A stretch of DNA of 64,000 nt, taken from assembly GCA_963734545.1 (NCBI GenBank), contig CAVTHO010000008.1, forward strand, positions 96,001 through 160,000. Direction: 5' to 3'. How positions within the stretch are numbered: the first letter of the stretch is position 1; every line of letters begins with the position of its first letter. Of the stretch, positions 1 through 64,000 are shown piece after piece. The stretch comes from an uncultured Spirochaetota bacterium (GTDB lineage Bacteria > Spirochaetota > Spirochaetia > SZUA-6 > Fen-1364). The notes under the pieces are model-generated. The model was not told where the DNA came from, did no database searches, and saw nothing but the letters and a program-made list of their open reading frames with translations. The translations under genes and the position numbers were made by a program.

Positions 1-151
1 CCTGGCGCAATGCCTCCACCTTGGCCGCGTCCTTGTCATACCCTGCCACCGAGAAGCCATGGTCGGCCATGTTCAGCAGGAGATTGCGTCCCATGACGCC
101 CCGGCCCACGATGCCGACGGCATACTGACGGTGCCGTTGCGTACCGGTCAT
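1..151 (-). CDS. gnd: 6-phosphogluconate dehydrogenase, N-terminal part (runs off the window edge)
   Basis: Manual translation MTGTQRHRQYAVGIVGRGVMGRNLLLNMADHGFSVAGYDKD matches the Gnd Rossmann N-terminus; ATGA overlap with the ATPase stop. Confidence 0.85.
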   Translation of the reverse strand, partial: MTGTQRHRQYAVGIVGRGVMGRNLLLNMADHGFSVAGYDKDAAKVEALRQ

Positions 152-2592
152 GCGTTTTCTCTCCGTGGGGACAAGAGCGGTGCAGCGGTTGGATCGAACA
201 CCCGATATGCGAGCAGTTTCACGCGGTCATTCACGAGGAACCACACCAGAGCGTAGCCCCAGACGAACAGCGCCCAGCCCCAGCCGAGGGGTGTCATGAA
301 TAGCCCATATACCGCTATCAAGGTCGCCACGATTTGCGTGCCCACCACCGCCACCCACAGAATCCGCGCTGGGCGATGAGACCAGAACGGACCGCGTGTG
401 CGTGTCAGGAAAATCGTCAGATGTCCCGCCACGGACAGCTTCAAATACATCAGCGTCTGGACGTGGGCGCGGTCGAGATGAAAGACGCGCTCTCCGAGAT
501 AGAACAAGCCGAATGCGGAGATGACCCCGGTGATGCCCAGCACCGTGGCGATACCCAGCACGACGCGCATGTTCCAGGCCTCGGGCTGATCCTTGTAGCG
601 CACGTTGTCATAGGCAATCGACAGGATGGCTCCGTCGTTGAGCAGGGCCAGCATGACGATCATCACCGCAGTCAAGGGATAAAAGTTGAAGACAAGGATC
701 GCCAGCGTCATGAAAAACAGCACGCGCAGCGTCTCGGCGATGCGGTAGGTCGCGTAGCTGTTCATCCGTTGGAAGATGCGACGGCTCTCCTTGATTGCGT
801 GAATAATCACCGACAGGCCGGGCGTCAGAAGCACGATGGAGGCCGCCGCGCGCGCCGCGTCTGTGGCACCCGAGACCGCGATGCCGCAGTCGGCCTTCTT
901 CAGCGCGGGGGCGTCGTTCACCCCGTCCCCGGTCATGCCGACGATATGGCCGCGTTGCTGCAGGACGTCGACGATGTGGAATTTGTGCTCGGGAAACACC
1001 TGGGCAAAGCCGTCCGCTTTCTCGATGGACTCCGCCAACTGCGCCGTTTCGTGATGTTTCGTATCCCCGAAGCCGCTGGCATCGAGGATATCTGCGCCCA
1101 TTCCCAACTTCCCCGCGGTTTCGCGAGCGATGGCCACCTGGTCACCCGTCACCATCTTGACATTGACCCCCATCTGTCGGGCGGTCGCGATTGTCGATTT
1201 GGCTTCGTCCCGGGGCGGGTCGAAAAGCGGCAGGACGCCGAGAAACTGCCATGTGCCTTGCACGTCTGCGCGTGCGACAGCTAACGAGCGGAAACCGCGC
1301 GCTGCAAATTCATTGACCGCCTTCTCAACGGCGTCCTTCACCTGCACGGCGTTAGCCGACAATTCCAGGATCACCTGCGGCGCGCCCTTGGTGACCCTGA
1401 ACTCCTTTCCGTCCACGTCTTTAACGGTGGCTTCGGTGCGCTTATGCACGGGGTCGAATGGCTGGAAATGAACGATCTGGTAGCCTTTCAGACCCTGATC
1501 ATTCTTCAGGCCGCCCAAAACGGCCAGATCGATGGTGTCGTTGTTGTCCGCGCGCGATGCCAGAGCGGCATTGAGGATCACCTGCTCGGCGGGGACGTTG
1601 TTCACGCTGAAAGGGTCTCCCAGCGTCAGCTTGTTCTGGGTCAGGGTGCCGGTCTTGTCCGAGCACAGCACGTCCACACCCGCCAATTCCTCGATGGCCG
1701 CCAACCGGGTCACTATGGCCTCTTTCTTGGCCAGCAGGCGCGCACCGACCGCCATGGTCACGGAAAGCACCGTGGGCATGGCCACGGGAATCGCCGCCAC
1801 CGTCAGAACCAGCGCGAATTGCAGCGTGATGAGCATCGGATCGCCGCGGAAGAGCGCGACGCCCAGAATCAATACCACGAGGCTCACGGCGAGGAGGATC
1901 AGGTAGTTGCCGATCTTCAACACGGCCCGCTGGAAATGGCTGACAGTATGCGCCTCCTGCACCAGTTGCGCGGTCTTGCCGAAGTAGGTATTCGCAGCGG
2001 TGGCGTATACAATCGCATCGATTTCCCCCTGGCGAATGATCGAACCGGAAAACACGGCCTCGCCGGGTCTTCGCGTGGCGGGCAATGATTCTCCCGTCAG
2101 CGCCGACTGATCCACCTCTATCGGGTCACCCTCCAGCAGGCGTGCATCCGCGGGGACAATGTCTCCCAACCGCACGCGGATCACGTCTCCCGGCACTACC
2201 TCCCGCGCCTCCGGGGTGGTCCACTTCCCGTCACGTTTCACCCGGGCTTTGATGGCCAGCTTGGCCTTCAGGGCGGCGATGGCGTTTCCCGCTTGGTGTT
2301 CTTCCCAGAATCCGACCACGGCGTTGGCGAGAAGCAAAACGAGGATGATGGCAAAGTCCGGCCAGTGCCGGGCTACCGCCGAAAGTATCACGGCTACTTC
2401 GATCATCCATGGTATCGGACCCCAGAAGTACGAGAGGAATTTAAGGAAAGGATTGGTTTTCCTTTCTTCAAGCTCGTTCGGACCATATTGGGTCAGCCGC
2501 TTTTGCGCCTCGGCTTGGCTGAGGCCGTCCGCCGTCGCCCCCAGCGCCGCTTGCAGCTCAGGCATGGATAGGGATTTCAGATCGTCTTTCAC
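148..2592 (-). CDS. Plasma-membrane proton-efflux P-type ATPase (P3A)
   Basis: TGES, IPVAMP, CSDKTGTLT, KGAP, TGDGVNDAPALK and LLND motifs; GTG start at 2592 with a GGAGGAG RBS. Confidence 0.92.
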   Translation of the reverse strand: MKDDLKSLSMPELQAALGATADGLSQAEAQKRLTQYGPNELEERKTNPFLKFLSYFWGPIPWMIEVAVILSAVARHWPDFAIILVLLLANAVVGFWEEHQAGNAIAALKAKLAIKARVKRDGKWTTPEAREVVPGDVIRVRLGDIVPADARLLEGDPIEVDQSALTGESLPATRRPGEAVFSGSIIRQGEIDAIVYATAANTYFGKTAQLVQEAHTVSHFQRAVLKIGNYLILLAVSLVVLILGVALFRGDPMLITLQFALVLTVAAIPVAMPTVLSVTMAVGARLLAKKEAIVTRLAAIEELAGVDVLCSDKTGTLTQNKLTLGDPFSVNNVPAEQVILNAALASRADNNDTIDLAVLGGLKNDQGLKGYQIVHFQPFDPVHKRTEATVKDVDGKEFRVTKGAPQVILELSANAVQVKDAVEKAVNEFAARGFRSLAVARADVQGTWQFLGVLPLFDPPRDEAKSTIATARQMGVNVKMVTGDQVAIARETAGKLGMGADILDASGFGDTKHHETAQLAESIEKADGFAQVFPEHKFHIVDVLQQRGHIVGMTGDGVNDAPALKKADCGIAVSGATDAARAAASIVLLTPGLSVIIHAIKESRRIFQRMNSYATYRIAETLRVLFFMTLAILVFNFYPLTAVMIVMLALLNDGAILSIAYDNVRYKDQPEAWNMRVVLGIATVLGITGVISAFGLFYLGERVFHLDRAHVQTLMYLKLSVAGHLTIFLTRTRGPFWSHRPARILWVAVVGTQIVATLIAVYGLFMTPLGWGWALFVWGYALVWFLVNDRVKLLAYRVFDPTAAPLLSPRRENA

Positions 2593-2596
2593 AACG

Positions 2597-2965
2597 TTAC
2601 TCCTCCGGGAGTTTCTCCTCTGGCAGCGCGGGATCAGTCCGGTGACTCTGTTGATCATGCAGCCGCCCGAGGGTGTGCTCGAGCAATCTTGTGAGCTTGT
2701 CCACTGCGCCATCGACGGCCTGCTCCACGGTCGCGGCATGATGAGTGACCGCGGTGGGCTGGTGGTTTTCGAGGCGGGCTTCCATCACGCAGCGCATTGC
2801 GTCCTTGCCGCCTTTCTTGTCGCTGTTCTCATCGCTGAGATGGACTTCCACGCGCGTGATGTGCTCGCTGATATGGCCCAGGGCGCTTTCCACGATGCTG
2901 CTGACGTGGGCGGCCAGCGCCTCGTGACCTGCGATGTTATGGTCGGTATTCACTTGGATCTGCAT
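2597..2965 (-). CDS. HPF/RaiA family ribosome-associated protein (copy 1)
   Basis: MQIQVNTDHNI...TRVEVHLSDEN...RCVMEARL, S30AE-like; RBS present. Confidence 0.85.
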   Translation of the reverse strand: MQIQVNTDHNIAGHEALAAHVSSIVESALGHISEHITRVEVHLSDENSDKKGGKDAMRCVMEARLENHQPTAVTHHAATVEQAVDGAVDKLTRLLEHTLGRLHDQQSHRTDPALPEEKLPEE

Positions 2966-3015
2966 GGTCTTCTCCTTTGTCCTAATCCAGTCACACTAAT
3001 AATTAAATGCTTTTC

Positions 3016-3192
3016 TTACGTTCCGTCTTGTCTCCAATTCCAGTTCCGGATTTCCGGCATGTCTTCGCTGTGCGCGTCAATGTACTTCTTGTGCTCGACC
3101 AGCTTGTCCTGCACCATCCGCTTCAGCATGGCACCGCTCGCGCCCGGCTGCGGAAGACGATCGATCACGTCCTGGACAAGATGGAACCTGTC
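3016..3192 (-). pseudogene. xfp: Phosphoketolase C-terminal remnant
   Basis: Manual translation [53 protein letters not shown] matches the XFP C-terminus; the rest of the gene is absent. Confidence 0.85.
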
Positions 3193-3210
3193 CGGCGGCG
3201 CGGGGCCAGC

Positions 3211-3360
3211 CTACGCCTCGGGGAGCTGGAAAGAGAACTCCCGCAACACGTGCTCGAAGTAGGCGCTGAATCCGAGGGCATAAAGGCTGCACGCGACAGC
3301 GTGGGCAAACCAGCTCATCCACCCTGAAAGAAAACCGCTCCACTTTGGAAGAGCTTCCTC
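3211..3360 (-). pseudogene. APC-family amino acid permease internal fragment
   Basis: EEALPKWSGFLSGWMSWFAHAVACSLYALGFSAYF resembles APC TM3. Confidence 0.6.
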
Positions 3361-3481
3361 CCTCGCAAGGCGGATGTCAGAGTTTCCCCATTCATCATCA
3401 TGCTACCTTGGGTGTGAACCGGAATAAAAGAGTCGTGTGCACCCGACGCGACAGAAGCGTGTGAAGGGCGTTACGCGCTCA

Positions 3482-4801
3482 TCACCATCGGAACAGCCGA
3501 CCGAAGAGACCGCTCGGGGGGGCGATTCCGAAAAAGCCCGAGATCAGGCCGGCCAGCTCCTTGCGAAGGATCTGGAAGGAGAAATACTTGCGGGCGATCT
3601 CCACATTCTTCTCCACCATCCGCTGCCTGCGCTCAGGGTTTGAAAGCATTTCCTTGACTTGGGCGAGCACCGGATCGGTCAGGTATCCGTCGATGGTGAT
3701 GAGGTCGAACCCCTTGGGCTCGATGTCAACTATGAAAACGGGGTAGCGATTGACGAGGATCGGCTTGCGGTAGTATATGGCTTCCAGGAACGCATTCCCG
3801 AATCCCTCGAATGTGCTCGGATACGTGACGAGATCGGCATGCGGATAGACGTCCTGCAGGGAAGATGGCCTGCCCTCGCTCCCCGTGTTGGTCACCTCCC
3901 CCTCGAGCTTATCGTGGATGAAATGAAGCGCGACTCCCTGCCTGCCTGCCCATTTCTGAATCCACTCCGCATAAGCAAGTCCTTCGTCCCTGAGGGAGTG
4001 GGAAACGATCAACCTTGCCCGGGGGAGATTCAGCATCTGTACGAGGGAGATCGCCTGCTCTATCCCCTTGCGGTGCACGACGCGCGTCGGCTGGAGGATG
4101 AGAAGGTCCTCGGGGCCGAAACCCATATCGAGCCGGAATTGTCGACCGTTCCGCCGGGGACGGGAAGGCTTTTTTTCGAAATCCATCACGTTGTAAACGA
4201 CGATCCCGGCGACGCTCCGCCTGGCTGCGAGCTCGGCCTGCGCCACCGAGCTGATGACCACGTGTTTGATGGAGGGCAGAACAGGGGGAAACGCCATGTT
4301 GAGCACATCCTGGCAGGCGTTGGAGAGAAAGCGCGTCCTCTCCCAGAAAAAGTCGTGATGATGGGCAATGGTAGGTATGCCGGTTTCCGCAATGACCTCG
4401 GTAATGGCGACCCCCAGCGGAAGATGCATCGGTATGGAGAGGGCATTCTCCGGGATGATCAGGTCGATTTCGAAGCGGTCGAGGAACTCGTAGAGCTTGT
4501 CCTTGAGAAAGTCCTTCTGGCTGTGGAGCGCGTCCGTGAGGAGGCGGCTTCGTTTTTGCGCAGCGAAAAGAGCCCGATTGAGCGCCTCCGTCGGCGGATG
4601 CCCGAAGAAAGCCTCCGGCACGAGCATGCTCGCATCGGGATCACGGTCAAGCTGCCCGGCGAACCAGTATACCCTGTGCCCGAACTCCCTGAGAATCGCG
4701 GCCCATTTCTCGGCTTCGAGCGAGACGCCGTCCAGTCCCTTGAACCTTGTGGACAGGAAGCCCACATTCAGCGACCGATCGTGCCCGGCAGCAACGCGCA
4801 T
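3482..4801 (-). CDS. GT4 glycosyltransferase (MggA-like, putative mannosylglucosyl-3-phosphoglycerate synthase)
   Basis: DGVSLEAEKW, HHHDF, QPTRVV..KGIE and YPSTFEGFGNAFLEA motifs; near gpgS and a GH13_18 phosphorylase. Confidence 0.8.
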   Translation of the reverse strand: MRVAAGHDRSLNVGFLSTRFKGLDGVSLEAEKWAAILREFGHRVYWFAGQLDRDPDASMLVPEAFFGHPPTEALNRALFAAQKRSRLLTDALHSQKDFLKDKLYEFLDRFEIDLIIPENALSIPMHLPLGVAITEVIAETGIPTIAHHHDFFWERTRFLSNACQDVLNMAFPPVLPSIKHVVISSVAQAELAARRSVAGIVVYNVMDFEKKPSRPRRNGRQFRLDMGFGPEDLLILQPTRVVHRKGIEQAISLVQMLNLPRARLIVSHSLRDEGLAYAEWIQKWAGRQGVALHFIHDKLEGEVTNTGSEGRPSSLQDVYPHADLVTYPSTFEGFGNAFLEAIYYRKPILVNRYPVFIVDIEPKGFDLITIDGYLTDPVLAQVKEMLSNPERRQRMVEKNVEIARKYFSFQILRKELAGLISGFFGIAPPSGLFGRLFRW

Positions 4802-4820
4802 GCACCCTCGCTTCCGGTGC

Positions 4821-5234
4821 TCAGAGCACCGCGAACCCCGGGAACAGGAAGTGGAGAAGCGCGACAACCAGTCCGGCAATCCCGACAGGTACCCGGTAGG
4901 TCAGCGCGGTCTTCGAAATCATGCGGATTCGCTCACCGGCCTGTTCTACCCTGACGTGGTGGACTTCGGCGAGCAAGGTCGCTCCGAGAACGATTCCCAT
5001 CAAGGCGGGAAGCAGGTCACCAAGGATGAGGATATGCTCTCCGGGTGAGAGAACGAAAAGCTTGATCACCCCTATGACGAGCGCGCAGATGCCGATTGTG
5101 GTCCGGGCGCCCCTGTTCTCCCGTATCTCCTTGAAGACAGCAAGCCATGCAACTCGTGATGCCAGGTAGTCCCCCGCGAGGGAGAGGCTCGCGATCAGGT
5201 TCGCCAGGATTGAAAGCATGTAGAATTGCGCCAC
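4821..5234 (-). CDS. 137-aa four-TM hypothetical protein (paralog of 6751-7164)
   Basis: GTG start with GGAGG RBS; AQFYMLS...GDLLP...LTYRVP shared with the paralog. Confidence 0.75.
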   Translation of the reverse strand: MAQFYMLSILANLIASLSLAGDYLASRVAWLAVFKEIRENRGARTTIGICALVIGVIKLFVLSPGEHILILGDLLPALMGIVLGATLLAEVHHVRVEQAGERIRMISKTALTYRVPVGIAGLVVALLHFLFPGFAVL

Positions 5235-5400
5235 GAGGACACCTCCTGCCTTTCCCCCACACGATGTGCATGTGCCCGCTCCCGTCGAAGAGAAAAAGGA
5301 ACGGGCACTCCCTCCGGCAAATGTAAGATATCCTGCCCGCGATTTCCATCGTCGGCACACTCTCACGCTGATTTCGCACCGCGGGGCACCTCGGGATTCT

Positions 5401-5468
5401 TGTCGGAGAAATTCTACAGACAAAGCGTTCCCGGTTCGACGCGGTCGTGAGACGTGTGCGTGTACAAT
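5401..5468 (+). promoter_or_regulatory. TGT-N12-ACA palindrome plus -10 box upstream of the PRC-barrel gene
   Basis: TGTCGGA-GAAA-TTCTACA at 5401-5418; TACAAT at 5463-5468. Confidence 0.65.
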
Positions 5469-5487
5469 CGCCCCGGAGGCAAAGGCA

Positions 5488-6309
5488 TTGTACAGAAAAG
5501 CAAGAAGCCTCAGCCGCATGCGGGTACTGACGCCGGATGAAGAAATCGGTCGCTGCCGGGGCGTGCTCTTCGACGATCAATCGTGGTCGGTTCGGCACCT
5601 TGTCGTCGAAACGGGCGAGGAGCTGGGCGCCCGTACTATTCTCATCTCGCCGTCTTTCGTCGACGGTATCGAGGAGGAAAAGGGATCCATCCGCATCTCT
5701 CTCACCAAGGCGCAGGCAGCCGCTCAACCGGACATAGATTCCGACATGCCGGTTTCCCGACTGAAAGAAGCAGAGCACGGGAGAGCCGCGCTCTACATGC
5801 CTTTTTGGAGTGGAAGCGGGGCTCCCCACGGAGAGTTCCTCGTGTCCGACTCCGTCTCGAGTCGGTCGGTGGGCGGCATATCCTCCGGGCGTTCGTTCGA
5901 TCCTCACCTGAGAAGCTCGGAGGAGGTCATGAGGTACCGCGTTCACGCGAGGGACGGGCGCATCGGACGCGTCCGTGACTTCATGGTCGACGAAGCTGAC
6001 TGGCTCATACGGCACATTGAGGTGAGAATCCGCCGCTGGCCTCGCGCCAGGGAAGTCCTTCTCTCGCCCCTCTGGGTAGTGCGGGTCAGCTGGCGTGATC
6101 AAGCGCTGGCCGTTTCTCTCAGCCGGGAGCAGGTCGGGGGTGCGCCGCAATGGAACGCTTCCTCTCAGTCCGTGCGGGACTACGAGACCGGCCTGCTCGT
6201 CAACAGCGCTTTGCCCGCAGCAGAGCCCTGGTTCAGCCCGCCGAAAAGACAGGCAGAGACACCAAAAAAGCGCATCTCAACGGATGATCCGGACAGCGAA
6301 CACAGATGA
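5488..6309 (+). CDS. Tandem PRC-barrel domain protein
   Basis: Two IG.V.D...D...W..R..VV repeats and DPHLRS; TTG start after GGAGG. Confidence 0.8.
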   Translation: MYRKARSLSRMRVLTPDEEIGRCRGVLFDDQSWSVRHLVVETGEELGARTILISPSFVDGIEEEKGSIRISLTKAQAAAQPDIDSDMPVSRLKEAEHGRAALYMPFWSGSGAPHGEFLVSDSVSSRSVGGISSGRSFDPHLRSSEEVMRYRVHARDGRIGRVRDFMVDEADWLIRHIEVRIRRWPRAREVLLSPLWVVRVSWRDQALAVSLSREQVGGAPQWNASSQSVRDYETGLLVNSALPAAEPWFSPPKRQAETPKKRISTDDPDSEHR

Positions 6310-6321
6310 CTGCCCCTTCGG

Positions 6322-6729
6322 TCACCTTTTGGTCTTAAACCAGTCAAAAAACCGGGCGCGTTTCGGCTCCGGAGCATTCTGCGGCTCGCGATCCTTCCCG
6401 CCGGACTGCGAGGATTCGTCGATCCCCGCGGAGGCGTCCGAGGCCGCATCGACGACGGACTCCCGGGCGGCGAGTACGCGCTCACGCTGAGCAAGCGCCT
6501 TGTCCTTCTTCTCCAGACCCTTCCGTCTCTGCCGCTGCAGGAACCGACTCACGCAGAGGAAAAGCGAATACACGACTCCGAGAGCAAAGCTCACAAGGGC
6601 GAGCGCCATTGTCGGCACCTCTTCGAACCTGGCGCCGAACAGGCTGAACGAGGTCGTGAATCGGACGTTGAACGCGACGAGCACAGCCAGGAGAACGAGC
6701 AGCACCGCGCTGACAATAGCCTGCACCAT
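6322..6729 (-). CDS. LapA/DUF1049-like membrane protein
   Basis: Two N-terminal TM helices followed by a charged coiled coil. Confidence 0.6.
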   Translation of the reverse strand: MVQAIVSAVLLVLLAVLVAFNVRFTTSFSLFGARFEEVPTMALALVSFALGVVYSLFLCVSRFLQRQRRKGLEKKDKALAQRERVLAARESVVDAASDASAGIDESSQSGGKDREPQNAPEPKRARFFDWFKTKR

Positions 6730-6750
6730 GACGGCTCCCTCTCTGACCTG

Positions 6751-7164
6751 CTACAGGATGACCGCTGCGGGGAAGAGAAAATGAAGAAGACCGACGGCGA
6801 CGCCGACGATTCCGGCAGGGACGCGATAGGTCAACACGGCCTTGGAGAGCTTCTCCCCCTGCGCTCCTCTGCTTTCCACTCTCTGGCGGAACGCCTCGAC
6901 CAGGAGGGCCAGGCCCTGCGCGATTCCCACCAGCGAGGGAAGCAGATCCCCGATGACGGGAACCGAATCTCCCGGGGCCCGCACGAAGAACGTGATCACC
7001 CCGATGCCAACGGCGATCAAGCCAATGACAATCAGTGCAGTCCTGTTCTCGCGCATGCTTTTGAACGACGAGAGAAGCGCGAACCTGTCCCCCAGGTAGT
7101 CCCCTGCGAGGGTAAGGCCGGCAACGATATTGATGAACACTGATAACAGGTAGAATTGAGCCAT
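6751..7164 (-). CDS. 137-aa four-TM hypothetical protein (paralog of 4821-5234)
   Basis: ATG with AGGAGG RBS; hydrophobic; same length and motifs as the paralog. Confidence 0.8.
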   Translation of the reverse strand: MAQFYLLSVFINIVAGLTLAGDYLGDRFALLSSFKSMRENRTALIVIGLIAVGIGVITFFVRAPGDSVPVIGDLLPSLVGIAQGLALLVEAFRQRVESRGAQGEKLSKAVLTYRVPAGIVGVAVGLLHFLFPAAVIL

Positions 7165-7187
7165 GGCGTGTGTCCTCCTTGCGAAAG

Positions 7188-7254
7188 AGTATAATCAATT
7201 CGTATTCACCAGATGTCATCAGGGCAATGACTTTGCTGTAGAATTTGCGGGGGT
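7188..7254 (-). promoter_or_regulatory. Regulon promoter (half palindrome, TGTCAT-N7-ATGAC site and -10 box)
   Basis: TGTAGAA at 7237-7243; TGTCATC-AGGGC-AATGACT at 7214-7232; TATACT (minus strand) at 7193-7188. Confidence 0.6.
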
Positions 7255-7314
7255 ATGCTTCAGTATCGAATCTGCGGCCGAGGTCGGGAATCCAGTCAGC
7301 GGGGCTCCCGAGTC

Positions 7315-9039
7315 ATGAATGCCATATACAAGATTCTCACCAATCTCTACGGAGCCGGGGCCGCCAGAGCGATCCTGCCCGGGATTGAGCGCGCCACAGC
7401 GAACGCCCGCCGCCGGGTGCCGGCAGGACGTGTGACAGGTTTCGATCAGAGCGACAGCGTTCTCATCACCTATGCTGACATCCTCCAGGAGCCGGGAAAA
7501 TCTCCCCTGCAGACATTATGGGAGTTCTGTGAAGAGTACCTTGTGGACGTGACCAGCTGCGTTCACCTCCTCCCATTTTTCCCTTTTTCGTCGGATGACG
7601 GGTTTTCGGTCATCGATTTCCGCGCCGTCGATTCTACGAATGGAACGTGGGAGGACATTGGAAGGTTCCGTCGGAGCTTCCGCCTCATGTTCGACGCGGT
7701 CTTCAATCACGTCTCTGCCCGCAGCGGCTGGTTTCAGGGATTCCTCCGCGACGACTCGGGCGCCCGCAATATGTTCATTGTCGTCCCCGAAGGGAGCGAT
7801 CTTTCGATTGTGGTTCGGCCGCGGTCCCATCCCCTTCTTACCCGGTTCCAGACCCCTTCAGGTCCCAGGCGCGTATGGACGACGTTCAGTCCGGACCAGG
7901 TGGATTTGAACTATGCCAACCCGGAAGTCCTCGCCCGGATCGTGGAAACCCTGTTGTTTTACGTCGAGCACGGCGCGGAGCTTGTCCGTCTGGACGCCAT
8001 TGCATACATCTGGAAAGAAGTGGGGACCCGATGCATAAATCTGCCGCAGGCCCATCTCATTGTGCAGCTCTTTCGGTCAGTGCTCGATGCGGTAGCCCCT
8101 CACGTGGCGCTGGTAACGGAGACGAATGTCCCTCACGAGGAGAATATCTCCTACTTCGGAGACGGGACCAATGAAGCACAGCTCGTTTACAATTTCCCCC
8201 TGCCCCCCCTTGTGCTGCACGCGTTTATCACGGAAAGCGCCGCCGCACTGGCCCGATGGGCGGCTGACCTGTCGCCGCCGTCTCCCTCGACGACCTTCCT
8301 CAACTACCTCGCCTCGCATGACGGAATAGGCGTGGTTCCCGTCAAGACCATCCTTCCCGAGGCCGATATCCAGCTCCTGATAGACAGGACATTGGCGCGC
8401 GGGGGCCTTGTATCGTACAAGGCCGGTACGGACGGAACGCTGAGCCCCTACGAGCTGAACATCAACTACTGGGACGCGCTCGCGGATCCGGGCGGAGAAA
8501 CGCCTCCGGACACGCTCGTCCAGCGATTCCTTGCGGCGCATGGAATCATGCTCGCGCTGCGCGGAGTGCCGGCCATCTATTTCCACAGCCTTTTCGGATC
8601 CACCGGGTGGCCCGAAGGGGTGGCGCTCACCGGCAGCAAGCGCGCGATCAACAGGCAGAAATGCGCACGCTCCCTGCTCGTCGAGGAGCTGCAAGATGTC
8701 GGTTCGCGGCGCGCGCGTGTTTTTTCCGGGCTGAGGCGGCTCCTTGCCGCCCGTTCCTCCTCACGTTGTTTCCATCCGCAGGGGGCGCAGCGGGTGCTGC
8801 CGGCCGAGGGCGCCGTTTTCGCGGTCCTTCGTGTCGCGCCAGACGACACGGACGGGGTGCTTTGCCTGCAGAACGTGTCCGGCAAACAACAGGTCGCGGA
8901 AGTGGACTGGGAGGACATATGGGGATTCGTGCCGAGCGAGCTGAAGGATCTCGTTTCGGGGAGGCTTCTGGCTGTCACAGATTCCCAAGGGGTGGCGCTC
9001 GAGCCATATGAAGTCGCGTGGCTGCAGGCAAAGGTCTAG
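7315..9039 (+). CDS. GH13_18 sugar phosphorylase, probable glucosylglycerate phosphorylase
   Basis: SSDDGFS, WTTFSPDQVDLN, RLDA, TETN, ASHDGIG and PYELN (E-type loop A) motifs. Confidence 0.85.
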   Translation: MNAIYKILTNLYGAGAARAILPGIERATANARRRVPAGRVTGFDQSDSVLITYADILQEPGKSPLQTLWEFCEEYLVDVTSCVHLLPFFPFSSDDGFSVIDFRAVDSTNGTWEDIGRFRRSFRLMFDAVFNHVSARSGWFQGFLRDDSGARNMFIVVPEGSDLSIVVRPRSHPLLTRFQTPSGPRRVWTTFSPDQVDLNYANPEVLARIVETLLFYVEHGAELVRLDAIAYIWKEVGTRCINLPQAHLIVQLFRSVLDAVAPHVALVTETNVPHEENISYFGDGTNEAQLVYNFPLPPLVLHAFITESAAALARWAADLSPPSPSTTFLNYLASHDGIGVVPVKTILPEADIQLLIDRTLARGGLVSYKAGTDGTLSPYELNINYWDALADPGGETPPDTLVQRFLAAHGIMLALRGVPAIYFHSLFGSTGWPEGVALTGSKRAINRQKCARSLLVEELQDVGSRRARVFSGLRRLLAARSSSRCFHPQGAQRVLPAEGAVFAVLRVAPDDTDGVLCLQNVSGKQQVAEVDWEDIWGFVPSELKDLVSGRLLAVTDSQGVALEPYEVAWLQAKV

Positions 9040-9100
9040 GAAATTCTACAAGAACTTCATTCCACGAATGACACCCCCGGCCGCGGGCGAACGCTACTCT
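9033..9100 (+). promoter_or_regulatory. Regulon promoter upstream of the ATP-grasp gene
   Basis: GGTCTAG-GAAA-TTCTACA at 9033-9050; TGACA at 9069-9073; TACTCT at 9095-9100. Confidence 0.6.
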
Positions 9101-9159
9101 TGTGAGTGCCGACGCAGTGCTCGGGGAAATGAAGCGAGGATCATTACGAGGTTGAGCAG

Positions 9160-10134
9160 ATGGCGATTGTCATAATCCGCTCTCCCGCCCACAAACCGTG
9201 GAGGAGCAGGGGGACGTATCGGTTGATCGAGGCCGGCCTGAGGCGAAGGTGGGAGAATGTATACTCGATTCGTGCCGCCGACGAAGTGGAGTTGAACGCC
9301 CGCCTGCAGCCCGGCGGTTCCGCTCCTCCTCCTTTCGTTTTCAACATCGCTGAGTACCTTGACGAAAGACACACGCATGGATTCATTCCCGGCCTGCTCG
9401 ATTCATGGGGTATCCCGCATCTCGGCTCATCCGCGGCCTCTGTTTCCAGGTGTCTTGACTGGGGACTGGCCAGGGAACTTCTCTTGCAAAAGGGCTTGCC
9501 GACGCCTCGCTCTTTCGTCACGAAGCCGCCCGATCCGCAGATGCATGCACATGCCGAATCCATAGGATACCCCCTCCTGGTCAAACCCCTGCGGAAGGTC
9601 GGACGAGCGGGGGTCGGCAAAGCCATTCTTGCGCACGACCCCGAAACCCTGAAAGAAGCAGTTCGGCGGCTGTCCCGCACATATCTTCGACCGCTTCTGG
9701 TTGAAGAGTACATCGACGGAGAACACATCCGTGAGTTCAAGGTTGGAGTTGTCGGGAACACGAGGCGCATGCATCTTCCGATCGAGATCGATTGGGCGCG
9801 TATGAGCATGAATGCGCGGATATCAGGCATTGATGCGATGAGGATAGACCCCGAGATCATGAAACCGGTACTGGAATCGGGAACCGCTGCAGCCCTCCAC
9901 GACCTCGCGGACCGAACATTCGACGCGCTGGAGGCATCGGATCTCGCGCGAGTCGACATCCGGGCCAGAGGCGATCAACCGTTCGTACTCGGCATCAATG
10001 TGCTGCCAGGTCTGGGTCCGAGCAGCGTTCTGCCGCTGGCCGCATGGAGACTTTACGGACTGGATCATGGCGATTTCATTCGACTGCTCGCAAAGGAGTC
10101 AATCATGCGCCAGGGTTTGCTCGCTATTGCGTGA
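9160..10134 (+). CDS. D-Ala-D-Ala ligase-like ATP-grasp protein (degenerate active site)
   Basis: FNIAE, YPLLVKP, LVEEYIDG, ARVDIR and INVLPGL motifs. Confidence 0.75.
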   Translation: MAIVIIRSPAHKPWRSRGTYRLIEAGLRRRWENVYSIRAADEVELNARLQPGGSAPPPFVFNIAEYLDERHTHGFIPGLLDSWGIPHLGSSAASVSRCLDWGLARELLLQKGLPTPRSFVTKPPDPQMHAHAESIGYPLLVKPLRKVGRAGVGKAILAHDPETLKEAVRRLSRTYLRPLLVEEYIDGEHIREFKVGVVGNTRRMHLPIEIDWARMSMNARISGIDAMRIDPEIMKPVLESGTAAALHDLADRTFDALEASDLARVDIRARGDQPFVLGINVLPGLGPSSVLPLAAWRLYGLDHGDFIRLLAKESIMRQGLLAIA

Positions 10135-10216
10135 GGATGCGTCCCGGAGCCATCCTCCTGAGCGTCAAGCTGTTGTCTCTCCATCTCGGCCCAGCCGAAT
10201 ACACGCGGGGACAGCG

Positions 10217-11371
10217 TCAGTACCGGAAGAGTGCGGCACACCCTGAACCGCCCGGGACTTCCCCCGGGCTCACCACGAAGACGGTCCCCCCATTCTTCAG
10301 AGTGTGCACGGCGGCCAGGTCCAGGAGGTCCTCTCCCTCCTCTTCATTGGTACCGGTGAGGGTGACCAGGCCCGTCGAGCGGTCAAAGCGTCCCCACTCG
10401 CTGCGGCCGTCCGCAAGGAACAGCGTCTCCACTCTCTTGTAGACTGCAGCGGGGACGATCTCCTGGATGGCAGGTGAAGCCTTGCCCGTCGCCGAGAGCA
10501 TACGGAATGACTCCGCTTTCTGCGCCTCGATTGCCTTGAAAGATGGCTCCACCACTTTCCATGCCGCCGCGTGCAGCTCCTGCGCGCTCAATTCCTCCGC
10601 GTTCGCATCCACCCATTTATCCATGAGGGCGGAAAGAGAGCTGACTCCCCGGTAGATCGGACAGAGATACTCCAGACCGATCGACACGAGTGGCGCCCGT
10701 TCCTCGCGCAGGAACCGGCTCACCGCTCTGTCGACCCGCCGATAATACCGTGCGATTTCCTCCTTCTCCCGCTCCTTCCCTTCCCCCTGTCCGTGGAATA
10801 CCCCCGGATAGGGCCCTCCCGCAGGGCGTGTCCCTGCGATGGTATGCAGTTGGAGCCGCCCATGGGTTCGCCCACGGCCGGGCGCCATGTCCGCGGCGGC
10901 CGGCAGCCGCGGCAGGGCCTCGATGACGCTGTAACGGGTCCCGAGGTAGAGCCGCGCGCTTCCGCTGCCGAGCGCCAGCGCATAGAACCTCCCGTTGCCG
11001 CTGAAGAGGGAGAACAGGGGCTTCAAGTGGAGACGCCTTCCAAGCACGACGTTCTCCTCAAATGTGACAGGCACGCAAAAGCTGAAATATCTGCGGGGAG
11101 TACGAAACAGCGCCAGTCCCCCCATCTGATGCTCCCAGAATTGCTTGTCTGTCTGGAGGCGTGCCAGAGGGGAAAGCAGGTCGGCCACTTCACGGTCCTT
11201 GAATCTCCGCCCGTGCAGCAGCTCCGTCGCCCTTGCAAGCATGTTCTTGAAGCGGATCGAGTTCTGCTGGACTTCCGGACCGGAGCGGAAGGCAGGCAGA
11301 TAGAGAGAAAGGCATACGGTGTCCTGTATCCGGGAGAGTGCCTCGACGTCGCGATTGGAAATCACCTCCAT
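10217..11371 (-). CDS. baeRF3/baeRF7-type aeRF1 homolog (Balon-like)
   Basis: CLSLYLP, IRFKN, GLALF, LKPL, FHGQG, RVETLF, DLLDLAAVHTLKNGGTV and AALFRY motifs; no GGQ. Confidence 0.8.
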   Translation of the reverse strand: MEVISNRDVEALSRIQDTVCLSLYLPAFRSGPEVQQNSIRFKNMLARATELLHGRRFKDREVADLLSPLARLQTDKQFWEHQMGGLALFRTPRRYFSFCVPVTFEENVVLGRRLHLKPLFSLFSGNGRFYALALGSGSARLYLGTRYSVIEALPRLPAAADMAPGRGRTHGRLQLHTIAGTRPAGGPYPGVFHGQGEGKEREKEEIARYYRRVDRAVSRFLREERAPLVSIGLEYLCPIYRGVSSLSALMDKWVDANAEELSAQELHAAAWKVVEPSFKAIEAQKAESFRMLSATGKASPAIQEIVPAAVYKRVETLFLADGRSEWGRFDRSTGLVTLTGTNEEEGEDLLDLAAVHTLKNGGTVFVVSPGEVPGGSGCAALFRY

Positions 11372-11477
11372 GCCCGCCTCCTTCGTGAGAAAGTCACGGG
11401 CCGGGGATTGGTCCCCCGCCCCGTGACAGGGTGAGGCTGACTCGGCGCCCCGGGTATCCCAAATCACCTCGATTTCC

Positions 11478-11495
11478 TGTCGAATTTTTTCTACA
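11478..11495. promoter_or_regulatory. Near-perfect 18-bp palindrome between divergent genes
   Basis: TGTCGAA-TTTT-TTCTACA; TACCTT at 11539-11544 on the + side. Confidence 0.65.
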
Positions 11496-11565
11496 TCGGT
11501 GGATGAAAGTAGGTATGGCTTCTCACCATCATAGAACGTACCTTGTCCATGGAGGAAAGACGGAA

Positions 11566-11935
11566 ATGCGAAAGCCACGCCATTTCCTCGCGTCGGCGAT
11601 CTCCCGGCTGCCAGGCGTGAGGACAATTGCCTTGATCGGCAAAAGCGGCACAGGAAAAAGCTTTCGCGCGCGGATCATAGCTGAAAAATAGGGAATAGAA
11701 CTGATTGTCGACGACGGCCTTCTCATCATGGGCGGCAGCAACGAGGGACGAGCTGATGACTGCGTTACGACATCGACGCAGGCATCGGCACGCCATACCC
11801 ATGCCGGCGGTTCATATCAGGCTTCCGTTTCTCTCCTCGATCCTGGAGAAATTCTCGGGACTGTTGTTCGATGAGATCATGCTCACGGTCGAAAACATAG
11901 GCCCCGCCGGAGGGCCTGAGCTCGACCGAGGCTGA
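11566..11935 (+). pseudogene. P-loop ATP-binding protein remnant (premature stop and internal deletions)
   Basis: LIGKSGTGKSFRARIIAEK*GIELIVDDGLLI, then ATRDELMTALRHRR..HAIPMPAV and EKFSGLLFDEIMLTVE in another frame. Confidence 0.65.
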
Positions 11936-12021
11936 CCATGGCGGCACACATGGATTCCCTTGCTTCGAGGGGACCAAGACGCTATCATTCCCGAACTCGT
12001 TCGCAAGGAGCCGACGTCAGG

Positions 12022-13245
12022 ATGCGATTTTCGCTGCCCACATTCACGCGCGCCATCATCTCCTCGGCCGGCAGGCTCTTCCAACCGCGGCCCAGGACGG
12101 GATCCGCAAAAGCATCGCGGGCGGAGACTGGTCCATACGTGAGTCGAATCGTGTCCGACGCGATGCTTCTGAACGAAATTCCGTCTCCGACGGAACACGA
12201 AGCGGCGCGGACCGAGTACATCCTCCAGAGACTAGGCGAGTTCGGCTATCCGAATTGCTCGCTTGACGAGTTCGGCAACGTCACTGCCATCGTCCCCGCG
12301 CGCGAAAACATCGATGAGCACGTCCTCCTGTTCGCGGACATCCGGTGTGAAGACTACTCACCCATTGACAGCATGACCCGCCTGGAGCCCGACCGCGTAG
12401 TCGGACAAGGCATCGCGGAAAGCGCCATCGGCGCCGCCGGACTCATGGTGCTTGCCGAGTATCTTGCTCGAAACGAAATTCAGTACAATCGGCCCGTGAT
12501 TTTCCTGTTCACTTCCTTCGACCCGGGAGAGCGCGAAACGCAGCCCCTCGAGCTCTTCATGCAGAGTTGGAAGGAGCGTGTCCGTTTTGCGGGTCACGTC
12601 CGGGGTCTGGACCTCGGACGCATTGAGGACAGCCCGCTGGGTACGTGCAAGCTGTCCATCGAGATCCGCACAGAGCAGCGGGAGGTATTCGGAGCGGAAC
12701 GCGCGATATCCGCCATCAGGGTGATCTCAACTATTGCGAGCAGGCTCGGAAGCATCCACTGGGACAGCGCGAACGACACGTTCCTCAACATTGCACGCGT
12801 CGAGGCGGGAGTTGGTTTTGGGTGGCACGCTTCGGAAGGCGTCCTGGAGCTGGAAGTGTTCTCACCGAGCGCCGGCGCGCTGGACATGGCAAGGAAGGCG
12901 GTGGAGGCGACGATCCGCGGCGGCGCGGAAGAATTGGGCGCTTCCGTGGACATCGCTGTCAAGGCCTTCCTCCCTGCCGGCAACCCGCAGATCAACGCGG
13001 AGCTGAACACGATCGTGAGGGGCGTGCACGAGCGGCTCCGCGTCAAATCCGTTCCCGTCTCTCTGCCAGGGTACGCCTCATTCCTCAACTCCCTCGGCAT
13101 CCCCGCGGTGACGCTCGGTATGACCACCGGCAGGAAGACACTAGCGGAGGAATACATCGAGATCCGACCCCTGGAGACGGGGTTTCGTCAGCTGCTGGCA
13201 TTCCTGGACGACTGCGCCGGATGGACCGAGGACGCGCATCGGTGA
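12022..13245 (+). CDS. M20/M25/M40 metallopeptidase-like protein lacking the metal ligands
   Basis: EIPSPT.HE..R, DEFGNV, dimerisation domain, GIPAVTLG; stop overlaps the gpgS start. Confidence 0.7.
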   Translation: MRFSLPTFTRAIISSAGRLFQPRPRTGSAKASRAETGPYVSRIVSDAMLLNEIPSPTEHEAARTEYILQRLGEFGYPNCSLDEFGNVTAIVPARENIDEHVLLFADIRCEDYSPIDSMTRLEPDRVVGQGIAESAIGAAGLMVLAEYLARNEIQYNRPVIFLFTSFDPGERETQPLELFMQSWKERVRFAGHVRGLDLGRIEDSPLGTCKLSIEIRTEQREVFGAERAISAIRVISTIASRLGSIHWDSANDTFLNIARVEAGVGFGWHASEGVLELEVFSPSAGALDMARKAVEATIRGGAEELGASVDIAVKAFLPAGNPQINAELNTIVRGVHERLRVKSVPVSLPGYASFLNSLGIPAVTLGMTTGRKTLAEEYIEIRPLETGFRQLLAFLDDCAGWTEDAHR

Positions 13246-14222
13246 AAGGAGAGAGTGCCATCCTGCGTGCCACGTTCCATCACGAGGACTTCAAGGACAA
13301 GGCGGAGCTCGTGAGGCAGAAATTGAGCCAGGGTCTGAAGATCTCTCTCGCGTTCCCCACTCTGAACGAAGAGGCGACCATCGGCAAGGAGGTCCTGGTA
13401 TTCAAGACCGAGCTGATGGACCGATTCCCGCTCCTGGACGAGATCGTCGTTATTGATTCGGGCTCCTCGGACGGAACGCGCGATGCGGCGACGTCCAACG
13501 GGGCACGGGTGTTCTCCTCGCGCGACATCCTGAAGAGTCACGGCACGTTCCGCGGCAAGGGGGAGAACCTCTGGAAAAGCCTGTACGTCCTCGAAGGCGA
13601 CATCATTGTCTGGATCGACGCGGACATCAGCAACATTTCTCCCAAGTTCGTCTACGGTCTGCTGGGTCCCCTTCTGCGGGATCCGCGCATCAGCTATGTG
13701 AAAGCATTCTACGAGCGGCCTTTCCGCTCCTCGGGCGAGCTTCTTCCCGTGGGGGGAGGCCGGGTCACTGAAATCCTCGTGCGCCCGCTTTTCTCCCTCT
13801 TCTATCCTGAACTGGCGGGCCTCGTTCAGCCCCTCAGCGGAGAGTACGCCGGCCGCAGGTCCCTGCTGGAGCAGCTGCCCTTTTCCGTAGGATACGGAGT
13901 GGAGCTGGGTCATCTTCTCGATATCTACCATGGCGCGGGGATCCAGGCCATCGCCCAGGTCAACATGGATCGGCGGGTCCATCGAAACCAATCGCTGCAG
14001 TCCCTCGGGAAGATGTCGTTCGGGATCCTTCAGACCTTCCTCGGCAGGCTCGGAAAGTACGGGGATGGGCGGCTGCCGGTGGACATCGGCAGTCGCTACC
14101 TCTCCGTGTCATTCACCGACGCGCAGCCGCGTATGGATCAGGTCGAAGTTTCCTCCGAGGAGAGGCCGCCGATGATTGAAGTGGATGAATACAGGAAGAA
14201 GTTCCATCCCGCTCCTTCATAG
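13242..14222 (+). CDS. gpgS: Glucosyl-3-phosphoglycerate synthase (GT81)
   Basis: PTLNEEATIG, DSGSSD, GKGENLWKS, WIDAD, GGRVTE, QPLSGEYAGRR and GYGVE motifs; GTG start at 13242. Confidence 0.9.
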   Translation: MKGESAILRATFHHEDFKDKAELVRQKLSQGLKISLAFPTLNEEATIGKEVLVFKTELMDRFPLLDEIVVIDSGSSDGTRDAATSNGARVFSSRDILKSHGTFRGKGENLWKSLYVLEGDIIVWIDADISNISPKFVYGLLGPLLRDPRISYVKAFYERPFRSSGELLPVGGGRVTEILVRPLFSLFYPELAGLVQPLSGEYAGRRSLLEQLPFSVGYGVELGHLLDIYHGAGIQAIAQVNMDRRVHRNQSLQSLGKMSFGILQTFLGRLGKYGDGRLPVDIGSRYLSVSFTDAQPRMDQVEVSSEERPPMIEVDEYRKKFHPAPS

Positions 14223-14290
14223 GTAGTATAAATTCGACAGAAGAATCGTTGAATTGCTGACTCCTCGTCGCATCCGGCAGCGGCTATTCT
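14222..14290 (+). promoter_or_regulatory. Regulon promoter upstream of the asnB operon
   Basis: GGTAGTA-TAAA-TTCGACA at 14222-14239; TGACT at 14258-14262; TATTCT at 14285-14290. Confidence 0.6.
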
Positions 14291-14453
14291 TTCCTCAACT
14301 GTACAGCGAAGCAAGGCCCGCAGAAAGCACGTTCCGGGTCGAAGGATTGTCCTTGCCCAAGAGTGAATGAGCGACTTCATCCGCCAATCCCATTGTCTTT
14401 GGCTGCACCGCAGCCGAGGATCGCGCTATTCCACCCAGAAAGGAGCTCTGCGA

Positions 14454-16016
14454 ATGTGTGGTGTTGTGGCAATGCAGGGCCAGACCGACAAGCAACAGGT
14501 ACATGAAATGATGGCCCGGATCAAGCACCGGGGGCCAGACGGAGAGGGTCTCCTGGAGATCGGCCAGTCCCTGTTGGGACATGTGCGGCTGGCAATCCTG
14601 GATCTATCAGGCGGCGCGCAACCGATGACCAACGAGACCGGCGACCTGGCTGTCTCGTTCAATGGTGAGATATACAACCACCTCGATCTCCGCCGTGGTC
14701 TGCAAGATCGACATGTTTTCCGCACCCGTTCCGACACCGAGGTTCTCCTTCATCTCTACGAGGACGTCGGTGAGGACATGCTGGATCGCCTTGACGGCAT
14801 GTTTGCCATTGCCGTGGCGGGGAGGCATGGCCTTCTCCTGGCGAGAGACCCTCTTGGAATCAAGCCCCTGTACATCGGAAGGAGAGCCGGCTCATTCTAC
14901 GCCGCAAGCGAACTGAAGGCCTTCCCAGCGGTAGACACCATCGAGATGCTGCCGGCAGGTCATGCCGTCCTGGCAGGCGGCACGCCTTGGCGATTTGCCC
15001 GTCCGTTTCCTCCCCAGACGTTTCTGAGGTCCCCGACTCTGGAAGAGATACTCGCCGAAATCCGTCTTCGACTGGAGAAAGCCGTCCAGAAGCGTCTCAT
15101 GAGCGACGTGCCTGTAGGGGTCTACCTTTCCGGCGGACTCGATAGCAGCCTCGTAGCGGCATTGATGCGGCCGCACACGGTCACGTTGCATTCGTTCACC
15201 GCCGGCATGGCGGGTGCTCCCGACCTCGACGCCGCGCGGCAGGTCGCGCACTACTTGCACACGGAACATCATGAGTTGGTGTACGCCTCCGAGGACGTGC
15301 GTCGAGTGCTTCCAGAAGTGATTCGGCAAATGGAATCGTTTGATGCGCCGCTGGTGCGGTCGGCTGTCCCGATGTACTTCATCTCCAAGTTGGCCGCCGA
15401 GCACGTCAAAGTCGTGCTTTCCGGCGAAGGCGCGGATGAGCTTTTCGCGGGCTACAGCTACCTCTCCCGCATCGGGGGCCGGGCCAGACTGAAGAAAGAG
15501 CTGGCAGACATCACGCTTCGACTCCAGGACACGAATCTCCAGCGCGCCGACCGCATGAGCATGGCACACGGTCTGGAAGCCCGGGTGCCCTTCCTCGACA
15601 TGAACTTGGTTCGCTACACGAGCCGTCTCCCTGCCGAATGGATCGAACCCCGGCCGGACCGTCCGGAGAAATGGATACTGCGCGAGGCCTGCAAGGGCCT
15701 CCTGCCGGATGAGATCATCAATCGCAGGAAGATGAAGTTTTCGGAGGGCGCGGGATCATCCGAGGTGGTGGCAGAAATCGCCCGCGGCTCAATCGGAACC
15801 AAGCAGTTTGAACGCGAGAAGCAGATTGCCAAGGACATTGTGTTGAGATCGCCGGAGGAATTGTACTACTACCGCATCTGGAGGGATGTCATGGCAGCGC
15901 ACATAACGCCGAGCATGGTGGGGCGAACGTTGGACAGGTCCGCGGCGGCAGGTGAAGCCGCCCTCGACAATACCGATGAGGACATGAAGGAGCACAGACG
16001 GCGATGGCAGGACTGA
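14454..16016 (+). CDS. asnB: Asparagine synthase (glutamine-hydrolysing) family amidotransferase
   Basis: MCG start, HRGPD, NGEIYN, SDTE, LSGGLDSS, SGEGADELFAGY and RVPFLD motifs. Confidence 0.9.
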   Translation: MCGVVAMQGQTDKQQVHEMMARIKHRGPDGEGLLEIGQSLLGHVRLAILDLSGGAQPMTNETGDLAVSFNGEIYNHLDLRRGLQDRHVFRTRSDTEVLLHLYEDVGEDMLDRLDGMFAIAVAGRHGLLLARDPLGIKPLYIGRRAGSFYAASELKAFPAVDTIEMLPAGHAVLAGGTPWRFARPFPPQTFLRSPTLEEILAEIRLRLEKAVQKRLMSDVPVGVYLSGGLDSSLVAALMRPHTVTLHSFTAGMAGAPDLDAARQVAHYLHTEHHELVYASEDVRRVLPEVIRQMESFDAPLVRSAVPMYFISKLAAEHVKVVLSGEGADELFAGYSYLSRIGGRARLKKELADITLRLQDTNLQRADRMSMAHGLEARVPFLDMNLVRYTSRLPAEWIEPRPDRPEKWILREACKGLLPDEIINRRKMKFSEGAGSSEVVAEIARGSIGTKQFEREKQIAKDIVLRSPEELYYYRIWRDVMAAHITPSMVGRTLDRSAAAGEAALDNTDEDMKEHRRRWQD

Positions 16017-17002
16017 GGATCGGCTTGCTGCAAAAAAAACGCGGAAACTACGCGCTCCAGGAGAAATATGCCGGTCAAAGCGGGGTCGTCGACAACACAA
16101 CGGCCGAGGTTGAACATCACAGACAAGCGCTGACCGACGCCGGCTATCGGCCTCACATCATCCATTGGGGACCCGATTTCGCCCGCGAGATTCGGGGTGT
16201 ACCGGTTGACCTTGTCTTCAATGTTTCCAGCCTCGTCGAGGCCGCGATGCTTGAGGAAATGGAAATTCCTTACGTCGGATCCGACACCCCCGCAATCGCC
16301 GTTACGTTGAATAAGTCGCTGGCAAAAAGGCTCTGGCAGAAAGAAGGGATACCGACGTCACCTTTTCGCGTGGCCGGGTCGGCAAAGGACTGTGAGATTT
16401 TTCGGAAGAATCCGCCATTCGAATATCCGCTTTTTATCAAACCAACGGCCGGCCGAGGAAGCGCGGGAATCGACCCAACATCGATCGTCCATGATTACGA
16501 TCAGTTGGTCAGCGGAGTCGTACGACGACTGGAAGCCATCAAGCAGCCGGTTCTCATAGAAAAACTGCTGGTGGGAAAAGAAGTCACCCTGGGGGTTGTT
16601 GGAAATCTTGAGGCGCGGGTCCTGCCCCCGCTCGAGATTGCATATCGAAAAGGAGATGTCACGCTGACTTTTGAAAAAAAAGAATTGGACGACGATTCAT
16701 TTTTCTGTCCCGCGCGATTGACCTCTGAAGAGTGGCGTTTGATGCAGACCCTGACGCTTCAAGCCTATCACGCTTTGGGCATGAAGGACTTCGGCAGAAT
16801 AGATACGATATTGACCAACGAAGGGCCTTTCCTGCTGGAGGGCAATGCCTTCGCAGGATTGATGTGCACGCCAAAAGAGAAGCCTCGCAGTTACATGGGC
16901 TTTATGGCTCGTGCGGACGGGATGGACAGAAAGGATCTGCTCCATGAGATCATCCAGGGTGCCGTCAGGAGATTGAGCGCAGCCTCCAGGGGTGCGGTTT
17001 AG
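16004..17002 (+). CDS. D-Ala-D-Ala ligase-like ATP-grasp enzyme
   Basis: IPYVGS, NKSLAK, FIKP..GRGSAGI, GRID and LLEGN motifs; overlaps the asnB end. Confidence 0.85.
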   Translation: MAGLRIGLLQKKRGNYALQEKYAGQSGVVDNTTAEVEHHRQALTDAGYRPHIIHWGPDFAREIRGVPVDLVFNVSSLVEAAMLEEMEIPYVGSDTPAIAVTLNKSLAKRLWQKEGIPTSPFRVAGSAKDCEIFRKNPPFEYPLFIKPTAGRGSAGIDPTSIVHDYDQLVSGVVRRLEAIKQPVLIEKLLVGKEVTLGVVGNLEARVLPPLEIAYRKGDVTLTFEKKELDDDSFFCPARLTSEEWRLMQTLTLQAYHALGMKDFGRIDTILTNEGPFLLEGNAFAGLMCTPKEKPRSYMGFMARADGMDRKDLLHEIIQGAVRRLSAASRGAV

Positions 17003-17119
17003 CATGGGCTATTGCGCGAAGGCTCCTTGCGCTCGCCAGGGAATTACGCACATGATGTGGCAACGGAGCGCAGAGACCCGGAAGGAACCAGGGGAGTCAG
17101 GCAGAAGGAGGGGCGGGAA

Positions 17120-19024
17120 ATGGAAGGGAGCACGAGCCCTTCGGACCGGTTCGGCCTCATCAAGCCCAGCGTGGATGCGCACGTGCTGGGAGTCACCTCG
17201 ATCGGAGAATTGCTCGTCGAATGCGGCAAAGAGGTGGCCTATGCCCCCGCGGAGGTGTGCCGCGCCTGTGACAGGCCCGAAGGGGAACGCGAGTCCGCCG
17301 CAATCGAAACATGGATTCGCGGCGAGCGGATCACGCAGCTCGGGTTCTCCTACCGCCTGAGCCCGGAAGACGGCGTGGAGCTTCTTGCGCGCCTCACGCG
17401 CCAGCTCGAGCGCCGCTCGTTGTTTGCAGACCAGGGAGGGATGGTGCGCGCGCTCTATTTCGCCGGCCTCCCCGCCGCATGCCGGCTGGCCAAGGAGCGG
17501 GTGCCCCGGATCGCGGCGGTCTTCGACGGGGAGGAAACTCCCCAGGAAACCCTTGCACGGCTCGGCATGCGGCGCGCCGCCCTGCCCGAAGAGTCGGCGC
17601 GCGCGCTGGCGTATGACAGTGACAGGCTCGCGTTCGGTGAAGAGATAGTCCGCAGGGCGGACTACCTCGCACTGCCTCCGCTCGACCGGAGCGGCTACCC
17701 GGGATTCGGAAAGGCAGAAGACAGCGTCCGTGCACGGCTCGGCCACGCCGCGCTGGCGGGGGCGCTCCCCCTGTATCGTGCCCACATGGGAGAGTACCTG
17801 CCGGACCGGGAAGAAGCGGTCAGACGCTTCCTCCAGTGGACCCGGGAGATGGCCGCCCGGGGTCACCTCGATGTCCTCTCCATCGGGAGCTCGCAGCTCT
17901 CCCAGTCCAGGTTCGGAGAGGACTGGGGTGACAGCACCAACGGCGGCGGGGTGCCGCTGAGCTCTCCCGAGGAGTTTGCCGCCGCATGGGCCGCGGCGCG
18001 CCCCATGCTCGTCCGCTCGTATGCCGGCACCAGGAACCTGGCGGCAATGGCGCGGATGAACGAGGAGACGATCCACAACGCGTGGCATGCCCTGTCGATC
18101 TGGTGGTTCTGCAAAACGGACAACCGTGGTCCCTATCCGCTGCGGGAAAACCTCGACCAGATGCTCGCCGCCCTTCGCTATATCGCGTCGGTCGGCACAC
18201 CCTTTGAGCCGAATGTTCCCCACCACTTCGCCTTCCGCGGCGCCGATGACGCGACGTATGTCATTTCGGGCTACGTCGCTGCCCGGGCCGCGAAGGCGGC
18301 GGGCGTCCGCTGCCTGATCGCGCAGAACATGTTGAACACGCCGAAGTACACCTGGGGCGTGCAGGACCTGGCAAAGTCCCGGGCGCTCCTGCGCCTTCTC
18401 CGCGGTCTGGAAGACAACACCTTCACCGTTGTCCTGGAAACCCGGGCCGGCCTCGACTACCTTTCCGCGGACCCCTTCAGGGCAAAGTCCCAGCTTGCCG
18501 CGGTCTCGGCCCTCATGGACGACATCGAGCCGCGCAATGACGGCAGTCCGCAGATCGTGCACGTGGTGAGCTGGACCGAGGCAACTCGATTTGCCGATCC
18601 TTCCGTGATTGCCGAAAGCGTTCAGATTTCCAGGCAGGCTCTGGCCGAGTACCGCAGACTGCGGAGGAAGGGACTCATCGACGACATGACGGAAAGCCGC
18701 GAAGCGAATGCCCGCACCGAGGAGCTCGTGGTGGAATGCCGTGCCGTCATTCAGGCAATCGAGAGGTCGATCCCTGATGCATGGACCGCGGCCTCTGCGT
18801 TGTACCGCATGTTTGCCGCCGGCTTCCTCCCGGTCCCGTACCTCTGGGAGTGCAGGGAGGAGCTCACCGGGGCAGTGGACTGGCGCACACGCCTCATCAA
18901 GGGCTCGGTGCGTCTTGTGGATGAGAGGGGAATCCCTTTGACGGCGGCACAGCGTATTGAAAAAGCCCTTCACAACCTGCGGACCCTTCCCCGGTCGAGT
19001 GCCCTCCATGCCGCGGAACAATGA
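17120..19024 (+). CDS. Cobalamin-binding protein, fused glutamate-mutase S+E-like
   Basis: DAHVLG (DxHxxG), GFSYRL and YFAG in the B12 domain; C-terminal TIM-barrel with GlmE-like segments. Confidence 0.7.
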   Translation: MEGSTSPSDRFGLIKPSVDAHVLGVTSIGELLVECGKEVAYAPAEVCRACDRPEGERESAAIETWIRGERITQLGFSYRLSPEDGVELLARLTRQLERRSLFADQGGMVRALYFAGLPAACRLAKERVPRIAAVFDGEETPQETLARLGMRRAALPEESARALAYDSDRLAFGEEIVRRADYLALPPLDRSGYPGFGKAEDSVRARLGHAALAGALPLYRAHMGEYLPDREEAVRRFLQWTREMAARGHLDVLSIGSSQLSQSRFGEDWGDSTNGGGVPLSSPEEFAAAWAAARPMLVRSYAGTRNLAAMARMNEETIHNAWHALSIWWFCKTDNRGPYPLRENLDQMLAALRYIASVGTPFEPNVPHHFAFRGADDATYVISGYVAARAAKAAGVRCLIAQNMLNTPKYTWGVQDLAKSRALLRLLRGLEDNTFTVVLETRAGLDYLSADPFRAKSQLAAVSALMDDIEPRNDGSPQIVHVVSWTEATRFADPSVIAESVQISRQALAEYRRLRRKGLIDDMTESREANARTEELVVECRAVIQAIERSIPDAWTAASALYRMFAAGFLPVPYLWECREELTGAVDWRTRLIKGSVRLVDERGIPLTAAQRIEKALHNLRTLPRSSALHAAEQ

Positions 19025-20201
19025 GCGCCGGGCCCGGCGCGGTGCGGATGCGCGCCTGATTGTCCGGCTTCGGCAGGTGCGCGCAAAAGGTACGGCCGCC
19101 TCCTATTGCGTGATCGGGGCGGGCCACGGCGGGCTCGCCATGGCCGGACACCTCGGCATCCTCGGTTATCCGGTGAACCTCTACAACCGGACGGACGAGA
19201 AACTGGACGGCGTACGCTGGCACGGCGGGATCAAGGTCGGCGGGGCGGTCACCGGCTTCGGCCCGGTCAGGATTGCCACATCCAACATGCGCGAGGCGAT
19301 AGAGGGCGTGGACGTGGTGATGGTTGTCACCCCCTCCACGGCGCACCGCAGCCTCGCCTCCATCATGGCCCCGCTCCTCAGCGACGGGCAGCTCGTCGTG
19401 CTGAACCCGGGCAGGACAGGCGGGGCGCTGGAGCTCCGCAAGGTGTTCCAGGACGCGGGCATGAGCGCCGCGGCCCTCGTGGCGGAGACCCAGACGTTCC
19501 TCTACGCCTCCCGCGCTCTCTCCCGATGGGAGGCCCACATCTTTCGGATCAAGAACGCGGTCCCGTTCGCGACCCTGCCCTCGTTCTGGATACCCGAGGC
19601 GCTCGGGATCCTGAACGGCCCGTTTCCGCAGTTCGTGGCGGGCAGCAATGTCCTGGCGACCAGCCTGGAGAATATCGGCGCGGTCTTTCACCCCGCACTG
19701 ACCATCATGAATGCGAGCTGGATCGAGGCAACGCACGGCGATTTCGACTACTACCTCCAGGGCATCACGCCGTCTGTGGCGAAGATCCTGGAACGAATCG
19801 ACGCGGAGCGCCTTGCGGTGGCTTCCGCGGTGGGCGTCCGCAGCGTCTCGGCCCGGGAATGGCTGTACCTCAGCTACGACTCCCCCGGCAAGGACCTCTA
19901 CGAGGCAATCATGAACACGGGAAGCTACAGGGGCATCAAGGCGCCGCCGAGCATCGATCACCGCTACATCTCGGAGGACGTCCCCATGAGCCTTGTACCC
20001 CTCTCGTCCCTGGGCGCGACGCTCGGCGTGCCCACCCCGGCAATCGACATGATCATTCAGCTCGGTTCGATTCTCCATTCGACCGACTACCGGGCCATCG
20101 GTCGGACCGTGGAAAGCCTCGGGCTCGCCGGCCTCTCGGTCAAGCAGGTACGGCAAATGGTGGCAGGCGCGGGTCGTTCGCGCCTTCAGAAGGGAGCGTG
20201 A
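19008..20201 (+). CDS. NAD/NADP octopine/nopaline (opine) dehydrogenase family protein
   Basis: IGAGHGG, LNPGRTGGA, NIGAVFHP, IDAERLAV, HRYISEDVP and GRTVESLGL motifs. Confidence 0.88.
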   Translation: MPRNNERRARRGADARLIVRLRQVRAKGTAASYCVIGAGHGGLAMAGHLGILGYPVNLYNRTDEKLDGVRWHGGIKVGGAVTGFGPVRIATSNMREAIEGVDVVMVVTPSTAHRSLASIMAPLLSDGQLVVLNPGRTGGALELRKVFQDAGMSAAALVAETQTFLYASRALSRWEAHIFRIKNAVPFATLPSFWIPEALGILNGPFPQFVAGSNVLATSLENIGAVFHPALTIMNASWIEATHGDFDYYLQGITPSVAKILERIDAERLAVASAVGVRSVSAREWLYLSYDSPGKDLYEAIMNTGSYRGIKAPPSIDHRYISEDVPMSLVPLSSLGATLGVPTPAIDMIIQLGSILHSTDYRAIGRTVESLGLAGLSVKQVRQMVAGAGRSRLQKGA

Positions 20202-20203
20202 AG

Positions 20204-20890
20204 ATGCAGGAAACCCTTTCTTCGATCGCCGCATTCGTGGGATCACTCCCGTCGGGGGTCAAGGCGCTGCTCGTGCTCTTCGGCGGCTGGCTGGCGGCAT
20301 ACCTGCTGCGGCTCATCCTGTCATGGCTGCTCGCTCTTGTCCGGTTCAACACATTCTGCGACAAGGTGGGGATCTCGGAGTTCCTCCGCAAGGGTCAGGT
20401 CATCTACCAGCCGTCCCGGCTGGCGGGGATCATTGCCTACTGGACCGTCCTGCTTATTGCATTGTTCCAGATTGCGCGGATCCTCGATATCAAGGTCGTG
20501 ACGTCATTTTCCGACAGGCTTGCCTCCACCGTGCCGGGGCTGCTCGCCGCGGTCTTCATCGGCATCATCGGCCTGGTCATGATTTCCTTCATCGGCAACT
20601 TCGTCATGACGGTGACGCGAACCGCCGGACTCCCGCATGCTGCCCTCCTTGCGCGGGTCGTCAAGACAGCCGGCTATGTCCTGGTCCTTGGTCTTGCGCT
20701 CGAGCAGATCGACCTGAGCAAGACAATGATCAGCTCCATGCTGCAGATCCTTTTCGCGGCAGTATCGTTCGGTCTTGCATTGGCCTTCGGGCTGGGCTGC
20801 AAGGACATGGCGCGTGACGCGGCCACGAGGTTCCTTCAGAATCTGAGAGAGAAGCGGCGCACCGACGGCCGCGCGGACCTCGAAGGATGA
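20204..20890 (+). CDS. TM-helix-repeat (CmpX/MscS-associated) membrane protein
   Basis: Hydrophobic repeats and GLALAFGLGCKD; similar to 29723-30610. Confidence 0.75.
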   Translation: MQETLSSIAAFVGSLPSGVKALLVLFGGWLAAYLLRLILSWLLALVRFNTFCDKVGISEFLRKGQVIYQPSRLAGIIAYWTVLLIALFQIARILDIKVVTSFSDRLASTVPGLLAAVFIGIIGLVMISFIGNFVMTVTRTAGLPHAALLARVVKTAGYVLVLGLALEQIDLSKTMISSMLQILFAAVSFGLALAFGLGCKDMARDAATRFLQNLREKRRTDGRADLEG

Positions 20891-21013
20891 GTCCCGCCGA
20901 GGCGGCTTCATAGGCGCGCCCTCACGCACTCCCGGCCGGACCCCCGCCGAGGCATGGCAGGTGAGCCCCGCGCGGCGGAGAAGTGTTGTCACGATGGGGC
21001 CGAGTCTGCTTGA

Positions 21014-22732
21014 ATGGGACCAATGGGACCTTCCCTCTCTTCTCTTCGCCGTTTGCCGGAGAACACACGGAGCATCATCAATTCGGTTCTCTACGCGGTA
21101 ACTGCCGCCGGTTCCGCGGTCGCGTTTCTATGGCTGACCAATCTCCTTTTCCGGGCGACGATCGAGCGGCTGGCAGCCGGCTCGGTCCTTCTGTTTGTGC
21201 TGGGGAGCCTCGGCGTGATCAGCGTCACGTCCATTGGCGCGGGGGTTCTCATGAGCATGGTCAGCCCGGAGTCTGCCGGCAGCGGAGTACCCCAGCTTAA
21301 GGCCGCATACTGGAAGGATCTGGGTTTTGTCAGACTGCGCTCCGTTGTGGTGAAGTTCGTAGGCGGGGTTCTGACCCTCGGTGGTGGAACGAGCCTCGGA
21401 CGCGAAGGGCCGTCCGTCTACGTGGGCGGCGGTGTCGCGTCAAGCATCGCAGCGGCACTCGGGGTCCCCAAGACGGCCCGACGATTGCCGTCAGCCACAG
21501 GCGCCGCAGCGGCCCTCGCGGCTGCGTTCAACACCCCGCTGGCGGCCATCACTTTCGTACTGGAGGAGATGCTCAACAACGAGTTCGGGAGCCGGGTTCT
21601 GGGCGGCGTGGTTCTTGCCGCAGTCTCCGGAGCGCTGATTGTGCAAGCGTTTCTCGGTCGGCAGCCGGCGTTTTCCCTTCCCGCCGTGGAGGGAGTGACG
21701 TGGCTGATGTACCTCATCCTGCCGATCGTTGCCGGGGTGGCATCACTGATCGGCGTGGCGTTTCAAAGCCTCACCCTCTTCCTGAGGGCGCGAGTGCGCG
21801 ACCGCAGCCGTCTACCGTCATGGCTTCGCCCCCTCTGCGGGGCTCTGGTCACATGGGTCCTCGGATGCGCGGTTTTCATCGCCAACGGGCATACGGGTGT
21901 CTTCAGTCTCGGCTACGGCGACCTGTCCCTTGCCCTCAACAACGGTCTGCTCTGGCAGGCGGCCGGTCTCCTTGTGGCGGCCAAGTTCGTCGCGACCGTG
22001 GCGTCGTATGCGTGGGGCGGCTGCGGGGGAATCTTCTCACCCACACTGTTCCTCGGAGGGCTTACAGGCTTTTTTCTTGCAGGAGTGGCAGGGACATGGA
22101 TCCCCCTTACGGCTGCTGACAGGATCGTGCTTGCGGCCGTCGGCATGAGCGCGTGCTTCAACGCGGTGGTGCGGGCTCCGCTCACCGCCCTGCTGATCGT
22201 CTTCGAGATGACTCATCAGTTTTCGATGGTCCCCGGTCTCATGTTCTGCTCGATCGTCAGCCAGGCGATTGCGCGGCTCGGAGGCCGCCACAACTTCTAC
22301 GATGCGCTTCTCCTTCAAGATGGACACGAACTCATCCGCATCAAGCCGCCGCGGGACCTGGAGAGCTGGCAGAAGCTTCCGGTGTCGGAGATCGCCCGTA
22401 CACGCCCTGTGGTGCTGCCGGACCTGGAGCGATCGACGATCCAGGGCTTCCTCGAGTCCTACCCCTATCAGCGATTCCCCGTGATCATGCGCGGTGTGAT
22501 CAGCGGCATCGTGAGCCGCCAGGAGCTGAAGACCGCGCTGGCATCAAATGCAATCCCGCGCCTGGCAACCCCGGTGCTGTGCTCTCCAGGGGCCAGCGTG
22601 CGCGAGGCCGGGGCTCTGCTGATGGAAAGCAGCGCCGGCATGGTACTGATCCGGGACGATTCGACGGGGGATATCTCCTCGGTCGTTACCCTCCATGATC
22701 TGCTTCGCGCCCAGGCAGCACTGGCCGAGTAG
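21014..22732 (+). CDS. ClC chloride channel/antiporter with CBS domains
   Basis: GSGVP, GREGP, AAFNTP, GGIFSP and FEMT motifs; C-terminal CBS pair. Confidence 0.9.
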   Translation: MGPMGPSLSSLRRLPENTRSIINSVLYAVTAAGSAVAFLWLTNLLFRATIERLAAGSVLLFVLGSLGVISVTSIGAGVLMSMVSPESAGSGVPQLKAAYWKDLGFVRLRSVVVKFVGGVLTLGGGTSLGREGPSVYVGGGVASSIAAALGVPKTARRLPSATGAAAALAAAFNTPLAAITFVLEEMLNNEFGSRVLGGVVLAAVSGALIVQAFLGRQPAFSLPAVEGVTWLMYLILPIVAGVASLIGVAFQSLTLFLRARVRDRSRLPSWLRPLCGALVTWVLGCAVFIANGHTGVFSLGYGDLSLALNNGLLWQAAGLLVAAKFVATVASYAWGGCGGIFSPTLFLGGLTGFFLAGVAGTWIPLTAADRIVLAAVGMSACFNAVVRAPLTALLIVFEMTHQFSMVPGLMFCSIVSQAIARLGGRHNFYDALLLQDGHELIRIKPPRDLESWQKLPVSEIARTRPVVLPDLERSTIQGFLESYPYQRFPVIMRGVISGIVSRQELKTALASNAIPRLATPVLCSPGASVREAGALLMESSAGMVLIRDDSTGDISSVVTLHDLLRAQAALAE

Positions 22733-22857
22733 AAACACCAGGCCCCGAAAAGCCTCAGAGGAGAAGGAGCCTGATCCCCAGCCGCGCCTTCTCAGAAGAG
22801 CTGACGCGCGGGCCTTCGCGCAAACCCGGCCGCCTGCCGGCCGTCCGGGAGAGTATT

Positions 22858-23051
22858 TCGATCATCCACGGTATCGGGCCCCAGAAGTACGAGAGGAATT
22901 TCAGGAAAGGATTGGTCTTCTTTTCTTCAAGCTCGTTCGGACCATACTGGGTCAGCCGCTTCTGCGCGTCGGCTTGACTGAGGCCGTCCGCTGTGGACCC
23001 CAGCGCCGCCTGCAGCTCGGTCATGGAGACGGTCTTCAGATCGTCCTTCAC
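22858..23051 (-). pseudogene. Truncated duplicate of the P3A H+-ATPase N-terminus
   Basis: VKDDLK...YGPNELEEKKTNPFLKFLSYFWGPIPWMIE nearly identical to 2398-2592, followed by unrelated sequence. Confidence 0.85.
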
Positions 23052-23055
23052 AATA

Positions 23056-23424
23056 CTACTCCTCTGAAAGCTTCTCTTCCGGCAGGGCGGGGTCAGTGCG
23101 GCGACTCCGTTGCTCATGCAGCCTTCCGAGCGTGTGCTCGAGCAACCGGATGAGCTTGTCCACTGCGCCGTCGACGGCTTGCTCCACGGTCGCCGCATGA
23201 TGAGTGATCGCGGTGGGCTGATGGTTTTCGAGGCGGGCTTCCATCACGCAGCGTATTGCGTCCTTGCCCCCTTTCTTGTCGCTGTTCTCATCGCTGAGAT
23301 GGACTTCCACCCGCGTGACGTGCTCGCTGATATGGCCCAGGACGCCCTCAACCAGGCTGCTGACGTGAGCGGCCAGCGCCTCATGGCCTTCGATGTTGTG
23401 GTCGGTATTCACCTGGATCTGCAT
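23056..23424 (-). CDS. HPF/RaiA family protein (copy 2)
   Basis: 12 differences in 122 aa relative to 2597-2965 (manual count). Confidence 0.85.
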   Translation of the reverse strand: MQIQVNTDHNIEGHEALAAHVSSLVEGVLGHISEHVTRVEVHLSDENSDKKGGKDAIRCVMEARLENHQPTAITHHAATVEQAVDGAVDKLIRLLEHTLGRLHEQRSRRTDPALPEEKLSEE

Positions 23425-23532
23425 GGTATTCTCCTTTGTTATGATTCAGTCCTATTCACAGTGAAATGCTGGTCCGGGCACCAACTCCTTCCAATATAAC
23501 AAGGCGGATAAAGCTCCGGTGCCGTCTGTACT

Positions 23533-23616
23533 CGCCTTCTTACGGACACTGCGCAGCCAGAAGGACTACCTGAAGGACACGCAATACATCTTCCCCTGGG
23601 GGTCGCCATTACGGAA
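23533..23616 (+). pseudogene. Inverted, internally deleted micro-remnant of the GT4 gene
   Basis: Nucleotide similarity to the reverse complements of 4490-4546 and 4397-4426, joined directly. Confidence 0.7.
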
Positions 23617-23647
23617 CGCCTAAGAGAGCCCGGTAATCCCCGTACCG

Positions 23648-24880
23648 CTACTCGACCCGCACCCCCAGGGACCGGGATATGTTCAATCCAGACGCCCGAC
23701 GCGTGGGCAGGAGGCTGCCCGCCAGGGCGGTTGCGACGCCCACCCCTGCAGCTGTCAGAAAGTCCGACAGCCGGTAATCGCCAGTGAAACGATGGCCGAA
23801 GGGAATCGGCATCTCCAGGGACGTGCTTGAGAAGTCGAACCCGACCTGCTGCATGTAAAGTGCACAGAGGCCCCCGAGCAGGCACCCGATGGCAGCCGCC
23901 ACGACCGCAAGTGAAGCGGCCTCGGACATGAAAAGGAATGTGAGCTGGGACCGCCGGATGCCTATGGCCCTCAGGGTGCCGATCTCGCGGGTCCGTTCCT
24001 GAACAGACATCGACATCGAGTTGAGCATCCCGATGATGATCAGAAGGAAGATGACCAGGAAAACAATCCAGAACCCGCCGATGTCGGCCGAAGTAGCGGT
24101 TACTATGGCCGCGGCAAACCTGCGCCACGAGTACGCAACGTTGCCAGTCCCGGCCAGGTTTTTCCCGATGGAGGCCAGCGCCGTGGTTTCTGACGCCTCT
24201 TCCTTCAACCGGACGACAAGCCGGGTCGCGGCGTCCGTCATTCCAAGGAGCCCACGCGCCGTGGTCAAATCCACCAGAACCAGATTCTCATCCATGGAGG
24301 GATATCCGAAACGGAAAATCCCCTGGACCGGAATCTCGACGTAGTTCTGCACCGAGTACTTGTCCACGGCGGAAAGGGCAATCAACTGTCCTGCCTTCAC
24401 GCCGAGCTTTGCGGCCAAGGGGGCTCCAAGGAGCACTCCGCCGTTGTCCGCTGACAGGTACTTTCCCCCGGTGACGAACTCGCGAACCGCCGTCACGCGC
24501 GCCTCCGCCTCGGGATCGATGGCCCGGCCGAGCACCCGTACGGTACCCGCCTGGGTCCCCACCGTGGCACTGAAATCAATGCGGGGCGCAGCGGCGGCGA
24601 CCAACGGGTCGCGTTCGATCCGAAGGGCGGCCGAGTCCGCGTCCGGTATCTCGATGTCGAGCGGCAGCCGGCGTTCCTGGTCGAGGTATCCCTCGCGAAG
24701 CACCTGCAGGTCTCCCGTCTCCAGCCTCCTCACGCCGCTGTAAATCGTCGTGGAGTAGCCGCGGATCCATCCGAGGCCGAAGATCATCAACGCCATGCCG
24801 ATGGAGAGAGCAGTGATGTTGAGGATGCTGCGCCTCGGGTTGCGCGCAATATTGCGGAAGCCGACCAGCAGGATCTCCAT
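23648..24880 (-). CDS. ABC transporter permease (FtsX/LolE-like)
   Basis: RNPRRS and ERTREIGTLRAIG; MacB/FtsX topology. Confidence 0.88.
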   Translation of the reverse strand: MEILLVGFRNIARNPRRSILNITALSIGMALMIFGLGWIRGYSTTIYSGVRRLETGDLQVLREGYLDQERRLPLDIEIPDADSAALRIERDPLVAAAAPRIDFSATVGTQAGTVRVLGRAIDPEAEARVTAVREFVTGGKYLSADNGGVLLGAPLAAKLGVKAGQLIALSAVDKYSVQNYVEIPVQGIFRFGYPSMDENLVLVDLTTARGLLGMTDAATRLVVRLKEEASETTALASIGKNLAGTGNVAYSWRRFAAAIVTATSADIGGFWIVFLVIFLLIIIGMLNSMSMSVQERTREIGTLRAIGIRRSQLTFLFMSEAASLAVVAAAIGCLLGGLCALYMQQVGFDFSSTSLEMPIPFGHRFTGDYRLSDFLTAAGVGVATALAGSLLPTRRASGLNISRSLGVRVE

Positions 24881-24881
24881 G

Positions 24882-26126
24882 TCATCCTCCCTGTTCGAGT
24901 GATTCGATGAGCCGCAGCCGTACGCTCACGAACGCCCCGTAGAGATAGCCGGCCCCGGCGATGAGCACACCGGCGAGGAAATCGGCGACCGCGCCACGCG
25001 CATTCAAGGCAAAGTGGTAGGTCGTGCCGGTGCCCAGGGCCTTGGACACCGCACCGACGTTCAAGCCGTGGATCTCGAAGTAGATCACGAGCGGCAATCC
25101 GACGGCCAGCCCGAGCGCGCTCCCGATGAGTCCCAGCAGGGCTCCCTCTTCGAGGATGATCCCGAAGAGCTGCCGGCGCTTCAAGCCGATTGCGCGGAGG
25201 GTGCCGAAGGTCGGAATGCGCTGGAAAATGGTCATCAGGACGCTGCTCGTGATGACCGTGCCGGCAACGATGATGACGATGAGGTTGATGACGGCCGTGT
25301 AGAGGTCTCCCAGTCGGATGAGGGCGATCAGCCCTCCCTGGATGTCCCGCCAGGTCTGAATGGAGGGGCCTTCCCCGGCGAGCAGGGACGAGAGGTGCCG
25401 TGAAACCAGCGGCGCATCGTCGGGATCCTTCAACGCAACTCTTACCTCCGTGGCCGCCCCCGGCAGGTCAAGCAGCTCCCGGGCATCCCGCAGGCTCATG
25501 AAGAAGACAAAGTCGTCGGTTTCAGGGACCCCGGAGCTGAAAATACCGGTAAGCCGATAGCTGAGATAGTACGGGCTGCCCGCGCTGTCCTCCACAAGCA
25601 CCACCACCTGGTCCCCGAGCTTCACGTCCAGAAGCCCGGCGATGCCCCGGGACACCGCAATCCCGGAGCGCACGCCCGCTTGGCCGCCCTGCGGGAGGAA
25701 TGATCCCGCCGTGAACCCGGTTCGAACCCGGGCAAAGAACCGGGTCCCCGGCTCAACACCCCGGCCCGCCATGGCCACGTTGCGCTCCCCGTGGACCAGG
25801 AGCGCGCCGAATTGGAGCATCGGCTCCAGATTGTCCAGGCGAGGAGCTATCAGCGGATCCTGCCTGATCGTGGATATCATCTGCTCCGGCTGCTTAAGGA
25901 CATAGTCGAGCGAGTAAGGGTCGAGCCGTTTCGGCCAGCCCCCCGCGTGGATCTGGAGGTGGCCGCTTTCCTGCAGGAGGTCCGAGAAAAAGGAGACGCG
26001 CAGTCCCCCCATCATGCCCTCTACAAAAATCATGACGACGACGGAGAGGAGGACGGCGAGCACGATGATGGCGCTTCTTCGCCGGTGGCTGACGATGCTC
26101 AGGAACGCGAGACGAAGGAAGAACAT
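24882..26126 (-). CDS. ABC transporter permease (FtsX/LolE-like)
   Basis: RRRS, GHLQI and FGTLRAIG motifs. Confidence 0.88.
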   Translation of the reverse strand: MFFLRLAFLSIVSHRRRSAIIVLAVLLSVVVMIFVEGMMGGLRVSFFSDLLQESGHLQIHAGGWPKRLDPYSLDYVLKQPEQMISTIRQDPLIAPRLDNLEPMLQFGALLVHGERNVAMAGRGVEPGTRFFARVRTGFTAGSFLPQGGQAGVRSGIAVSRGIAGLLDVKLGDQVVVLVEDSAGSPYYLSYRLTGIFSSGVPETDDFVFFMSLRDARELLDLPGAATEVRVALKDPDDAPLVSRHLSSLLAGEGPSIQTWRDIQGGLIALIRLGDLYTAVINLIVIIVAGTVITSSVLMTIFQRIPTFGTLRAIGLKRRQLFGIILEEGALLGLIGSALGLAVGLPLVIYFEIHGLNVGAVSKALGTGTTYHFALNARGAVADFLAGVLIAGAGYLYGAFVSVRLRLIESLEQGG

Positions 26127-26821
26127 CAGCGCGCCTCCTCCGGGTCTTCCCTTTCCAGCTCGCCGTCCTTGAGCCGGATGGTACGGGTAGAATACCGCAG
26201 AATGTCGTGGTTGTGTGTGGAGAAGATGAATGTCACGCCATCGCGTTCGTTCAACCTGCGGATGAGGCGCAGAACATCGTCGCCGGTCCGGCTGTCGAGG
26301 TTCGCCGTCGGCTCGTCCGCGATGACGATATCAGGCCGATTGACGAGGGCGCGCGCAATGGCCACGCGCTGCCGCTGGCCTCCGGACAGCTCGGCGGGTT
26401 TGTGCCGCGCGTAGCGCGTCAGTCCGACAGCCTCCAGGAGACCGTCAATGGTCGGCGATCTCCGCGTGGGCGGCACCCGGGCCAGGATCATGGGGAGCTC
26501 CACGTTCTCCCGCACGGACAGGACGGGCACGAGGTTGAAGGTCTGGAAAATGAAGCCGATGCGATTGAGACGGATCTCCGCGAGAGACGCGTCCGAAAGC
26601 GCGCCCACATCCGTGCCGCCGAACAGCAGCGTTCCGCGCGACGGGTTGTCGATGCAGCCCATCATGTTCAGCAGAGTGGTCTTCCCGCACCCGGAAGGGC
26701 CGACAACGGAGAGTACCTCTCCCGGCTGAACCTCCAGGCTGACACCGCGGATGGCGTGGATGGTCGTGGCGCCCAGGGAATAGTCTTTTGCAACCTCGTG
26801 AAGCTCGATGAGCGGCATCAT
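26126..26821 (-). CDS. ABC transporter ATP-binding protein (LolD-like)
   Basis: GPSGCGKT, LSGGQRQR and ADEPTANLD motifs. Confidence 0.92.
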   Translation of the reverse strand: MMPLIELHEVAKDYSLGATTIHAIRGVSLEVQPGEVLSVVGPSGCGKTTLLNMMGCIDNPSRGTLLFGGTDVGALSDASLAEIRLNRIGFIFQTFNLVPVLSVRENVELPMILARVPPTRRSPTIDGLLEAVGLTRYARHKPAELSGGQRQRVAIARALVNRPDIVIADEPTANLDSRTGDDVLRLIRRLNERDGVTFIFSTHNHDILRYSTRTIRLKDGELEREDPEEAR

Positions 26822-26828
26822 TCCTCCT

Positions 26829-28173
26829 TCAAAAATGAACAGCCACGCCGGCGTCGGCCGTCACCGGCGCGGGCAGAATACCGAACTCGCTATGAGAGCC
26901 CTCTCCCCAGGCAGCGATGGCGCGCACAAATAGGTCTATCCCCGGGAGACGGGTCCAACGCAGCTCGGGCTGCAGGGCAAAGCTCCGATCCTGAAGATTC
27001 ATGACCATGGCCACGTCCGCTGAAAAGTACCCATTGACAGCAGCAGTAAAAGAAAGTGCCGCGTAGTGCCGGCCCAGGGGGGGTATCACCTCCCCGCTCG
27101 AAAGCCATGCGCCGCTCGCCGCCGAATCCAGGACGGCGGCGGGAGAACCCGCGAGTCCCGCCGCTAGCGCGGCGAAGAAATCGTCCATGAACCGCGCGGC
27201 CTGGTTTCCATCGTATCCGGTGCTGTCGTAGAGATACTCCACCGTGGCGGCGAATGAAGCGGAGTCGGTGGAAACCGTCCTTTGAAGCCCGACAGTGGCG
27301 ATTGGAAAGGCCCTCCCGAAGCCGGGGTTCGCGTATGATCCAGACTGGTCCGGGTAAAGGGCGCTGTTAGAAAACTCAACGGCGAGCGTGGAGTCGAGGA
27401 TGAACCCGAAAACGTCAAGTGAAAAACCTGCCGTCGGTCTGAGAACCCGCTGCCACTGCCAGGTCACTGCGGCGTGGACATCCAGACTTCCGAGAAATGC
27501 ATCGGCGTAGAGAGCATAACGCAGCCCTCGCCAGGGTGACGATGGCAAGGAGGGAAGGGAGGGCGCAAGGAACGGAAGGTCTGCCGCGAGGTCCGTTGAA
27601 GTCGAGGATGCGAGACCAGGAAGCTGCGAGTTGACCGGAAAAGCTGTATCGAACCGCACGGCTGCCGTGAGGCTGAATGAAGCGGAAGGGGCGAAGGTGG
27701 CTGTGAAGCCGAAGAAGCCCTCCGACTTGTTCTGGGGATTGACCGGAGGATCGAGCTTGTCTCCAGGGGAAAACTCATAACCGGTGCCCCAGGGAAGGCG
27801 CTGCTTCCCGAAAACAAGGGTCAGCCCAGGGGCTGCGGCAAGTGACACATAGGCCTGTATCAGATCGTTCTGCAGCGTTCCGCCGTCCGCGCCCTGCCAC
27901 CAGGTCAAGGCGTCCGCGAGGTAGAGCTGGCCGCCTTCGAATATGAGACGCTCATGGATGTTGAGTTGCCCCTGGGCAACGAGCAGCTGTGCGACGGGAT
28001 CCTTCCCGGTGAGAGAGGCCAACGTCGGATTGCGCGAGATCACCGAATCCCGGCCGAAGACCTGGAGGTCTCCGAAGAACATCTGTTCCTGAGCAGCGAG
28101 AGGCAGGGAGACTGTCAAGGCCATCAGGAGCCCGGCTGCGGCGAAGGCCGATCGAAAAATACGAATGTTCTAT
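26829..28173 (-). CDS. Exported hypothetical, probable outer-membrane beta-barrel; start codon damaged (ATG read as ATAG)
   Basis: In-frame signal peptide NIRIFRSAFAAAGLLMALTVSLPLAAQE behind GGGAG; GKQRLPWG motif; C-terminal F. Confidence 0.6.
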
Positions 28174-28180
28174 ATCTCCC

Positions 28181-28972
28181 CTACCGCGTGAGCGCCGCAA
28201 GGCTGAAAAGTGAATCCGACATGCCCGGACGTTCCTCAAGCCGGGACACGGTCAACACGGACTCGCGGTCGGGTTGGTCGTAGGAAATCATGCGGATGAC
28301 TGTCGGACGCTCCCGCCCCGCCATTTCACGCACGCCGGTGAAAAGCGCCCGCTTGAACAGGAGACCCGACTTCGCGTAGTACTCGGCCTGGAGCAGCATG
28401 AAGTCACCGGCGCGGACCCAGAGTTTCACCTTCGAGTATGAGACCTGCTCGTTTCGCGCGGTTCCCTCCAGCAGGCGGGCGCTGACGTTCCCCAGCTGGG
28501 GATGATCGAAAGTTTCATCACCCGAAAGGCGCATGTCGTACTCCAAAGCATACTGCGGGTCTCCCACGTCGCGGTTGGAAAAGACGCTTCCCTGGAACGC
28601 GGCCTTCGGGGAGAGACGGATGGCCCGGTTCGTTCCGGCCTGGGGATTGAACAACCACAGCGCGCCTTCCTTCTGGAGAAAGCGAATACCCCTGGACCGC
28701 GCGGGGGACAGGAGCTCAATGCGCGACCCCACGCCCTTTTTGTATGTCACGGTCATTTCCATGCTCGTTTCGGCCCTGCCCGTCTGAAGGGTCTGAAGAG
28801 TGGCGCGCATGAAGTACTCGTCCGGAAAAACGGTCTGGTCCGCCAGGGAAATGATTTGCTCCGCGGTGAGCCCCTGTGCAGAGACAGCCGCGGGAGCGGC
28901 AACGCTCATCAGAAAAACTAACGCGACAGCCGCGGCGCGTGCCCGCCCGGCGCTCTTCGCATGACGACTCAT
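28181..28972 (-). CDS. Outer-membrane lipoprotein-sorting (LolA-like) protein
   Basis: Signal peptide; FQGSVFSNRD, YSKVKLWV and EYYAKSG motifs; ABC context. Confidence 0.8.
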   Translation of the reverse strand: MSRHAKSAGRARAAAVALVFLMSVAAPAAVSAQGLTAEQIISLADQTVFPDEYFMRATLQTLQTGRAETSMEMTVTYKKGVGSRIELLSPARSRGIRFLQKEGALWLFNPQAGTNRAIRLSPKAAFQGSVFSNRDVGDPQYALEYDMRLSGDETFDHPQLGNVSARLLEGTARNEQVSYSKVKLWVRAGDFMLLQAEYYAKSGLLFKRALFTGVREMAGRERPTVIRMISYDQPDRESVLTVSRLEERPGMSDSLFSLAALTR

Positions 28973-28986
28973 TCCCGATCCTCCTG

Positions 28987-29613
28987 TCAGATGGAATTCG
29001 ATGGGGTGGCGGTCTGCGGCCTTTCCATCCCACGCACCACGAGCGCGACCGTCGTTCTGATCTGGGCGCCAAGTCGAATTGCCTTGCGGTCGAAAAGCCA
29101 GAGGAGCACGCTCCCTTCCAGGGCTGCCCCGATGGCGAGCGAGGCGGCGCGCGGGTCGATATCCCTGAACTCCCCGGCCTTGATGCCCTGCGAGATGACC
29201 TCGGCCATCCCGTCAAGAAATGCGGCGAAAAACCGCTGGAAAGCTTTTTTCACTGTGGTGTTGCGAAAGGCGAGCGAATAGTACTCGAAGGTGATTGGAA
29301 GGAATCGACCCATGGTCTCGATGTCCTTGATGATGTGCTCGGCGAATCTCATGAGGCGCTCCCCCGCCGAGCCCTCCGCGGAAGCCTGGCGCCGGATCCG
29401 CTCCGTTTCCGGCTCGAACAGACGCTCCATGATCGCCACGATGATCGCGTCCTTGTTCTTGAAGTACCAGTACAGCAGGCCCTTGCTGCGACCGGACTCT
29501 CTGACGATGTCGTCCATTCGGGCTCCACTGAATCCCTTGCGCGAGAACACTCGAGCGGCCGCGCTGACTATCTCGGACCTGCGCTCTTCGCTGACATCTG
29601 GTCTTGGCGCCAT
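28987..29613 (-). CDS. TetR/AcrR family regulator
   Basis: HTH MDDIVRESGRSKGLLYWYFKNKD. Confidence 0.92.
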   Translation of the reverse strand: MAPRPDVSEERRSEIVSAAARVFSRKGFSGARMDDIVRESGRSKGLLYWYFKNKDAIIVAIMERLFEPETERIRRQASAEGSAGERLMRFAEHIIKDIETMGRFLPITFEYYSLAFRNTTVKKAFQRFFAAFLDGMAEVISQGIKAGEFRDIDPRAASLAIGAALEGSVLLWLFDRKAIRLGAQIRTTVALVVRGMERPQTATPSNSI

Positions 29614-29647
29614 TTCTCCCTGCTCCCGGTGCACAATCGAAATCGTT

Positions 29648-29665
29648 ACTGACCGACTGGTCAGT
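29648..29665. promoter_or_regulatory. TetR operator palindrome
   Basis: ACTGACC-GACT-GGTCAGT just upstream of tetR. Confidence 0.75.
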
Positions 29666-29722
29666 CAATATAAACTACCTCCTTTCTGGCCGCCAGTCAA
29701 GGGAAAGGCATGCCATCATTTA

Positions 29723-30610
29723 TCATGAAATCCGGCGCTTCTTTGTGGTGCGCCGGGCACGTTCCCCGGGTCTCTGGGTGCGCGTCGAGGAGCGCCGGAT
29801 GATTCGCGCGGCAAGATCCGCGTTTGCCACAATAATGTCCTCGCTGCCATCCCGAAGCCGCGTGCTCACGAGCTGGACCGCCTGGACCTCACCACTGATC
29901 CCGTCGAAGGAGATTCGATCCCCCGGCTTGATCTGGTCCCGGAGGAATCGGCCTGCCACGATGCTGGAAACCGTGCGCGGGGAGCCGAGCAGCACCGCCA
30001 CCCCCGCCACGACGGGAGCTGCAATGGCAATCGCCGCCAGGGTCCCCGTGACGCCCTCGGGGATGAACCCCACGAAGCGCAGAGCGCCGAGAAGGGCGAT
30101 GCCGATGATCGCGTAGGATGCCAGCCGGCCTAGAACGGCCGCGAAAGGCACGTTCGCGATCAACGAGGATGCCTGGACGATTCTGCCCATGAAGTGGCCA
30201 AGAAAGACGCCGAGACTCAGGATCACGAGAATGGCGAGGAACTTGGGCAGCAGGCCCAGAACCTGCTCGATCAGCTTCGTGCCGGCTGGTATTTCCAGCA
30301 CGTCGAACATGAGAAAGAGCGCGGAGAAGATGATGACCCAGTAGGCCAGAAGCCCCAGCGCCCTGGACGGCCGGCGGTTGACGCCGCCCTTTTCCAGGAG
30401 CCGGGTGAAGCCCGTCTTATCCGACAACACGTCCACCCCGGCCGCGCGGAGCAGGCGCGCCGTGACCTCCCGCGCAAGCACGGCGAGCGGGAAGCCCAGA
30501 AGCAGAACCAGAGCGGCGATCCCGACGTGCGGGAGAAACCGCAGCGCGAGCTTTGCCGCATCCGTGATCGGGACCAGGACCAGTTCCTGTGCCATTCGTG
30601 GTAGGTCCAT
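29723..30610 (-). CDS. MscS-family mechanosensitive channel with TM-helix repeats
   Basis: TM repeats plus the IKPGDRI...GEV...IVAN MscS beta domain. Confidence 0.8.
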   Translation of the reverse strand: MDLPRMAQELVLVPITDAAKLALRFLPHVGIAALVLLLGFPLAVLAREVTARLLRAAGVDVLSDKTGFTRLLEKGGVNRRPSRALGLLAYWVIIFSALFLMFDVLEIPAGTKLIEQVLGLLPKFLAILVILSLGVFLGHFMGRIVQASSLIANVPFAAVLGRLASYAIIGIALLGALRFVGFIPEGVTGTLAAIAIAAPVVAGVAVLLGSPRTVSSIVAGRFLRDQIKPGDRISFDGISGEVQAVQLVSTRLRDGSEDIIVANADLAARIIRRSSTRTQRPGERARRTTKKRRIS

Positions 30611-30624
30611 CGCGATTCCTCCTC

Positions 30625-32241
30625 TCAGGACGGCGAACCCTGTTCGCCGTTATTGTCGTCATCGTCCTCTTTCAGGAGCCGTCTGAGGCGGCCGCGGATG
30701 CGCGAGGTTCGCGAGCCGATCCGGTCCGCCAGCGCACCGATTCTTTGTTCAGATAACCGCGCGAGGTCTTCGGTCTTGCGGTCGACGGACGTGAGCAGGC
30801 CCCTTCCCCGCTGGATTTCGAGCATGATGAAGTCCGCGCTGCTCGCGATGCCGGTCTGGGGGTTGAGGTCGTTCTTCAGCTGCATGATCACGGCCATCGG
30901 CGCCGCGGCCGACGGCTCGCGGATCCTCACGGCGAGCAGGACCGACGCGAGCTGGATCGCCGAGGAACCGAGGAAGAGGATGTGCAGGCTCGTGACACGG
31001 TACGAGAGCACGGTGAAGCTGATGTCCTGGAGGGCGTGCACGGCAATCCCGCCGGCCACGGGAGCCGCGGCGCCGACAAGCCCCGTGATCGCCGAAAACA
31101 TGGCGATATACATCGAGCGGCCCTTGCGGGGAGACAGCGCGATCAGGATGTTGAACTGGGAAAGCGCGGCTCCGGCCATGGCGGCCCCGGAAACGAGATT
31201 GGCAAGGAGCACCGGGAGGAAGAAGGACTGCGGCCGCGCAAGGATCCACAGCACGGGAACGAGGACGAGGATCCAACCCGAGACGATAATGACGGGCTTG
31301 TTGCCGAGGGCGTCCGAGATCGGCCCCCAGGTCCGCATCATGAGAAGCGTCGCGATCGTCGCGCACGTGCCGAAGAGCGTGATGGTGCCGAAGTCCGCGC
31401 GCAGCGTGTCGATGAGGAACACGTTGTAGAAAGGCCCGGCCATCTGCACCCCCGCGCTCCAGACCGACCCGAAGACGATGAGGGCGCGGAAGTTTCCGTC
31501 ACGCAGCGGCTGGAGCAGAAGTGAAGATTTCAGCCGAACCGAGCTCGCGGGAGGAGGCGTGCCGGTTTCCGGGATCCGTGAGAGAAACCATACAGACGTC
31601 ACGCCGCAGAGCAGGCCCGCCGAGAAGAGCAGCATGAAGGCCAACGCAACGGGGACATGGAACCGGTCCGCAATGTCGAGGAACTTTCCTCCCAGGAGAA
31701 GGGCCACCATTCCCGCGAAAGAGGCGATCATGTTCCGCCTTCCGAAGAAGGTGCCCCGCTGTTTCCGCGGTACCAGGTCGCCCATCCACGCTGTCCACCC
31801 GACCGTTCCGAGGGCGCCGAAGAGACTGGAGAGCCCGATGACGGCGATCAGCGGCCATGCCGCGCCGCCGGCCCCTTTGGGCACGAACGCGAGCGGCAGG
31901 AGAATGACACCCACCCACGTCAAGCGGCCCGTCAAGACCCCGACAATGCAGGCCGGCTTCTTTTTTCCGGTCTTCTCTATCAGGAGGGAACCGGCAACCT
32001 GCACGATGTTGGCGAACAACGGCAGCGCCGCCAGCATTCCGATGGCGCTGCCTCCGGCATTGAAGACCTTCAGCGCATACCCGACCAGAAACGCCCCACC
32101 GGTGAGGGAGGTCCACATGGTGCCGAAAATCCCGTCCGCGATGGATCGCGAGAGCGCTGCTTTGCGGGTGATCTCGTCCAACTGGCTTCTACAGGCGTGC
32201 CAGGTTCGCGCCCGACGCCGCGGGAGGCTTCCCCACGCCAA
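30625..32241 (-). CDS. MFS transporter
   Basis: About 12 TM helices; WMGDLVP..RGTFFGRR and WGPISDALGNK motifs. Confidence 0.85.
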   Translation of the reverse strand: MAWGSLPRRRARTWHACRSQLDEITRKAALSRSIADGIFGTMWTSLTGGAFLVGYALKVFNAGGSAIGMLAALPLFANIVQVAGSLLIEKTGKKKPACIVGVLTGRLTWVGVILLPLAFVPKGAGGAAWPLIAVIGLSSLFGALGTVGWTAWMGDLVPRKQRGTFFGRRNMIASFAGMVALLLGGKFLDIADRFHVPVALAFMLLFSAGLLCGVTSVWFLSRIPETGTPPPASSVRLKSSLLLQPLRDGNFRALIVFGSVWSAGVQMAGPFYNVFLIDTLRADFGTITLFGTCATIATLLMMRTWGPISDALGNKPVIIVSGWILVLVPVLWILARPQSFFLPVLLANLVSGAAMAGAALSQFNILIALSPRKGRSMYIAMFSAITGLVGAAAPVAGGIAVHALQDISFTVLSYRVTSLHILFLGSSAIQLASVLLAVRIREPSAAAPMAVIMQLKNDLNPQTGIASSADFIMLEIQRGRGLLTSVDRKTEDLARLSEQRIGALADRIGSRTSRIRGRLRRLLKEDDDDNNGEQGSPS

Positions 32242-32277
32242 TACGGTTACCCCTCATTCGTGGGCTCCCCTCTTTCC

Positions 32278-33420
32278 TTACGAGAGGAGCACTCTGCGGC
32301 GGAAGGGACGGCTGTTCAACCCCGCGTCCGGGTCGGCGTTCGGATCGGCTCCATGCGCGTACGTCTTTGCCACGTACCGGGACGTCATTGCCCTGAGGAG
32401 CGCGCTGTAGCCCATCCGGAACGTTACCTCGTCTCCCACCTGGAGCTCTGTGCCCGTGGCATCGAGAACGAGTTGGTCGCTGCTCGCCCCGACGATATCT
32501 GCCGCTATTCCTGGCGTTAGCGCCTCAGGATCGATATCCTGCCGTCCAATGGACAGGATGGCCCTTCGACGATCTCCCCTGTTCTCGAACTTCGGACGGT
32601 GACCGAACGCGTCCTGGCAGAGCTCGCCATTGGGTTGTGATGGCTTTGTCTTGATCTCCGTAGCCTCGGCAACCAGCGTGAAGGCGTCCGTATGCATGCC
32701 GGGGATCGGCTCCCGAGTCAAGGTGTCGCACCCGAGAAGCATTGACTCGCCCATCCGGAGATGGTTGACACGGCCGGGCTCTTTTGTCGACCGGAGCCAC
32801 TGGTAGTTTGCCGAGTTCCCGCCGGAGACGCACAGCAGCCTCACGCCGTGACGGCGCTCGAGGCGATCCGCAATCGAGGAAAGCTCACGCATTTTCTCCG
32901 CGCTTGGCTTCACGCCGCTGAGACATGCGAGGTTGGCCCCGATGCCCGCAAGCTCGACGCCCTCGAGGCGGATCGTTTCGGAAACGACTTCGTCCATTTG
33001 CGAGGGTAGGATTCCCTCCCTCAAGTCTCCCAGCTCGACCATCAGGATGACGCGGTGGATGATCCCGCGACGCCGCGCGGCGCGCGCAAGCAGTCTCACG
33101 ACACTGACTTCCGTGTTCAGGCTGATGTCGGCCCATTCGACCGCGCTTTCAGCCTCGCTCGGCGCCGGCGGGCGTATCAGCATGTAATCAGCGTGGAGCC
33201 CGGTCTCCTTCATCAGCCGCAGGTTGGAGATTCGCGAATCTCCGAACGAGCGGATTCCGCAGGCGTGGAGAGCCGCCACGACCCGTGGAGATCCACAGAC
33301 CGCTTTCGTCACAGCGGTGAAGTGGATTCCGCGGGACCCGCAGAGCGCCGACAGCGCCAGCGCATTGTCAACCAGCTTGTCGATGCGGATCTCGATGCGC
33401 GGCGTCCGCTTTCCCGTCAT
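32278..33420 (-). CDS. Alanine/ornithine racemase family PLP enzyme
   Basis: AVTK (PLP lysine), DSRI.N, ELGDLREG, SGGNS, LRMGE and GASSD motifs. Confidence 0.88.
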   Translation of the reverse strand: MTGKRTPRIEIRIDKLVDNALALSALCGSRGIHFTAVTKAVCGSPRVVAALHACGIRSFGDSRISNLRLMKETGLHADYMLIRPPAPSEAESAVEWADISLNTEVSVVRLLARAARRRGIIHRVILMVELGDLREGILPSQMDEVVSETIRLEGVELAGIGANLACLSGVKPSAEKMRELSSIADRLERRHGVRLLCVSGGNSANYQWLRSTKEPGRVNHLRMGESMLLGCDTLTREPIPGMHTDAFTLVAEATEIKTKPSQPNGELCQDAFGHRPKFENRGDRRRAILSIGRQDIDPEALTPGIAADIVGASSDQLVLDATGTELQVGDEVTFRMGYSALLRAMTSRYVAKTYAHGADPNADPDAGLNSRPFRRRVLLS

Positions 33421-33644
33421 GCACCGAGTCCCATTCTGCTGACAGCATCCTGAACGATCTCACTCAGCAGATCCCTTCCGCTCATTCCTTCAGCGCGCGC
33501 CATGAAACCGATGTAGCTGTGAGTGCACATCAGCCCTGCCAAAGCATTCGCCTCGAGCAGGAGAACGCGTGATCCATCCTCCGCGGCGGGAGGAGCCGGA
33601 GCATGATTCGCGGCCGGCCCCTGGACAGCAACAATCCCGCACAC
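33417..33644 (-). pseudogene. Collapsed asnB-start/ATP-grasp-end fusion remnant
   Basis: VCGIVAVQG (cf. MCGVVAMQG) fused to LLEANALAGLMCT-HSYIGFMARAEGM..RDLLSEIVQ (cf. C-terminus of 16004-17002). Confidence 0.85.
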
Positions 33645-33688
33645 CTGCTCTGCTCTCTTCATGCAGCTCCCGTTGCAACTGCATCCTG

Positions 33689-33755
33689 ATGATAGCAAAG
33701 CCTCCTCCCCGTGCCGTCAGCCGGGCAATGAAAAGGATGTAGAATTTTTATGACG
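33689..33755 (-). promoter_or_regulatory. Regulon promoter of the racemase operon
   Basis: TGTAGAA-TTTT-TATGACG at 33738-33755; minus-strand CTGACG, 20 nt, then TATCAT at 33694-33689. Confidence 0.65.
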
Positions 33756-33821
33756 CACCGCTCGAACCTGATCGCCATTTGTAAATCACGCCGGTCCGTC
33801 CCGGCGCGGCGGACCCGCGGA

Positions 33822-33950
33822 CTATGCGCGCCGGTCCTGCCTACCGGCGGACCTTTCTTCCTTGCCGGTGTGGATATACACCTGGAATGCAACCATCGCC
33901 GCGAGAAAAAGGGCGACAATCACGATGACGAAAATGGTCGTTGCGTCCAT
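33822..33950 (-). CDS. 42-aa single-TM small protein
   Basis: MDATTIFVIVIVALFLAAMVAFQVYIHTGKEERSAGRQDRRA; GGAGGAAGG RBS. Confidence 0.65.
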   Translation of the reverse strand: MDATTIFVIVIVALFLAAMVAFQVYIHTGKEERSAGRQDRRA

Positions 33951-34017
33951 GCCTTCCTCCGTTCCGAGAGTCAGCGCGCCATGCTGTGATGCGGCAGAAC
34001 GGGAGCACGCATGTAAG

Positions 34018-34054
34018 AAAAAAAGCCGCCACACAGCTTGCGCCGTATGGCGGC
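34018..34054 (-). terminator. Intrinsic terminator within the leader of the small ORF
   Basis: GCCGCCATACGGC-GCAA-GCTGTGTGGCGGC followed by U7. Confidence 0.85.
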
Positions 34055-34124
34055 CCGACCATACACAATTCCTCCAGCCCCGGGAGGCGGCTGGACCCAC
34101 GTTCAGCGAGCCATTTGGCTCACC
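34018..34124 (-). ncRNA. Candidate structured leader (riboswitch/attenuator) or sRNA
   Basis: Hairpins at 34106-34123 and 34073-34095, an alternative anti-terminator and a terminator, all downstream of a consensus promoter. Confidence 0.5.
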
Positions 34125-34130
34125 ACAATA

Positions 34131-34159
34131 AATATACGCCGACGCCTACATTCTGTCAA
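34131..34159 (-). promoter_or_regulatory. Sigma70 promoter
   Basis: TTGACA-N17-TATATT. Confidence 0.75.
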
Positions 34160-34613
34160 CATGAGACAGGATCCCATCGACACCACCGCCGCTCCAGACG
34201 CCCAGCTTCCTGCCCTTTGCATCGATCTGCACGTAGGTGTGCTGATACGTGATGCCATACCGGGTCTTGAGCTCCGTCTCCTTGTCGTAGTCGACAACCA
34301 CGACTGTGATATCCCCCAGCCGGGCTCCTTGTGCGTCCATGTCCTTCAGGTCCGCCCGGCAGATCGGGCACCAGTCCGCCGAGAACATGAGGACAGTCGG
34401 CCCCTTGGCAGCCAGCGCCTGCGCCTCGTTCAGCGTGGTAAAGAGCACTTTCCGTCCGCTCATCATCGAGTCGGCACTCCCTGCGGCCGGCGCCCTCATC
34501 ATTGCATCCACGCCCCCTTGACCTGGCGCGCTCATCATCTTGTCCTGCGCGAACACGTTTGCAGAGAAGGCGAGCGCGACCGCCATCATTGCCAAAAATG
34601 CTTTTCTGTTCAT
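34146..34613 (-). CDS. Exported thioredoxin with a Met-rich N-terminus
   Basis: Signal peptide; MM repeats; WCPIC and YGITYQHT motifs. Confidence 0.85.
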   Translation of the reverse strand: MNRKAFLAMMAVALAFSANVFAQDKMMSAPGQGGVDAMMRAPAAGSADSMMSGRKVLFTTLNEAQALAAKGPTVLMFSADWCPICRADLKDMDAQGARLGDITVVVVDYDKETELKTRYGITYQHTYVQIDAKGRKLGVWSGGGVDGILSHVDRM

Positions 34614-34718
34614 GTACCCAAGATACGAAGGGAAGGTCTCGAAACCTTCACGAAAGTGTCACATCTTAGGCTTGCATCGGCGCACGGTGCAGGCAACAGC
34701 CTCGGCTATCAGCCCGGG

Positions 34719-34862
34719 ATGAAGACGACCGTCGAACTGCCGGATGAGCTGCTCATTCGTGCCAAGAAACGTGCCGCCGAAGCGCGCACTCCTCTTCGAT
34801 TGTTGATCGAGCGTGGGCTCCGTCGTTCCTCCCTGCTCAGTTGGATCCGGTCCCAGCCGTGA
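34719..34862 (+). pseudogene. vapB: VapB-type antitoxin, shortened
   Basis: MKTTVELPDELLIRAKKRAAE ribbon-helix-helix; GTGA overlap with the PIN remnant. Confidence 0.7.
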
Positions 34863-35054
34863 TCGCCGTCGACACCAACCTTCTCGTTTATGCGCACAGG
34901 GCCGGGTGCCCCGAGCATGGTCGCCGGGGTGGTGATCCTTCCTCCGCCCCCCGCCCTCGTGCCTCGGTGCCTGCAGCTGGCGGATCAGCTCGATGTGCGC
35001 GGGCCTCGCATCTTCGATCTGCAGGTCGGCCTCGCGGCCTCGAGGCTGGTGTGA
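34859..35054 (+). pseudogene. vapC: VapC PIN toxin remnant (internal deletion and frameshift)
   Basis: MIAVDTNLLVYAHR followed by out-of-frame VRGPRIFDLQVGLAA. Confidence 0.75.
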
Positions 35055-35056
35055 AG

Positions 35057-35683
35057 TCAGGCTTTCCGGGTGGAGTATGCCTCGAGATTCAGAATCGTGC
35101 ACTCCGATGAGAATCCCGCGGGCGGAACGCCCAGGGATTGGATCAGCCTTGCCCAGAAATTGACCTGGGCACAGGTGCTCGCAATGATCACGATCCCTCG
35201 TTCCGTGAAATGTTCTTTCAGCTCTTCCATGACCTGCGCGGGAAATGAGAGCGGCGTGGCGCACATGCACTGAACGTAGCGCAGGGCAGCCTTCTCCTTT
35301 TCTGTCAAAGTGGCCACCCGGTCCAGTGGAACCCTGCCCTGCAAGGCGATGATTTCATCTTCCCTCAATCCTTTCGCCTCGAAATCTCTCGAGTTCAGAT
35401 CGATACAGAACGGACACGAGACGAGAAAAGAGGTGTATACCCGGATAAGGCTCAGGAGACGCCGGGGCGCTTCAGGCTCATCGTGCGCAATCAGACCCTC
35501 CATGATGCCCGACCCGATGAGCGCCTTGGGGTACCATGCCAGGATCCGATTGGCGAGGAGTCGCTTGCCGAGTCGCTTTTCGACCAGGAAAAGCGCCATG
35601 CGCGAGAGGAGCGGAATCTTCCGGGGAGGCTGGACGTAGCTCGTGTCCGGACCGAAGACCGGCGTATGATCGACTCTGGTCAC
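35057..35683 (-). CDS. Carboxymuconolactone decarboxylase/AhpD family protein
   Basis: SCPFCID motif; EKAALRY; FTERGIV. Confidence 0.8.
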   Translation of the reverse strand: MTRVDHTPVFGPDTSYVQPPRKIPLLSRMALFLVEKRLGKRLLANRILAWYPKALIGSGIMEGLIAHDEPEAPRRLLSLIRVYTSFLVSCPFCIDLNSRDFEAKGLREDEIIALQGRVPLDRVATLTEKEKAALRYVQCMCATPLSFPAQVMEELKEHFTERGIVIIASTCAQVNFWARLIQSLGVPPAGFSSECTILNLEAYSTRKA

Positions 35684-36453
35684 CTGGGTTCTCCGCTTTG
35701 CCTGCCGCTGAAAATGCCGAGCAGGGCTCCATTCAGCAGGTAGAGACGAGATGCAATGGAGATGAGATTGGCGAACTGACCGTGGGGATCCACCTGCCGC
35801 AGCAGCTGGAAATGGTCGAGGATGTCTTCCGGGATAAAAAGCATCAGCCCGAGCCCTATAAACATGTAGGGGCCGCTCCCGCTCGTCAGCCCGATCACCA
35901 GGACGAGCAGACCAATGGGCTCTGCAAGGAGAGTATCAAGGACCGGTTTCGACAGCCGAAGGAGATGTTTCGTCGTCGCATGCAGCCGGGGTCCTTCGTA
36001 CAGAAGGAGCCAGGGAAGAAAGACGATTGCGAACACCGCGAGGAGCACGACAATCCCCGCGACGGCGTAGAGAGTGCGCTGGCGCCGGGAGAGGATAAGC
36101 AGCCGCAGGGGGGAGGCGATATACAGGGAGAAGAAAAGAAGCGGGAAGAAGGAGGCTGTCGAAAAGAGCTCCTCAGCCCAGGACTCGCTCCCCGAAAGAA
36201 AAGGATCGATGAGGGCCCCGAGGGAAAGAACGGCAAGGCCGCAGAAAAGGAAGAGCCACGCGCTCATCAGCACGGGGTTGTCCTTCCTTCTGTACGCGGC
36301 CGCGAGAACCGCTGTCAACACGAGCAGGGACAATACCGCGGTGAACACAATGGAGCTCGACATGGTGTTCACGAGCTCGACAGGGAGGACCGCATCGAGC
36401 ACAAAAAGTCCGGCCGCGACGACAACCGGATAGATCAGGAGAACTATCACCAT
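35680..36453 (-). CDS. Multi-TM hypothetical membrane protein
   Basis: About 7-8 hydrophobic segments; start and stop overlap the neighbours. Confidence 0.7.
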   Translation of the reverse strand: MVIVLLIYPVVVAAGLFVLDAVLPVELVNTMSSSIVFTAVLSLLVLTAVLAAAYRRKDNPVLMSAWLFLFCGLAVLSLGALIDPFLSGSESWAEELFSTASFFPLLFFSLYIASPLRLLILSRRQRTLYAVAGIVVLLAVFAIVFLPWLLLYEGPRLHATTKHLLRLSKPVLDTLLAEPIGLLVLVIGLTSGSGPYMFIGLGLMLFIPEDILDHFQLLRQVDPHGQFANLISIASRLYLLNGALLGIFSGRQSGEPR

Positions 36454-37181
36454 TTTCGCCTTTTCTCCTCGGGGCCCAGCGCCCTCGCCTGACGCTCCTT
36501 CAGCGCGCGGAGCAGCCTCGGCGCGCCGTCGAAGATCCGGGAGAACCGTATGCCCGCTGCGTTCTTTTCCCGGTAGACGACGTCAACCGCTGCCTCGAGC
36601 TGCACGTCTCCCCACAGGATGTCGGCCGATGGAACAAATCTGCCGGGGTCGAGAATCGAGCCGACAGGGGCAGCTTCCGTATCGATGGCCGCGCCCCCTT
36701 CGCCGATGTTCTTCAAGGGGAACACATCACCGCCCTCGGAGTCCGGGAGCCGGAGCACCGCGTTCATGGTCGCGGGTATGGCGAATCTCGGCGACGCCCG
36801 CCGCGCCCGGACATTCATCTTTCGCAAAGCGAGATCCAGGAGCCTCGCCGCATGCTCCTCCATGCGGAACGGCTTCACGACGACCCCCGCCACACGGAGC
36901 GCCATGGCGTCGTGCGCGTCATCGAAGCTGAACCGGCTCGTCACCAGGACGAGCCCCGCGGCTCCTTGTTTCGCGCCCAGGCTCCCTGCGAGCAGTCGCC
37001 ACTCCCGCGCCATCCCGTCCACGTCCATGACGATGAGTGAAGGCGCGGTGAGATCGAGATTGGCGACAACCTCTGCAAGATCAGCGGACTCGAATACCTC
37101 GAAATCCAGGGCGCCCAGGGATTGGGCGATCGGCTGCCGGACGAGGAGTATCTTTCCCAGAATAACGACCCTGAGGGACAC
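36447..37181 (-). CDS. Receiver domain plus PilZ domain protein
   Basis: LIVMD and VKPF receiver motifs; RRASPR and NIGEGG PilZ motifs. Confidence 0.7.
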   Translation of the reverse strand: MSLRVVILGKILLVRQPIAQSLGALDFEVFESADLAEVVANLDLTAPSLIVMDVDGMAREWRLLAGSLGAKQGAAGLVLVTSRFSFDDAHDAMALRVAGVVVKPFRMEEHAARLLDLALRKMNVRARRASPRFAIPATMNAVLRLPDSEGGDVFPLKNIGEGGAAIDTEAAPVGSILDPGRFVPSADILWGDVQLEAAVDVVYREKNAAGIRFSRIFDGAPRLLRALKERQARALGPEEKRRKW

Positions 37182-37378
37182 GACGCGTCGATTCTATCAA
37201 CAACACCGTCTTTCCGCCATCGAGCTTGTGCGCGTCAGCCGCGCGGCCTGTTTGCCCGTCTTCACGACGTACTCTCCTGCCACGATCCGGCCGTGCTTTC
37301 GCACTGCCGTTGACCAGGACTGCCGGCGTCGCTACGTTGAAGGGTGAAGCGCGGCGAAGCCGCGCAGGGAGAGGAAAA

Positions 37379-37765
37379 ATGGTCTATTACATGAGTAAGA
37401 AGATCGGCGTCTCGTTTCAGGTTGCCCTGGATCGCGTCAAAGAAGAGCTCAAGAATGAAGGTTTCGGGGTGCTCACGGAGATCGACGTCCGTGACACTCT
37501 GAAAAAGAAACTCGACGTTGAGTTCCGCAACTACCGAATACTCGGCGCCTGCAACCCTCCTTTCGCGCATAAGGCCCTCCAGACGGAGGGGAAGATCGGG
37601 CTCCTGCTCCCCTGCAACGTGATCGTCCAGGAGGAGAGCGACGGCACGGTGGAGGTGGCGGCGATCGACCCGGCGGCCTCCATGCAGACCGTGGGGAACC
37701 CTGCGTTGTCCGACATCGCGGGGCAGGTCCGCGAGAAGCTGCAGAAGGTCATTGCGCGGCTCTGA
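37379..37765 (+). CDS. DUF302 protein
   Basis: GFGVLTEIDV, ILGACNP and GLLLPCNV motifs. Confidence 0.88.
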   Translation: MVYYMSKKIGVSFQVALDRVKEELKNEGFGVLTEIDVRDTLKKKLDVEFRNYRILGACNPPFAHKALQTEGKIGLLLPCNVIVQEESDGTVEVAAIDPAASMQTVGNPALSDIAGQVREKLQKVIARL

Positions 37766-37766
37766 A

Positions 37767-40220
37767 ATGAAAGAAAGCCCTTCAGCAGAGCCCGGATCAG
37801 TCGGGCCCGCTGCAAAAAAAACCACCGAATACAAAGCGATGCCCATTGAAGATGCCTTTCGAGAGCTGGGCTCGGGTCCTGAGGGCCTCGGCGAGCCCGA
37901 AGTCGAGAAGAGGCTGAAGATATACGGCCGGAATGAGATAACCGCCAGAAAGAAAAGCCCGGTCCTCGAGTTTCTATCACGGTTCTGGGGACCGATGCCA
38001 TGGCTCCTGGAGCTGGCCATCGCACTGTCCGTTTTCCTGGGACACGATCTGGAAGCAGTCATCATCGCCATCCTGATCGTGACGAACGCGATAATCGGCT
38101 ACCTTCATTCCCGAAGCTCCCAGAGATCCCTCGAGCTCCTCAAGGAAAGGTTGGCTGTCGGTGCTGTCGTGCGCCGCGGGAGCAAGTGGGTGGCCACGCA
38201 CGCATCAGAGATCGTGCCGGGAGATGTCGCCGTGGTCCAGGTGGGCGATATCGTTCCGGCGGATGCCAAGGTCCTGCGCGGCGCCCTGTCCGTGGATCAA
38301 TCCGCGCTGACGGGTGAATCGCTTCCCGTGGAGGTCGGCCCGTCGGACGTCCTCTACTCGAGCTCGGTCGTGAAACGCGGCGAGGCCCAATGCCTGGTGG
38401 TCAACACGGGGAGCAGGACATATTTCGGCAGGACCGCGGAGCTTGTGCAGATCGCGCGGCCGAGGTCCCACCAGGAACAGATCATGCTGTCCATCGTGAG
38501 GTACATGATGTACCTTGGAATCGCTGCGCTTGCGGCCGTTGCCGTGGGCGCCCTGCTTTTAAAGATCGGAATACTGACGGTCGCTACCTTTGCGGTGATT
38601 TTCCTGATGGGCGCCGTGCCGGTCGCACTGCCTGCTGTTCTCACCATCGTACAGGCGGTGGGGGCGATGGAGTTGGTGAGAAAAGGGGTGCTGGTCACCC
38701 GGCTCGACTCCATGGAAGACGCGGCATCTCTTGATATCCTTTGCCTGGACAAGACCGGCACCCTCACAATGAATCAGCTCTCAGTGACCGAGGTTATTCC
38801 GTACGCGGGGCACGAGGGAGACGATGTTCTTGCAATCGCGGCCCTTACCGCACGGCAGGAGAGCCAGGACGGCATCGACAGGGCGGTTCACGACCGTGCC
38901 GGGGCTGCCGGCATCACCAACGCGAACTACCGCCAGATTTCAGTCACGCCATTCGAGGCCGCCACCAAGCGATCCGAAGCGGTCATCCAGGAGGGGACAA
39001 ATCGTTTCCGCGCGGTGAAAGGCGCTCCCCAGGTGGTGCTCTCCCTCTCCCGGCTCACGGACAGCGCTGTTGTGAAGGCGGCCGGCGAGATGGTGGAAGC
39101 GCTGTCCCGCAAGGGGTCCCGGACCCTGGCGGTGGCGAGATCCCGATCAGCGGACGGGGATGACTTCGAGCTGGTGGGACTGCTGGCCCTGGCTGATCCA
39201 CCCCGCCCCGATGCAAAACAGATGATAGCGGAGGCCAGGGGTCTCGGCGTAAAGCCCATCATGGTCACCGGCGACAACATCGCCATTGCCCGGCAGATGG
39301 CACTTGAGTTGGGTATCGGCAACAACGTCATGCGCATGGGGGATCTCACGGGCTCCGGCGAGACCGAACAGATGCAGATTGTCCAGGGATGCGACGTGCT
39401 GGCGGAAGTCTACCCGGAGGACAAGTACAGGATCGTGAGGCTCCTGCAGGCGCACGGACACACGTCGGGCATGACAGGTGACGGCGTCAATGACGCCCCT
39501 GCGCTGAAGCAGGCTGAGGTCGGCATCGCGGTTAAAGGCGCCACCAACGTGGCCAAGGCATCAGCGAGCATGGTTCTCACCGAGCCGGGCATCAGGGTCA
39601 TCATCGACGCGCTGAAGTCGAGCAGGCAGATCTATCAGCGGATGCTCACGTGGGTCCTCAACAAGGTCACCAAGACGATCCAGCTCGTCGGCATCCTGAC
39701 CCTGGGCTTTTTCTGGCTGCACGATCTTGTGGTCTCCCTCCTCGGCATGGCACTCCTGGTGTTCGCCAACGACTTTGTGACCATGACACTCTCCACGGAC
39801 AACGTGAAGTACACCAGAAATCCCAATAACTGGAACGTGAGGAACGTCACCCTGGCCTCCGCGGGGATCGGGGTTTTCTTCATCCTGGAAGGCTGGCTCA
39901 CCATCCTGGTGGGCCGGAATCTCTTCCATCTGACAGATGAGGGATTGCGCAGCTTTGTTCTGTTGATGCTTGTTTTCACCAGTCAGTTCCGAATCTATCT
40001 CGTGCGCGAAAGGGGCCGCTTCTGGGATTCACGGCCGGGCCGGGGAATCCTCATCTCCTCGGCGGCTGCCATTGTCGTCTTTTCCCTTCTGGGCATATTT
40101 GGGGGAATCATCCAGGGACTCGGCGTCTTCCCGGTGGCGTTCCTGGTGGGATTCTCCGGGCTTTTCACCCTCATGGTGGACCTGCCCAAGTACCATATTT
40201 TCAGGAAGCTCGGGCTCTGA
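37767..40220 (+). CDS. Plasma-membrane proton-efflux P-type ATPase (P3A), second divergent copy
   Basis: TGES, VPVALP, CLDKTGT, KGAP, TGDGVNDAP and FANDF motifs. Confidence 0.9.
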   Translation: MKESPSAEPGSVGPAAKKTTEYKAMPIEDAFRELGSGPEGLGEPEVEKRLKIYGRNEITARKKSPVLEFLSRFWGPMPWLLELAIALSVFLGHDLEAVIIAILIVTNAIIGYLHSRSSQRSLELLKERLAVGAVVRRGSKWVATHASEIVPGDVAVVQVGDIVPADAKVLRGALSVDQSALTGESLPVEVGPSDVLYSSSVVKRGEAQCLVVNTGSRTYFGRTAELVQIARPRSHQEQIMLSIVRYMMYLGIAALAAVAVGALLLKIGILTVATFAVIFLMGAVPVALPAVLTIVQAVGAMELVRKGVLVTRLDSMEDAASLDILCLDKTGTLTMNQLSVTEVIPYAGHEGDDVLAIAALTARQESQDGIDRAVHDRAGAAGITNANYRQISVTPFEAATKRSEAVIQEGTNRFRAVKGAPQVVLSLSRLTDSAVVKAAGEMVEALSRKGSRTLAVARSRSADGDDFELVGLLALADPPRPDAKQMIAEARGLGVKPIMVTGDNIAIARQMALELGIGNNVMRMGDLTGSGETEQMQIVQGCDVLAEVYPEDKYRIVRLLQAHGHTSGMTGDGVNDAPALKQAEVGIAVKGATNVAKASASMVLTEPGIRVIIDALKSSRQIYQRMLTWVLNKVTKTIQLVGILTLGFFWLHDLVVSLLGMALLVFANDFVTMTLSTDNVKYTRNPNNWNVRNVTLASAGIGVFFILEGWLTILVGRNLFHLTDEGLRSFVLLMLVFTSQFRIYLVRERGRFWDSRPGRGILISSAAAIVVFSLLGIFGGIIQGLGVFPVAFLVGFSGLFTLMVDLPKYHIFRKLGL

Positions 40221-40254
40221 ATCAATGAACGATAGACCGTAGCCCCGCACGCGG

Positions 40255-40297
40255 TGTGACAAAAGTCACTGATGATTCCGCAGCTTTCCGCTATGCT
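40255..40297 (+). promoter_or_regulatory. Class II CRP/FNR-type promoter
   Basis: TGTGA-CAAAAG-TCACT at 40255-40270; TATGCT at 40292-40297 (site centred at -41.5). Confidence 0.7.
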
Positions 40298-40303
40298 GTC
40301 ACG

Positions 40304-40834
40304 ATGCGCGCATTCAGACGCAGGACATACCGAGGGCCGGCTGATTTCCTGGAAGACATCCGGTATCTGATCGGCAACCGTTCACTTGTGAAAAGGGCCA
40401 TGCGGAGCGGCGAGATAAGCTTCGGCTTCAGGGAGCGGCTGATGATGGTCGTGACCGAGGTAAATGGGTGCCGGTATTGCAGTTACTACCACTCTGCGCA
40501 ATCGATCAAAGCGGGCCTGTCCGACAATGAACTGCGCGCCCTGCTCGCGGGGCAGATACCGGAAGACTCCCCCGCGGAAGAAATACCTGCCCTGGTGTAT
40601 GCGCAGCACTGGGCCCAGACCAACGCGAAACCTGATTTCGAAGCAGTACACGGCCTGATCGAGACCTACCTCGATGAAAAGGCAGCCCTGATCCATGCCA
40701 TTTTGCGAATGATCCGGGTGGGGAATTTGACGGGCAATACCTGGGACTGTTTCCTCAACCGGATATCCTTTGGCCGGCTCGGTCTGACGGCGAAAGACCG
40801 GCAGGCATCCGAGCGCCTCCGTTCACCAGTGTGA
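40304..40834 (+). CDS. AhpD/CMD family protein
   Basis: ERLMMVVTEVNGCRYCSYYH motif. Confidence 0.85.
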   Translation: MRAFRRRTYRGPADFLEDIRYLIGNRSLVKRAMRSGEISFGFRERLMMVVTEVNGCRYCSYYHSAQSIKAGLSDNELRALLAGQIPEDSPAEEIPALVYAQHWAQTNAKPDFEAVHGLIETYLDEKAALIHAILRMIRVGNLTGNTWDCFLNRISFGRLGLTAKDRQASERLRSPV

Positions 40835-40872
40835 CGAAAGTCACTGATCGTTTCGTTTCCGTCGCGTATGTT
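40830..40872 (+). promoter_or_regulatory. Class II CRP/FNR-type promoter
   Basis: TGTGA-CGAAAG-TCACT at 40830-40845; TATGTT at 40867-40872. Confidence 0.7.
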
Positions 40873-40904
40873 ATCAGCTTGAAGCAATCGACGAGGAGGA
40901 GCAT

Positions 40905-41573
40905 ATGGCTTTTATCAAAGACAAGGATGCGAAAGTTGTCCGGGAAAGGCTCGCGAAGCTGCCGGGTCCCGTCACGCTCGCAGTTTTCACGCAGGAGTTC
41001 GAATGCGAGTATTGCCGCCAGACCCGTGAGCTGGCGGAAGAAATCGCCGGATTGTCCGAGGGCAAGGTCACGACCGAAGTCTACGACCTGGTCGGAGACA
41101 AGACCAGGGCTGATCAGATGGGAATCACCCAGATACCCGCCATTGCCGTGCTCGGCGGCAAAGGGGAAGACCACGGGATCAGGTTCTTCGGCATCCCCGC
41201 GGGATACGAGTTCGCTTCTCTCCTTGAATCCCTGGAAATGGTGGCAAAGGGAGATTCGGGGCTCGCCCCCGCGACGCGGGAGAAGCTCAAATTGCTGTCA
41301 TCGCCCATGAACCTGCAGGTATTTGTCACTCCCACGTGCCCCTACTGCCCGCGGGCGGTGCTCACCGCGTTCCGCTTCGCCATGGAATCGAGGAATGTGC
41401 GCGCTTCCATGGTCGAGGCATCGGAGTTCCCTCATCTTGCGAACAAGTACCAGGTTTCCGGTGTTCCGCACACCGTCATTGGGGACAGCCCCCAACCGAT
41501 GATCGGTGCCTACCCCGAGGCAGCGGCGGCGGACATGCTCGTCGCAGCCGCGCAGGGCATGAAGGAGATATAG
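40905..41573 (+). CDS. Protein disulfide oxidoreductase (two thioredoxin folds)
   Basis: CEYC and CPYC motifs; GIPAGYEF. Confidence 0.9.
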   Translation: MAFIKDKDAKVVRERLAKLPGPVTLAVFTQEFECEYCRQTRELAEEIAGLSEGKVTTEVYDLVGDKTRADQMGITQIPAIAVLGGKGEDHGIRFFGIPAGYEFASLLESLEMVAKGDSGLAPATREKLKLLSSPMNLQVFVTPTCPYCPRAVLTAFRFAMESRNVRASMVEASEFPHLANKYQVSGVPHTVIGDSPQPMIGAYPEAAAADMLVAAAQGMKEI

Positions 41574-41580
41574 GGCCATT

Positions 41581-41608
41581 GCAACCACGCCACCTCCTCG
41601 CAGGTATA
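41581..41608 (+). promoter_or_regulatory. ECF sigma promoter
   Basis: GCAACC-N16-GGTATA, repeated at 42825-42852. Confidence 0.7.
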
Positions 41609-41640
41609 CATGGACAACAGCGGCTTGCCGCGAGGAGGAA

Positions 41641-42153
41641 ATGATGAGCAAAAGAATCATCGCAGGAATGGTCATGGTGCTGGCGGGCTTCGTCGCGTTC
41701 GCGAATGGGAACGCGGAAGGAACCACCACGGTCGAAGGAGTCGTGGCCGTTGCGCCCGACGAGAATGGGCGGGAGCGGGTCATGCTTCGCACGGCCAAAG
41801 GCGAGGACATTGTTGTGGACATGCCGATCCAGGAAAGGCAGCGGATCCAGCTTCGGGAACAGGACAAGGTCCGCGTCAGCGGGATCTATGTGGGAGTTCC
41901 CGCCGGAGAACAGGTGCAGGCCCGGGTTCTGGCACGACACGTGAATGCGGACGGCAAGGACTACACCATCGAGAATCCGATCCAGCTCACCGAGCGGGAT
42001 CGGGACCGCATACGCCTGTGCGAGGGTGAGCGGCTGCAGACCCAAACGCAGACCCGTGATCGGACGCAGAGCTCGACGGGCAGCGGTGGCGGCGGCGGCG
42101 GAACGAGCACAAGCCCGAGTGGGAAGGGGGTCAGCTCCCCTGGGGGGAAGTGA
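41641..42153 (+). CDS. Exported hypothetical protein with a low-complexity tail
   Basis: AFANG signal peptide; QTQTQTRDR/Gly-Ser tail; strong RBS. Confidence 0.75.
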   Translation: MMSKRIIAGMVMVLAGFVAFANGNAEGTTTVEGVVAVAPDENGRERVMLRTAKGEDIVVDMPIQERQRIQLREQDKVRVSGIYVGVPAGEQVQARVLARHVNADGKDYTIENPIQLTERDRDRIRLCEGERLQTQTQTRDRTQSSTGSGGGGGGTSTSPSGKGVSSPGGK

Positions 42154-42254
42154 TCCAGTGATGCGCGGCCGGCCTGTCGGTCCAGGCCGGCTGCCCTGAT
42201 GGCACGCTGCCAAAGGCGAACGCGCACCGAAGCAACGTGTTACATTCCAATTGC

Positions 42255-42872
42255 ATGAACGAGGGAAAGCCGATCCGCAACACCGAAGCAGACGATCTGC
42301 TCACGATTTCGGAAGTCCTCCGGGGAAACACCGATGCCTTCCGCTCCGTCCTCGAGCGCTATCACGGGCTGGTGTTTCGGCTCGCTCTCTCCTCCCTGGG
42401 AAACAGGGAGGAGGCGGAAGAGGCATCCCAGGAGATCTTTCTCAAGGCCTTCAGGTCACTGAAGTCCTTTCGCATTGAGAAGCGCTTCCTGCCATGGCTC
42501 TATTCCATAGCATCGAATCACTTGAAGACACGGGCGGTACGCATACGGAGGGTGGAGTCGGGACTCGTCCGGGACGTGCAGGAGCGCGTCCCCACACGGC
42601 CGGAAGACGATCCCCAGGCCCACGCGCTTCGCGAGCAGTCTCTGGCCGAGGTGAAGAACGCCGTGGCTGCTCTCCCCCTCACGCTGCGGGAGGTGGTGCG
42701 TCTCTACTACTTCGAGGCAATGAGCGCGGAACAGGTGGGATCCCTGCTCGGACTCGGAAGCGAGAATGTCAAATCTCGCCTTCTGAGGGGGAGGCGGAAG
42801 CTGAAGGAATTGCTGGAAAAGAACGCAACCGACGCCGACCTGTCAGGGTATACTCATGGCAGGAGTGGATGA
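42255..42872 (+). CDS. ECF RNA polymerase sigma factor
   Basis: AEEASQEIF, PWLYSIA and VKSRLLRGR motifs. Confidence 0.9.
   Translation: MNEGKPIRNTEADDLLTISEVLRGNTDAFRSVLERYHGLVFRLALSSLGNREEAEEASQEIFLKAFRSLKSFRIEKRFLPWLYSIASNHLKTRAVRIRRVESGLVRDVQERVPTRPEDDPQAHALREQSLAEVKNAVAALPLTLREVVRLYYFEAMSAEQVGSLLGLGSENVKSRLLRGRRKLKELLEKNATDADLSGYTHGRSG
42825..42852 (+). promoter_or_regulatory. ECF promoter inside the sigma gene 3' end
   Basis: GCAACC-N16-GGTATA. Confidence 0.7.
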
Positions 42873-42882
42873 GGAGCAGCGC

Positions 42883-43500
42883 ATGAATGACTGCGATCGC
42901 GTCAAGGAGCTGATTCGCGCATGGGAGGAAGGAGGTTCGATCGGCCCCGCCGACATGGTCCTCCTCCGGGAGCACTGCACATCCTGCCCTTCATGTGGAA
43001 AGCGCTTTGCAGCGCTTCTGCCTTTCATTGCACGGGACGTCGAGGGCGCACCGGTCATGCCCCTGGACGACGGTCCTGCCGGTCTCCCCGATGAGGTCAT
43101 GGCGAAGCTGAAGGGACACGCGCCGGCACGGAGAGCTCCCCGCATCTCCTGGGGGATCGCCGTCGCCGCCGGCCTCGTGGTCTTTCTCGGCATCGGGCTT
43201 TTCGCCTTGCGCTTCAGCACGAGCCGCTCCGCGTCCGAGGTGGTCGTGCGTTTCGAGCTGACCGCTCCGGAAGCAAAGAGCGTTGCCCTCGTGGGAAGCT
43301 TCACGGGCTGGAAGACCTCAGAGCTTGCGATGCGCGACCCCGAGGGGGACGGTGTCTGGGAGATATCGATCAAGCTGAGGAAAGACATGATCTACACGTA
43401 CAATTTCCTCATCGACGGAAGCCGCTGGGTGGAAGATCCGGGCGCTGAAACTCAGGTTGACGACGGTTTCGGCGGCAGCAGCTCCGTCATGACGCTTTAG
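42883..43500 (+). CDS. Zinc-finger anti-sigma factor with a CBM48/AMPK-like glycogen-binding domain
   Basis: HCTSCPSC, one TM, then VGSFTGW, GVWEI, YNFLIDG and DDGFGG. Confidence 0.85.
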   Translation: MNDCDRVKELIRAWEEGGSIGPADMVLLREHCTSCPSCGKRFAALLPFIARDVEGAPVMPLDDGPAGLPDEVMAKLKGHAPARRAPRISWGIAVAAGLVVFLGIGLFALRFSTSRSASEVVVRFELTAPEAKSVALVGSFTGWKTSELAMRDPEGDGVWEISIKLRKDMIYTYNFLIDGSRWVEDPGAETQVDDGFGGSSSVMTL

Positions 43501-43509
43501 GAGACTGTC

Positions 43510-44037
43510 ATGCACAAGATGAGAAAAGGCGGAGTGATCGCGGCCATGCTTGTCCTTGTGCAGCTCTCACTCTCTGCCCAGAGCACACAAGACGCCCTCT
43601 CTGCGGAGGCGGCGCAGATGCTGCTGCGCGCGCGCTCGGCAGAATGGATCGCGTCGCTCTCGCAGGAGCTCGATCGACTCCATACCGCTGCGCCGTCCTC
43701 CCCGGTTGTGCTCGACCTCGTGGTGAGTGCGATCCCGGCCACCCTGCTCCCGGAAGACCCTCTGGATGCCGCCCGTATGCTGTTCGACGCATCAGGCGAA
43801 ACGGATCGCGCGCTTCGCCACGGCGTGCCCCGCGCGCTCCTGCGCGCGGAAATACGCCTCGCGTGGCAGAGTGCTCTCGATTCCCGATCACGCTTTGCCC
43901 TTCGCCTGCAGGGCAGGGCGGGCAAGGCAGCCGATGGCTTCGGGGCGGAGAATCGGAGAGCGTGGGACCAGTCGGCGCAGGGCAAGAGCGATCGAGGCGC
44001 GGGTTTCGGGGGAGCGGGCGGCGGAGGTTCTCACTAG
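43510..44037 (+). CDS. Exported hypothetical protein
   Basis: Signal peptide; RBS; operon position. Confidence 0.6.
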   Translation: MHKMRKGGVIAAMLVLVQLSLSAQSTQDALSAEAAQMLLRARSAEWIASLSQELDRLHTAAPSSPVVLDLVVSAIPATLLPEDPLDAARMLFDASGETDRALRHGVPRALLRAEIRLAWQSALDSRSRFALRLQGRAGKAADGFGAENRRAWDQSAQGKSDRGAGFGGAGGGGSH

Positions 44038-44751
44038 ATGAGACAGCGTCTCACCGTCTCGATTCTTCTCCTCCTCATCGCCCCCCTTGTCTTTTGCGAG
44101 GCGCCCGAGCTGTCCTCCTGGTTCAAGAGCGATCCCCGAGCACAGGCCTACCGTGAAATCGAACCGCAGGTTTCCCGCACCTTCGACGAAGCAGAGGCGG
44201 CGGGCCTGCCTCTGCGGATTCTCATGGACAAGCTCCGCGAAGGAGCGGCCAAGGGAGTCACAGCCGACAGGTTGACCGCGGGGCTCCGCGCGGAGCTGGA
44301 GCGGCTCTTGCGGGCGCAGGCGATACTCGAGCGTCAATCGGTCCGCATCTCTGATCAGGAAGGTCGAGAGGAGGCAATGAAGGGGATCTCGATCTCCCTG
44401 CTCGCGGGACTTCCCCCTGAGGCGGTGGAGGAGCTCTTCGCACTTTCCCGACCTCCTGCCCGGGGCCCGCAAGATGCCGTTGCGGCATGCGCCGCGATCA
44501 TCCAGATCCGGGAGACGAGCAGGCTGTCTGATACAGACATCCTGCGCCTCGGCGCAGCGCTTCTCGGCAGCCGCCTGCCCTCGACATCCTTCAGGTCCAT
44601 CCCGTCATTCTTCGTCAAGGCGCGCGCACGCGGCATTGGGGAGCGGGAGATACTGGACTCGATCGTGATCAGGGCGCTCGCATCGGGCGGCGGGCTCGTC
44701 CAGATGGAAGACCAGCTGCGGCTTGAGCTGAAGAGGAGGGGCGGGCGGTGA
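44038..44751 (+). CDS. Exported helical hypothetical protein
   Basis: Signal peptide; GLP...LMDKLREGAAKG. Confidence 0.7.
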   Translation: MRQRLTVSILLLLIAPLVFCEAPELSSWFKSDPRAQAYREIEPQVSRTFDEAEAAGLPLRILMDKLREGAAKGVTADRLTAGLRAELERLLRAQAILERQSVRISDQEGREEAMKGISISLLAGLPPEAVEELFALSRPPARGPQDAVAACAAIIQIRETSRLSDTDILRLGAALLGSRLPSTSFRSIPSFFVKARARGIGEREILDSIVIRALASGGGLVQMEDQLRLELKRRGGR

Positions 44752-45755
44752 GAAAAAAGTCGTTGGTGTGCATCATCCTTGCCGGGATCGCCGTCGGTTC
44801 CTACGGGGAGGCGGACCTGAGCCTCGGCGCGACCGGAGAGGCCTCGCTCGCCGAGCCTGTTTCCCTGGGCGTCGAGCCGTTCCTCAAGGGAACATGGAGC
44901 CTTACCGCTCCCCTCACGGACGAGCTGAGCGCGTTGGCCGATGCCAGCTCGCGTGTGGGCTACGGCCTGCCCGGGCAGGGCTTCACCTATTTCGGCTACG
45001 CCGCGGCCGACCTCTCTTATCGGCGCGGGATGCTTTTCGGCAAGCTCGGCGCGACCTCGACAGTCGCGGGAGACTCGACAGGGAGCCTGCCGGATTTTGC
45101 CGTGGCCTCCGACGCCGAGATGACGCTTGACTACTCGGATTTTACGCTTTCCTTCTTTCCGACCATCCGGTGGAAACAAGCGGACGCGCAGCGGCGCCTT
45201 GAGGGGGAGGGCGCGCTTTCGAGCATCATCGCCGCGGGAGACCAGGTGTTGCTGCGCGCGCGGCTCGAGGGCGGCGTGGGTTTGCCGGAGGGGGGGACCC
45301 CGGAATGGTTTGCCGCGGCGAGCGCGGGCGTCTCGTTCTATCCGGAAGCGCCGCTCGTGTTTTCGATCGATAGCGGCTTCAAGAGAAGCTTTGCGACAAA
45401 CCCACTTGAGGAAACCATCGATGGCGCGGTCGTCACCATCCCGAAAGCGAACGGCTACATTGAAGCCTTCCTGTCTTTGGAGCTCTCCGCTTCCCTCGGA
45501 CGGGATCTGCGGCTTGGTCTTCTCGGACCGGTGCGTTATCGAATTGCCGACCATGGTGCCGTGGAAGGCACCGCCATCCTCCCGGAGACCGAATGGCGGC
45601 TGAGCGTCTCTCCCGCAGTCTCTGCGGAGCTCGCGTTGTCTTCGAGCTTCTCGCTGAAGGCGACCTGCGGAGTCGACCTCCCGTTTTCGAACAGTGCCTA
45701 TCTGCAGAAAAGGGTTGGGTACCTCACCATCGAGTCGATCCTGTCGATTGAATGA
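44748..45755 (+). CDS. Exported beta-rich protein (possible outer-membrane barrel)
   Basis: Signal peptide; alternating hydrophobic strands; GTGA overlap. Confidence 0.6.
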   Translation: MRKKSLVCIILAGIAVGSYGEADLSLGATGEASLAEPVSLGVEPFLKGTWSLTAPLTDELSALADASSRVGYGLPGQGFTYFGYAAADLSYRRGMLFGKLGATSTVAGDSTGSLPDFAVASDAEMTLDYSDFTLSFFPTIRWKQADAQRRLEGEGALSSIIAAGDQVLLRARLEGGVGLPEGGTPEWFAAASAGVSFYPEAPLVFSIDSGFKRSFATNPLEETIDGAVVTIPKANGYIEAFLSLELSASLGRDLRLGLLGPVRYRIADHGAVEGTAILPETEWRLSVSPAVSAELALSSSFSLKATCGVDLPFSNSAYLQKRVGYLTIESILSIE

Positions 45756-45773
45756 CCAGGCGACATCGCGCTC

Positions 45774-47105
45774 TCAGGACCAGGCGTCCCTCTCCTTCAG
45801 CCGGCTCTGCAGCGTCCGCCGGCTGATGCCCAGCTCGGCGGCTGCCTTCGTCCTGTTGCCCCCGTGCCGGGCGAGCACCTTCTCGATCAGCTCTCTCTCC
45901 TGGTCTCTCAGCCTCCCCTTCTTGGGTGTGCGCGCAGGGGACGCGAACGGCTCCCCCAGGTCACGCGCGCTGATGCGGTCTCCCGCGCAGAGGATGTGCG
46001 CGCGCTCGATCCTGTTTTCCAGCTCGCGCACGTTGCCGGGAAACGCATAAGCCTGAAGGCGCGCCAGCGCGTCCGGCTCGAGCCCGCTTACCTTTCGACC
46101 CCTTTCCCTGTTCAGCTTTTCCATGAACAGCCCCGCAAGCCGGGGAATGTCCTCGCGCCTTTCACGCAGCGGGGGGATCTCTATACGGATGACGTTCAGC
46201 CGGTAATAGAGGTCCTCGCGGAACTTCCCCTGCTTCAGGAGCGCTTCCAGGTCTCGATTGGTTGCGGCCACGATGCGGGCGTTGATCGGGATGGCGGTGG
46301 TGCCCCCGAGACGCTGCACGCGCCGCTCCTGCAGCACGCGCAGGAGCTTCACCTGAAGATGCATCGGCATGTCCCCGATCTCGTCGAGAAAGAGCGTTCC
46401 CGAGGAGGCGAGCTCCAGCATCCCGCGCTTGCGATCAGCCGCGCCGGTGAAGGCGCCCTTCTCATATCCGAAGAGCTCGCTCTCCAGCAGCGTGTCAGGG
46501 ATGCCGCCGATGTTGATGGCAACGAAAGGCCCGTTCGGCGTGACGGAGAGCGCGTGGACCAGCCGGGCAATGACCTCCTTGCCAGTGCCGCTTTCCCCGG
46601 TGACAAGCACCGTGGAGGGTGTCGGTGCAACCCTTTCCACGAGCAGGCGCACCTCGCGCATCTTCTCCCCGTCCCCGATCCACGCGTCAGCGCCGCGGGC
46701 AGATGCATCCGCGGCCTGCCGGCCTGCTTCCGCCTGGCTGGCCAGGGCGCTTTCCGCGAACAGCCTGCGCAGGCGCAGGAGAAGCTCCTCGGGGTCGAAT
46801 GGCTTCACCAGGTAGTCGCGCGCGCCGAGCTTCATTGCGGAAACGGCGTCACGCACATCGCCGTAGGCGGAGATGATGATCGTGGGCACAGGGGGGCCCG
46901 CGTCCCGCAGCCAGGTGAGCAGCGCGAGCCCGTCCATCGCCGGCATCCTCAGGTCCAGCACGAGACCGTCGAACACATCGGTCTCCAGAAGCGCCCGGGC
47001 CGCGATCCCGTCCGCTGCCGTAGCGGTTTCGATGCCTTCGGCGGCAATATAGGCCGCGATGGATTCCCGGATATTCTTCTCGTCGTCGGCAATCAGCACC
47101 TTCAC
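45774..47105 (-). CDS. Sigma54-dependent response regulator (NtrC/ZraR/AtoC family)
   Basis: ADDE, DLRMP, GESGTGKE, GAFTGA, DEIG and Fis HTH. Confidence 0.92.
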   Translation of the reverse strand: MKVLIADDEKNIRESIAAYIAAEGIETATAADGIAARALLETDVFDGLVLDLRMPAMDGLALLTWLRDAGPPVPTIIISAYGDVRDAVSAMKLGARDYLVKPFDPEELLLRLRRLFAESALASQAEAGRQAADASARGADAWIGDGEKMREVRLLVERVAPTPSTVLVTGESGTGKEVIARLVHALSVTPNGPFVAINIGGIPDTLLESELFGYEKGAFTGAADRKRGMLELASSGTLFLDEIGDMPMHLQVKLLRVLQERRVQRLGGTTAIPINARIVAATNRDLEALLKQGKFREDLYYRLNVIRIEIPPLRERREDIPRLAGLFMEKLNRERGRKVSGLEPDALARLQAYAFPGNVRELENRIERAHILCAGDRISARDLGEPFASPARTPKKGRLRDQERELIEKVLARHGGNRTKAAAELGISRRTLQSRLKERDAWS

Positions 47106-48373
47106 GGCGCGGCTCCTTCCGGCAGGGCGACCCTCGCCTCGATGCCCCCGCCGCTTCGGGGCGCCAGCGTCAGGGTCCCGCCTGCCGCCTCGACGAATCG
47201 CCGGGCCAGCGAAAGGCCGATTCCCGAGCCGTGGATCTTGTCGGTGTAGAAGGGGTCGAATACTTTCTCTCGCAGCTCGACGGGGATGCCCCTGCCGCAA
47301 TCCCGGACCGCGATGACGATGCGCGTCTCTTCACGCAGGAGCGCGATCTCCACGGGACGGTGCGCAGTGGCCTCGCCGTAGCTCTCCCAGGCGTTTCGCA
47401 CGAGGTTCTCCATCACCGAGCGCAGCAGGTCCCTGTCGAACGCCACCTGCCAGTGAGGCAGCGCGGGGTCCACCTGAACGGGGTAGGAGAACCGGCGGGC
47501 GAGATCGGGGAGGAACTCGCCGAGATCGATCTTCTGCTGCGTGCCGGCCGGGTTCTTCAGGAAATCTCCGACCCGGCGGGCAAGAACATTCAGCCTGTCG
47601 GTCTCTTCTTCGATGACATCCAGCTCCCGCGCAGCCCCGTCGGGTATCTTCTTCCTCAACAGGCTGGTCTGGATCCTGATTGCGCTGAGCGGGTTTCGAA
47701 TCTCGTGGGCCAGGGTTCGCGCCGACTCGCCCAGCCGGGCAAGTCTTTCCCGCTCTTCCGCCCTGCGCCGGTACCGCTGGTTGCTGATCACCAGGGCGAG
47801 AAACAGGGCGGCGAGCCCTGCCACGAGCAGCGGCGCCCCGACTGCCGCCACCCCGTAGAGAGACCGCGTGCGATAGAATCCGCGGATGTCCATCGACAGA
47901 AAGACCGTGCCGCCCGTCACCGCCCTGTTCCCGCGCAGCCCTGGGCCGCCCTGCATCATGCTTCTCATTTCAGGACCGGTGCCGTCCCGCATCATGCGCC
48001 GCATCCCCGGGCCCCCCATGCCGAGGGTTCGCACGAGGGAGAGAGTCCGGCGGGGCTCGTCGTAGGCGAATGCCGTGGACGCGCCCCCCGGCTGCAGAGC
48101 AGCCGGCGCGTCACCAAAGCCGGCAACGATGCCGCCCGGCCCATAGATGCCGAACCCGAGGATACGGGAGTCGAGGCCGGCCGGATCGACGCTTCCCTGC
48201 GACCTGTAGGTGTCCACGAGGCCGGCAGCAATCCGGTCAGCCTCGTACTCGACGAGGATCTGCGCGCGGCGGGACTCCCCCGAGATGAAAAACACGGAGA
48301 GAAGGGCGAGCCCTGCAGACAGCACGACAAAGGCAGGAACGAGGAATCGGGTCTCGCGGGGGCGCACACTCAT
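47102..48373 (-). CDS. Sensor histidine kinase (ZraS-like, Met/Gly-rich periplasmic loop)
   Basis: Two TMs; AHEIRNPL, N box, DCGRG and GSGIGL motifs. Confidence 0.9.
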   Translation of the reverse strand: MSVRPRETRFLVPAFVVLSAGLALLSVFFISGESRRAQILVEYEADRIAAGLVDTYRSQGSVDPAGLDSRILGFGIYGPGGIVAGFGDAPAALQPGGASTAFAYDEPRRTLSLVRTLGMGGPGMRRMMRDGTGPEMRSMMQGGPGLRGNRAVTGGTVFLSMDIRGFYRTRSLYGVAAVGAPLLVAGLAALFLALVISNQRYRRRAEERERLARLGESARTLAHEIRNPLSAIRIQTSLLRKKIPDGAARELDVIEEETDRLNVLARRVGDFLKNPAGTQQKIDLGEFLPDLARRFSYPVQVDPALPHWQVAFDRDLLRSVMENLVRNAWESYGEATAHRPVEIALLREETRIVIAVRDCGRGIPVELREKVFDPFYTDKIHGSGIGLSLARRFVEAAGGTLTLAPRSGGGIEARVALPEGAAP

Positions 48374-48450
48374 CCGGCGCAATGATAACTCCTCTGAAAA
48401 CAAAGAGCCAGCGACGGCGCCGGCTCTCGATTCAGGAAGGATAGCGCGGC

Positions 48451-48957
48451 TTAGAACTCGCCGTATCCCCAGCCACCCATCATGGGGCCGCCGCCAGAGC
48501 CGCATCCCCTGCCTCCGGCCCATCCTCTGCGGGGACCGGCGCCATAGGCGCCCGCCATCCGCCCCCGGTACTGGGTAAGGTCGTAGGCCTTGCCGTCTAT
48601 GGTGGCTTTTGTCACGAACAGGTCGATGTTCTTGTCATCTCCCTGCTGCCACCTCGGCGTGCCCTGCACGAGGTAGCCTTCGACCGTGACCTGCGCCCCC
48701 TCTTTTATGCCTGAGCGATAGACGAGGAACCGGGGCACCATCAGCTCGTACACCTTGTCGCCGCTCTTCATCGTCGGGTGAATGAGGTTGTCGATCGATA
48801 CACTGCCCGTCACCACTATCTTCTGGCCGGTGGGTGCCTGCGCTCCCGGCCCGCCTCCGGGGCCAGTTGCCGAGGGCTCGTTCTGGCCGTTCGCAAAAGC
48901 CATGCCGGCAAGCGCCAGTCCAAGCACCAGCGAAACTGTGAAAACCTTCTTTGCCAT
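48451..48957 (-). CDS. Exported protein with a Gly-rich tail
   Basis: AFANG signal peptide; GAGGAGG RBS; sigma54 promoter upstream. Confidence 0.75.
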   Translation of the reverse strand: MAKKVFTVSLVLGLALAGMAFANGQNEPSATGPGGGPGAQAPTGQKIVVTGSVSIDNLIHPTMKSGDKVYELMVPRFLVYRSGIKEGAQVTVEGYLVQGTPRWQQGDDKNIDLFVTKATIDGKAYDLTQYRGRMAGAYGAGPRRGWAGGRGCGSGGGPMMGGWGYGEF

Positions 48958-48990
48958 GTTCAGCCTCCTCATGGTTTCTGGCCGTCATAT

Positions 48991-49007
48991 TGCATAGAGC
49001 ATGCCAA
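48991..49007 (-). promoter_or_regulatory. Sigma54 -24/-12 promoter
   Basis: TTGGCATGCTCTATGCA (GG-N10-GC). Confidence 0.75.
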
Positions 49008-49096
49008 GTCGAGGTCCACACAACCATGAAAACGCGGTGAAATGCCTTAAAAAGAAGATGCGTTCGCTCGGAAACGCCCGTCCTTTCACGGAAGGT

Positions 49097-49140
49097 GCGC
49101 AATAACTGCGCAGCGCCGGTTTTCCGCGCAGTTGTTGCGC
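49097..49140. promoter_or_regulatory. Paired enhancer (UAS) sites
   Basis: GCGCA-N5-TGCGC at 49097-49111 and 49126-49140. Confidence 0.6.
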
Positions 49141-49153
49141 GCGTGAGCCGGCT

Positions 49154-49363
49154 TCAGGCCGCGCTCTTCTTCTTCGTCGAAATACCGAACAGAAGATACA
49201 GCGGGCAGGTCCCGACGAGACCTGTTGCCAGGAAGATAACCGCAAGGATCCCGAGGATGACGGCGGCAGCCATCGAAAGCTGGTTGGCAAAGAACAACAC
49301 TGCTACTACGGCTGCAAGAACGATCCTGATCACCCGGTCCACACTACCCATGTTCCGTTTCAT
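49154..49363 (-). CDS. DUF2892 (YgaP-like) membrane protein
   Basis: MKRNMGSVDRVIR...GTCPLY..FGIST. Confidence 0.88.
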   Translation of the reverse strand: MKRNMGSVDRVIRIVLAAVVAVLFFANQLSMAAAVILGILAVIFLATGLVGTCPLYLLFGISTKKKSAA

Positions 49364-49398
49364 CTTTTTCCTCCTACGAAGAATTTGATCACGGTAAC

Positions 49399-49441
49399 AA
49401 AGTAGATGAGAACAGCGGAATTATCAGTGACTTTCATCACA
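49399..49441 (-). promoter_or_regulatory. Class II CRP/FNR-type promoter
   Basis: Minus-strand TGTGA-TGAAAG-TCACT at 49441-49426; TACTTT at 49404-49399. Confidence 0.7.
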
Positions 49442-49462
49442 AAAGGATTCGCCTCCTCCCTC

Positions 49463-49498
49463 TTGACAATATCAGGTAATTTGGCTAAACTGCCAAAT
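49463..49498 (+). promoter_or_regulatory. ars promoter and ArsR operator
   Basis: TTGACA-N17-TAAACT with an ATTTGGC/GCCAAAT inverted repeat flanking the -10 box. Confidence 0.8.
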
Positions 49499-49502
49499 AA
49501 CC

Positions 49503-49823
49503 ATGGATACAAAGACAGCCAGAAAATACGAGCGGCGTGCGGCCGTCATCAAGGCACTCGCCCACCCCAGCCGCCTGTATATCGTCGACAGGCTGGCCGA
49601 GCATGAGCACTGCGTCAACGAGCTGACCGCACTGATCGGCAGCGACATGTCAACCGTTTCCAAGCACCTGAGCGTGCTGAAGAACGCGGGAGTTGTTCAG
49701 GATGAGAAGCGCGGGGCCTCAATCTACTACTCATTGCGCATCTCCTGCATCCTTAATTTTTTCAAATGCGCTGATGCTGTCATCGACGCGATACAAAAAG
49801 AGCAGAGCGCTCTGACGGAATAG
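49503..49823 (+). CDS. arsR: ArsR/SmtB repressor
   Basis: [14 protein letters not shown] and STVSKHL motifs. Confidence 0.9.
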
Positions 49824-49852
49824 GCTTCACACCAGCACGCGAGGGAGGACAA

Positions 49853-50935
49853 ATGAAAACACGCGCTATCGGCAGGCTCTCGTTCCTGGACCGGTTCCTC
49901 ACACTGTGGATTTTCCTGGCCATGGCAGCGGGAGTCGCGCTGGGGTATCTGGTCCCTGGCGTGGAGCCATTCATGAACAGGTTCCAGGCAGGCACCACGA
50001 ACATCCCCATTGCGGTGGGCCTTATCCTGATGATGTATCCCGTGCTTGCCAAGGTGCGCTACGAAGCCTTCGGTACCGTGTTCCGCCACGGCAAGGTCCT
50101 CACTCTGTCACTCGTTGCGAACTGGATCATCGGCCCGATCATCATGTTCGGCCTCGCCATCCTGTTCCTGCGGGGACATCAGGAATATGCGGTCGGACTG
50201 ATCCTCGTCGGACTGGCCCGATGCATTGCCATGGTGCTGGTGTGGAATGACCTGGCCAAGGCGGACAGGGACCTCGTTGCGGGCCTCGTGGCCTTCAACG
50301 CGGTTTTCCAGGTGCTCTTCTACAGCGTCTATGCCTGGATCTTCGTCACGATTCTTCCTCCGCTGTTCGGCATGAAGGGAACCCTGGTGGAAGTGAAGAT
50401 GGCGGAGATCGCGAAAAGCGTCTTCGTCTACCTGGGCATCCCGTTCATCCTGGGAATCATCACGCGATTCAGCCTGATCGGCCTGAAAGGGAGGGACTGG
50501 TACGAAGGAAAATTCGTCCCCAGGATCGCGCCGATCACCCTGGCCGCTCTTCTTTTCACCATCGTCGTCATGTTCTCCCTCAAGGGGAACCTGATCATCC
50601 AGCTGCCCCTCGATGTGGTGCGCGTGGCGGTGCCCCTTGCCCTCTACTTCGTGATCATGTTCGCGATCACGTTCTTCCTTTCCCGGAGGCTCGGCGCCGC
50701 CTACGAGCCGACGGCCACGGTTGCGCTCACCGCGGCCAGCAACGATTTCGAGCTGGCCATTGCTGTGGCCGTTGCGGTATTCGGGATAGGGTCCGGAGTC
50801 GCCTTTGCAACGGTCATCGGCCCTCTGGTTGAGGTTCCCGTCATGCTGGGGCTTGTGAATGTCTCGCTATGGTTGAGGAAAAAACTATTTGCGGCAGGTC
50901 CCTCGGATGGCCGCGTGAAGGAAAGGGTTCGATGA
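49853..50935 (+). CDS. acr3: ACR3 arsenite efflux transporter
   Basis: [29 protein letters not shown] and GPLVEVP motifs. Confidence 0.92.
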
Positions 50936-52012
50936 GCGACGAGGTTCAAAGGTCTGCACGGCGGCCCGCAGAAAAGGTTCCTGCTGCGGGGAGGTGGCTG
51001 CTGTGGATTCTCGTTGCCCTGGCAGCGGCCGCGGCATGGTGGCTCGTGTACAGCAACCTCGAGCGCTTTGCCAACTGGCTCGTGTATGGGGCCTTTGGAA
51101 TGCCAGCCGGCACCCGGCTTGCCTCCGCCATCGCGTTCTTCATTTTCGAGGCGCCCAAGGTCCTGATGCTGCTGCTCGTGGTGGTCTTCGGTGTGGGAAT
51201 CGTACGCTCATTCTTTACACCGGAACGAACCCGGCGGCTTCTCGCCGGCCGCCGGCAGACGGCTGGGGAACGTGCTCGCTTCCCTGCTGGGAGTGGTGAC
51301 CCCATTCTGCTCCTGCTCGGCTGTGCCGCTGTTCATCGGCTTCGTCACCACGGGAGTCCCCCTCGGAGTCACCTTTTCCTTCCTCATCGCCGCTCCCATG
51401 ATCAACGAAGTGGCGCTCGTCCTCCTGTTCGGTCTTTTCGGCTGGAAGGTGGCGGCGCTCTATCTGGGAACCGGTCTCGTCATCGCAATGATCGCGGGCT
51501 GGGTGATCGGGAAGCTGCGCCTGGAGCGCTGGGTGGAAGGCTGGGTGTACGCCACGGCGCCAGCTTCCTCCACGGCCGGGTCAGAAGAGCGGATGAGCTG
51601 GACCGAGCGCTGTCTCTTCGGCCGTGATGCGGTGAGGGATATCGTCAGCAGGGTCTGGCCGTACGTGCTTGCCGGAATCGCTGTAGGTGCCGGCATCCAC
51701 GGCTATGTCCCCGAGCAGCTCATGGCCTCGATCATGGGAAAGGGAGCCTGGTGGTCCGTGCCGCTGGCAGTGATGATCGGGATCCCCATGTACTCCAACG
51801 CAGCCGGCATCATCCCCGTGGTGCAGGCGCTTCTGGAGAAAGGCGCTGCGCTGGGGACCGTGCTTGCATTCATGATGTCGGTGATCGGGCTGTCCCTGCC
51901 CGAAGTCGTGATTTTACGCAAGGTTCTCAAGCTGCCGCTCATCGCCACTTTCGTTGGTGTCGTCGGTTTCGGCATCCTGATCGTCGGCTATCTGTTCAAT
52001 ATCGTGCTGTAA
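50932..52012 (+). CDS. DUF318/ArsP permease, frameshifted near 51265
   Basis: N-terminal part in one frame; [16 protein letters not shown] and LSLPE in the next; shift at a GGGG run. Confidence 0.8.
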
Positions 52013-52053
52013 GGCGCTGAGCCTGCGTCCACAGTCAAGAGGAGGTGCCTGAT

Positions 52054-52290
52054 ATGAAGATCGAAGTGCTGGGAACGGGCTGCCCGAAGTGCATGAGCCT
52101 GGAGCAGAACGTGAAGAAGGCCATCACTGAGCTCGCCGTCCAGGCGGAGGTGGAGAAAGTGACCGACATCCAGAAGATCATCCAGCGAGGCGTCATGTCG
52201 ACCCCGGCCCTGGTGATCGACGGCAAGGTGGTGCTCCAGGGAAAGAATCCCACGGTGGACCAGCTCAAGCAGCTCATCACAAGGGCATGA
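52054..52290 (+). CDS. Small redox-active disulfide protein 2 (MTH895-like)
   Basis: LGTGCPKC and GVMSTPALVIDG motifs. Confidence 0.88.
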   Translation: MKIEVLGTGCPKCMSLEQNVKKAITELAVQAEVEKVTDIQKIIQRGVMSTPALVIDGKVVLQGKNPTVDQLKQLITRA

Positions 52291-52293
52291 CCG

Positions 52294-52563
52294 ATGAAGA
52301 ACTATGGAACATGGAAGGGAACACCGCGGGAACAGATCCCCTGGTATCCTACGGTGGATTCCGCCAGGTGCGCGGGCTGCCGCAAATGTTTCGAGTTCTG
52401 CAGCCACGGCGTGTACGGCTGGGATGAGCGCATGGGCACCCCGACGGTGATCGAGCCTTTCCAGTGCGTCGTGGGGTGCAGCAGTTGCTCCCACCAGTGC
52501 GATGCGGAAGCGATCGCCTTCCCTCCCCTGACGATACTGAAAGAGTTCTTGAAGAGCGTATGA
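52294..52563 (+). CDS. 2[4Fe-4S] ferredoxin
   Basis: CAGCRKCFEFC and CVVGCSSCSHQC. Confidence 0.88.
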   Translation: MKNYGTWKGTPREQIPWYPTVDSARCAGCRKCFEFCSHGVYGWDERMGTPTVIEPFQCVVGCSSCSHQCDAEAIAFPPLTILKEFLKSV

Positions 52564-52898
52564 TCCGCACCTCGATAAATGCGGGAGTGTGCGGCTTTCA
52601 CACCACCGTTGCCGCTCGTTCCGATGACATGCAGATGGTGAGCATGGAGATCTCAAGCGAGTGCGAGAAAATTCGCGGGCTTGCGGAAGCCCTGAAGCTT
52701 CCCGTCGACGCCTATCAGGAGATCGGCGACGGGTCCGATGGAATCGTGCTCAAGGCGGCACGCTCGCGCTTGACGGGCTGCTGCGCCGGCTGCGCAGTGC
52801 CGAGCGCTGTTTTCAAGACCGTCCAGGTGGCGGGGGGCGTCGCCTTGCCTGCACCGGTCTCTTTCACCATCGAGCGAATAGAGGAAAACAGGCTGTGA
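52560..52898 (+). CDS. Cys-containing hypothetical protein
   Basis: GVCGF, SEC and CCAGCAVP; ATGA overlap. Confidence 0.7.
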   Translation: MIRTSINAGVCGFHTTVAARSDDMQMVSMEISSECEKIRGLAEALKLPVDAYQEIGDGSDGIVLKAARSRLTGCCAGCAVPSAVFKTVQVAGGVALPAPVSFTIERIEENRL

Positions 52899-52908
52899 AC
52901 ACGGCATC

Positions 52909-53316
52909 ATGGTAACGGGGATCATGGAAAGGATACTGCGGGGCGCAGCCATGGTACTGGTGTTCACGCTGCTGCTTATCGGCTGCACCAAATCGGAAGG
53001 CTCTCAGGCGGTGGACGCAAACCCCAAAGGCAATGAGCTCGTTACCTTCGTAGAGCTTGGGTCCGTCAACTGCATCCCCTGTCGAATGATGCAGCCGGTC
53101 ATGCGGGACATCGAAAGCACATACCGAGGGCAGGTAAAGGTCGTTTTCCATGATGTGTGGACTGAGGAAGGCAAACCGTACGCCAAGCAATTCGGCATTC
53201 GCGTGATTCCTACGCAGGTTTTCCTTGACGCGAACGGCGTCGAGTACTTTCGGCACGAAGGATTCTTCTCCAAGGAACAGCTGGTCGCGGTCCTCAAGGC
53301 GAAGGGCGTGCAATGA
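52909..53316 (+). CDS. Thioredoxin-family lipoprotein
   Basis: LIGC lipobox; CIPC and IPTQVF motifs. Confidence 0.85.
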   Translation: MVTGIMERILRGAAMVLVFTLLLIGCTKSEGSQAVDANPKGNELVTFVELGSVNCIPCRMMQPVMRDIESTYRGQVKVVFHDVWTEEGKPYAKQFGIRVIPTQVFLDANGVEYFRHEGFFSKEQLVAVLKAKGVQ

Positions 53317-54014
53317 GCCTGATCGCGGCGGCATTCACCGCGGTCACAGGCTGGTTCGAAGCCTCGATCGGCATCGCGATCGGGGCCGCATTTCTCTGGG
53401 GCATCTGTTCTGTTGTCCTTTCTCCCTGCCACGTCGCGAGTGTCCCGCTTGTCATCGGGTACGTGAACGGAAAAGGAAGAGTGCCGCCGAAGACAGCGCT
53501 GCTGCTCTCCCTGTCGTTCGCTCTAGGCATCCTGGTAACCATCGCGGTGGTAGGAGGCATCACCGCGGCTTTGGGCAGGATGCTGGGCGATGTCGGGGCG
53601 TTGAAGTACGTGGTGGCTGCCGTGTTCGCCATGGTCGGCCTGTGGCTCATTGGGGTCATCCGGCTGCCGAACCTGACCACGAGGCGTAACGATCGTCTGC
53701 AGGGGCATGGCGCAGCAGGAGCCATCGGACTCGGTCTGGTGTTCGGTCTTGCCCTTGGCCCCTGCTCATTCGGGTTCATGATGCCGCTGCTTGTAGTTGC
53801 TTTCCGGCAGGCCGCCGCTCACCCTATGGCCGCGGCAGGCCTCATCGGCGCGTACGCGCTCGGCCACACGGGGGTGATCGTTCTTGCCGGGACGTTTGCC
53901 AGCGTCGTTCAGCGCTGGCTGGACTGGAACGAGCGCTCCGCGGGCACAAAGATCGTGCGCATCGTGTGCGGAGTGCTTGTAATGACGGCGGGGATCGCCA
54001 TGGCCATTACATAA
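53313..54014 (+). CDS. ccdA: Cytochrome c biogenesis CcdA/DsbD-TM protein
   Basis: LSPCH and GPC motifs; multiple TMs. Confidence 0.85.
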   Translation: MSLIAAAFTAVTGWFEASIGIAIGAAFLWGICSVVLSPCHVASVPLVIGYVNGKGRVPPKTALLLSLSFALGILVTIAVVGGITAALGRMLGDVGALKYVVAAVFAMVGLWLIGVIRLPNLTTRRNDRLQGHGAAGAIGLGLVFGLALGPCSFGFMMPLLVVAFRQAAAHPMAAAGLIGAYALGHTGVIVLAGTFASVVQRWLDWNERSAGTKIVRIVCGVLVMTAGIAMAIT

Positions 54015-54037
54015 AGGAAGACAAATTGCGCGAGCTC

Positions 54038-54069
54038 TTGACCCTGGAACAGGGTCCAGGGTTCATATT
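54038..54069 (+). promoter_or_regulatory. MerR-family (ZntR-like) promoter-operator
   Basis: TTGACC-N20-CATATT with an ACCCTGGA-N6-TCCAGGGT dyad. Confidence 0.65.
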
Positions 54070-54229
54070 ACATCGGCTGGCACCACTACTGGTTGGCGTA
54101 GTGCCCGAAAGGCTGCCGGCTTGAAAACGGCAAAGGTGTTGAGAGACGATTGAACGATTCCCGGCGGGCTCACGGCACTTCGGCTCGTACGTATTCAGCT
54201 CCCTCCGGCATGTACCGATAGTCGTATTG

Positions 54230-54925
54230 ATGACACGCGCGCACGTTTTCCTCCTGCTTTTTCTCCCTGCCGCCATTTTCAGCCAGAATGTCCGGGTCGC
54301 TGAGCTCAGCCTGAGCAGCATCGGCGATTCCCCGCACATGTATACCATCCTTGCGGCCGCCGTGGGGCGCTTCGACGTGGTTGCCGCGGACGATGTGAAG
54401 GATGCCGGCCACATGGAAAAAGTGCTCGCCGCCATGGATGAAAGATGGGAAGCGTGCGGAAATGGAAACGGGGTTTCCGGATTTTTTTACAGCGACCGGG
54501 TCCAGCTCGTAAGGGAGCTGGGTGTCTACGCCAGGAAAGGACAGTTTGCCCGACCCCCTTTTGGAGCACAATTCAGGCTTTCCGGGTCGCGCTTCCTGTT
54601 CAACCTCATTGCCTGCCCCATCACGTCGAACAAGGACAGGAAGGCGGCGGCAGCCGAGATTCTCCATCTCGTCGAGGCATATCGCTATTTCGAGAAGCTG
54701 ACGGGGAATCGAGGGATCACCATCCTGGCCGGGCGCTTCGGCAATGAGCACGCACAGGCGTTCAAATCGCTCCTTGCCGCGGCCAAAGGAGAGGTGATCG
54801 CGGTAAAGGGAGGGGGAAACGAGCGCATGATCGCGAGCGCAGCGCTCCGCCCTCGGATCCAGGATGCAGGTACCGGCCGTGCGGCTCCCCATCCCGTTTA
54901 CGTCGTTCTGAAATCCGGAAAATAG
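54230..54925 (+). CDS. Exported DNase I/EEP-fold protein, degenerate
   Basis: Signal peptide; RFDVVA, FARPPF, ILAGRFG and HPVYV in EEP order. Confidence 0.55.
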   Translation: MTRAHVFLLLFLPAAIFSQNVRVAELSLSSIGDSPHMYTILAAAVGRFDVVAADDVKDAGHMEKVLAAMDERWEACGNGNGVSGFFYSDRVQLVRELGVYARKGQFARPPFGAQFRLSGSRFLFNLIACPITSNKDRKAAAAEILHLVEAYRYFEKLTGNRGITILAGRFGNEHAQAFKSLLAAAKGEVIAVKGGGNERMIASAALRPRIQDAGTGRAAPHPVYVVLKSGK

Positions 54926-54979
54926 GGGAAGGGCTGACGCCGTGGCGCGTCGCCCCTCCCCTTCCTGCCGCTGCCCGGC

Positions 54980-55975
54980 TCACTTGCCCATCATGGCTGC
55001 CTGAACGGAAAAGATGGGGCAGTTGACGTCTGCCACGCCCTGCGCAAGCACCATGGAGTCCATGACCGAGTCCAGCTTCATGACTTTGTCGAAATACATG
55101 TTGTCGTAGGGGCTGACCGACCACAACGGAGAATAGCCCTTTTGACCCGGGAGGGTGGCGACGACGTTGTGCGTCTGCATAGACATGGCCGCCATCTTGA
55201 ATCCCGACGAGGGACCGCCGTTTGCCATGCCCGGATTGACATTGAACGTCACATAGATCGGCGAAACAGGCACCCTGCCATCGGCCGTCACCATGAGAGG
55301 CGCCTCGGTGAAATTGAAGTATGTCACGATCTTGTTCCGATACCACCCCTGGTGCAGGCCGGTATCGCTGCCGCTGAGACGGTGCTGCGCCGTCGAGCCG
55401 TCGGGAACGATCGGGCAATTCACGATCGTGTTCGTCGGCGTTGCCGCATACCCCGCGTCCTTCAGCGCCTGAAGGCTCCCGATGGAGTTCGGAGTGTAGT
55501 CTGCGGGAACGGCGACCCGATTGATCTGCCAGAAATCGTTGTACCCGGGATCGCCGGGGATGACGTCCACGATATTGAGCTGGCCCGCGACCGGGGAGCT
55601 CTCCCCCGCGCGGTACAGCACGTAGATCGGGGCAGGGATGGTGGGCTGCACGTCGAAGTTGTAGTACATGACGGTCTCGCCATGCGGACCGAGCCCCGTG
55701 GTGACGAATGGCGGCGTGTCGAAGTCCACCGGTACGTTGGGTCCCGGCAGATGGTTCATCGAATCGCGCATCTGCAGATGACCTGATGCGGAGCTGAACC
55801 GGTCGATGGACACCCGCTCGGCCTTCATGGGGTCCATCATCATGGGCGATTCCTTCATCATTCCCTTGTCCGCCGTCATCGTGCCGGCGGTGGTCGCGCA
55901 GCCCGTGACGATGAGGGCAAGAGCGGCAATGCCCGCCGCCAGGACACGTGGGACGAATTGCGAAGTCTGCATCAT
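54980..55975 (-). CDS. Met-rich lipoprotein with two internal repeats
   Basis: VTGC lipobox; MM clusters; repeated PIYV...PG..GY...W...VNCPI. Confidence 0.75.
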   Translation of the reverse strand: MMQTSQFVPRVLAAGIAALALIVTGCATTAGTMTADKGMMKESPMMMDPMKAERVSIDRFSSASGHLQMRDSMNHLPGPNVPVDFDTPPFVTTGLGPHGETVMYYNFDVQPTIPAPIYVLYRAGESSPVAGQLNIVDVIPGDPGYNDFWQINRVAVPADYTPNSIGSLQALKDAGYAATPTNTIVNCPIVPDGSTAQHRLSGSDTGLHQGWYRNKIVTYFNFTEAPLMVTADGRVPVSPIYVTFNVNPGMANGGPSSGFKMAAMSMQTHNVVATLPGQKGYSPLWSVSPYDNMYFDKVMKLDSVMDSMVLAQGVADVNCPIFSVQAAMMGK

Positions 55976-56077
55976 ATGTTCCTCCTGGTGCCACAAGGTA
56001 CGGAGGAATCCTCACGCAACTCTCACGAAAGGTTAAAGTGTGTGTCACAGTCCGGCCGACAGCTCGGGAGCGCCTGT

Positions 56078-56851
56078 TCAGCGCCCGCCGTTGGACAGGG
56101 TGCTCGCCGCGACGCGGGTGCCTTCTGACAGGGAGTGGTCGAGGAACCAGAGGTAGAGCCGCGAATCCCGGTAGGTCATGGTCCAGCAGTCGTGCGCCAG
56201 GTCCGGGTAGACCGTGAGCCGGGCATCGGCGCCGGACCTCCGGAGAGTGTCGACCATTTTCCTCGACTCGGAAACCGGAACATTGGCATCCTGCGCCCCG
56301 TGAAATGCCCAGATCGGGATGCCGGCGAGGCGCGGGACCTCGGGAAGATCGCTCATACCGCAGATCGGCGCGATGGCGGCAAACGTGCGGGGAAACGCGG
56401 CCGCCGTCTGCCACGTTCCATAACCACCCATGCTGAAACCCGTCAGATACACGCGGTCCCGGTCGATCCGCAGCATCGATTCGACGGAATCGAGGACGCG
56501 CTTCACGATTCCGGGCGGCCAATGCATATTCCGCGGACACTGGGGAATCACGGCAACGAACGGGAAGTCTCCCAGCTTCTCCGCAAAGGTCAGGAGAGCG
56601 AGATCCTGGAGCAGGGACGGATCGTCACCCCGCTGCTCGCTGCCGTGAAGGAAGAGGATGAGGGGCCACTGGGCGGCGGCATCCCGCGCGTACGAGCGTG
56701 GAACATAGAGGAGATAGTTCACGTGATCCGCGATCGAATGGGCGAGGGACAAGCGGTGCACCGAGCGGCCAATGGGGAGCCCCTCGTCTGCCGCCGATGC
56801 GGAGGTCGCAATCAAGGCGGCGAGGATCAGGCCCGACCATCCATGCTTCAT
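56078..56851 (-). CDS. Exported alpha/beta hydrolase (esterase/peptidase)
   Basis: LFLHGS, GFSMG, HGAQD and HDCW motifs. Confidence 0.88.
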   Translation of the reverse strand: MKHGWSGLILAALIATSASAADEGLPIGRSVHRLSLAHSIADHVNYLLYVPRSYARDAAAQWPLILFLHGSEQRGDDPSLLQDLALLTFAEKLGDFPFVAVIPQCPRNMHWPPGIVKRVLDSVESMLRIDRDRVYLTGFSMGGYGTWQTAAAFPRTFAAIAPICGMSDLPEVPRLAGIPIWAFHGAQDANVPVSESRKMVDTLRRSGADARLTVYPDLAHDCWTMTYRDSRLYLWFLDHSLSEGTRVAASTLSNGGR

Positions 56852-56857
56852 ATCCTG

Positions 56858-56974
56858 AGAATACCGCAAAGAGACTTCCGTGCCTGTCATGCAGGTAATG
56901 ACAGCATGTCATAGATTTTCGACAGAAGTCTCAACGATTCGCTGACGCGCCGCGCTCTCCCCGGTGCCTATCAT
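56858..56974. promoter_or_regulatory. Divergent regulon promoters sharing one palindrome
   Basis: TGTCATA-GATT-TTCGACA at 56907-56924; TGTCATG-CAGGT-AATGACA at 56885-56903; TATTCT (minus) at 56863-56858; TATCAT (plus) at 56969-56974. Confidence 0.7.
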
Positions 56975-57020
56975 TGAACTGAATTTGGAAACCGTGGAAG
57001 CCCACGGTTGAGGAGGTCAC

Positions 57021-58853
57021 ATGAAGAAGTACATCCTGAGGGGAGCCGGCCTGGCCGTGCTCCTGCTCGCAGCGATCCTGGGATGCCAGACGGCACAGCC
57101 CGCGCTCGTCGCGCCGGCAGAGAGTGCTGTTCAGGTGGAGAAGTCAGGTTTCTCCCCCGCAGGGGCAGCAGGCCAGACCAGCATCGACATCTCTCTCCTC
57201 TATGGAAGCGGGGATGCAATCAAGTCCTGGAAGGTTGAGTTGATGAGCATCGGAAAGGTTTTCAAAACCTGGACCGGTGATGCCTCCTACCTTCCCGCGA
57301 GCCTGAGCTGGGATGGCAAGACCGATGCCGGCACGATTGCAAACGAGGGCACCTACACGGCAAGGCTCTCCATCGACTACGCTTCGAAGTATCAATCGGC
57401 GGCTGTCGAGAGTCGAAGCTTTATACTGGACATCAGCCCGCCCACAGGTACCATCGCCCTCGATCCGCCCCAGTTCACGCCGTCGGAGAATGGAGTGGCA
57501 GGGCCGCTCACCCTGACGATCAACGCGAGCTCTGCCCTCGCGCATATGGACTCATGGTCCCTGGACGTGTACGACATGGCCGGGGGGCTCGTGAAGAGCT
57601 GGAGCGGGCAATGGCCGAACGCGTCGACCTCCTGGGATGGCTCCGCGATGAGCGGAGGGTTCGTCCGCCCCGCCGGGGTCTACACAGCCGTGGCCACGGT
57701 GCGCGATGAGTACGGCAACTCGGCAAAGCTGAAGAAGGACGTCACAGTGGCACAGCTGCTGACAGCCGCGCCTGCGCCCGCTCCTGCCCTCCCGAAGCCG
57801 GGTGTGGCTTCAATCGCCGCCCAGAGCCCGGGATTCTCGCCGAACGGCGACCAGACTGCCGACACAATGACGTTCGCGCTCGGGTACGGGCAGCCCTCCG
57901 CGGTCACAACGTGGAAAGTGACTGTCGCGGATCTGCGCGGGGGAACCCAGAAGACCTGGACCGGAAACGGCGGCAATCTGCCCGACCACCTCGTATGGGA
58001 CGGCAATTCGGAAGCAGGCGCCCTGGCCCCCGAGGGTGAGTACACGGCAACCCTCGCGGTCAATTACGGAAGCGCGTTCACTCCCGCAATCGCGACGAGC
58101 GCAAGCTTCGCTCTGGACGTCACCCCGCCGACCGGGACGATCTCGCTTTCGTCTGCGCTCTTCTCGCCCATCGAGTCGTCCGACAGGATCACCCTGACGC
58201 TCAGCGCGAGCTCGAAAGTAGCGAAGATCGACAGCTGGACGATGGACGTTTATGATCCGGGAGGAAATGTGTTCCGCAGCTTCTCCGCAAAATGGCCGGC
58301 GAGCACCGCCGTCTGGGACGGCAAGAGCGCCCGCGGGGAAATGGTGCAGTCGGCGGAAGACTACCCCGTGGTGGCGAAGGTGCGCGATCAGTTCGGCAAC
58401 GTGGGCATCGTGAAAGCCACGGTGCCGGTCGATATCCTCGTGGAGAAAACCGCAACGGGATACCGGATTCTCGCGTCACGCATCTTTTTCAAGGCCTTCA
58501 CTGCGGACTACAAAGATGTTCCCCCCGAGCTTGCCCGGCAGAACATGTCCCGCCTCGACGCGCTGGCCGCGAAGCTGAAGAAGTTCACGGGGTACAAGAT
58601 GAATATTGTCGGTCACGCAGTGATGATTTTCTGGGACGACGCGGCAAGGGGCAAGGTGGAGCAGCAGGACATCCTGATCCCCCTCTCCAAGGCACGGGCG
58701 GACGCGGTGGAAGCGGCGCTCGCGGAAAGGGGCCTTGACAAGGCGCGCTTCACCACGGAAGGGGTCGGCGCATCGGAGCAGCTGGTTCCGGACAGCGACT
58801 ACAAGGACCGATGGCAGAACAGGAGAGTCGCGCTGTTTCTTGAAAGAGAGTAG
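57021..58853 (+). CDS. OmpA-family lipoprotein with FlgD-Ig/CHU_C-like repeats
   Basis: ILGC lipobox; FSP/WDG repeats; LSKARADAV and NRRV motifs. Confidence 0.85.
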   Translation: MKKYILRGAGLAVLLLAAILGCQTAQPALVAPAESAVQVEKSGFSPAGAAGQTSIDISLLYGSGDAIKSWKVELMSIGKVFKTWTGDASYLPASLSWDGKTDAGTIANEGTYTARLSIDYASKYQSAAVESRSFILDISPPTGTIALDPPQFTPSENGVAGPLTLTINASSALAHMDSWSLDVYDMAGGLVKSWSGQWPNASTSWDGSAMSGGFVRPAGVYTAVATVRDEYGNSAKLKKDVTVAQLLTAAPAPAPALPKPGVASIAAQSPGFSPNGDQTADTMTFALGYGQPSAVTTWKVTVADLRGGTQKTWTGNGGNLPDHLVWDGNSEAGALAPEGEYTATLAVNYGSAFTPAIATSASFALDVTPPTGTISLSSALFSPIESSDRITLTLSASSKVAKIDSWTMDVYDPGGNVFRSFSAKWPASTAVWDGKSARGEMVQSAEDYPVVAKVRDQFGNVGIVKATVPVDILVEKTATGYRILASRIFFKAFTADYKDVPPELARQNMSRLDALAAKLKKFTGYKMNIVGHAVMIFWDDAARGKVEQQDILIPLSKARADAVEAALAERGLDKARFTTEGVGASEQLVPDSDYKDRWQNRRVALFLERE

Positions 58854-58938
58854 GGCGCCGCGGTATTCCGCGGATTCGGGCGCCGCGGTATTCCGCGGAT
58901 TCGTGGCGCCGCGGTATTCCGCGGATTCGGCGCCGCGG
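58854..58938. repeat. Tandem 25-bp palindromic (REP-like) repeat, 3 copies plus a partial
   Basis: GGCGCCGCGGTATTCCGCGGATTCG at 58854, 58879 and 58905. Confidence 0.9.
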
Positions 58939-58955
58939 CCCGACGTATCTCGCAT

Positions 58956-60140
58956 TCACGGGCCGGTGACCGCGGCAACCGCGACACTCCCGGGCCGGGC
59001 CCCTGCCTTGAAGGGGGAGCCGCTCACCGCCGTGAGCGCCCCGCTCGCCGCGTTGATCGTGAAAGCAGAGACGTTGTTGCTGCCGTAGTTTGCCACGTAG
59101 ACATAGTTCCCCGTCGGGTCTATCGCGATGCCTCTTGGGCTCGACCCGACAGGAACGGGCGAACCGCGTATCTCTTTCAGCGCCCCGCTGCCCGGGCTGA
59201 TCGTGTAGGCAGAGATGGTCGCGTCCGTAGCGTTTGCGACGTAGACAAACTTCCCCGTCGGGTCCACGGCGAGATCCCAGGGGCTGGACCCGGCGGGGAA
59301 AGGCGAGCCACGTACCTCGGCAAGCTCCCCGCTGCTTTGGCTCATCGCGTAAGCGGAGACGGTGGCGCTCCCGTTGTTCGTGACAAAGATAAACTTCCCT
59401 GTCGGGTCGACTGAGACGCCTACAGGGTACACACCGGCGGCGATGGCCGAGCCTCTGACCGCCGTGCGCGCCCCTGTGCCCGAGCCGACGGCGTACGTGG
59501 ATACGTCCCTGCTTCCATTGTTTGCCACGTAGACATACTTTCCCGTCAGGTCTGCGGCGACACCAGCGGGAGACGACCCGGCGGCGAACGGCGACCCCTT
59601 TGCGGCTGTGAGCGCCCCGCTGCCCGCGTTGATCGCATAGGCGGACAAGCTGTCGCTTCCGTAGTTGGTAACATAGATCAGTTTCCCGGCAGGATCCGCG
59701 GCCACATGCCAGGGTCCTGTTTCGGCGGCAAAAGGCGAGCCGCTTACCTCGGCAAGCGCCCCGGTGCCAGCGTTGATCGCGTACGCGGAGACGTCGTTGC
59801 TCCCATAGTTTGCGACGTACACAAACTTACCCTTCGGGTCTACCGCAACGCCCCTCGGGCCCGTCCCGGTGGCGAAGGGCGAACCGTTCACCTCGGTAAG
59901 CGCCCCGCTGCTCATGTCGATCGCGTAGGCAGAGACGGTATTGCTGTTGGTGTTTGCCACGTAGACAAAATACCGGCTTGTTCCGGGAGAGGGCGGCACG
60001 GAGGGCTCCGTGGAGGGCAGGGGCGTCGTCCCGGCCCCGACAGAGGCACAGCCGGCCATCAGGAGCGAGGCTGTTCCCAGCACAAGTACCGTCACGATGA
60101 CGCTCCCGAATACCTTGAGACGACCCTCTCCTGTACTCAT
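58956..60140 (-). CDS. Lactonase-family 7-bladed beta-propeller lipoprotein
   Basis: MAGC lipobox; about 48-aa repeats DPTGKFVYVAN..S..VSAY.I....GAL..V.GSPF. Confidence 0.85.
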   Translation of the reverse strand: MSTGEGRLKVFGSVIVTVLVLGTASLLMAGCASVGAGTTPLPSTEPSVPPSPGTSRYFVYVANTNSNTVSAYAIDMSSGALTEVNGSPFATGTGPRGVAVDPKGKFVYVANYGSNDVSAYAINAGTGALAEVSGSPFAAETGPWHVAADPAGKLIYVTNYGSDSLSAYAINAGSGALTAAKGSPFAAGSSPAGVAADLTGKYVYVANNGSRDVSTYAVGSGTGARTAVRGSAIAAGVYPVGVSVDPTGKFIFVTNNGSATVSAYAMSQSSGELAEVRGSPFPAGSSPWDLAVDPTGKFVYVANATDATISAYTISPGSGALKEIRGSPVPVGSSPRGIAIDPTGNYVYVANYGSNNVSAFTINAASGALTAVSGSPFKAGARPGSVAVAAVTGP

Positions 60141-60253
60141 GATTCCCTCCCAATGCACTTTCGTCCAGTCTCGCGCAAATTAAGAAAATTTAAAATACCC
60201 ATAACAGTACCTGAACTTCCCCTCCATACATTTCTTCATGGAGGTTACTAGAC

Positions 60254-61771
60254 ATGAAACGAAAGATTTACTCTCTTGCGGCCATTGCGGCCGTTGTGGC
60301 AGCGGGAACCGCGCTGTTTCTCTTCACCCCGGTCCTCGGTTTCACGCAGGTGAAGCCGGCGGCCGCGGAACAGACCGGAGGACAGGTGTCCGCGACTCCC
60401 CAGCTCGCGGCTCTCAATACCACCCTGGTGCCTTTGCAGGCATCGTTCCGCGAAGTAACGCAGAAGGTGCTTCCTTCAATCGTCGAGATCGACGTGACCC
60501 AGACGATCACCCAACAGGTCCCCCAGTTCAATTTTCCCTTTGACTTCGGGTTCCCGTTCGATCAGGCACCGAAAAACGGGGGCGGCAGCAGGAGCAGAAC
60601 ATTCCGCCAGTCGGGGCTCGGCTCTGGAATCATCGTGCAGCATACGGGCGGCCGCTACTACGTCCTGACGAACAACCATGTCGTCAAGGACGCCACTGAC
60701 ATCAGCGTCAAGCTGAACGACCAGCGGGTGTTCAAGGCGCGCACAGTCGGCACGGACCCGCGCAAGGACGTCGCCCTTGTCTCCTTCGACAGCAGGGATA
60801 CGATCCCCGTGGCAGAGCTGGGAGATTCGAACGGCCTCCAGGTGGGAGACATCGTGTTCGCCATCGGAAACCCGTTCGGCTTCGAGTCCACGGTGACCAT
60901 GGGCATCGTGAGCGCGCTCGGGCGGCACGGGCCCCAGGGAGACGTCGCAACCTATACCGACTATATCCAGACGGACGCAGCCATCAACCAGGGGAACTCG
61001 GGCGGGGCGCTCGTGAACATCGATGGCCAGGTCATCGGGATGAACACGTGGATCGCCGCGCCCACCGGTGGCAATATCGGGTTGGGATTCGCAATTCCCA
61101 TCGACAACGCTCGTCAGCCGATTCGGGATTTCATCGCCAAGGGCAAGGTGGACTACGGGTGGCTCGGAGCCCAGATAGCGGACGTGCAGGACAAGAAAAC
61201 GTATCCCGGGCTCGCCGCAGATTTGAAGCTCGAGGGCCTGAAGGGCGCCTTCATCATGGAGACCTACAAGGGTTCCCCCGCGGATCGGGCAGGTGTTCTT
61301 CCGGGAGACTACGTCACCCGGGTCGACAACACTGAGATCGCAGATGCAGCGGGCCTGACACAGGTGGTCGGCGGCCTCGTGACGGGAAAAACGTACACAT
61401 TCTCAGTCGTACGCTACGGTGAGAAGACCAGTGTTCCCGTGAAGATCGGGGTGCGTGACGACAAGGACCAGGTGGCCCAGGCAAAGAACATGTGGCCGGG
61501 CATGACCGTGATCGACATCGATGACCAGGTGCGCCAGCAGGTCAACATCCCGCGCGGCACGGCGGGCGTGGTGGTGGGGTATGTTCCGGATCAGAACGCC
61601 CCCGCATCGATCGCGGGACTGAGGCCGGGTGACGTCATCACCGCGGTCAATGGCAAGTCGGTCCGCAACATGATGGACTACTACAAGGCCTTGAACGCGG
61701 GCTCGGGGCGGGGCGTGACGTTCACCATCGAGCGCGACGGCACCGAAGTCAACATCGGGCTGGACAGGTAG
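60254..61771 (+). CDS. degP: Do/DegP family serine endoprotease with two PDZ domains
   Basis: TNNHVV and QTDAAINQGNSGG motifs; two PDZ domains. Confidence 0.92.
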   Translation: MKRKIYSLAAIAAVVAAGTALFLFTPVLGFTQVKPAAAEQTGGQVSATPQLAALNTTLVPLQASFREVTQKVLPSIVEIDVTQTITQQVPQFNFPFDFGFPFDQAPKNGGGSRSRTFRQSGLGSGIIVQHTGGRYYVLTNNHVVKDATDISVKLNDQRVFKARTVGTDPRKDVALVSFDSRDTIPVAELGDSNGLQVGDIVFAIGNPFGFESTVTMGIVSALGRHGPQGDVATYTDYIQTDAAINQGNSGGALVNIDGQVIGMNTWIAAPTGGNIGLGFAIPIDNARQPIRDFIAKGKVDYGWLGAQIADVQDKKTYPGLAADLKLEGLKGAFIMETYKGSPADRAGVLPGDYVTRVDNTEIADAAGLTQVVGGLVTGKTYTFSVVRYGEKTSVPVKIGVRDDKDQVAQAKNMWPGMTVIDIDDQVRQQVNIPRGTAGVVVGYVPDQNAPASIAGLRPGDVITAVNGKSVRNMMDYYKALNAGSGRGVTFTIERDGTEVNIGLDR

Positions 61772-61846
61772 GCAGGCGTGCCGCTGAATGCGCGGCGGCC
61801 GCGATCCCTCAGAGGAGGGGGCATCGAGCCCCTTCCTCTGACCCTC

Positions 61847-61875
61847 TTGACAGGTTCCCGGGTTCTGGGTATTTT
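61847..61875 (+). promoter_or_regulatory. trp sigma70 promoter
   Basis: TTGACA-N17-TATTTT. Confidence 0.75.
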
Positions 61876-61881
61876 CCCGTC

Positions 61882-61938
61882 ATGATACGACGAGGCATGT
61901 CGAAGAGCTCAATTGGATGGTGGTGGTTCTGGACATAG
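61882..61938 (+). CDS. trpL: trp leader peptide MIRRGMSKSSIGWWWFWT
   Basis: Four Trp codons directly upstream of the attenuator and trpE. Confidence 0.88.
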   Translation: MIRRGMSKSSIGWWWFWT

Positions 61939-61968
61939 CCAGAACCATGCCTGCATAAGACATACAGG

Positions 61969-62008
61969 AGCGCGGTTCTGGCGATGAAAGCCAGGCCCGC
62001 GCTTTTTT
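61969..62008 (+). terminator. trp attenuator terminator
   Basis: AGCGCGGTTCTGGC/GCCAGGCCCGCGCT stem plus U-tract; anti-terminator GCCAGAACC at 61938-61946. Confidence 0.8.
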
Positions 62009-62013
62009 ATTGG

Positions 62014-62054
62014 AAAAGCCGTGGAGCCTGTTGGGCAGGTCCCGCGGCTTTTTT
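62014..62054 (+). terminator. Second terminator-like hairpin before trpE
   Basis: AAAAGCCGTGG...CCGCGGCTTTTTT. Confidence 0.65.
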
Positions 62055-62085
62055 GTTATCCGGGCGGTAGAGGGAGGTTCGACAC

Positions 62086-63528
62086 ATGCCGGTGGCGGCA
62101 ACAAGAACGGGTGTCACGATAAGAAAGATCAACGGAGAACGGTTCACGCCGCTTTCTCTGGCAAAAAAACTCGGCGCGAAAGCGCTGCTGGAATCCGCGT
62201 CGTTCCAGAGAGGAAGGGAAAGGTACTCCTTCCTGCTCGTCAAGGAAGCATTTCGAGTTTTCCAGAAAGGCGATTCGTTCTACATGAGCAGGGACGGAAC
62301 GACGCTCGCGCTGAAGACGCGCGCCCGGGACATCCTGGACGTGACCGCGCACTTCAGCCGGCAGCACGACGGGGCGGCCACGCCTTTCCCGCTCCCCACG
62401 GGCGGCGTCGGATACCTCTCGTACGAGTACTGCCGGCGCTTCGACGACATCCGGCTTCGCGAGAAGCCCGATCCCCTCGGCCATTCCCGATGCGCTCTTC
62501 CTGTTCGGGAGCGTGTTCCTCGTCTTCGATCACTATTCGGACACGATCTTCCTCGTGGGAGTGGACTACAGGGAAAAGGAGATCGACATTCCGAAGGCGC
62601 TCGACGAGGCGGAGCGGAGGATCGAAGACCTCGACTTCAATCTTCATGGCGCCTCCGCGCGAAAGGACTGGTCGGTTGAGAGAATCCCCCGGGAGGATGA
62701 GAAGCGCGACGCTTCCTGAGCGGGGTGGAGTCGGTGCGCGCTGAAATCGTGAAAGGCAACCTCCTGCAGGGAGTGCTCTCCCGCAGGGTGCAGGTGCGCA
62801 CCGACATGCCCGCCCTGGAAGCCTACCGGTCGCTGCGGACGCTCAATCCCTCACCCTACATGTTCTATCTCGACTTCGAGGATTTCCAGCTTTTCGGAGC
62901 CTCCCCTGAGGTGCACGTGAAGGCCCGCGACGGGCTCGCCACGATCCGGCCGCTTGCGGGAACCCGGCGGCGCGGCCGCTCGCCCGCGGAGGACGCCGGC
63001 GCTGGAGAAGGAGCTGCTCGCGGACGAGAAGGAGCGCGCGGAGCATCTCATGCTGGTGGACCTTGCGCGCAACGACCTGGGCCGCGTCTGCGCGCCGGGA
63101 AGCGTCAAGGTGACGGAGCTCATGGAGGTGGAGCGCTACTCCCACGTCATGCACATCGTCTCGAACGTGGAAGGAAAGCTGGCGGAGGGCAGGACGGGCA
63201 TCGACGCGCTGCGCGCCACTTTTCCCGCCGGCACCGTTTCGGGCGCGCCGAAGATCAGGGCGATCGAGGTCATCGACTCCCTCGAGCCGGAGAAGCGGGG
63301 CTTCTACGCGGGGGTGGTGGCGCACGTGGAATCCGACGGGTCGCTGGACTCGTGCATCACGCATCCGGAGCGCGCTGAAGATGGGTGACATCGGTGACGC
63401 TGCAGGCGGGCGCGGGCATCGTGTATGACTCGGTTCCGGAAAAGGAATACGAGGAGACTGAGGCAAAGCTCGGGGCTCTCGCGAGGGCCCTCGGGATGGA
63501 AAATGCCGCTGGAGCGGCGGAGGCATAG
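62086..63528 (+). CDS. trpE: Anthranilate synthase component I (about 5 frameshifts)
   Basis: [41 protein letters not shown] and QAGAGIV spread over several frames. Confidence 0.88.
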
Positions 63529-63529
63529 C

Positions 63530-64000
63530 ATGTACGCGATCATCGACAACTACGATTCGTTCACGCACAACCTGTACCAGTACCTGTGCGAGCTCACCGA
63601 CGAGCCCGTGGAGGTATTCCGCAACGACAAGATCACCGTCGCGGAGCTGGAGGCGAAGAAGCCGTCCGGCATCGTCATTTCTCCCGGGCCGGGAAGGCCC
63701 GAGGAGGCGGGGATCAGCGTGGAGGCCGTCACGCGCTTCGCGGGCAAGGTGCCCATCCTCGGCGTCTGCCTCGGCCACCAGGCCATCGGCGTCGCGTTCG
63801 GCGCCCGGATCGTGCAGGCGGCCCGGATCGTGCACGGGAAGGCGGAGGACATGCGCCTGGACGGGCGGGGGCTCTTCCGGGGCCTGCCCGCGAACGGCAC
63901 GTTTCACGCGCTACCATTCCCTGGCCATCGAAAGGGACTCCCTGCCGCCCGAGCTGGAGGTGAGCGCGGTGTCGCCGGACGGGGAGATCATGGGCGTGCG
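63530..64000 (+). CDS. trpG: Anthranilate synthase component II (partial; frameshifts after 63900)
   Basis: IDNYDSFTHNL, SPGPG and GVCLGHQ motifs. Confidence 0.88.
   Translation, partial: MYAIIDNYDSFTHNLYQYLCELTDEPVEVFRNDKITVAELEAKKPSGIVISPGPGRPEEAGISVEAVTRFAGKVPILGVCLGHQAIGVAFGARIVQAARIVHGKAEDMRLDGRGLFRGLPANGTFHALPFPGHRKGLPAARAGGERGVAGRGDHGRA

Follow-up and report, generated by a model that had tools for sequence, protein, structure and literature searches.

Palindromic sites and candidate promoters in the window

The window analysed here is a 64,000-nucleotide stretch of contig C8 from the 5.14 Mb genome (G000) of an uncultured soil spirochaete (Spirochaetota), in which an original prediction had placed seven copies of an 18-bp palindrome upstream of genes. 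All seven were found where they had been placed: compared with TGTMGAANNNNTTCKACA, the site at 11478 has no mismatch, that at 5401 has one, those at 14222 and 56907 have two and those at 9033 and 33738 have three, while the site at 7237 is a half site, TGTAGAAT only. With up to three mismatches allowed, the palindrome matches 17 times in the window versus 3.98 ± 2.17 times in 100 shuffles, none of which (0/100) reached 17. A TAnnnT hexamer starts 43–45 nt past the palindrome in 8 of the 14 site orientations (5401+, 7237−, 9033+, 11478+, 14222+, 33738−, 56907+ and 56907−), which bears out the predicted count of eight gene-facing boxes; TAnnnT is absent at 40–50 nt in the remaining six. The orientations 5401−, 7237+ and 11478− point at genes, yet have no box in register. 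As predicted, a canonical −35 element is missing, with no hexamer at the 17-nt distance from the −10 box in any of the eight orientations, and YGAC lies 20–22 nt ahead of TAnnnT in seven of them, 11478+ being the exception. The original prediction had described this sequence as a weaker second site ending in TGAC or CGAC; the second site exists in most cases, as claimed, but was described too thinly, as it too is palindromic, spans 19 bp and keeps helical phase with the first.

Each composite promoter consists of a distal palindrome, P1 (TGTMGAA-N4-TTCKACA, 18 bp, centred at about −65), and a proximal palindrome, P2 ((T)GTCAT-N7-ATGAC(A), 19 bp, centred at about −43), the latter occupying the place of the −35 element and being followed by a GC-rich spacer and then TAnnnT. 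In seven window promoters and a further one at C8:84385 (see below), P1 and P2 are separated by 3–4 bp and their centres by 21.5–22.5 bp. Box positions are common to all eight window promoters and C8:84385, and spacer sequences vary. Taking TAnnnT as −12 to −7, a start-site position that is assumed, P2 is centred at −42 to −44, and transcription would begin about 7 nt downstream of the TAnnnT boxes. In relatives, three boxes are often present. The spacing of the half sites is 1 bp longer in P2 than in P1 (19 versus 18 bp) and their sequence is partly different, which counts against one binder.

At the left of the window, the promoter at 5401..5468 (+ strand; P1 5401–5418, P2 5423–5441 ending in CGACG, −10 TACAAT 5463–5468; gaps from P1 and P2 to the −10 box of 44 and 21 nt) faces the predicted PRC-barrel gene at 5518–6309, the identity of which is confirmed by a 33-bit match to PF05239 at 5518–6306. 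On the opposite strand, the promoter at 7188..7254 (P1 half site 7237–7254, P2 7214–7232 with sequence AGTCATTGCCCTGATGACA, −10 TATACT 7188–7193; gaps 43 and 20) faces genes for a 137-aa membrane protein (6751–7164) and a LapA-domain protein (6322–6729), both assigned with Pfam, as was the ATP-grasp gene at 9160–10134, which follows the promoter at 9033..9100 (+; P1 9033–9050, P2 9055–9073, −10 TACTCT 9095–9100; gaps 44 and 21). The site at 11478..11544 (+) combines a perfect 18-bp palindrome (11478–11495) with TACCTT at 11539–11544 (gap 43) and has no YGAC-type P2; downstream lie a 41-aa P-loop ORF fragment (11568–11691), an M20/M28-like gene (11938–13245) and gpgS (13242–14222), the last predicted correctly (NF010496, 374 bits versus a cut-off of 262). 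The function of this site is the least certain among the eight.

The promoter at 14222..14290 (+; P1 14222–14239, P2 14244–14262, −10 TATTCT 14285–14290; gaps 45 and 22) precedes a run of asnB-like (14367–16016), ATP-grasp (16004–17002), 634-aa unknown (17120–19024), opine-dehydrogenase-like (19008–20201) and MscS-like (20204–20890) genes. The promoter at 33689..33755 (−; P1 33738–33755, P2 33715–33733, −10 TATCAT 33689–33694; gaps 43 and 20) was predicted to serve a second asnB operon. Only one of 66 scanned ORFs (14367–16016) matches Asn_synthase, however, and 33738− points at an ornithine-racemase-like gene (32278–33420) followed by MFS (30625–32181) and MscS (29723–30595) genes. The distance from this promoter to the ornithine-racemase-like gene is 269 nt, possibly with a small ORF between, and the leader after 33689 has no unusual structure (z +1.06). 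Towards the right of the window, P1 at 56907–56924 is common to two divergent promoters: 56907..56974 (+; P2 56929–56947, −10 TATCAT 56969–56974; gaps 44 and 21), facing an OmpA-like lipoprotein gene (57021–58853), and 56858..56924 (−; P2 56885–56903 with sequence TGTCATTACCTGCATGACA, a perfect 6+6 palindrome, −10 TATTCT 56858–56863; gaps 43 and 21), facing an esterase gene (56078–56851). An orthologous 56907 site is present in the related genomes G002 and G014. The esterase, OmpA-like, ATP-grasp and baeRF genes were likewise assigned correctly in the original prediction.

Composite promoters are confined to a local island

With at most two mismatches, the bare palindrome matches 89 times genome-wide, 17 of these in the 17.6% left uncalled as gene by a crude gene caller. 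The composite pattern TTCKACA-N16-19-YGAC-N20-24-TANNNT has only seven matches in 5.14 Mb versus one in the reversed genome, and all seven lie within C8:84,396–152,974 and are intergenic (7/7), a label that is approximate because the gene calls are crude (83% coding). Enrichment of the motif thus holds for the composite, which is above chance, but not for the bare palindrome, which is not enriched between genes genome-wide. A position weight matrix (PWM) of the composite scores seven of its eight training sites at 27–36 bits, with the runner-up in the genome, at 21 bits, being coding; 56907− was unscored because its gap is 1 nt shorter. A PWM of P1 at a threshold of at least 19 bits gives seven matches, all labelled intergenic and six inside the island, versus one in the reversed genome. 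The composite is restricted to the island and does not mark a genome-wide regulon. The 'general' stress programme that had been proposed is therefore a local one, with strong sites only in about 70 kb.

This block of about 70 kb contains envelope genes (OmpA-like, LapA-like and small membrane proteins), genes for glucosylglycerate-type and amide-type solutes (gpgS, a GT4 gene like mannosylglucosylglycerate synthase, asnB, ATP-grasp and opine-dehydrogenase) and genes for MscS and CLC channels, a PRC-barrel protein and an esterase. From this gene content, the signal may be one of stress or osmotic change. The proposed tie to osmolyte synthesis is upheld in G036, a genome of another family, where a regulator gene, a box and then winged-helix (wHTH), M20-like and gpgS genes lie in this order on one strand.

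A response regulator linked to the promoters

A further composite promoter, the ninth, lies 11.6 kb to the left of the window at C8:84385 and precedes a one-strand run of genes for a DUF2582 wHTH protein, an OmpA-like protein, a PAS sensor, a HisKA_3 kinase-REC and a REC-GerE response regulator (RR). The original prediction held that the activator was not obviously encoded in the window, and the best candidate, this RR of 210 aa (C8:89200–89832), indeed sits 6.2 kb to its left. It has a receiver domain (PF00072, E 2.1e-27, residues 4–116) in which all of 14 orthologues keep D8, D9, D54 and K104, and a C-terminal HTH (PF00196, E 1.2e-16, residues 148–203). The ORF directly upstream matches PF07730 (HisKA_3), HATPase_c and REC. 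A REC domain with an acidic pocket, a GerE HTH and an adjoining HisKA_3-type kinase place the protein in the NarL/FixJ family; the nearest solved chains are VraR, NarL, DesR and DevR, with DevR (3c3w) ranked sixth. The sensor kinase comprises TM, PAS, GAF, HisKA_3, HATPase and REC parts, with no Hpt domain among the matches listed. Its frame is split in two in G000, which may reflect an assembly error or a dead gene.

The top NCBIfam model for the RR is UvrY/SirA/GacA (NF007018), at 165.9 bits, below its cut-off of 280. In an alignment with E. coli UvrY (K-12, NC_000913.3), the recognition helix LSPPTVATYRSRILTKL shares SP.TV..YR.R..KL, a signature absent from VraR, NarL and DesR, and its residues T179, T182, Y183, R184, R186 and K190 are invariant across the 14 orthologues. 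Membership of the UvrY/SirA/GacA equivalog agrees with the recognition helix, but neither with the score nor with the partner and targets.

Conservation in relatives was assessed with a PWM trained on G000 only (match threshold >14 bits). Of 26 Spirochaetota loci, 21 have a box 71–153 nt upstream of the wHTH gene, versus 0 of 19 loci of other phyla, about 0.01 being expected by our own arithmetic, and an RR homologue (at least 48% identity) occurs in the same locus in 17 of 26 versus 0 of 19. Among RR matches of at least 51% identity, 24 of 32 have a wHTH match no more than 5 kb away. Gene order varies: G014 has box, wHTH, kinase and RR; G024, G036 and many others have RR, box and wHTH; and in G002 the box is directly ahead of kinase-RR, in an operon that lacks a wHTH gene. 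In G016, no site was found upstream of the RR orthologue in the 2.1 kb that reach the contig end. In the reverse test, a PWM built from the promoters of 23 relatives, with G000 excluded from training, had four promoters of the G000 island among its five best matches genome-wide, recovering 9033 and giving 14222 as the top genuine match. A second composite pattern matched 19 times, versus once in the control, in 24 same-family genomes, and 4 versus 4 times in 36 genomes outside it. Box, wHTH gene and regulator have remained linked across one family of uncultured Spirochaetota.

Candidate regulators of the island

On the basis of the observed promoter anatomy, island restriction, conservation in relatives and linkage to the RR and wHTH genes, we consider it moderately probable that the P1 and P2 boxes are sites for the NarL/FixJ-family RR at C8:89200–89832, which would act as a two-component activator, under its own control, of a local island of stress and osmolyte genes. 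The membrane sensor kinase encoded directly before the RR would phosphorylate it, and a proximal RR dimer at the −35 position would recruit housekeeping-type RNA polymerase to TAnnnT. The C8:84385 promoter would provide feedback by driving the DUF2582-wHTH, OmpA-like, kinase and RR operon, and the output would be the switching on of the envelope, osmolyte and ion-channel genes of the block. Both binding of the boxes by the RR and its role as an activator are predicted; the single activator of the original prediction is plausible on the same grounds, with boxes at about −65 and −43 and the −35 element missing. Several observations count against this explanation: the DUF2582 wHTH gene is linked to the boxes as tightly as the RR gene; 11478, the only perfect palindrome, is without P2; three gene-facing orientations have no box in register; the G000 kinase frame is split; and the stretch ahead of the G016 RR orthologue holds no site.

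The DUF2582 protein (C8:84463–84726) might itself bind the palindromes as a dimer and autoregulate, with the RR a mere neighbour or acting upstream. At 21 of the 26 Spirochaetota loci its gene is the first past a box, and its predicted structure (pLDDT 80) appears nearest to dimeric ArsR/SmtB-type DNA binders (SqrR, E 2.3e-4; HlyU, CadC and Rv0081); among the papers listed in our literature search, none deals with the function of the family (DUF2582/PF10771). We consider this unlikely. ArsR-type proteins are as a rule repressors overlapping promoters, not activators at tandem −65/−43 sites with a missing −35, the TGT-N12-ACA frame and recognition-helix match favour a GacA-like RR, and the G002 box precedes a kinase-RR operon without the wHTH gene. 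Homologues at the 19 loci of other phyla have neither box nor RR, although these could bind something else, being only 32–47% identical. Alternatively, two proteins may share each promoter, the RR on P1 and DUF2582 on P2 ((A)TCAT-N7-ATGA(Y)) as co-activator or −35 gatekeeper, a division suggested by the unequal lengths (18 versus 19 bp) and cores (TCGA/TAGA versus TCAT) of P1 and P2 and by the pairing of RR and wHTH genes at 24 of 32 RR loci. TGTCAT half sites with P1 spacing do occur inside P1 (56907, 33738, C8:84385 and relatives), therefore one protein can read both, and DevR secondary boxes are likewise degenerate in the available text of PMC3177182, making a second protein improbable.

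There is an equally small chance that another dimeric regulator acts from elsewhere, whether CRP/FNR-type, LysR-type or the NtrC-type sigma-54 activator of the window (45774–47105). A centre near −65 with a site over the −35 also fits LysR RBS/ABS and CRP class III layouts, and NifA and TyrR recognise TGT-N10/12-ACA frames. In the loci examined, however, the sites have no linked LysR or CRP gene, and neither the sigma-54 activator nor its kinase has a counterpart (at least 35% identity, half coverage) in 179 kb of site-bearing DNA from G014, G003 and G024. None of the nine promoters (0/9) has a −24/−12 element in register, the best TGGCAC-N5-TTGCW matches having 3–5 mismatches at inconsistent positions, which rules against a sigma-54 enhancer arrangement (UAS plus GG-N10-GC promoter). 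That the likeness has no common regulator behind it, being chance or a relic of promoter segments duplicated before paralogues, is very improbable: island modules are indeed duplicated (two copies each of OmpA-like, CLC, HPF plus ATPase, 137-aa membrane protein and LapA-domain genes), but only the boxes are conserved while spacers differ, the boxes precede unrelated genes (PRC-barrel, ATP-grasp, asnB and esterase), and they are kept at the same distances across genera and families. Descent may account for part of the likeness, because some promoters precede paralogues (two OmpA-like and two 137-aa membrane proteins).

Relation to known systems

The original prediction had compared the sites with TyrR and Spo0A boxes. 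The TyrR box, as quoted there, shares the TGT-N12-ACA frame and the Spo0A box TGNCGAA resembles one half site, but 0A boxes are 7-mers, not 18-bp dyads, and the sites here have no linked protein of TyrR or Spo0A type. Both are poor comparators; the linked regulator is of NarL/FixJ type, with the DevR/DosR tandem boxes and the 18-bp GacA UAS as nearest analogues. In NarL 7-2-7 heptamer pairs, a GerE-type HTH dimer also binds inverted half sites, with several sites per promoter as here, but the present layout is 7-4-7 or 6-7-6, the half-site sequence is different, and the NarL helix STVKVHVKHMLKKM differs from that of the candidate RR.

Like the GacA UAS, given as TGTAAG-N6-CTTACA (18 bp) in the available text of PMC4950607, P1 is an 18-bp palindrome in a TGT-N12-ACA frame and lies upstream of the core promoter (for rsmY, at −75). 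Its inner bases are MGAA rather than AAG, and whereas GacA uses a single UAS at Csr/Rsm sRNA genes, the tandem boxes here extend to the −35 and precede protein-coding genes; in the window, no Csr/Rsm RNA family reaches its gathering score. The partner kinase is of HisKA_3 type with PAS and GAF, not BarA/GacS-like.

By analogy, the promoter architecture matches DevR/DosR class I, and the box frame and recognition helix match GacA/UvrY. The RR-box system would be a fresh representative of a kind already described. The box sequence probably differs from the DosR consensus. The recognition helix is GacA/UvrY-like and probably not DevR-like (the signature having been compared with VraR, NarL and DesR), the host is a spirochaete with targets clustered in one 70 kb block, and the sensor combines PAS and GAF with a C-terminal REC. 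At least two adjacent boxes of at least 18 bp in helical phase occur in seven window promoters and at C8:84385. In the available text of PMC3177182, DevR class I promoters of M. tuberculosis (e.g. tgs1-Rv3131) carry two boxes, each 18 bp or longer, 3 bp apart and sharing one helical phase, at −42.5 and −63.5, and in that of PMC13486717 a cryo-EM complex has DosR on a box centred at −43.5 beside a suboptimal −35, contacting sigma region 4 and alpha. As far as these texts describe it, the DevR/DosR system shares with the present one a NarL-family RR partnered by a HisKA_3-type kinase; two boxes, each 18 bp or longer, 3–5 bp apart on one helical face, which by the predicted start sites here would likewise lie at about −43 over a poor −35 and about −64/−65; boxes common to divergent promoters (here 56907); and autoregulation, here predicted. 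Both regulons also include P-type cation ATPase and sugar-osmolyte genes, with ctpF and otsB appearing for DevR in Table 1 of PMC3177182.

Architecture of the composite promoter

The distal palindrome TGTMGAA-N4-TTCKACA (P1) is present in full at 5401, 9033, 11478, 14222, 33738 and 56907 and as a half site at 7237, as originally predicted. With up to three mismatches allowed, the degenerate palindrome TGTMGAANNNNTTCKACA occurs 17 times in the window against 3.98 +/- 2.17 times in shuffled sequence, and none of 100 shuffles reached 17. When these seven sites were measured in both orientations (+ or - after the site), we found that the first base of a TAnnnT box lies 43-45 nt past the palindrome in eight of the 14 orientations (5401+, 7237-, 9033+, 11478+, 14222+, 33738-, 56907+ and 56907-), and that TAnnnT is absent at 40-50 nt in the other six. 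A second site, YGAC, is found 20-22 nt before TAnnnT in seven of the eight boxed orientations, both spacings agreeing with the prediction. Alignment of the promoters revealed that this ‘weaker second site’ is itself a 19-bp palindrome, (T)GTCAT-N7-ATGAC(A) (P2), which forms a perfect 6+6 dyad at 56885-56903 and differs from P1 by one base pair in half-site spacing. P2 starts 3-4 nt past P1, and arithmetic from the site coordinates sets their centres 21.5-22.5 bp apart, equal to two helical turns. If TAnnnT is taken as -12 to -7, P2 is centred at -42 to -44 and P1 at -64.5 to -66.5; the spacer from P2 to TAnnnT is G+C-rich and not conserved in sequence.

Together with C8:84385, a promoter on the same contig to the left of the window, the eight boxed orientations make up nine promoters, all of which lack a -35 element at the canonical distance, as predicted for most of those in the window. 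Ordinary promoters of the source genome (a 5.14 Mb bin with 62% G+C) look canonical, since TTGACA- and TATAnT-type words are among its most enriched intergenic words. No -24/-12 element was found in the nine promoters, and GGGCAATGACTTTGCT at 7217-7232, which we considered and rejected as a sigma-54 element, falls within P2 of the promoter on the opposite strand and has no copy at the remaining sites.

The composite sites are confined to a 70-kb island

The original prediction held that the motif would be enriched upstream of genes over shuffled background and would mark a general stress regulon. Across the genome, the bare palindrome (up to two mismatches) has 89 occurrences with no intergenic enrichment; 17 fall within the 17.6% to which the crude gene caller that we used assigned no gene. 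The composite pattern TTCKACA-N16-19-YGAC-N20-24-TANNNT behaves differently, giving seven matches on both strands of the 5.14 Mb, all seven intergenic and all within C8:84,396-152,974, versus one match in the reversed genome. All eight composite promoters went into a composite position weight matrix with 18 informative columns, by which seven of the eight score 27.0-35.6 bits (56907-, with a gap 1 nt shorter, goes unscored); its next-best match reaches 21.3 bits and lies inside a gene. With a P1 matrix, seven matches score at least 19 bits, all intergenic and six of them in the island, versus one in the reversed genome; once the threshold is lowered to 14 bits, the excess disappears (32 versus 36 in the reversed genome).

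The sole strong site outside the island is an isolated near-perfect palindrome, TGTCGAATATATTCGACT, at C4:511779-511796 (24 bits with the P1 matrix), which is flanked by a DsbA-like gene on one side and a 502-aa gene on the other and has neither P2 nor TAnnnT in register. As both matrices give no further strong sites, we reject a genome-wide regulon; instead of the general programme that had been proposed, the regulon is local, spanning about 70 kb.

A candidate regulator encoded left of the window

The seventh match of the composite pattern, C8:84385, lies 11.6 kb left of the window. On the same strand as this promoter follow a DUF2582 winged-helix gene (C8:84463-84726), an OmpA-like gene that is a paralogue of window 57021-58853, a PAS sensor and HisKA_3/HATPase/REC kinase (C8:86836-89197, equal to L001:10836-13197 in our locus set) and a REC + GerE response regulator (RR; C8:89200-89832), our candidate for the activator. 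The kinase is split within a GAF-like segment, at C8:87780-87851, into one ORF with a transmembrane segment, PAS and half a GAF domain and a second with the other half, HisKA_3, HATPase and REC. Either the frame is shifted, the assembly is in error or this is a pseudogene; both halves have counterparts in the relatives G014 and G002.

The window itself encodes five regulators, namely a TetR protein, an ECF sigma factor, an NtrC-type activator, an ArsR protein and a REC-PilZ-like protein, none of which is linked to the sites in relatives. This fits the prediction that the activator is not obviously encoded in the window, the candidate RR lying outside it. The REC protein at 36447-37181 was rejected as the regulator, as it has weak REC and weak PilZ matches, no HTH and no counterpart near the relatives’ sites. 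The DUF2582 protein is as tightly linked to the boxes as RR, and its structural model (pLDDT 80) resembles ArsR/SmtB-type DNA binders.

Conservation in relatives

Among the relatives, uncultured Spirochaetota from soil and peat bins, the DUF2582 gene occurs in 20 of 24 genomes from the source genome’s own family, as opposed to two of 36 from the order’s other families. We scored 45 loci, 26 from Spirochaetota and 19 from outside this phylum (among them Ignavibacteriales, Zixibacteria and Fibrobacterota), with a P1 matrix trained on the source genome only. A P1 match above 14 bits was located 71-153 nt upstream of the DUF2582 gene in 21 of the 26 Spirochaetota loci and in none of the 19 others; about 0.01 chance matches are expected (from 32 per 5.14 Mb versus the roughly 2.2 kb examined). 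The full composite, anchored on P2, is present in 24 of the 26 (17 by regular expression, seven by eye), and many relatives have one box more, a perfect TGTCGAATTCCTTCGAC that makes a third and lies at the next step upstream. Only the boxes and the TAnnnT element are conserved in these promoters. An RR homologue with at least 48% identity shares the locus in 17 of 26 Spirochaetota cases versus 0 of 19 from other phyla, usually ending 140-270 nt ahead of the DUF2582 gene, and 24 of 32 RR matches with at least 51% identity lie within 5 kb of a DUF2582 match.

A second composite pattern gave 19 matches versus one control match in the 24 family genomes, compared with four versus four in the 36 other genomes. 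In the reverse direction, a matrix built from 23 relatives’ promoters only placed 14222+, 9033+, 7237- and C8:84385 at ranks 2 to 5 genome-wide in the source genome, with an A+T-rich false match at rank 1 and 5401+ at rank 15 of 191.

Three gene orders bear on autoregulation and on the osmolyte link: G002 has a box immediately ahead of the kinase-RR operon, in G014 a box, the DUF2582 gene, kinase and RR are followed by orthologues of window 17120-20890, and in G036, from another family, RR, box, DUF2582 gene, an M20-like gene and gpgS follow on one strand. Other recurrent targets in relatives include a CLC channel and, in four genomes (G012, G006, G007 and G003), a secreted WD40-like protein (...SGHRGAVLAIDHDD..GADGTVRIW...; L099, L121, L109 and L105) with a well-formed composite promoter ahead of its gene (GGTAGAATTAATTCGACAGGAGAATCATGCC...TACCTT). 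A possible counter-case, G016, which has an RR orthologue and no DUF2582 match, is uninformative because its contig ends 2.1 kb upstream of RR.

Target genes and exceptions

The operon at 14367-20890 (+) encodes an asnB-like amidotransferase, a D-Ala-D-Ala-ligase-type ATP-grasp protein, a 634-aa protein without matches in Pfam or NCBIfam, an opine-dehydrogenase-like protein and an MscS-like membrane protein; its products may together make an unusual solute of amide or opine type. Its last three genes are 86-93% identical in G014, where they come directly after the RR gene.

The site at 11478 is a perfect palindrome but lacks P2, and faces a broken P-loop ORF ahead of the gpgS operon. This 41-aa ORF (11568-11691, +), probably a gene fragment that lies between palindrome and operon, has a good ribosome-binding site and a Walker A motif (GKSGTGKS), meets an early stop and shifts frame ahead of 11938. 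In G003, no box was found at the gpgS operon. The orientations 5401-, 7237+ and 11478-, the last of them facing baeRF, a possible target in the original prediction, have no box in register. We also considered the HPF/ATPase operons as direct targets and set them aside, as 2960-3490, 23420-23660 and 37175-37385 contain no site. A second hibernation-factor (S30AE) gene within 22755-23424 (-) is followed by only the N-terminal 98 aa of a P-type ATPase, which makes this region a truncated duplicate of the HPF and ATPase pair at 148-2965 (-).

Past the box at 33689, a 269-nt leader shows no excess structure and no Rfam family, and was for this reason rejected as an sRNA target. The length of this ‘leader’ may be due to a small ORF at 33421-33531 (-; ...MARAEGMSGRDLLSEIVQDAVSRMGLGA), whose end and the start of the ornithine-racemase-like gene overlap in ATGA. 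Just upstream of the 33738 promoter are a match to the nhaA-I riboswitch (RF03057; 34045-34098, -; 49.6 bits versus a gathering score of 37), a lithium/sodium-responsive class, and, after it and a GGAGGAAGG Shine-Dalgarno sequence, a 42-aa hydrophobic ORF (33822-33950, -; MDATTIFVIVIVALFLAAMVAFQVY...).

Relation to known regulons and proposed mechanism

RR is a NarL/FixJ-type protein whose best NCBIfam model is UvrY/SirA/GacA, but at 166 bits versus a cut-off of 280 it falls outside that equivalog. Its recognition helix reads LSPPTVATYRSRILTKL, compared with LSPKTVNSYRYRMFSKL in E. coli UvrY (annotated K-12 record), whereas VraR, NarL and DesR have TVK.HV... at this position. The GacA upstream activating sequence, given in PMC4950607 as an 18-bp TGTAAG-N6-CTTACA, shares the TGT-N12-ACA frame of P1. 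With TAnnnT taken as -12 to -7, the composite design fits that of DevR/DosR: DevR class I promoters have two boxes of at least 18 bp, 3 bp apart and sharing one helical phase at -42.5 and -63.5, cooperative binding requires tandem placement, divergent promoters can have boxes in common, and the regulon table includes ctpF and otsB (PMC3177182); in a DosR cryo-EM complex, a box centred at -43.5 lies by a suboptimal -35, and DosR touches sigma region 4 and alpha (PMC13486717).

The observation behind the original prediction is thus confirmed and extended, and its interpretation was partly right. The system is probably an uncharacterised NarL/FixJ two-component regulon with a DosR-like promoter design and a GacA-like reading head; its mechanism is not of a new kind, such regulons being well known. 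Going beyond boxes that are conserved and linked to these genes, we infer that a signal would be sensed by the PAS/GAF kinase, leading to RR phosphorylation, upon which two RR dimers (three in many relatives) would bind in a cooperative manner, with the proximal dimer covering the -35 region, and would recruit RNA polymerase, with self-amplification through the C8:84385 operon. Solely from the target genes and the neighbouring nhaA-I riboswitch, an ionic, osmotic or water-stress signal is suggested. Points that count against this mechanism or qualify it are the equally tight linkage of DUF2582, the unequal spacing of P1 and P2, the lack of P2 at 11478, the three orientations with no box in register, the missing sites at the HPF/ATPase operons and at the gpgS operon of G003, and the split kinase.

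A bolder and rather unlikely reading is a DosR-like ‘quiescence/desiccation’ switch of soil and peat spirochaetes, in which the GacA-like RR would be obligately paired with DUF2582 and induce the DUF2582 gene first, DUF2582 would serve as second-tier regulator or co-factor, and both would run a self-contained 70-kb island that would remodel the envelope and supply ion channels together with solutes of glucosylglycerate type and of a new amide type. Under DosR, the ArsR-type Rv0081 is said to act as such a second-tier regulator or co-factor. If true, DUF2582 would gain its first function, and a dormancy-type regulon would have been predicted, on sequence alone, beyond the Actinobacteria. Among the papers listed by a literature search, none dealt with what DUF2582 does and none linked glucosylglycerate genes with a response-regulator box.

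The proposed two-component regulon, with nine promoters, a box pair and a candidate regulator and kinase, is concrete and testable in a lineage known solely as metagenome bins. It would place DUF2582, the 634-aa protein, the 137-aa membrane proteins and the asnB/ATP-grasp/opine-dehydrogenase operon in one stress programme with gpgS, MscS and CLC channels, and the DevR-type design of tandem boxes at -43 and -64 would recur in another phylum with a GacA-like DNA-reading head.

A repeat array elsewhere in the genome

Outside the window, the word ATTTGTTA has 34 intergenic occurrences and none in genes. It forms the end of a repeat of about 55 nt (...ggggacaactgcaacgATTTGTTAtg), spaced at 0.5-3 kb and present in 22 copies on contig C6; the regions concerned are C6:19-42787, C5:443-1278, C9:346548-351950 and C3:185297-187679. 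These repeats resemble attC sites belonging to a large chromosomal integron whose cassette array is interrupted by contig ends.

Follow-up and report, generated by a model that had tools for sequence, protein, structure and literature searches.

Pyrrolysine biosynthesis combines a lysine mutase that performs a glutamate-mutase-like rearrangement (PylB), a D-amino-acid ligation (PylC), and an NAD-dependent dehydrogenase (PylD). In the ornithine and lysine pathways, a dehydrogenase acts after an aminomutase whose B12 domain contains a lysine that holds PLP. Staphylopine-type pathways end with an opine dehydrogenase, and AslA, RacD, and AsnH together install amidated D-amino-acid bridges in peptidoglycan. 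Beta-lactam synthetase and carbapenam synthetase are AsnB homologues that lack the glutaminase cysteine. For the opine dehydrogenase CENDH (N-(1-D-carboxyethyl)-L-norvaline dehydrogenase of Arthrobacter sp. 1C), we know of no physiological role.

Here we describe a cluster of five genes within a 64,000-nucleotide stretch of an uncultured Spirochaetota genome (the window). Its core is a putative adenosylcobalamin-dependent (B12) mutase, previously uncharacterized, and a CENDH-type opine dehydrogenase, which together constitute a widespread two-gene unit; we found no paper that describes an operon with this core. On balance, we think it probable that the five genes form one biosynthetic operon around the core and encode a salt-stress pathway whose predicted product is an amidated amino-acid derivative of the opine type.

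Organization of the gene cluster

The five genes are co-oriented and tightly packed in the open reading frame analysis (positions 14454–20890; Table 1), and the coordinates bear out a sequence-only reading that had described them as mostly overlapping or abutting. The gap between the ATP-grasp gene and the mutase start measures approximately 10–117 nt, and the opine dehydrogenase has three start candidates (19008, 19077, or 19110). The same reading correctly recognized four enzyme chemistries, including a B12 mutase that every profile library fails to detect.

Table 1. Features of the gene cluster and associated regions of the window.
Feature	Position	Strand	Details
gpgS (glucosyl-3-phosphoglycerate synthase)	13221..14222	+	NF010496 374 bits (cut-off 262)
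AsnB-type glutamine amidotransferase / asparagine synthetase	14454..16016	+	520 aa; starts MCGV
Ddl-like ATP-grasp ligase	16004..17002	+	332 aa; 13-nt overlap with AsnB
Putative adenosylcobalamin-dependent mutase	17120..19024	+	634 aa; alternative TTG start at 17012
CENDH-type opine dehydrogenase, NAD(P)H-dependent	19008..20201	+	17-nt overlap with mutase gene
Small polytopic membrane protein	20204..20890	+	228 aa; PF05552 match
ClC chloride channel/exchanger with CBS domain	21014..22732	+	Pfam Voltage_CLC 253.6 bits
MscS-like protein with beta-domain	29723-30610	-	PF05552 and PF00924; downstream in riboswitch-led unit
MFS transporter	30625-32241	-	Pfam MFS_1; downstream in riboswitch-led unit
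Ornithine-racemase-like PLP racemase	32278..33420	-	380 aa; Pfam Ala_racemase_N 86.6 bits
Relic of second ATP-grasp copy	33417..33698	-	last ~50 codons only
nhaA-I (Li+/Na+) riboswitch	34045..34098	-	Rfam RF03057 49.6 bits (gathering score 37)

Other features of the immediate surroundings are less constant. The cluster had been placed directly after gpgS, which does end 231 nt upstream of AsnB, but a gpgS homologue is found near none of 80 loci that encode the mutase; gpgS is thus a neighbor outside the conserved module. The downstream ClC gene is an occasional neighbor, found on the same strand close to the module in 3 of the 80 loci. A single regulon promoter had also been proposed and finds no support: a sigma-70 scan of 11500–23500 returned no sites, no part of the gpgS–AsnB spacer recurs elsewhere in the window, either as a word of ≥14 nt or as a significant short match, and a search of 11000–23000 for Rfam elements at E≤1 found none, so that the five-gene cluster lacks a recognizable regulatory RNA. 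The spacer does contain a weak terminator-like hairpin (14267–14284).

A putative B12 mutase and its opine dehydrogenase partner

The 634-amino-acid protein matches no Pfam, NCBIfam, or PDB sequence, and its identification comes from fold comparison. An AlphaFold2 model (pLDDT 93.5) predicts an N-terminal B12-binding domain (residues ~1–135, with the motif D19-x-H21-x-x-G24) fused to a GlmE-like TIM barrel. GlmE (1cb7_B) ranks first among Foldseek and VIA-align matches (E 1.9e-12), and the barrels superimpose with a Z-score of 28.1 and an rmsd of 3.1 over 375 aligned residues. Lysine-5,6-aminomutase (Z 26.6) and ornithine-4,5-aminomutase (Z 24.6) follow, while acyl-CoA mutases score far lower (Z ≤19.5). 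An hhalign comparison to GlmE suggests remote homology over the C-terminal half (probability 83%). Folded alone, the N-terminal domain matches B12-binding subunits of mutases, and a distant paralog has a Pfam B12-binding match (45 bits). The genome also encodes an adenosyltransferase of the PduO type and has a cobalamin riboswitch. We thus regard the protein as a putative adenosylcobalamin-dependent mutase of an uncharacterized family.

The adjacent gene product matches Pfam Octopine_DH (166.9 bits) and, over nearly its whole length, Arthrobacter CENDH (PDB 1bg6; E 1.8e-75, 257 bits). It retains the GxGxxG motif and residues that align with His202, Arg292, and Asp297, and by these sequence criteria is a close relative of CENDH.

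The small protein encoded at the end of the cluster, taken as a channel in the sequence-only reading, is related to the N-terminal transmembrane helices of MscS-type channels (PF05552 35 bits, in two stretches; NF033912 39.7, cut-off 100). The MscS beta-domain is missing, so this membrane protein may not be a channel.

Conservation of the module

Mutase and opine dehydrogenase genes are adjacent and co-oriented in 73 of the 80 loci (43/46 among those with at least 3 kb of flank on both sides), which by record titles span at least a dozen phylum-level groups; Jeotgalibaca caeni (L068) is among the carriers. Recurrence at this many unrelated loci exceeds chance. Beside the core, 44 of the 80 loci encode an amide-forming ligase, so that the sequence-only reading's grouping of these genes does recur in other genomes. 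The ligase is AsnB-type in 29 loci and an ATP-grasp in 16; a single locus has both. This distribution points to interchangeable capping enzymes. No ligase is present in 14 of the 46 full-flank loci, nor within ~7 kb in the closest relative (L001, 86% identity), which has only a two-component system upstream. The small MscS-related protein is co-oriented within the module in 29/80 loci, and MscS-type proteins (small or full-length) or an MFS exporter occur in 34/80.

Amide-forming enzymes and a distant racemase

The window's AsnB (Pfam Asn_synthase 256.9 bits, GATase_7 136 bits) narrowly exceeds the cut-off of the AsnB equivalog model NF006949 (503 vs 499) and retains both the N-terminal Cys2 and a full glutaminase domain. 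It is the sole AsnB-type gene of a genome (89% complete) that encodes AsnRS and yielded no AsnA, and may therefore simply make asparagine. Among 150 genomes of the phylum, one encodes a close AsnB ortholog (67% identity), and the same genome contains the only other mutase gene, 3.4 kb away on the same strand. In a locus from the PVC group (L009), 3.8 kb separates the mutase from an AsnB of 69% identity. The AsnB-type proteins encoded inside the module mostly lack the catalytic cysteine; the usual partner in other phyla starts M-[A/P/S/N]-G-I-A-G-I and thus has no glutaminase Cys.

The ATP-grasp protein matches Pfam Dala_Dala_lig_C (84 bits) and belongs to a distinct conserved family of its own (615 matches at 68–74% identity). 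It differs from D-Ala-D-Ala ligase proper, and Ddl models fall well below cut-off (best 121.6 vs 243). The genome encodes seven Ddl-like paralogs. In 80 metagenome loci of the ATP-grasp family, an Orr-like racemase lies directly downstream in 65 (homologues at 60–63% identity), the opine dehydrogenase adjoins in 11, and a mutase homologue in 9; the 69 without a nearby opine dehydrogenase include many short contigs. Two loci (L148 and L149) encode opine dehydrogenase, MscS-related protein, mutase, ATP-grasp, and racemase in a single run.

A racemase of this type, overlooked by the sequence-only reading, is encoded elsewhere in the window and matches the Orr model NF040742 over its full length (365.6 bits, cut-off 480). 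Directly upstream is a relic with 65% identity to residues 276–326 of the cluster's ATP-grasp, its stop codon overlapping the racemase start (ATGA). This racemase is probably the partner of the cluster's ATP-grasp and the pathway's sixth enzyme.

A link to sodium and lithium

The racemase, MFS transporter, and MscS-like genes form a unit led by an nhaA-I riboswitch, which stands in trans to the five-gene cluster. This motif is described as sensing Li+, with Na+-sensing variants (PMC9646797, PMC9337991). The genome contains two copies, the second leading a Na+/H+-exchanger-like gene. In 1.32 Mb of DNA, the nhaA-I model has 11 matches. Four precede the first module gene by no more than ~110 nt (L016, L036, L039, and L053), and two others by 357 nt (L025) and ~590 nt (L012). 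The switch is thus directly ahead of the module in only five or six of 80 loci, and most loci must be regulated otherwise. The earlier proposal of an osmolyte gains from these riboswitches and from the MscS-type neighbors, though not from gpgS, on which it had also drawn.

A proposed pathway and its alternatives

From directly observed gene content, folds, synteny, and riboswitch association, we infer the step order, substrates, and solute role as follows. Carbon-skeleton rearrangement by the mutase would act either on an amino acid or on the opine. The opine dehydrogenase would reductively join an amino group and a 2-oxo acid, yielding an N-(carboxyalkyl) amino acid. A carboxylate would then be capped by ATP-dependent amide-forming enzymes, for which the window genome has two candidates: the glutamine-dependent AsnB-type amidotransferase and the Ddl-like ATP-grasp, whose probable role is to add a D-amino acid. 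That D-amino acid could come from the ornithine-racemase-like enzyme, whose gene lies 13 kb away behind the Li+/Na+ riboswitch. The product would most likely be a small solute, highly soluble and balanced in charge, that builds up under sodium/lithium (salt) stress, and the MscS-related membrane protein may release or otherwise handle it.

A different reading, which we consider unlikely, treats the locus as a mosaic in which only the mutase, opine dehydrogenase, and membrane protein function together, AsnB is a housekeeping asparagine synthetase, and the ATP-grasp was brought in by rearrangement and serves a different product with the distant racemase. The relic beside the racemase shows that the region has been rearranged in the past, AsnB scores as an equivalog and has no evident substitute in the genome, the ATP-grasp family keeps company with the racemase far more often than with the opine dehydrogenase, and the closest relative and almost a third of full-flank loci dispense with a ligase. 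Against this stand the overlap of AsnB and ATP-grasp genes and their proximity to the mutase, the single runs in L148 and L149, the close AsnB ortholog confined to the one genome of 150 with a mutase gene, the AsnB of 69% identity near the mutase in L009, and the 29 loci with an AsnB-type gene inside the module. A catabolic or fermentative route, in which racemase and B12 isomerase precede oxidation by the opine dehydrogenase in reverse, by analogy with ornithine, lysine, or glutamate fermentation, seems quite improbable. The similarity of the barrel to the aminomutases, the Orr-like racemase, the position of the dehydrogenase after the aminomutase in the ornithine and lysine pathways, and the apparent prevalence of anaerobes or sediment-derived organisms among carriers (record titles) would fit such a route. 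ATP-consuming ligases argue for synthesis rather than breakdown, however, and the conserved neighbors include no thiolase, lyase, or CoA-transferase family. The B12 domain also lacks an invariant lysine for PLP, and control by a cation-sensing riboswitch and the channel or exporter genes within the module also speak against this route.

Two further possibilities appear very unlikely. Cell-wall modification, the alternative raised by the sequence-only reading, would employ racemase, D-amino-acid ligase, and amidotransferase in an amidated D-amino-acid peptidoglycan bridge; Ddl-like ligase, Orr-like or Asp/Glu racemase, and AsnB do share neighborhoods, and the many Ddl-like paralogs are consistent with this idea. 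It is nonetheless weak, as it leaves the conserved mutase–opine dehydrogenase core without a role and the conserved neighbors include no Mur, Fem, or transpeptidase family. The module's tie to the Li+/Na+ riboswitch and its MscS, MFS, and ClC partners also count against this reading, and a patchy cross-phylum spread that takes in a single genome among 150 from the phylum is atypical of wall chemistry. Scarcely more credible is a staphylopine-like opine metallophore, exported for metal ion capture. The terminal opine dehydrogenase of staphylopine-type pathways, an EntS-like MFS_3 exporter after the opine dehydrogenase in L052, and a TonB-dependent receptor after the mutase in Rikenellaceae loci favor it, but the conserved neighbors include no nicotianamine-synthase-like gene, MFS_3 occurs in only 1 of 80 loci, and the receptor occurs in four loci without opine dehydrogenase and could equally serve B12 uptake. 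The ligands described for the riboswitch, moreover, are alkali cations, not transition metals (PMC9646797, PMC9337991).

Comparison with known systems

The module mutase resembles glutamate mutase (GlmS/MutS plus GlmE/MutE, EC 5.4.99.1; PDB 1cb7, 6h9e) in its barrel, in the DxHxxG B12-binding domain common to both, and in size, as the S and E subunits together equal its ~620–634 amino acids. In a tentative alignment it also keeps an arginine at R66 and an acidic residue at E171. Identity is just 14%, however, PF06368 is unmatched, and glutamate mutase consists of two subunits whereas the module mutase is a fusion with the B12 domain first. In the same tentative alignment, two of the three substrate arginines (R100 and R149) are apparently replaced by Gln and Tyr, so that free glutamate is probably not the substrate; formation of beta-methylaspartate, as earlier suggested, is thus not established. 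True glm loci (L178–L185) have a methylaspartase partner, which the module mutase gene never has, being accompanied by the opine dehydrogenase instead.

The ornithine and lysine pathways (Orr, OraSE, Ord; KamDE, Kdd) have mutase barrels nearly as similar, and the module likewise keeps company with an Orr-like racemase and an NAD(P)-dependent dehydrogenase. The absence of the PLP lysine from the invariant columns of the B12 domain, the membership of the dehydrogenase in the opine dehydrogenase family, the ligases and channels in place of a thiolase, and a racemase below the Orr cut-off set the module apart. The opine dehydrogenase, for its part, matches CENDH at the residues named above and over nearly its full length but, unlike CENDH, shares its operon with a B12 mutase.

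Pyrrolysine biosynthesis matches in three chemistries (mutase, Ddl-family ligase, and dehydrogenase), and we claim no homology: PylB is a radical SAM enzyme whereas the module mutase is B12-dependent, PylC is absent among the best 25 of 46 NCBIfam models that match the window's ATP-grasp, and PylD belongs to another dehydrogenase family. The Cys-less AsnB-type partner matches beta-lactam and carbapenam synthetases (PDB 1jgt and 1q15; E 1.7e-18 and 5.4e-14) but is much nearer to true AsnB (E ~1e-45 to 1e-47), and the window's own AsnB differs from these synthetases in its intact glutaminase domain. NAGGN synthesis has no counterpart of the mutase–opine dehydrogenase core, its GNAT-containing Ngg is absent here, and the window's AsnB scores just 289 bits against the AsnO model TIGR03104 (cut-off 570). 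The parallel is one of logic: in the NAGGN system (AsnO plus Ngg), too, an amidotransferase and an ATP-grasp-type ligase yield an amidated, peptide-like osmotic-stress solute.

Gene content and layout of the cluster

The cluster spans positions 14454-20890 and consists of five closely packed genes on the forward strand, an arrangement that the sequence-only reading had described correctly. The gpgS gene (NF010496, 374 bits) ends 231 nt 5' of the cluster, and a gene encoding a ClC/CBS protein begins 123 nt 3' of it. The accompanying proposal that the genes sit behind one regulon promoter was not borne out. A sigma-70 scan of 11500-23500 returned no sites around the cluster, Rfam searches of 11000-23000 returned no elements at E<=1, and neither exact words of 11-14 nt nor blastn-short recovered a repeat of the 231-nt gpgS-AsnB spacer elsewhere in the window beyond chance. 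A look-up of sequencing data sets for 14223-21013 listed none of RNA and three of DNA, each with a share of 0.19 or less.

Several other features of the region deserve mention. The gene for a 435-aa protein with a sub-threshold Peptidase_M28 match (17.6 bits versus a cut-off of 21.3) overlaps the gpgS start by 25 nt, which suggests that the two are co-translated. Also present are a gene for a 469-aa protein with a bacterial archaeo-eukaryotic release-factor-like (baeRF) domain and a GH13 alpha-amylase-family gene followed by a second Ddl-like ATP-grasp gene; the source genome encodes seven Ddl-like paralogs in all. A 670-codon open frame antisense to the mutase gene probably just reflects the G+C richness of the coding strand and is not taken as a gene.

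Features of the cluster and its surroundings (window positions)
Feature	Position	Strand	Comment
GH13 alpha-amylase-family gene	7255-9039	+	
Second Ddl-like ATP-grasp	9160-10134	+	
baeRF-domain protein, 469 aa	10217-11626	-	
435-aa protein	11938-13245	+	sub-threshold Peptidase_M28
AsnB-type amidotransferase, 520 aa	14454-16016	+	
Ddl-like ATP-grasp, 332 aa	16004-17002	+	13-nt overlap with AsnB
Putative B12 mutase, 634 aa	17120-19024	+	
Antisense open frame, 670 codons	17009-19021	-	taken as no gene
Opine dehydrogenase, ~397 aa	19008-20201	+	
Polytopic membrane protein, 228 aa	20204-20890	+	
TetR/BetI-type regulator	28987-29634		
MscS-like protein with beta-domain, 295 aa	29723-30610	-	PF00924
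MFS transporter	30625-32241	-	
Orr-like putative racemase	32278-33420	-	Ala_racemase_N; 13 kb from cluster
ORF of 93 codons, read as ATP-grasp relic	33417-33698	-	
nhaA-I riboswitch	34045-34098	-	Rfam; sole such element in window

The 634-aa protein is probably a B12-dependent isomerase

The 634-aa protein has no sequence match in Pfam (E<=10), NCBIfam or the PDB (phmmer, E<=1), and a profile of its N-terminal domain retrieves nothing meaningful from the PDB. Its relatives comprise 1,167 matches among 8,000 candidates scored, with 55-60% identity across phyla, and the family has 411 representatives at 50% identity (E<=0.001). The only name that any source gives to these relatives is 'cobalamin-binding protein'. 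Close clusters in the ESM Atlas carry this name alone, and remoter clusters contain PF02310 in 20-26% and PF06368 in 12% of their members.

An AlphaFold model built on a 50-sequence alignment (pLDDT 93.5, pTM 0.91) predicts a TIM barrel at residues ~197-612. The top structural match of this barrel is glutamate mutase E (GlmE, 1cb7_B; Foldseek E 1.9e-12; VIA-align Z 28.1, rmsd 3.1, 375 aligned residues), followed by lysine-5,6-aminomutase (Z 26.6) and ornithine-4,5-aminomutase (Z 24.6), while acyl-CoA mutases reach Z <=19.5. When its profile is aligned to that of five genuine GlmE sequences, taken from genomes of the same phylum, the probability is 83% (E 9e-6) over the C-terminal half, and the confident hhalign region covers GlmE 186-441 only.

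The N-terminal part (residues 1-135) contains DxHxxG, a motif associated with base-off/His-on B12 binding, as D19-A-H21-V-L-G24, in which H21 and G24 are invariant in 17/17 and 30/30 aligned sequences. A separate model of this domain (pLDDT 90.3) is most similar to B12-binding subunits of 2-hydroxyisobutyryl-CoA and methylmalonyl-CoA mutases, with 4r3u_C/D as the top Foldseek matches (E 5.6e-6); CheY-like receiver domains, which share the fold, match as well. A remote paralog (28-34% identity) passes the Pfam B12-binding profile at 45 bits, and the source genome encodes a PduO-type adenosyltransferase and a cobalamin riboswitch. Because of the barrel fold, the B12 domain and motif, the adenosyltransferase and the riboswitch, the original call of a B12 mutase was right in kind, though by Pfam the protein falls outside the glutamate mutase family to which it had been likened. 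We conclude that it is probably an AdoCbl-dependent, GlmE-like isomerase in which the S and E subunits are fused.

In PLP-dependent aminomutases of known type, a lysine in the B12 domain holds PLP. The B12 domain of the 634-aa protein has no invariant lysine, which makes such an aminomutase less likely, and this reading was set aside.

Two variant contexts of the mutase were encountered. Four Rikenellaceae-labelled loci (L065, L066, L074 and L078) contain it without an opine dehydrogenase; in L066, three methyltransferase-type genes (PEMT-like, LCM and Methyltransf_11) lie upstream and a TonB-dependent receptor downstream, and the ORF maps of the other three resemble that of L066, the one locus subjected to a family scan. 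A second, remote subfamily (28-34% identity, ~560 aa, passing Pfam B12-binding) occurs in seven metagenome loci (L094, L101, L116, L121, L131, L144 and L154). It pairs with an opine dehydrogenase (47-51% identity) beside an ATP-grasp and racemase pair in 6/7 of these, L154 having no such dehydrogenase match.

Opine dehydrogenase, ligases and membrane protein

The opine dehydrogenase (ODH) scores 166.9 bits against the Octopine_DH helical domain PF02317 (cut-off 30), and its N-terminal NAD(P)-binding GxGxxG motif reads VIGAGHGG. It is close to the Arthrobacter opine dehydrogenase CENDH (1bg6; E 1.8e-75, 257 bits), and in the phmmer alignment to 1bg6 the residues His202, Arg292 and Asp297, which we take to be catalytic in CENDH, are identical in the window protein.

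The AsnB-type protein has an MCGV start, with the N-terminal nucleophile Cys, and GATase_7 (136 bits) and Asn_synthase (257 bits) domains, and it narrowly passes the AsnB equivalog NF006949 (503 versus a cut-off of 499). The ATP-grasp protein stays far under the cut-off of every D-alanine--D-alanine ligase model, scoring 121.6 versus 243 for the best model (NF002378) and 112 versus 245.65 for TIGR01205, and shares only the C-terminal ATP-grasp domain with that enzyme. Its family has 615 matches at 68-74% identity, Chloroflexota and Bacteroidota MAGs among them. The 228-aa membrane protein matches PF05552 alone (35 bits; NF033912 39.7 versus a cut-off of 100) and, unlike an MscS channel, lacks the pore-lining TM3 and the beta-domain (PF21088/PF00924).

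A conserved mutase/dehydrogenase core with alternative ligases

A scan of one genome per species identified 317 mutase relatives; the analysis covered the best 80 loci. Their taxon labels include Spirochaetota, Planctomycetota, Verrucomicrobia, Kiritimatiellia, Lentisphaerae, Deltaproteobacteria/Syntrophales, Acidobacteriota, Armatimonadota, Chloroflexota, Gemmatimonas, Omnitrophota, WOR-3, Krumholzibacteriia, Raymondbacteria, Bacteroidetes and Firmicutes. The mutase and ODH form the syntenic core of these loci, with ligases and channel-type proteins as further neighbours.

Same-strand genes <=4 kb from the mutase/ODH pair in the best 80 of 317 loci
Neighbour	Loci
Opine dehydrogenase	73/80
AsnB-type gene	29/80
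ATP-grasp	16/80
Either ligase	44/80
Both ligases	1/80 (L049)
Small MscS-related protein	29/80
Full-length MscS	7/80
ClC	3/80
gpgS	0/80

Restricting the count to the 46 loci with at least 3 kb of flanking sequence to either side leaves 43 with an adjacent ODH. Of all 80 loci, seven have no ODH, two of them because of or near a contig end. Loci use almost exclusively a single ligase type, which suggests that the AsnB-type and ATP-grasp proteins are interchangeable capping enzymes. No ligase is found in 14 of the 46 full-flank loci; these include the closest relative (L001, 86% identity), where a two-component system takes the upstream position. The link to gpgS drawn in the sequence-only reading is seen in none of these best 80 loci, and for this reason the idea of a gpgS-linked 'glucosylglyceramide' was abandoned.

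Eight Treponemataceae/Spirochaetaceae loci (L046, L060, L062-L064 and L071-L073) have the module near a class I/II aminotransferase, a rhomboid protein, a sodium:dicarboxylate symporter, argG and argH, and an Asp/Glu racemase on the opposite strand.

Whether AsnB belongs to the pathway can be argued both ways. It is the sole AsnB-type gene in the 89%-complete source genome, where searches found AsnRS and no AsnA, and this counts against it as a pathway member. Within a 150-genome sample of the phylum, the mutase is present in one genome only (G057), and the same genome alone has a close AsnB ortholog (67% identity; one internal TAA), separated from the mutase by 3.4 kb and co-oriented with it; five further genomes have AsnB relatives at 31-43% identity. 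A 69%-identical AsnB also lies 3.8 kb from the mutase in a PVC-group locus (L009). Given this co-occurrence in G057 and L009, we take AsnB to move together with the module and possibly to supply asparagine as well. Most module-linked AsnB-type proteins are ~440-450 aa long and begin M-[A/P/S/N]-G-I-A-G-I, and the glutaminase Cys is therefore replaced. Cys-containing copies were read in the window, L009, L012, L014 and L061, in an assessment that left out L026 and L049.

A putative racemase partners the ATP-grasp protein

A metagenome scan identified 178 relatives of the ATP-grasp protein, and the best 80 loci were analysed. Directly after the ATP-grasp gene, 65 of these 80 carry a gene 60-63% identical to a window ORF that lies outside the cluster (32278-33420). 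The product of this ORF is, by its sequence, an Orr-like putative racemase: it aligns over the full length of the ornithine racemase model NF040742 (2-351 of 351), with 365.6 bits and thus below the cut-off of 480. ODH also adjoins the ATP-grasp gene in 11/80 of the metagenome loci and a mutase homologue in 9/80, and L148 and L149 contain ODH, msc, mutase, ATP-grasp and racemase genes as a single run. A histone-deacetylase-family (HDAC-like) amidohydrolase gene follows the racemase in 8/80 loci (including L093, L113, L116 and L121).

In the window itself, the racemase start is overlapped by the stop of a 93-codon ORF, whose last ~50 residues share 65% identity with the C-terminal end of the cluster ATP-grasp protein. 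Because of this identity and this overlap, the ORF is interpreted as what remains of another ATP-grasp copy.

Rfam searches of 8 of the 80 metagenome loci recovered only a group II intron and a tRNA. A group II intron (RF02012, RF00029; L109:6978-7850) lies just 5' of two ATP-grasp/racemase units in tandem.

Sodium/lithium riboswitches accompany the module in some lineages

[quoted passage not shown] The main texts of these two papers do not mention the terms opine, cobalamin or asparagine synthetase, though their supplementary gene tables may list an association.

No nhaA-I aptamer occurs in the 5' leader of the window cluster (11000-23000, E<=1). The nhaA-I element of the window precedes the unit formed by the relic, racemase, MFS and MscS genes. 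The only other copy in the source genome (G000:C3:87171-87222, equivalent to L188:1501-1552) leads a 448-aa ORF that, judging by sequence, looks like a Na+/H+ exchanger.

A covariance model derived from six matches yielded 11 matches in 1.32 Mb of window and loci. An nhaA-I element lies roughly <=110 nt 5' of the first module gene in four loci (L016, L036, L039 and L053), 357 nt 5' of the module in L025 and ~590 nt 5' in L012, where a link is probable. L017 has two copies 2-3 kb upstream, and L005 and L006 have one each on the opposite strand. The taxon labels of the nhaA-I loci are Kiritimatiellia, Holophaga, Lentisphaerae, Spirochaetaceae, Akkermansia and Phycisphaerae. The same model has no matches in the 80 metagenome ATP-grasp loci.

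A candidate operon for an opine-type salt-stress metabolite

We favour, with some reservation, the reading that the cluster is a biosynthetic operon whose product is an opine-type metabolite, derived from an amino acid and formed under Na+ or Li+ stress. In such a pathway the mutase would supply or remodel the carbon skeleton and the dehydrogenase would form a secondary amine. AsnB and the ATP-grasp protein, the latter with a D-amino acid from the racemase, would then cap carboxylates and so balance charge, and the small membrane protein may handle release.

Among other explanations, the one that deserves most weight, if considerably less than the biosynthetic operon, is that the region is a mosaic of unrelated units; the status of AsnB as a possible housekeeping gene speaks for it, the single gene run in L148 and L149 and the co-occurrence of AsnB with the mutase in G057 and L009 against it. 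A fermentative route resembling ornithine or lysine degradation seems unlikely; the barrel's similarity to the ornithine and lysine aminomutases speaks for it, the ATP-dependent ligases and the riboswitch associations against it. We regard as very improbable both a modification of the cell wall, in which the mutase/ODH core would have no role, and an opine metallophore, for which the dehydrogenase would be suitable but not a riboswitch that senses alkali cations.

A more specific scheme is a long shot, slightly less credible than the fermentative route. Here the 634-aa protein would be the first AdoCbl mutase to act on an opine: ODH would make an N-(1-carboxyethyl) amino acid, the mutase would convert it to the N-(2-carboxyethyl), beta-alanine-type isomer, and the AsnB-type enzyme would amidate this product or close a lactam. 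The resulting bacterial compatible solute would belong to a new chemical class and be produced on demand when the riboswitch senses Na+ or Li+.

If the operon reading is true, it would establish a new and widespread B12-dependent isomerase family (>1,100 sequences in at least a dozen phyla) that no profile library recognises, together with a new biosynthetic route to a salt-stress metabolite; we know of no earlier B12-dependent route to such a compound. It would also provide a physiological role for CENDH-type bacterial opine dehydrogenases, whose function has so far been obscure, bring a biosynthetic operon into the small set of genes under Li+/Na+ riboswitch control, and link salt tolerance in sediment and anaerobic communities to the supply of vitamin B12. 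The existence of a cultured carrier, Jeotgalibaca caeni (L068), and of compact operons of 3-5 genes makes the question directly testable.

Comparison with known systems

Full-text literature searches found no paper on the gene combination (opine dehydrogenase, B12/glutamate mutase, asparagine synthetase, salt/osmolyte, mechanosensitive) and none on an ornithine racemase with an ATP-grasp protein. As regards the logic of the pathway, NAGGN synthesis, the Orr/OraSE/Ord route and PylB/C/D come nearest as analogies; the cluster is a member of none of them. With respect to NAGGN, the window AsnB scores 289 bits against the AsnO model TIGR03104 (cut-off 570), and the cluster contains no GNAT/Ngg-like gene. 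The AsnB-type partner found in most phyla is Cys-less, as is beta-lactam synthetase.

For the key enzyme, the closest known system is glutamate mutase. The 634-aa protein shares its fold and cofactor motif but differs in family profile, subunit structure and genomic partners. The glutamate mutase profile Met_asp_mut_E (PF06368) does not match it even at E<=10, whereas the same profile finds true GlmE at >690 bits in 12/151 genomes of the phylum; a PF06368 search found no canonical GlmE in the source genome. In a forced, low-confidence alignment (mact 0.01), R220, Q262, Y301 and D334 of the mutase pair with R66, R100, R149 and E171 of GlmE, which are invariant in five GlmE sequences and which we take to be substrate-binding residues of glutamate mutase. 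In this alignment the character of the residue is retained opposite R66 and E171 alone, the counterparts of R100 and R149 being Gln and Tyr. Glutamate mutase consists of two subunits and is clustered with methylaspartase, with a ~412-aa gene adjoining glmE at true glmE loci, whereas the 634-aa protein is a single chain encoded beside ODH and ligases. We rate it as representing a new family of probable AdoCbl isomerases, set in a pathway context that is likewise new.
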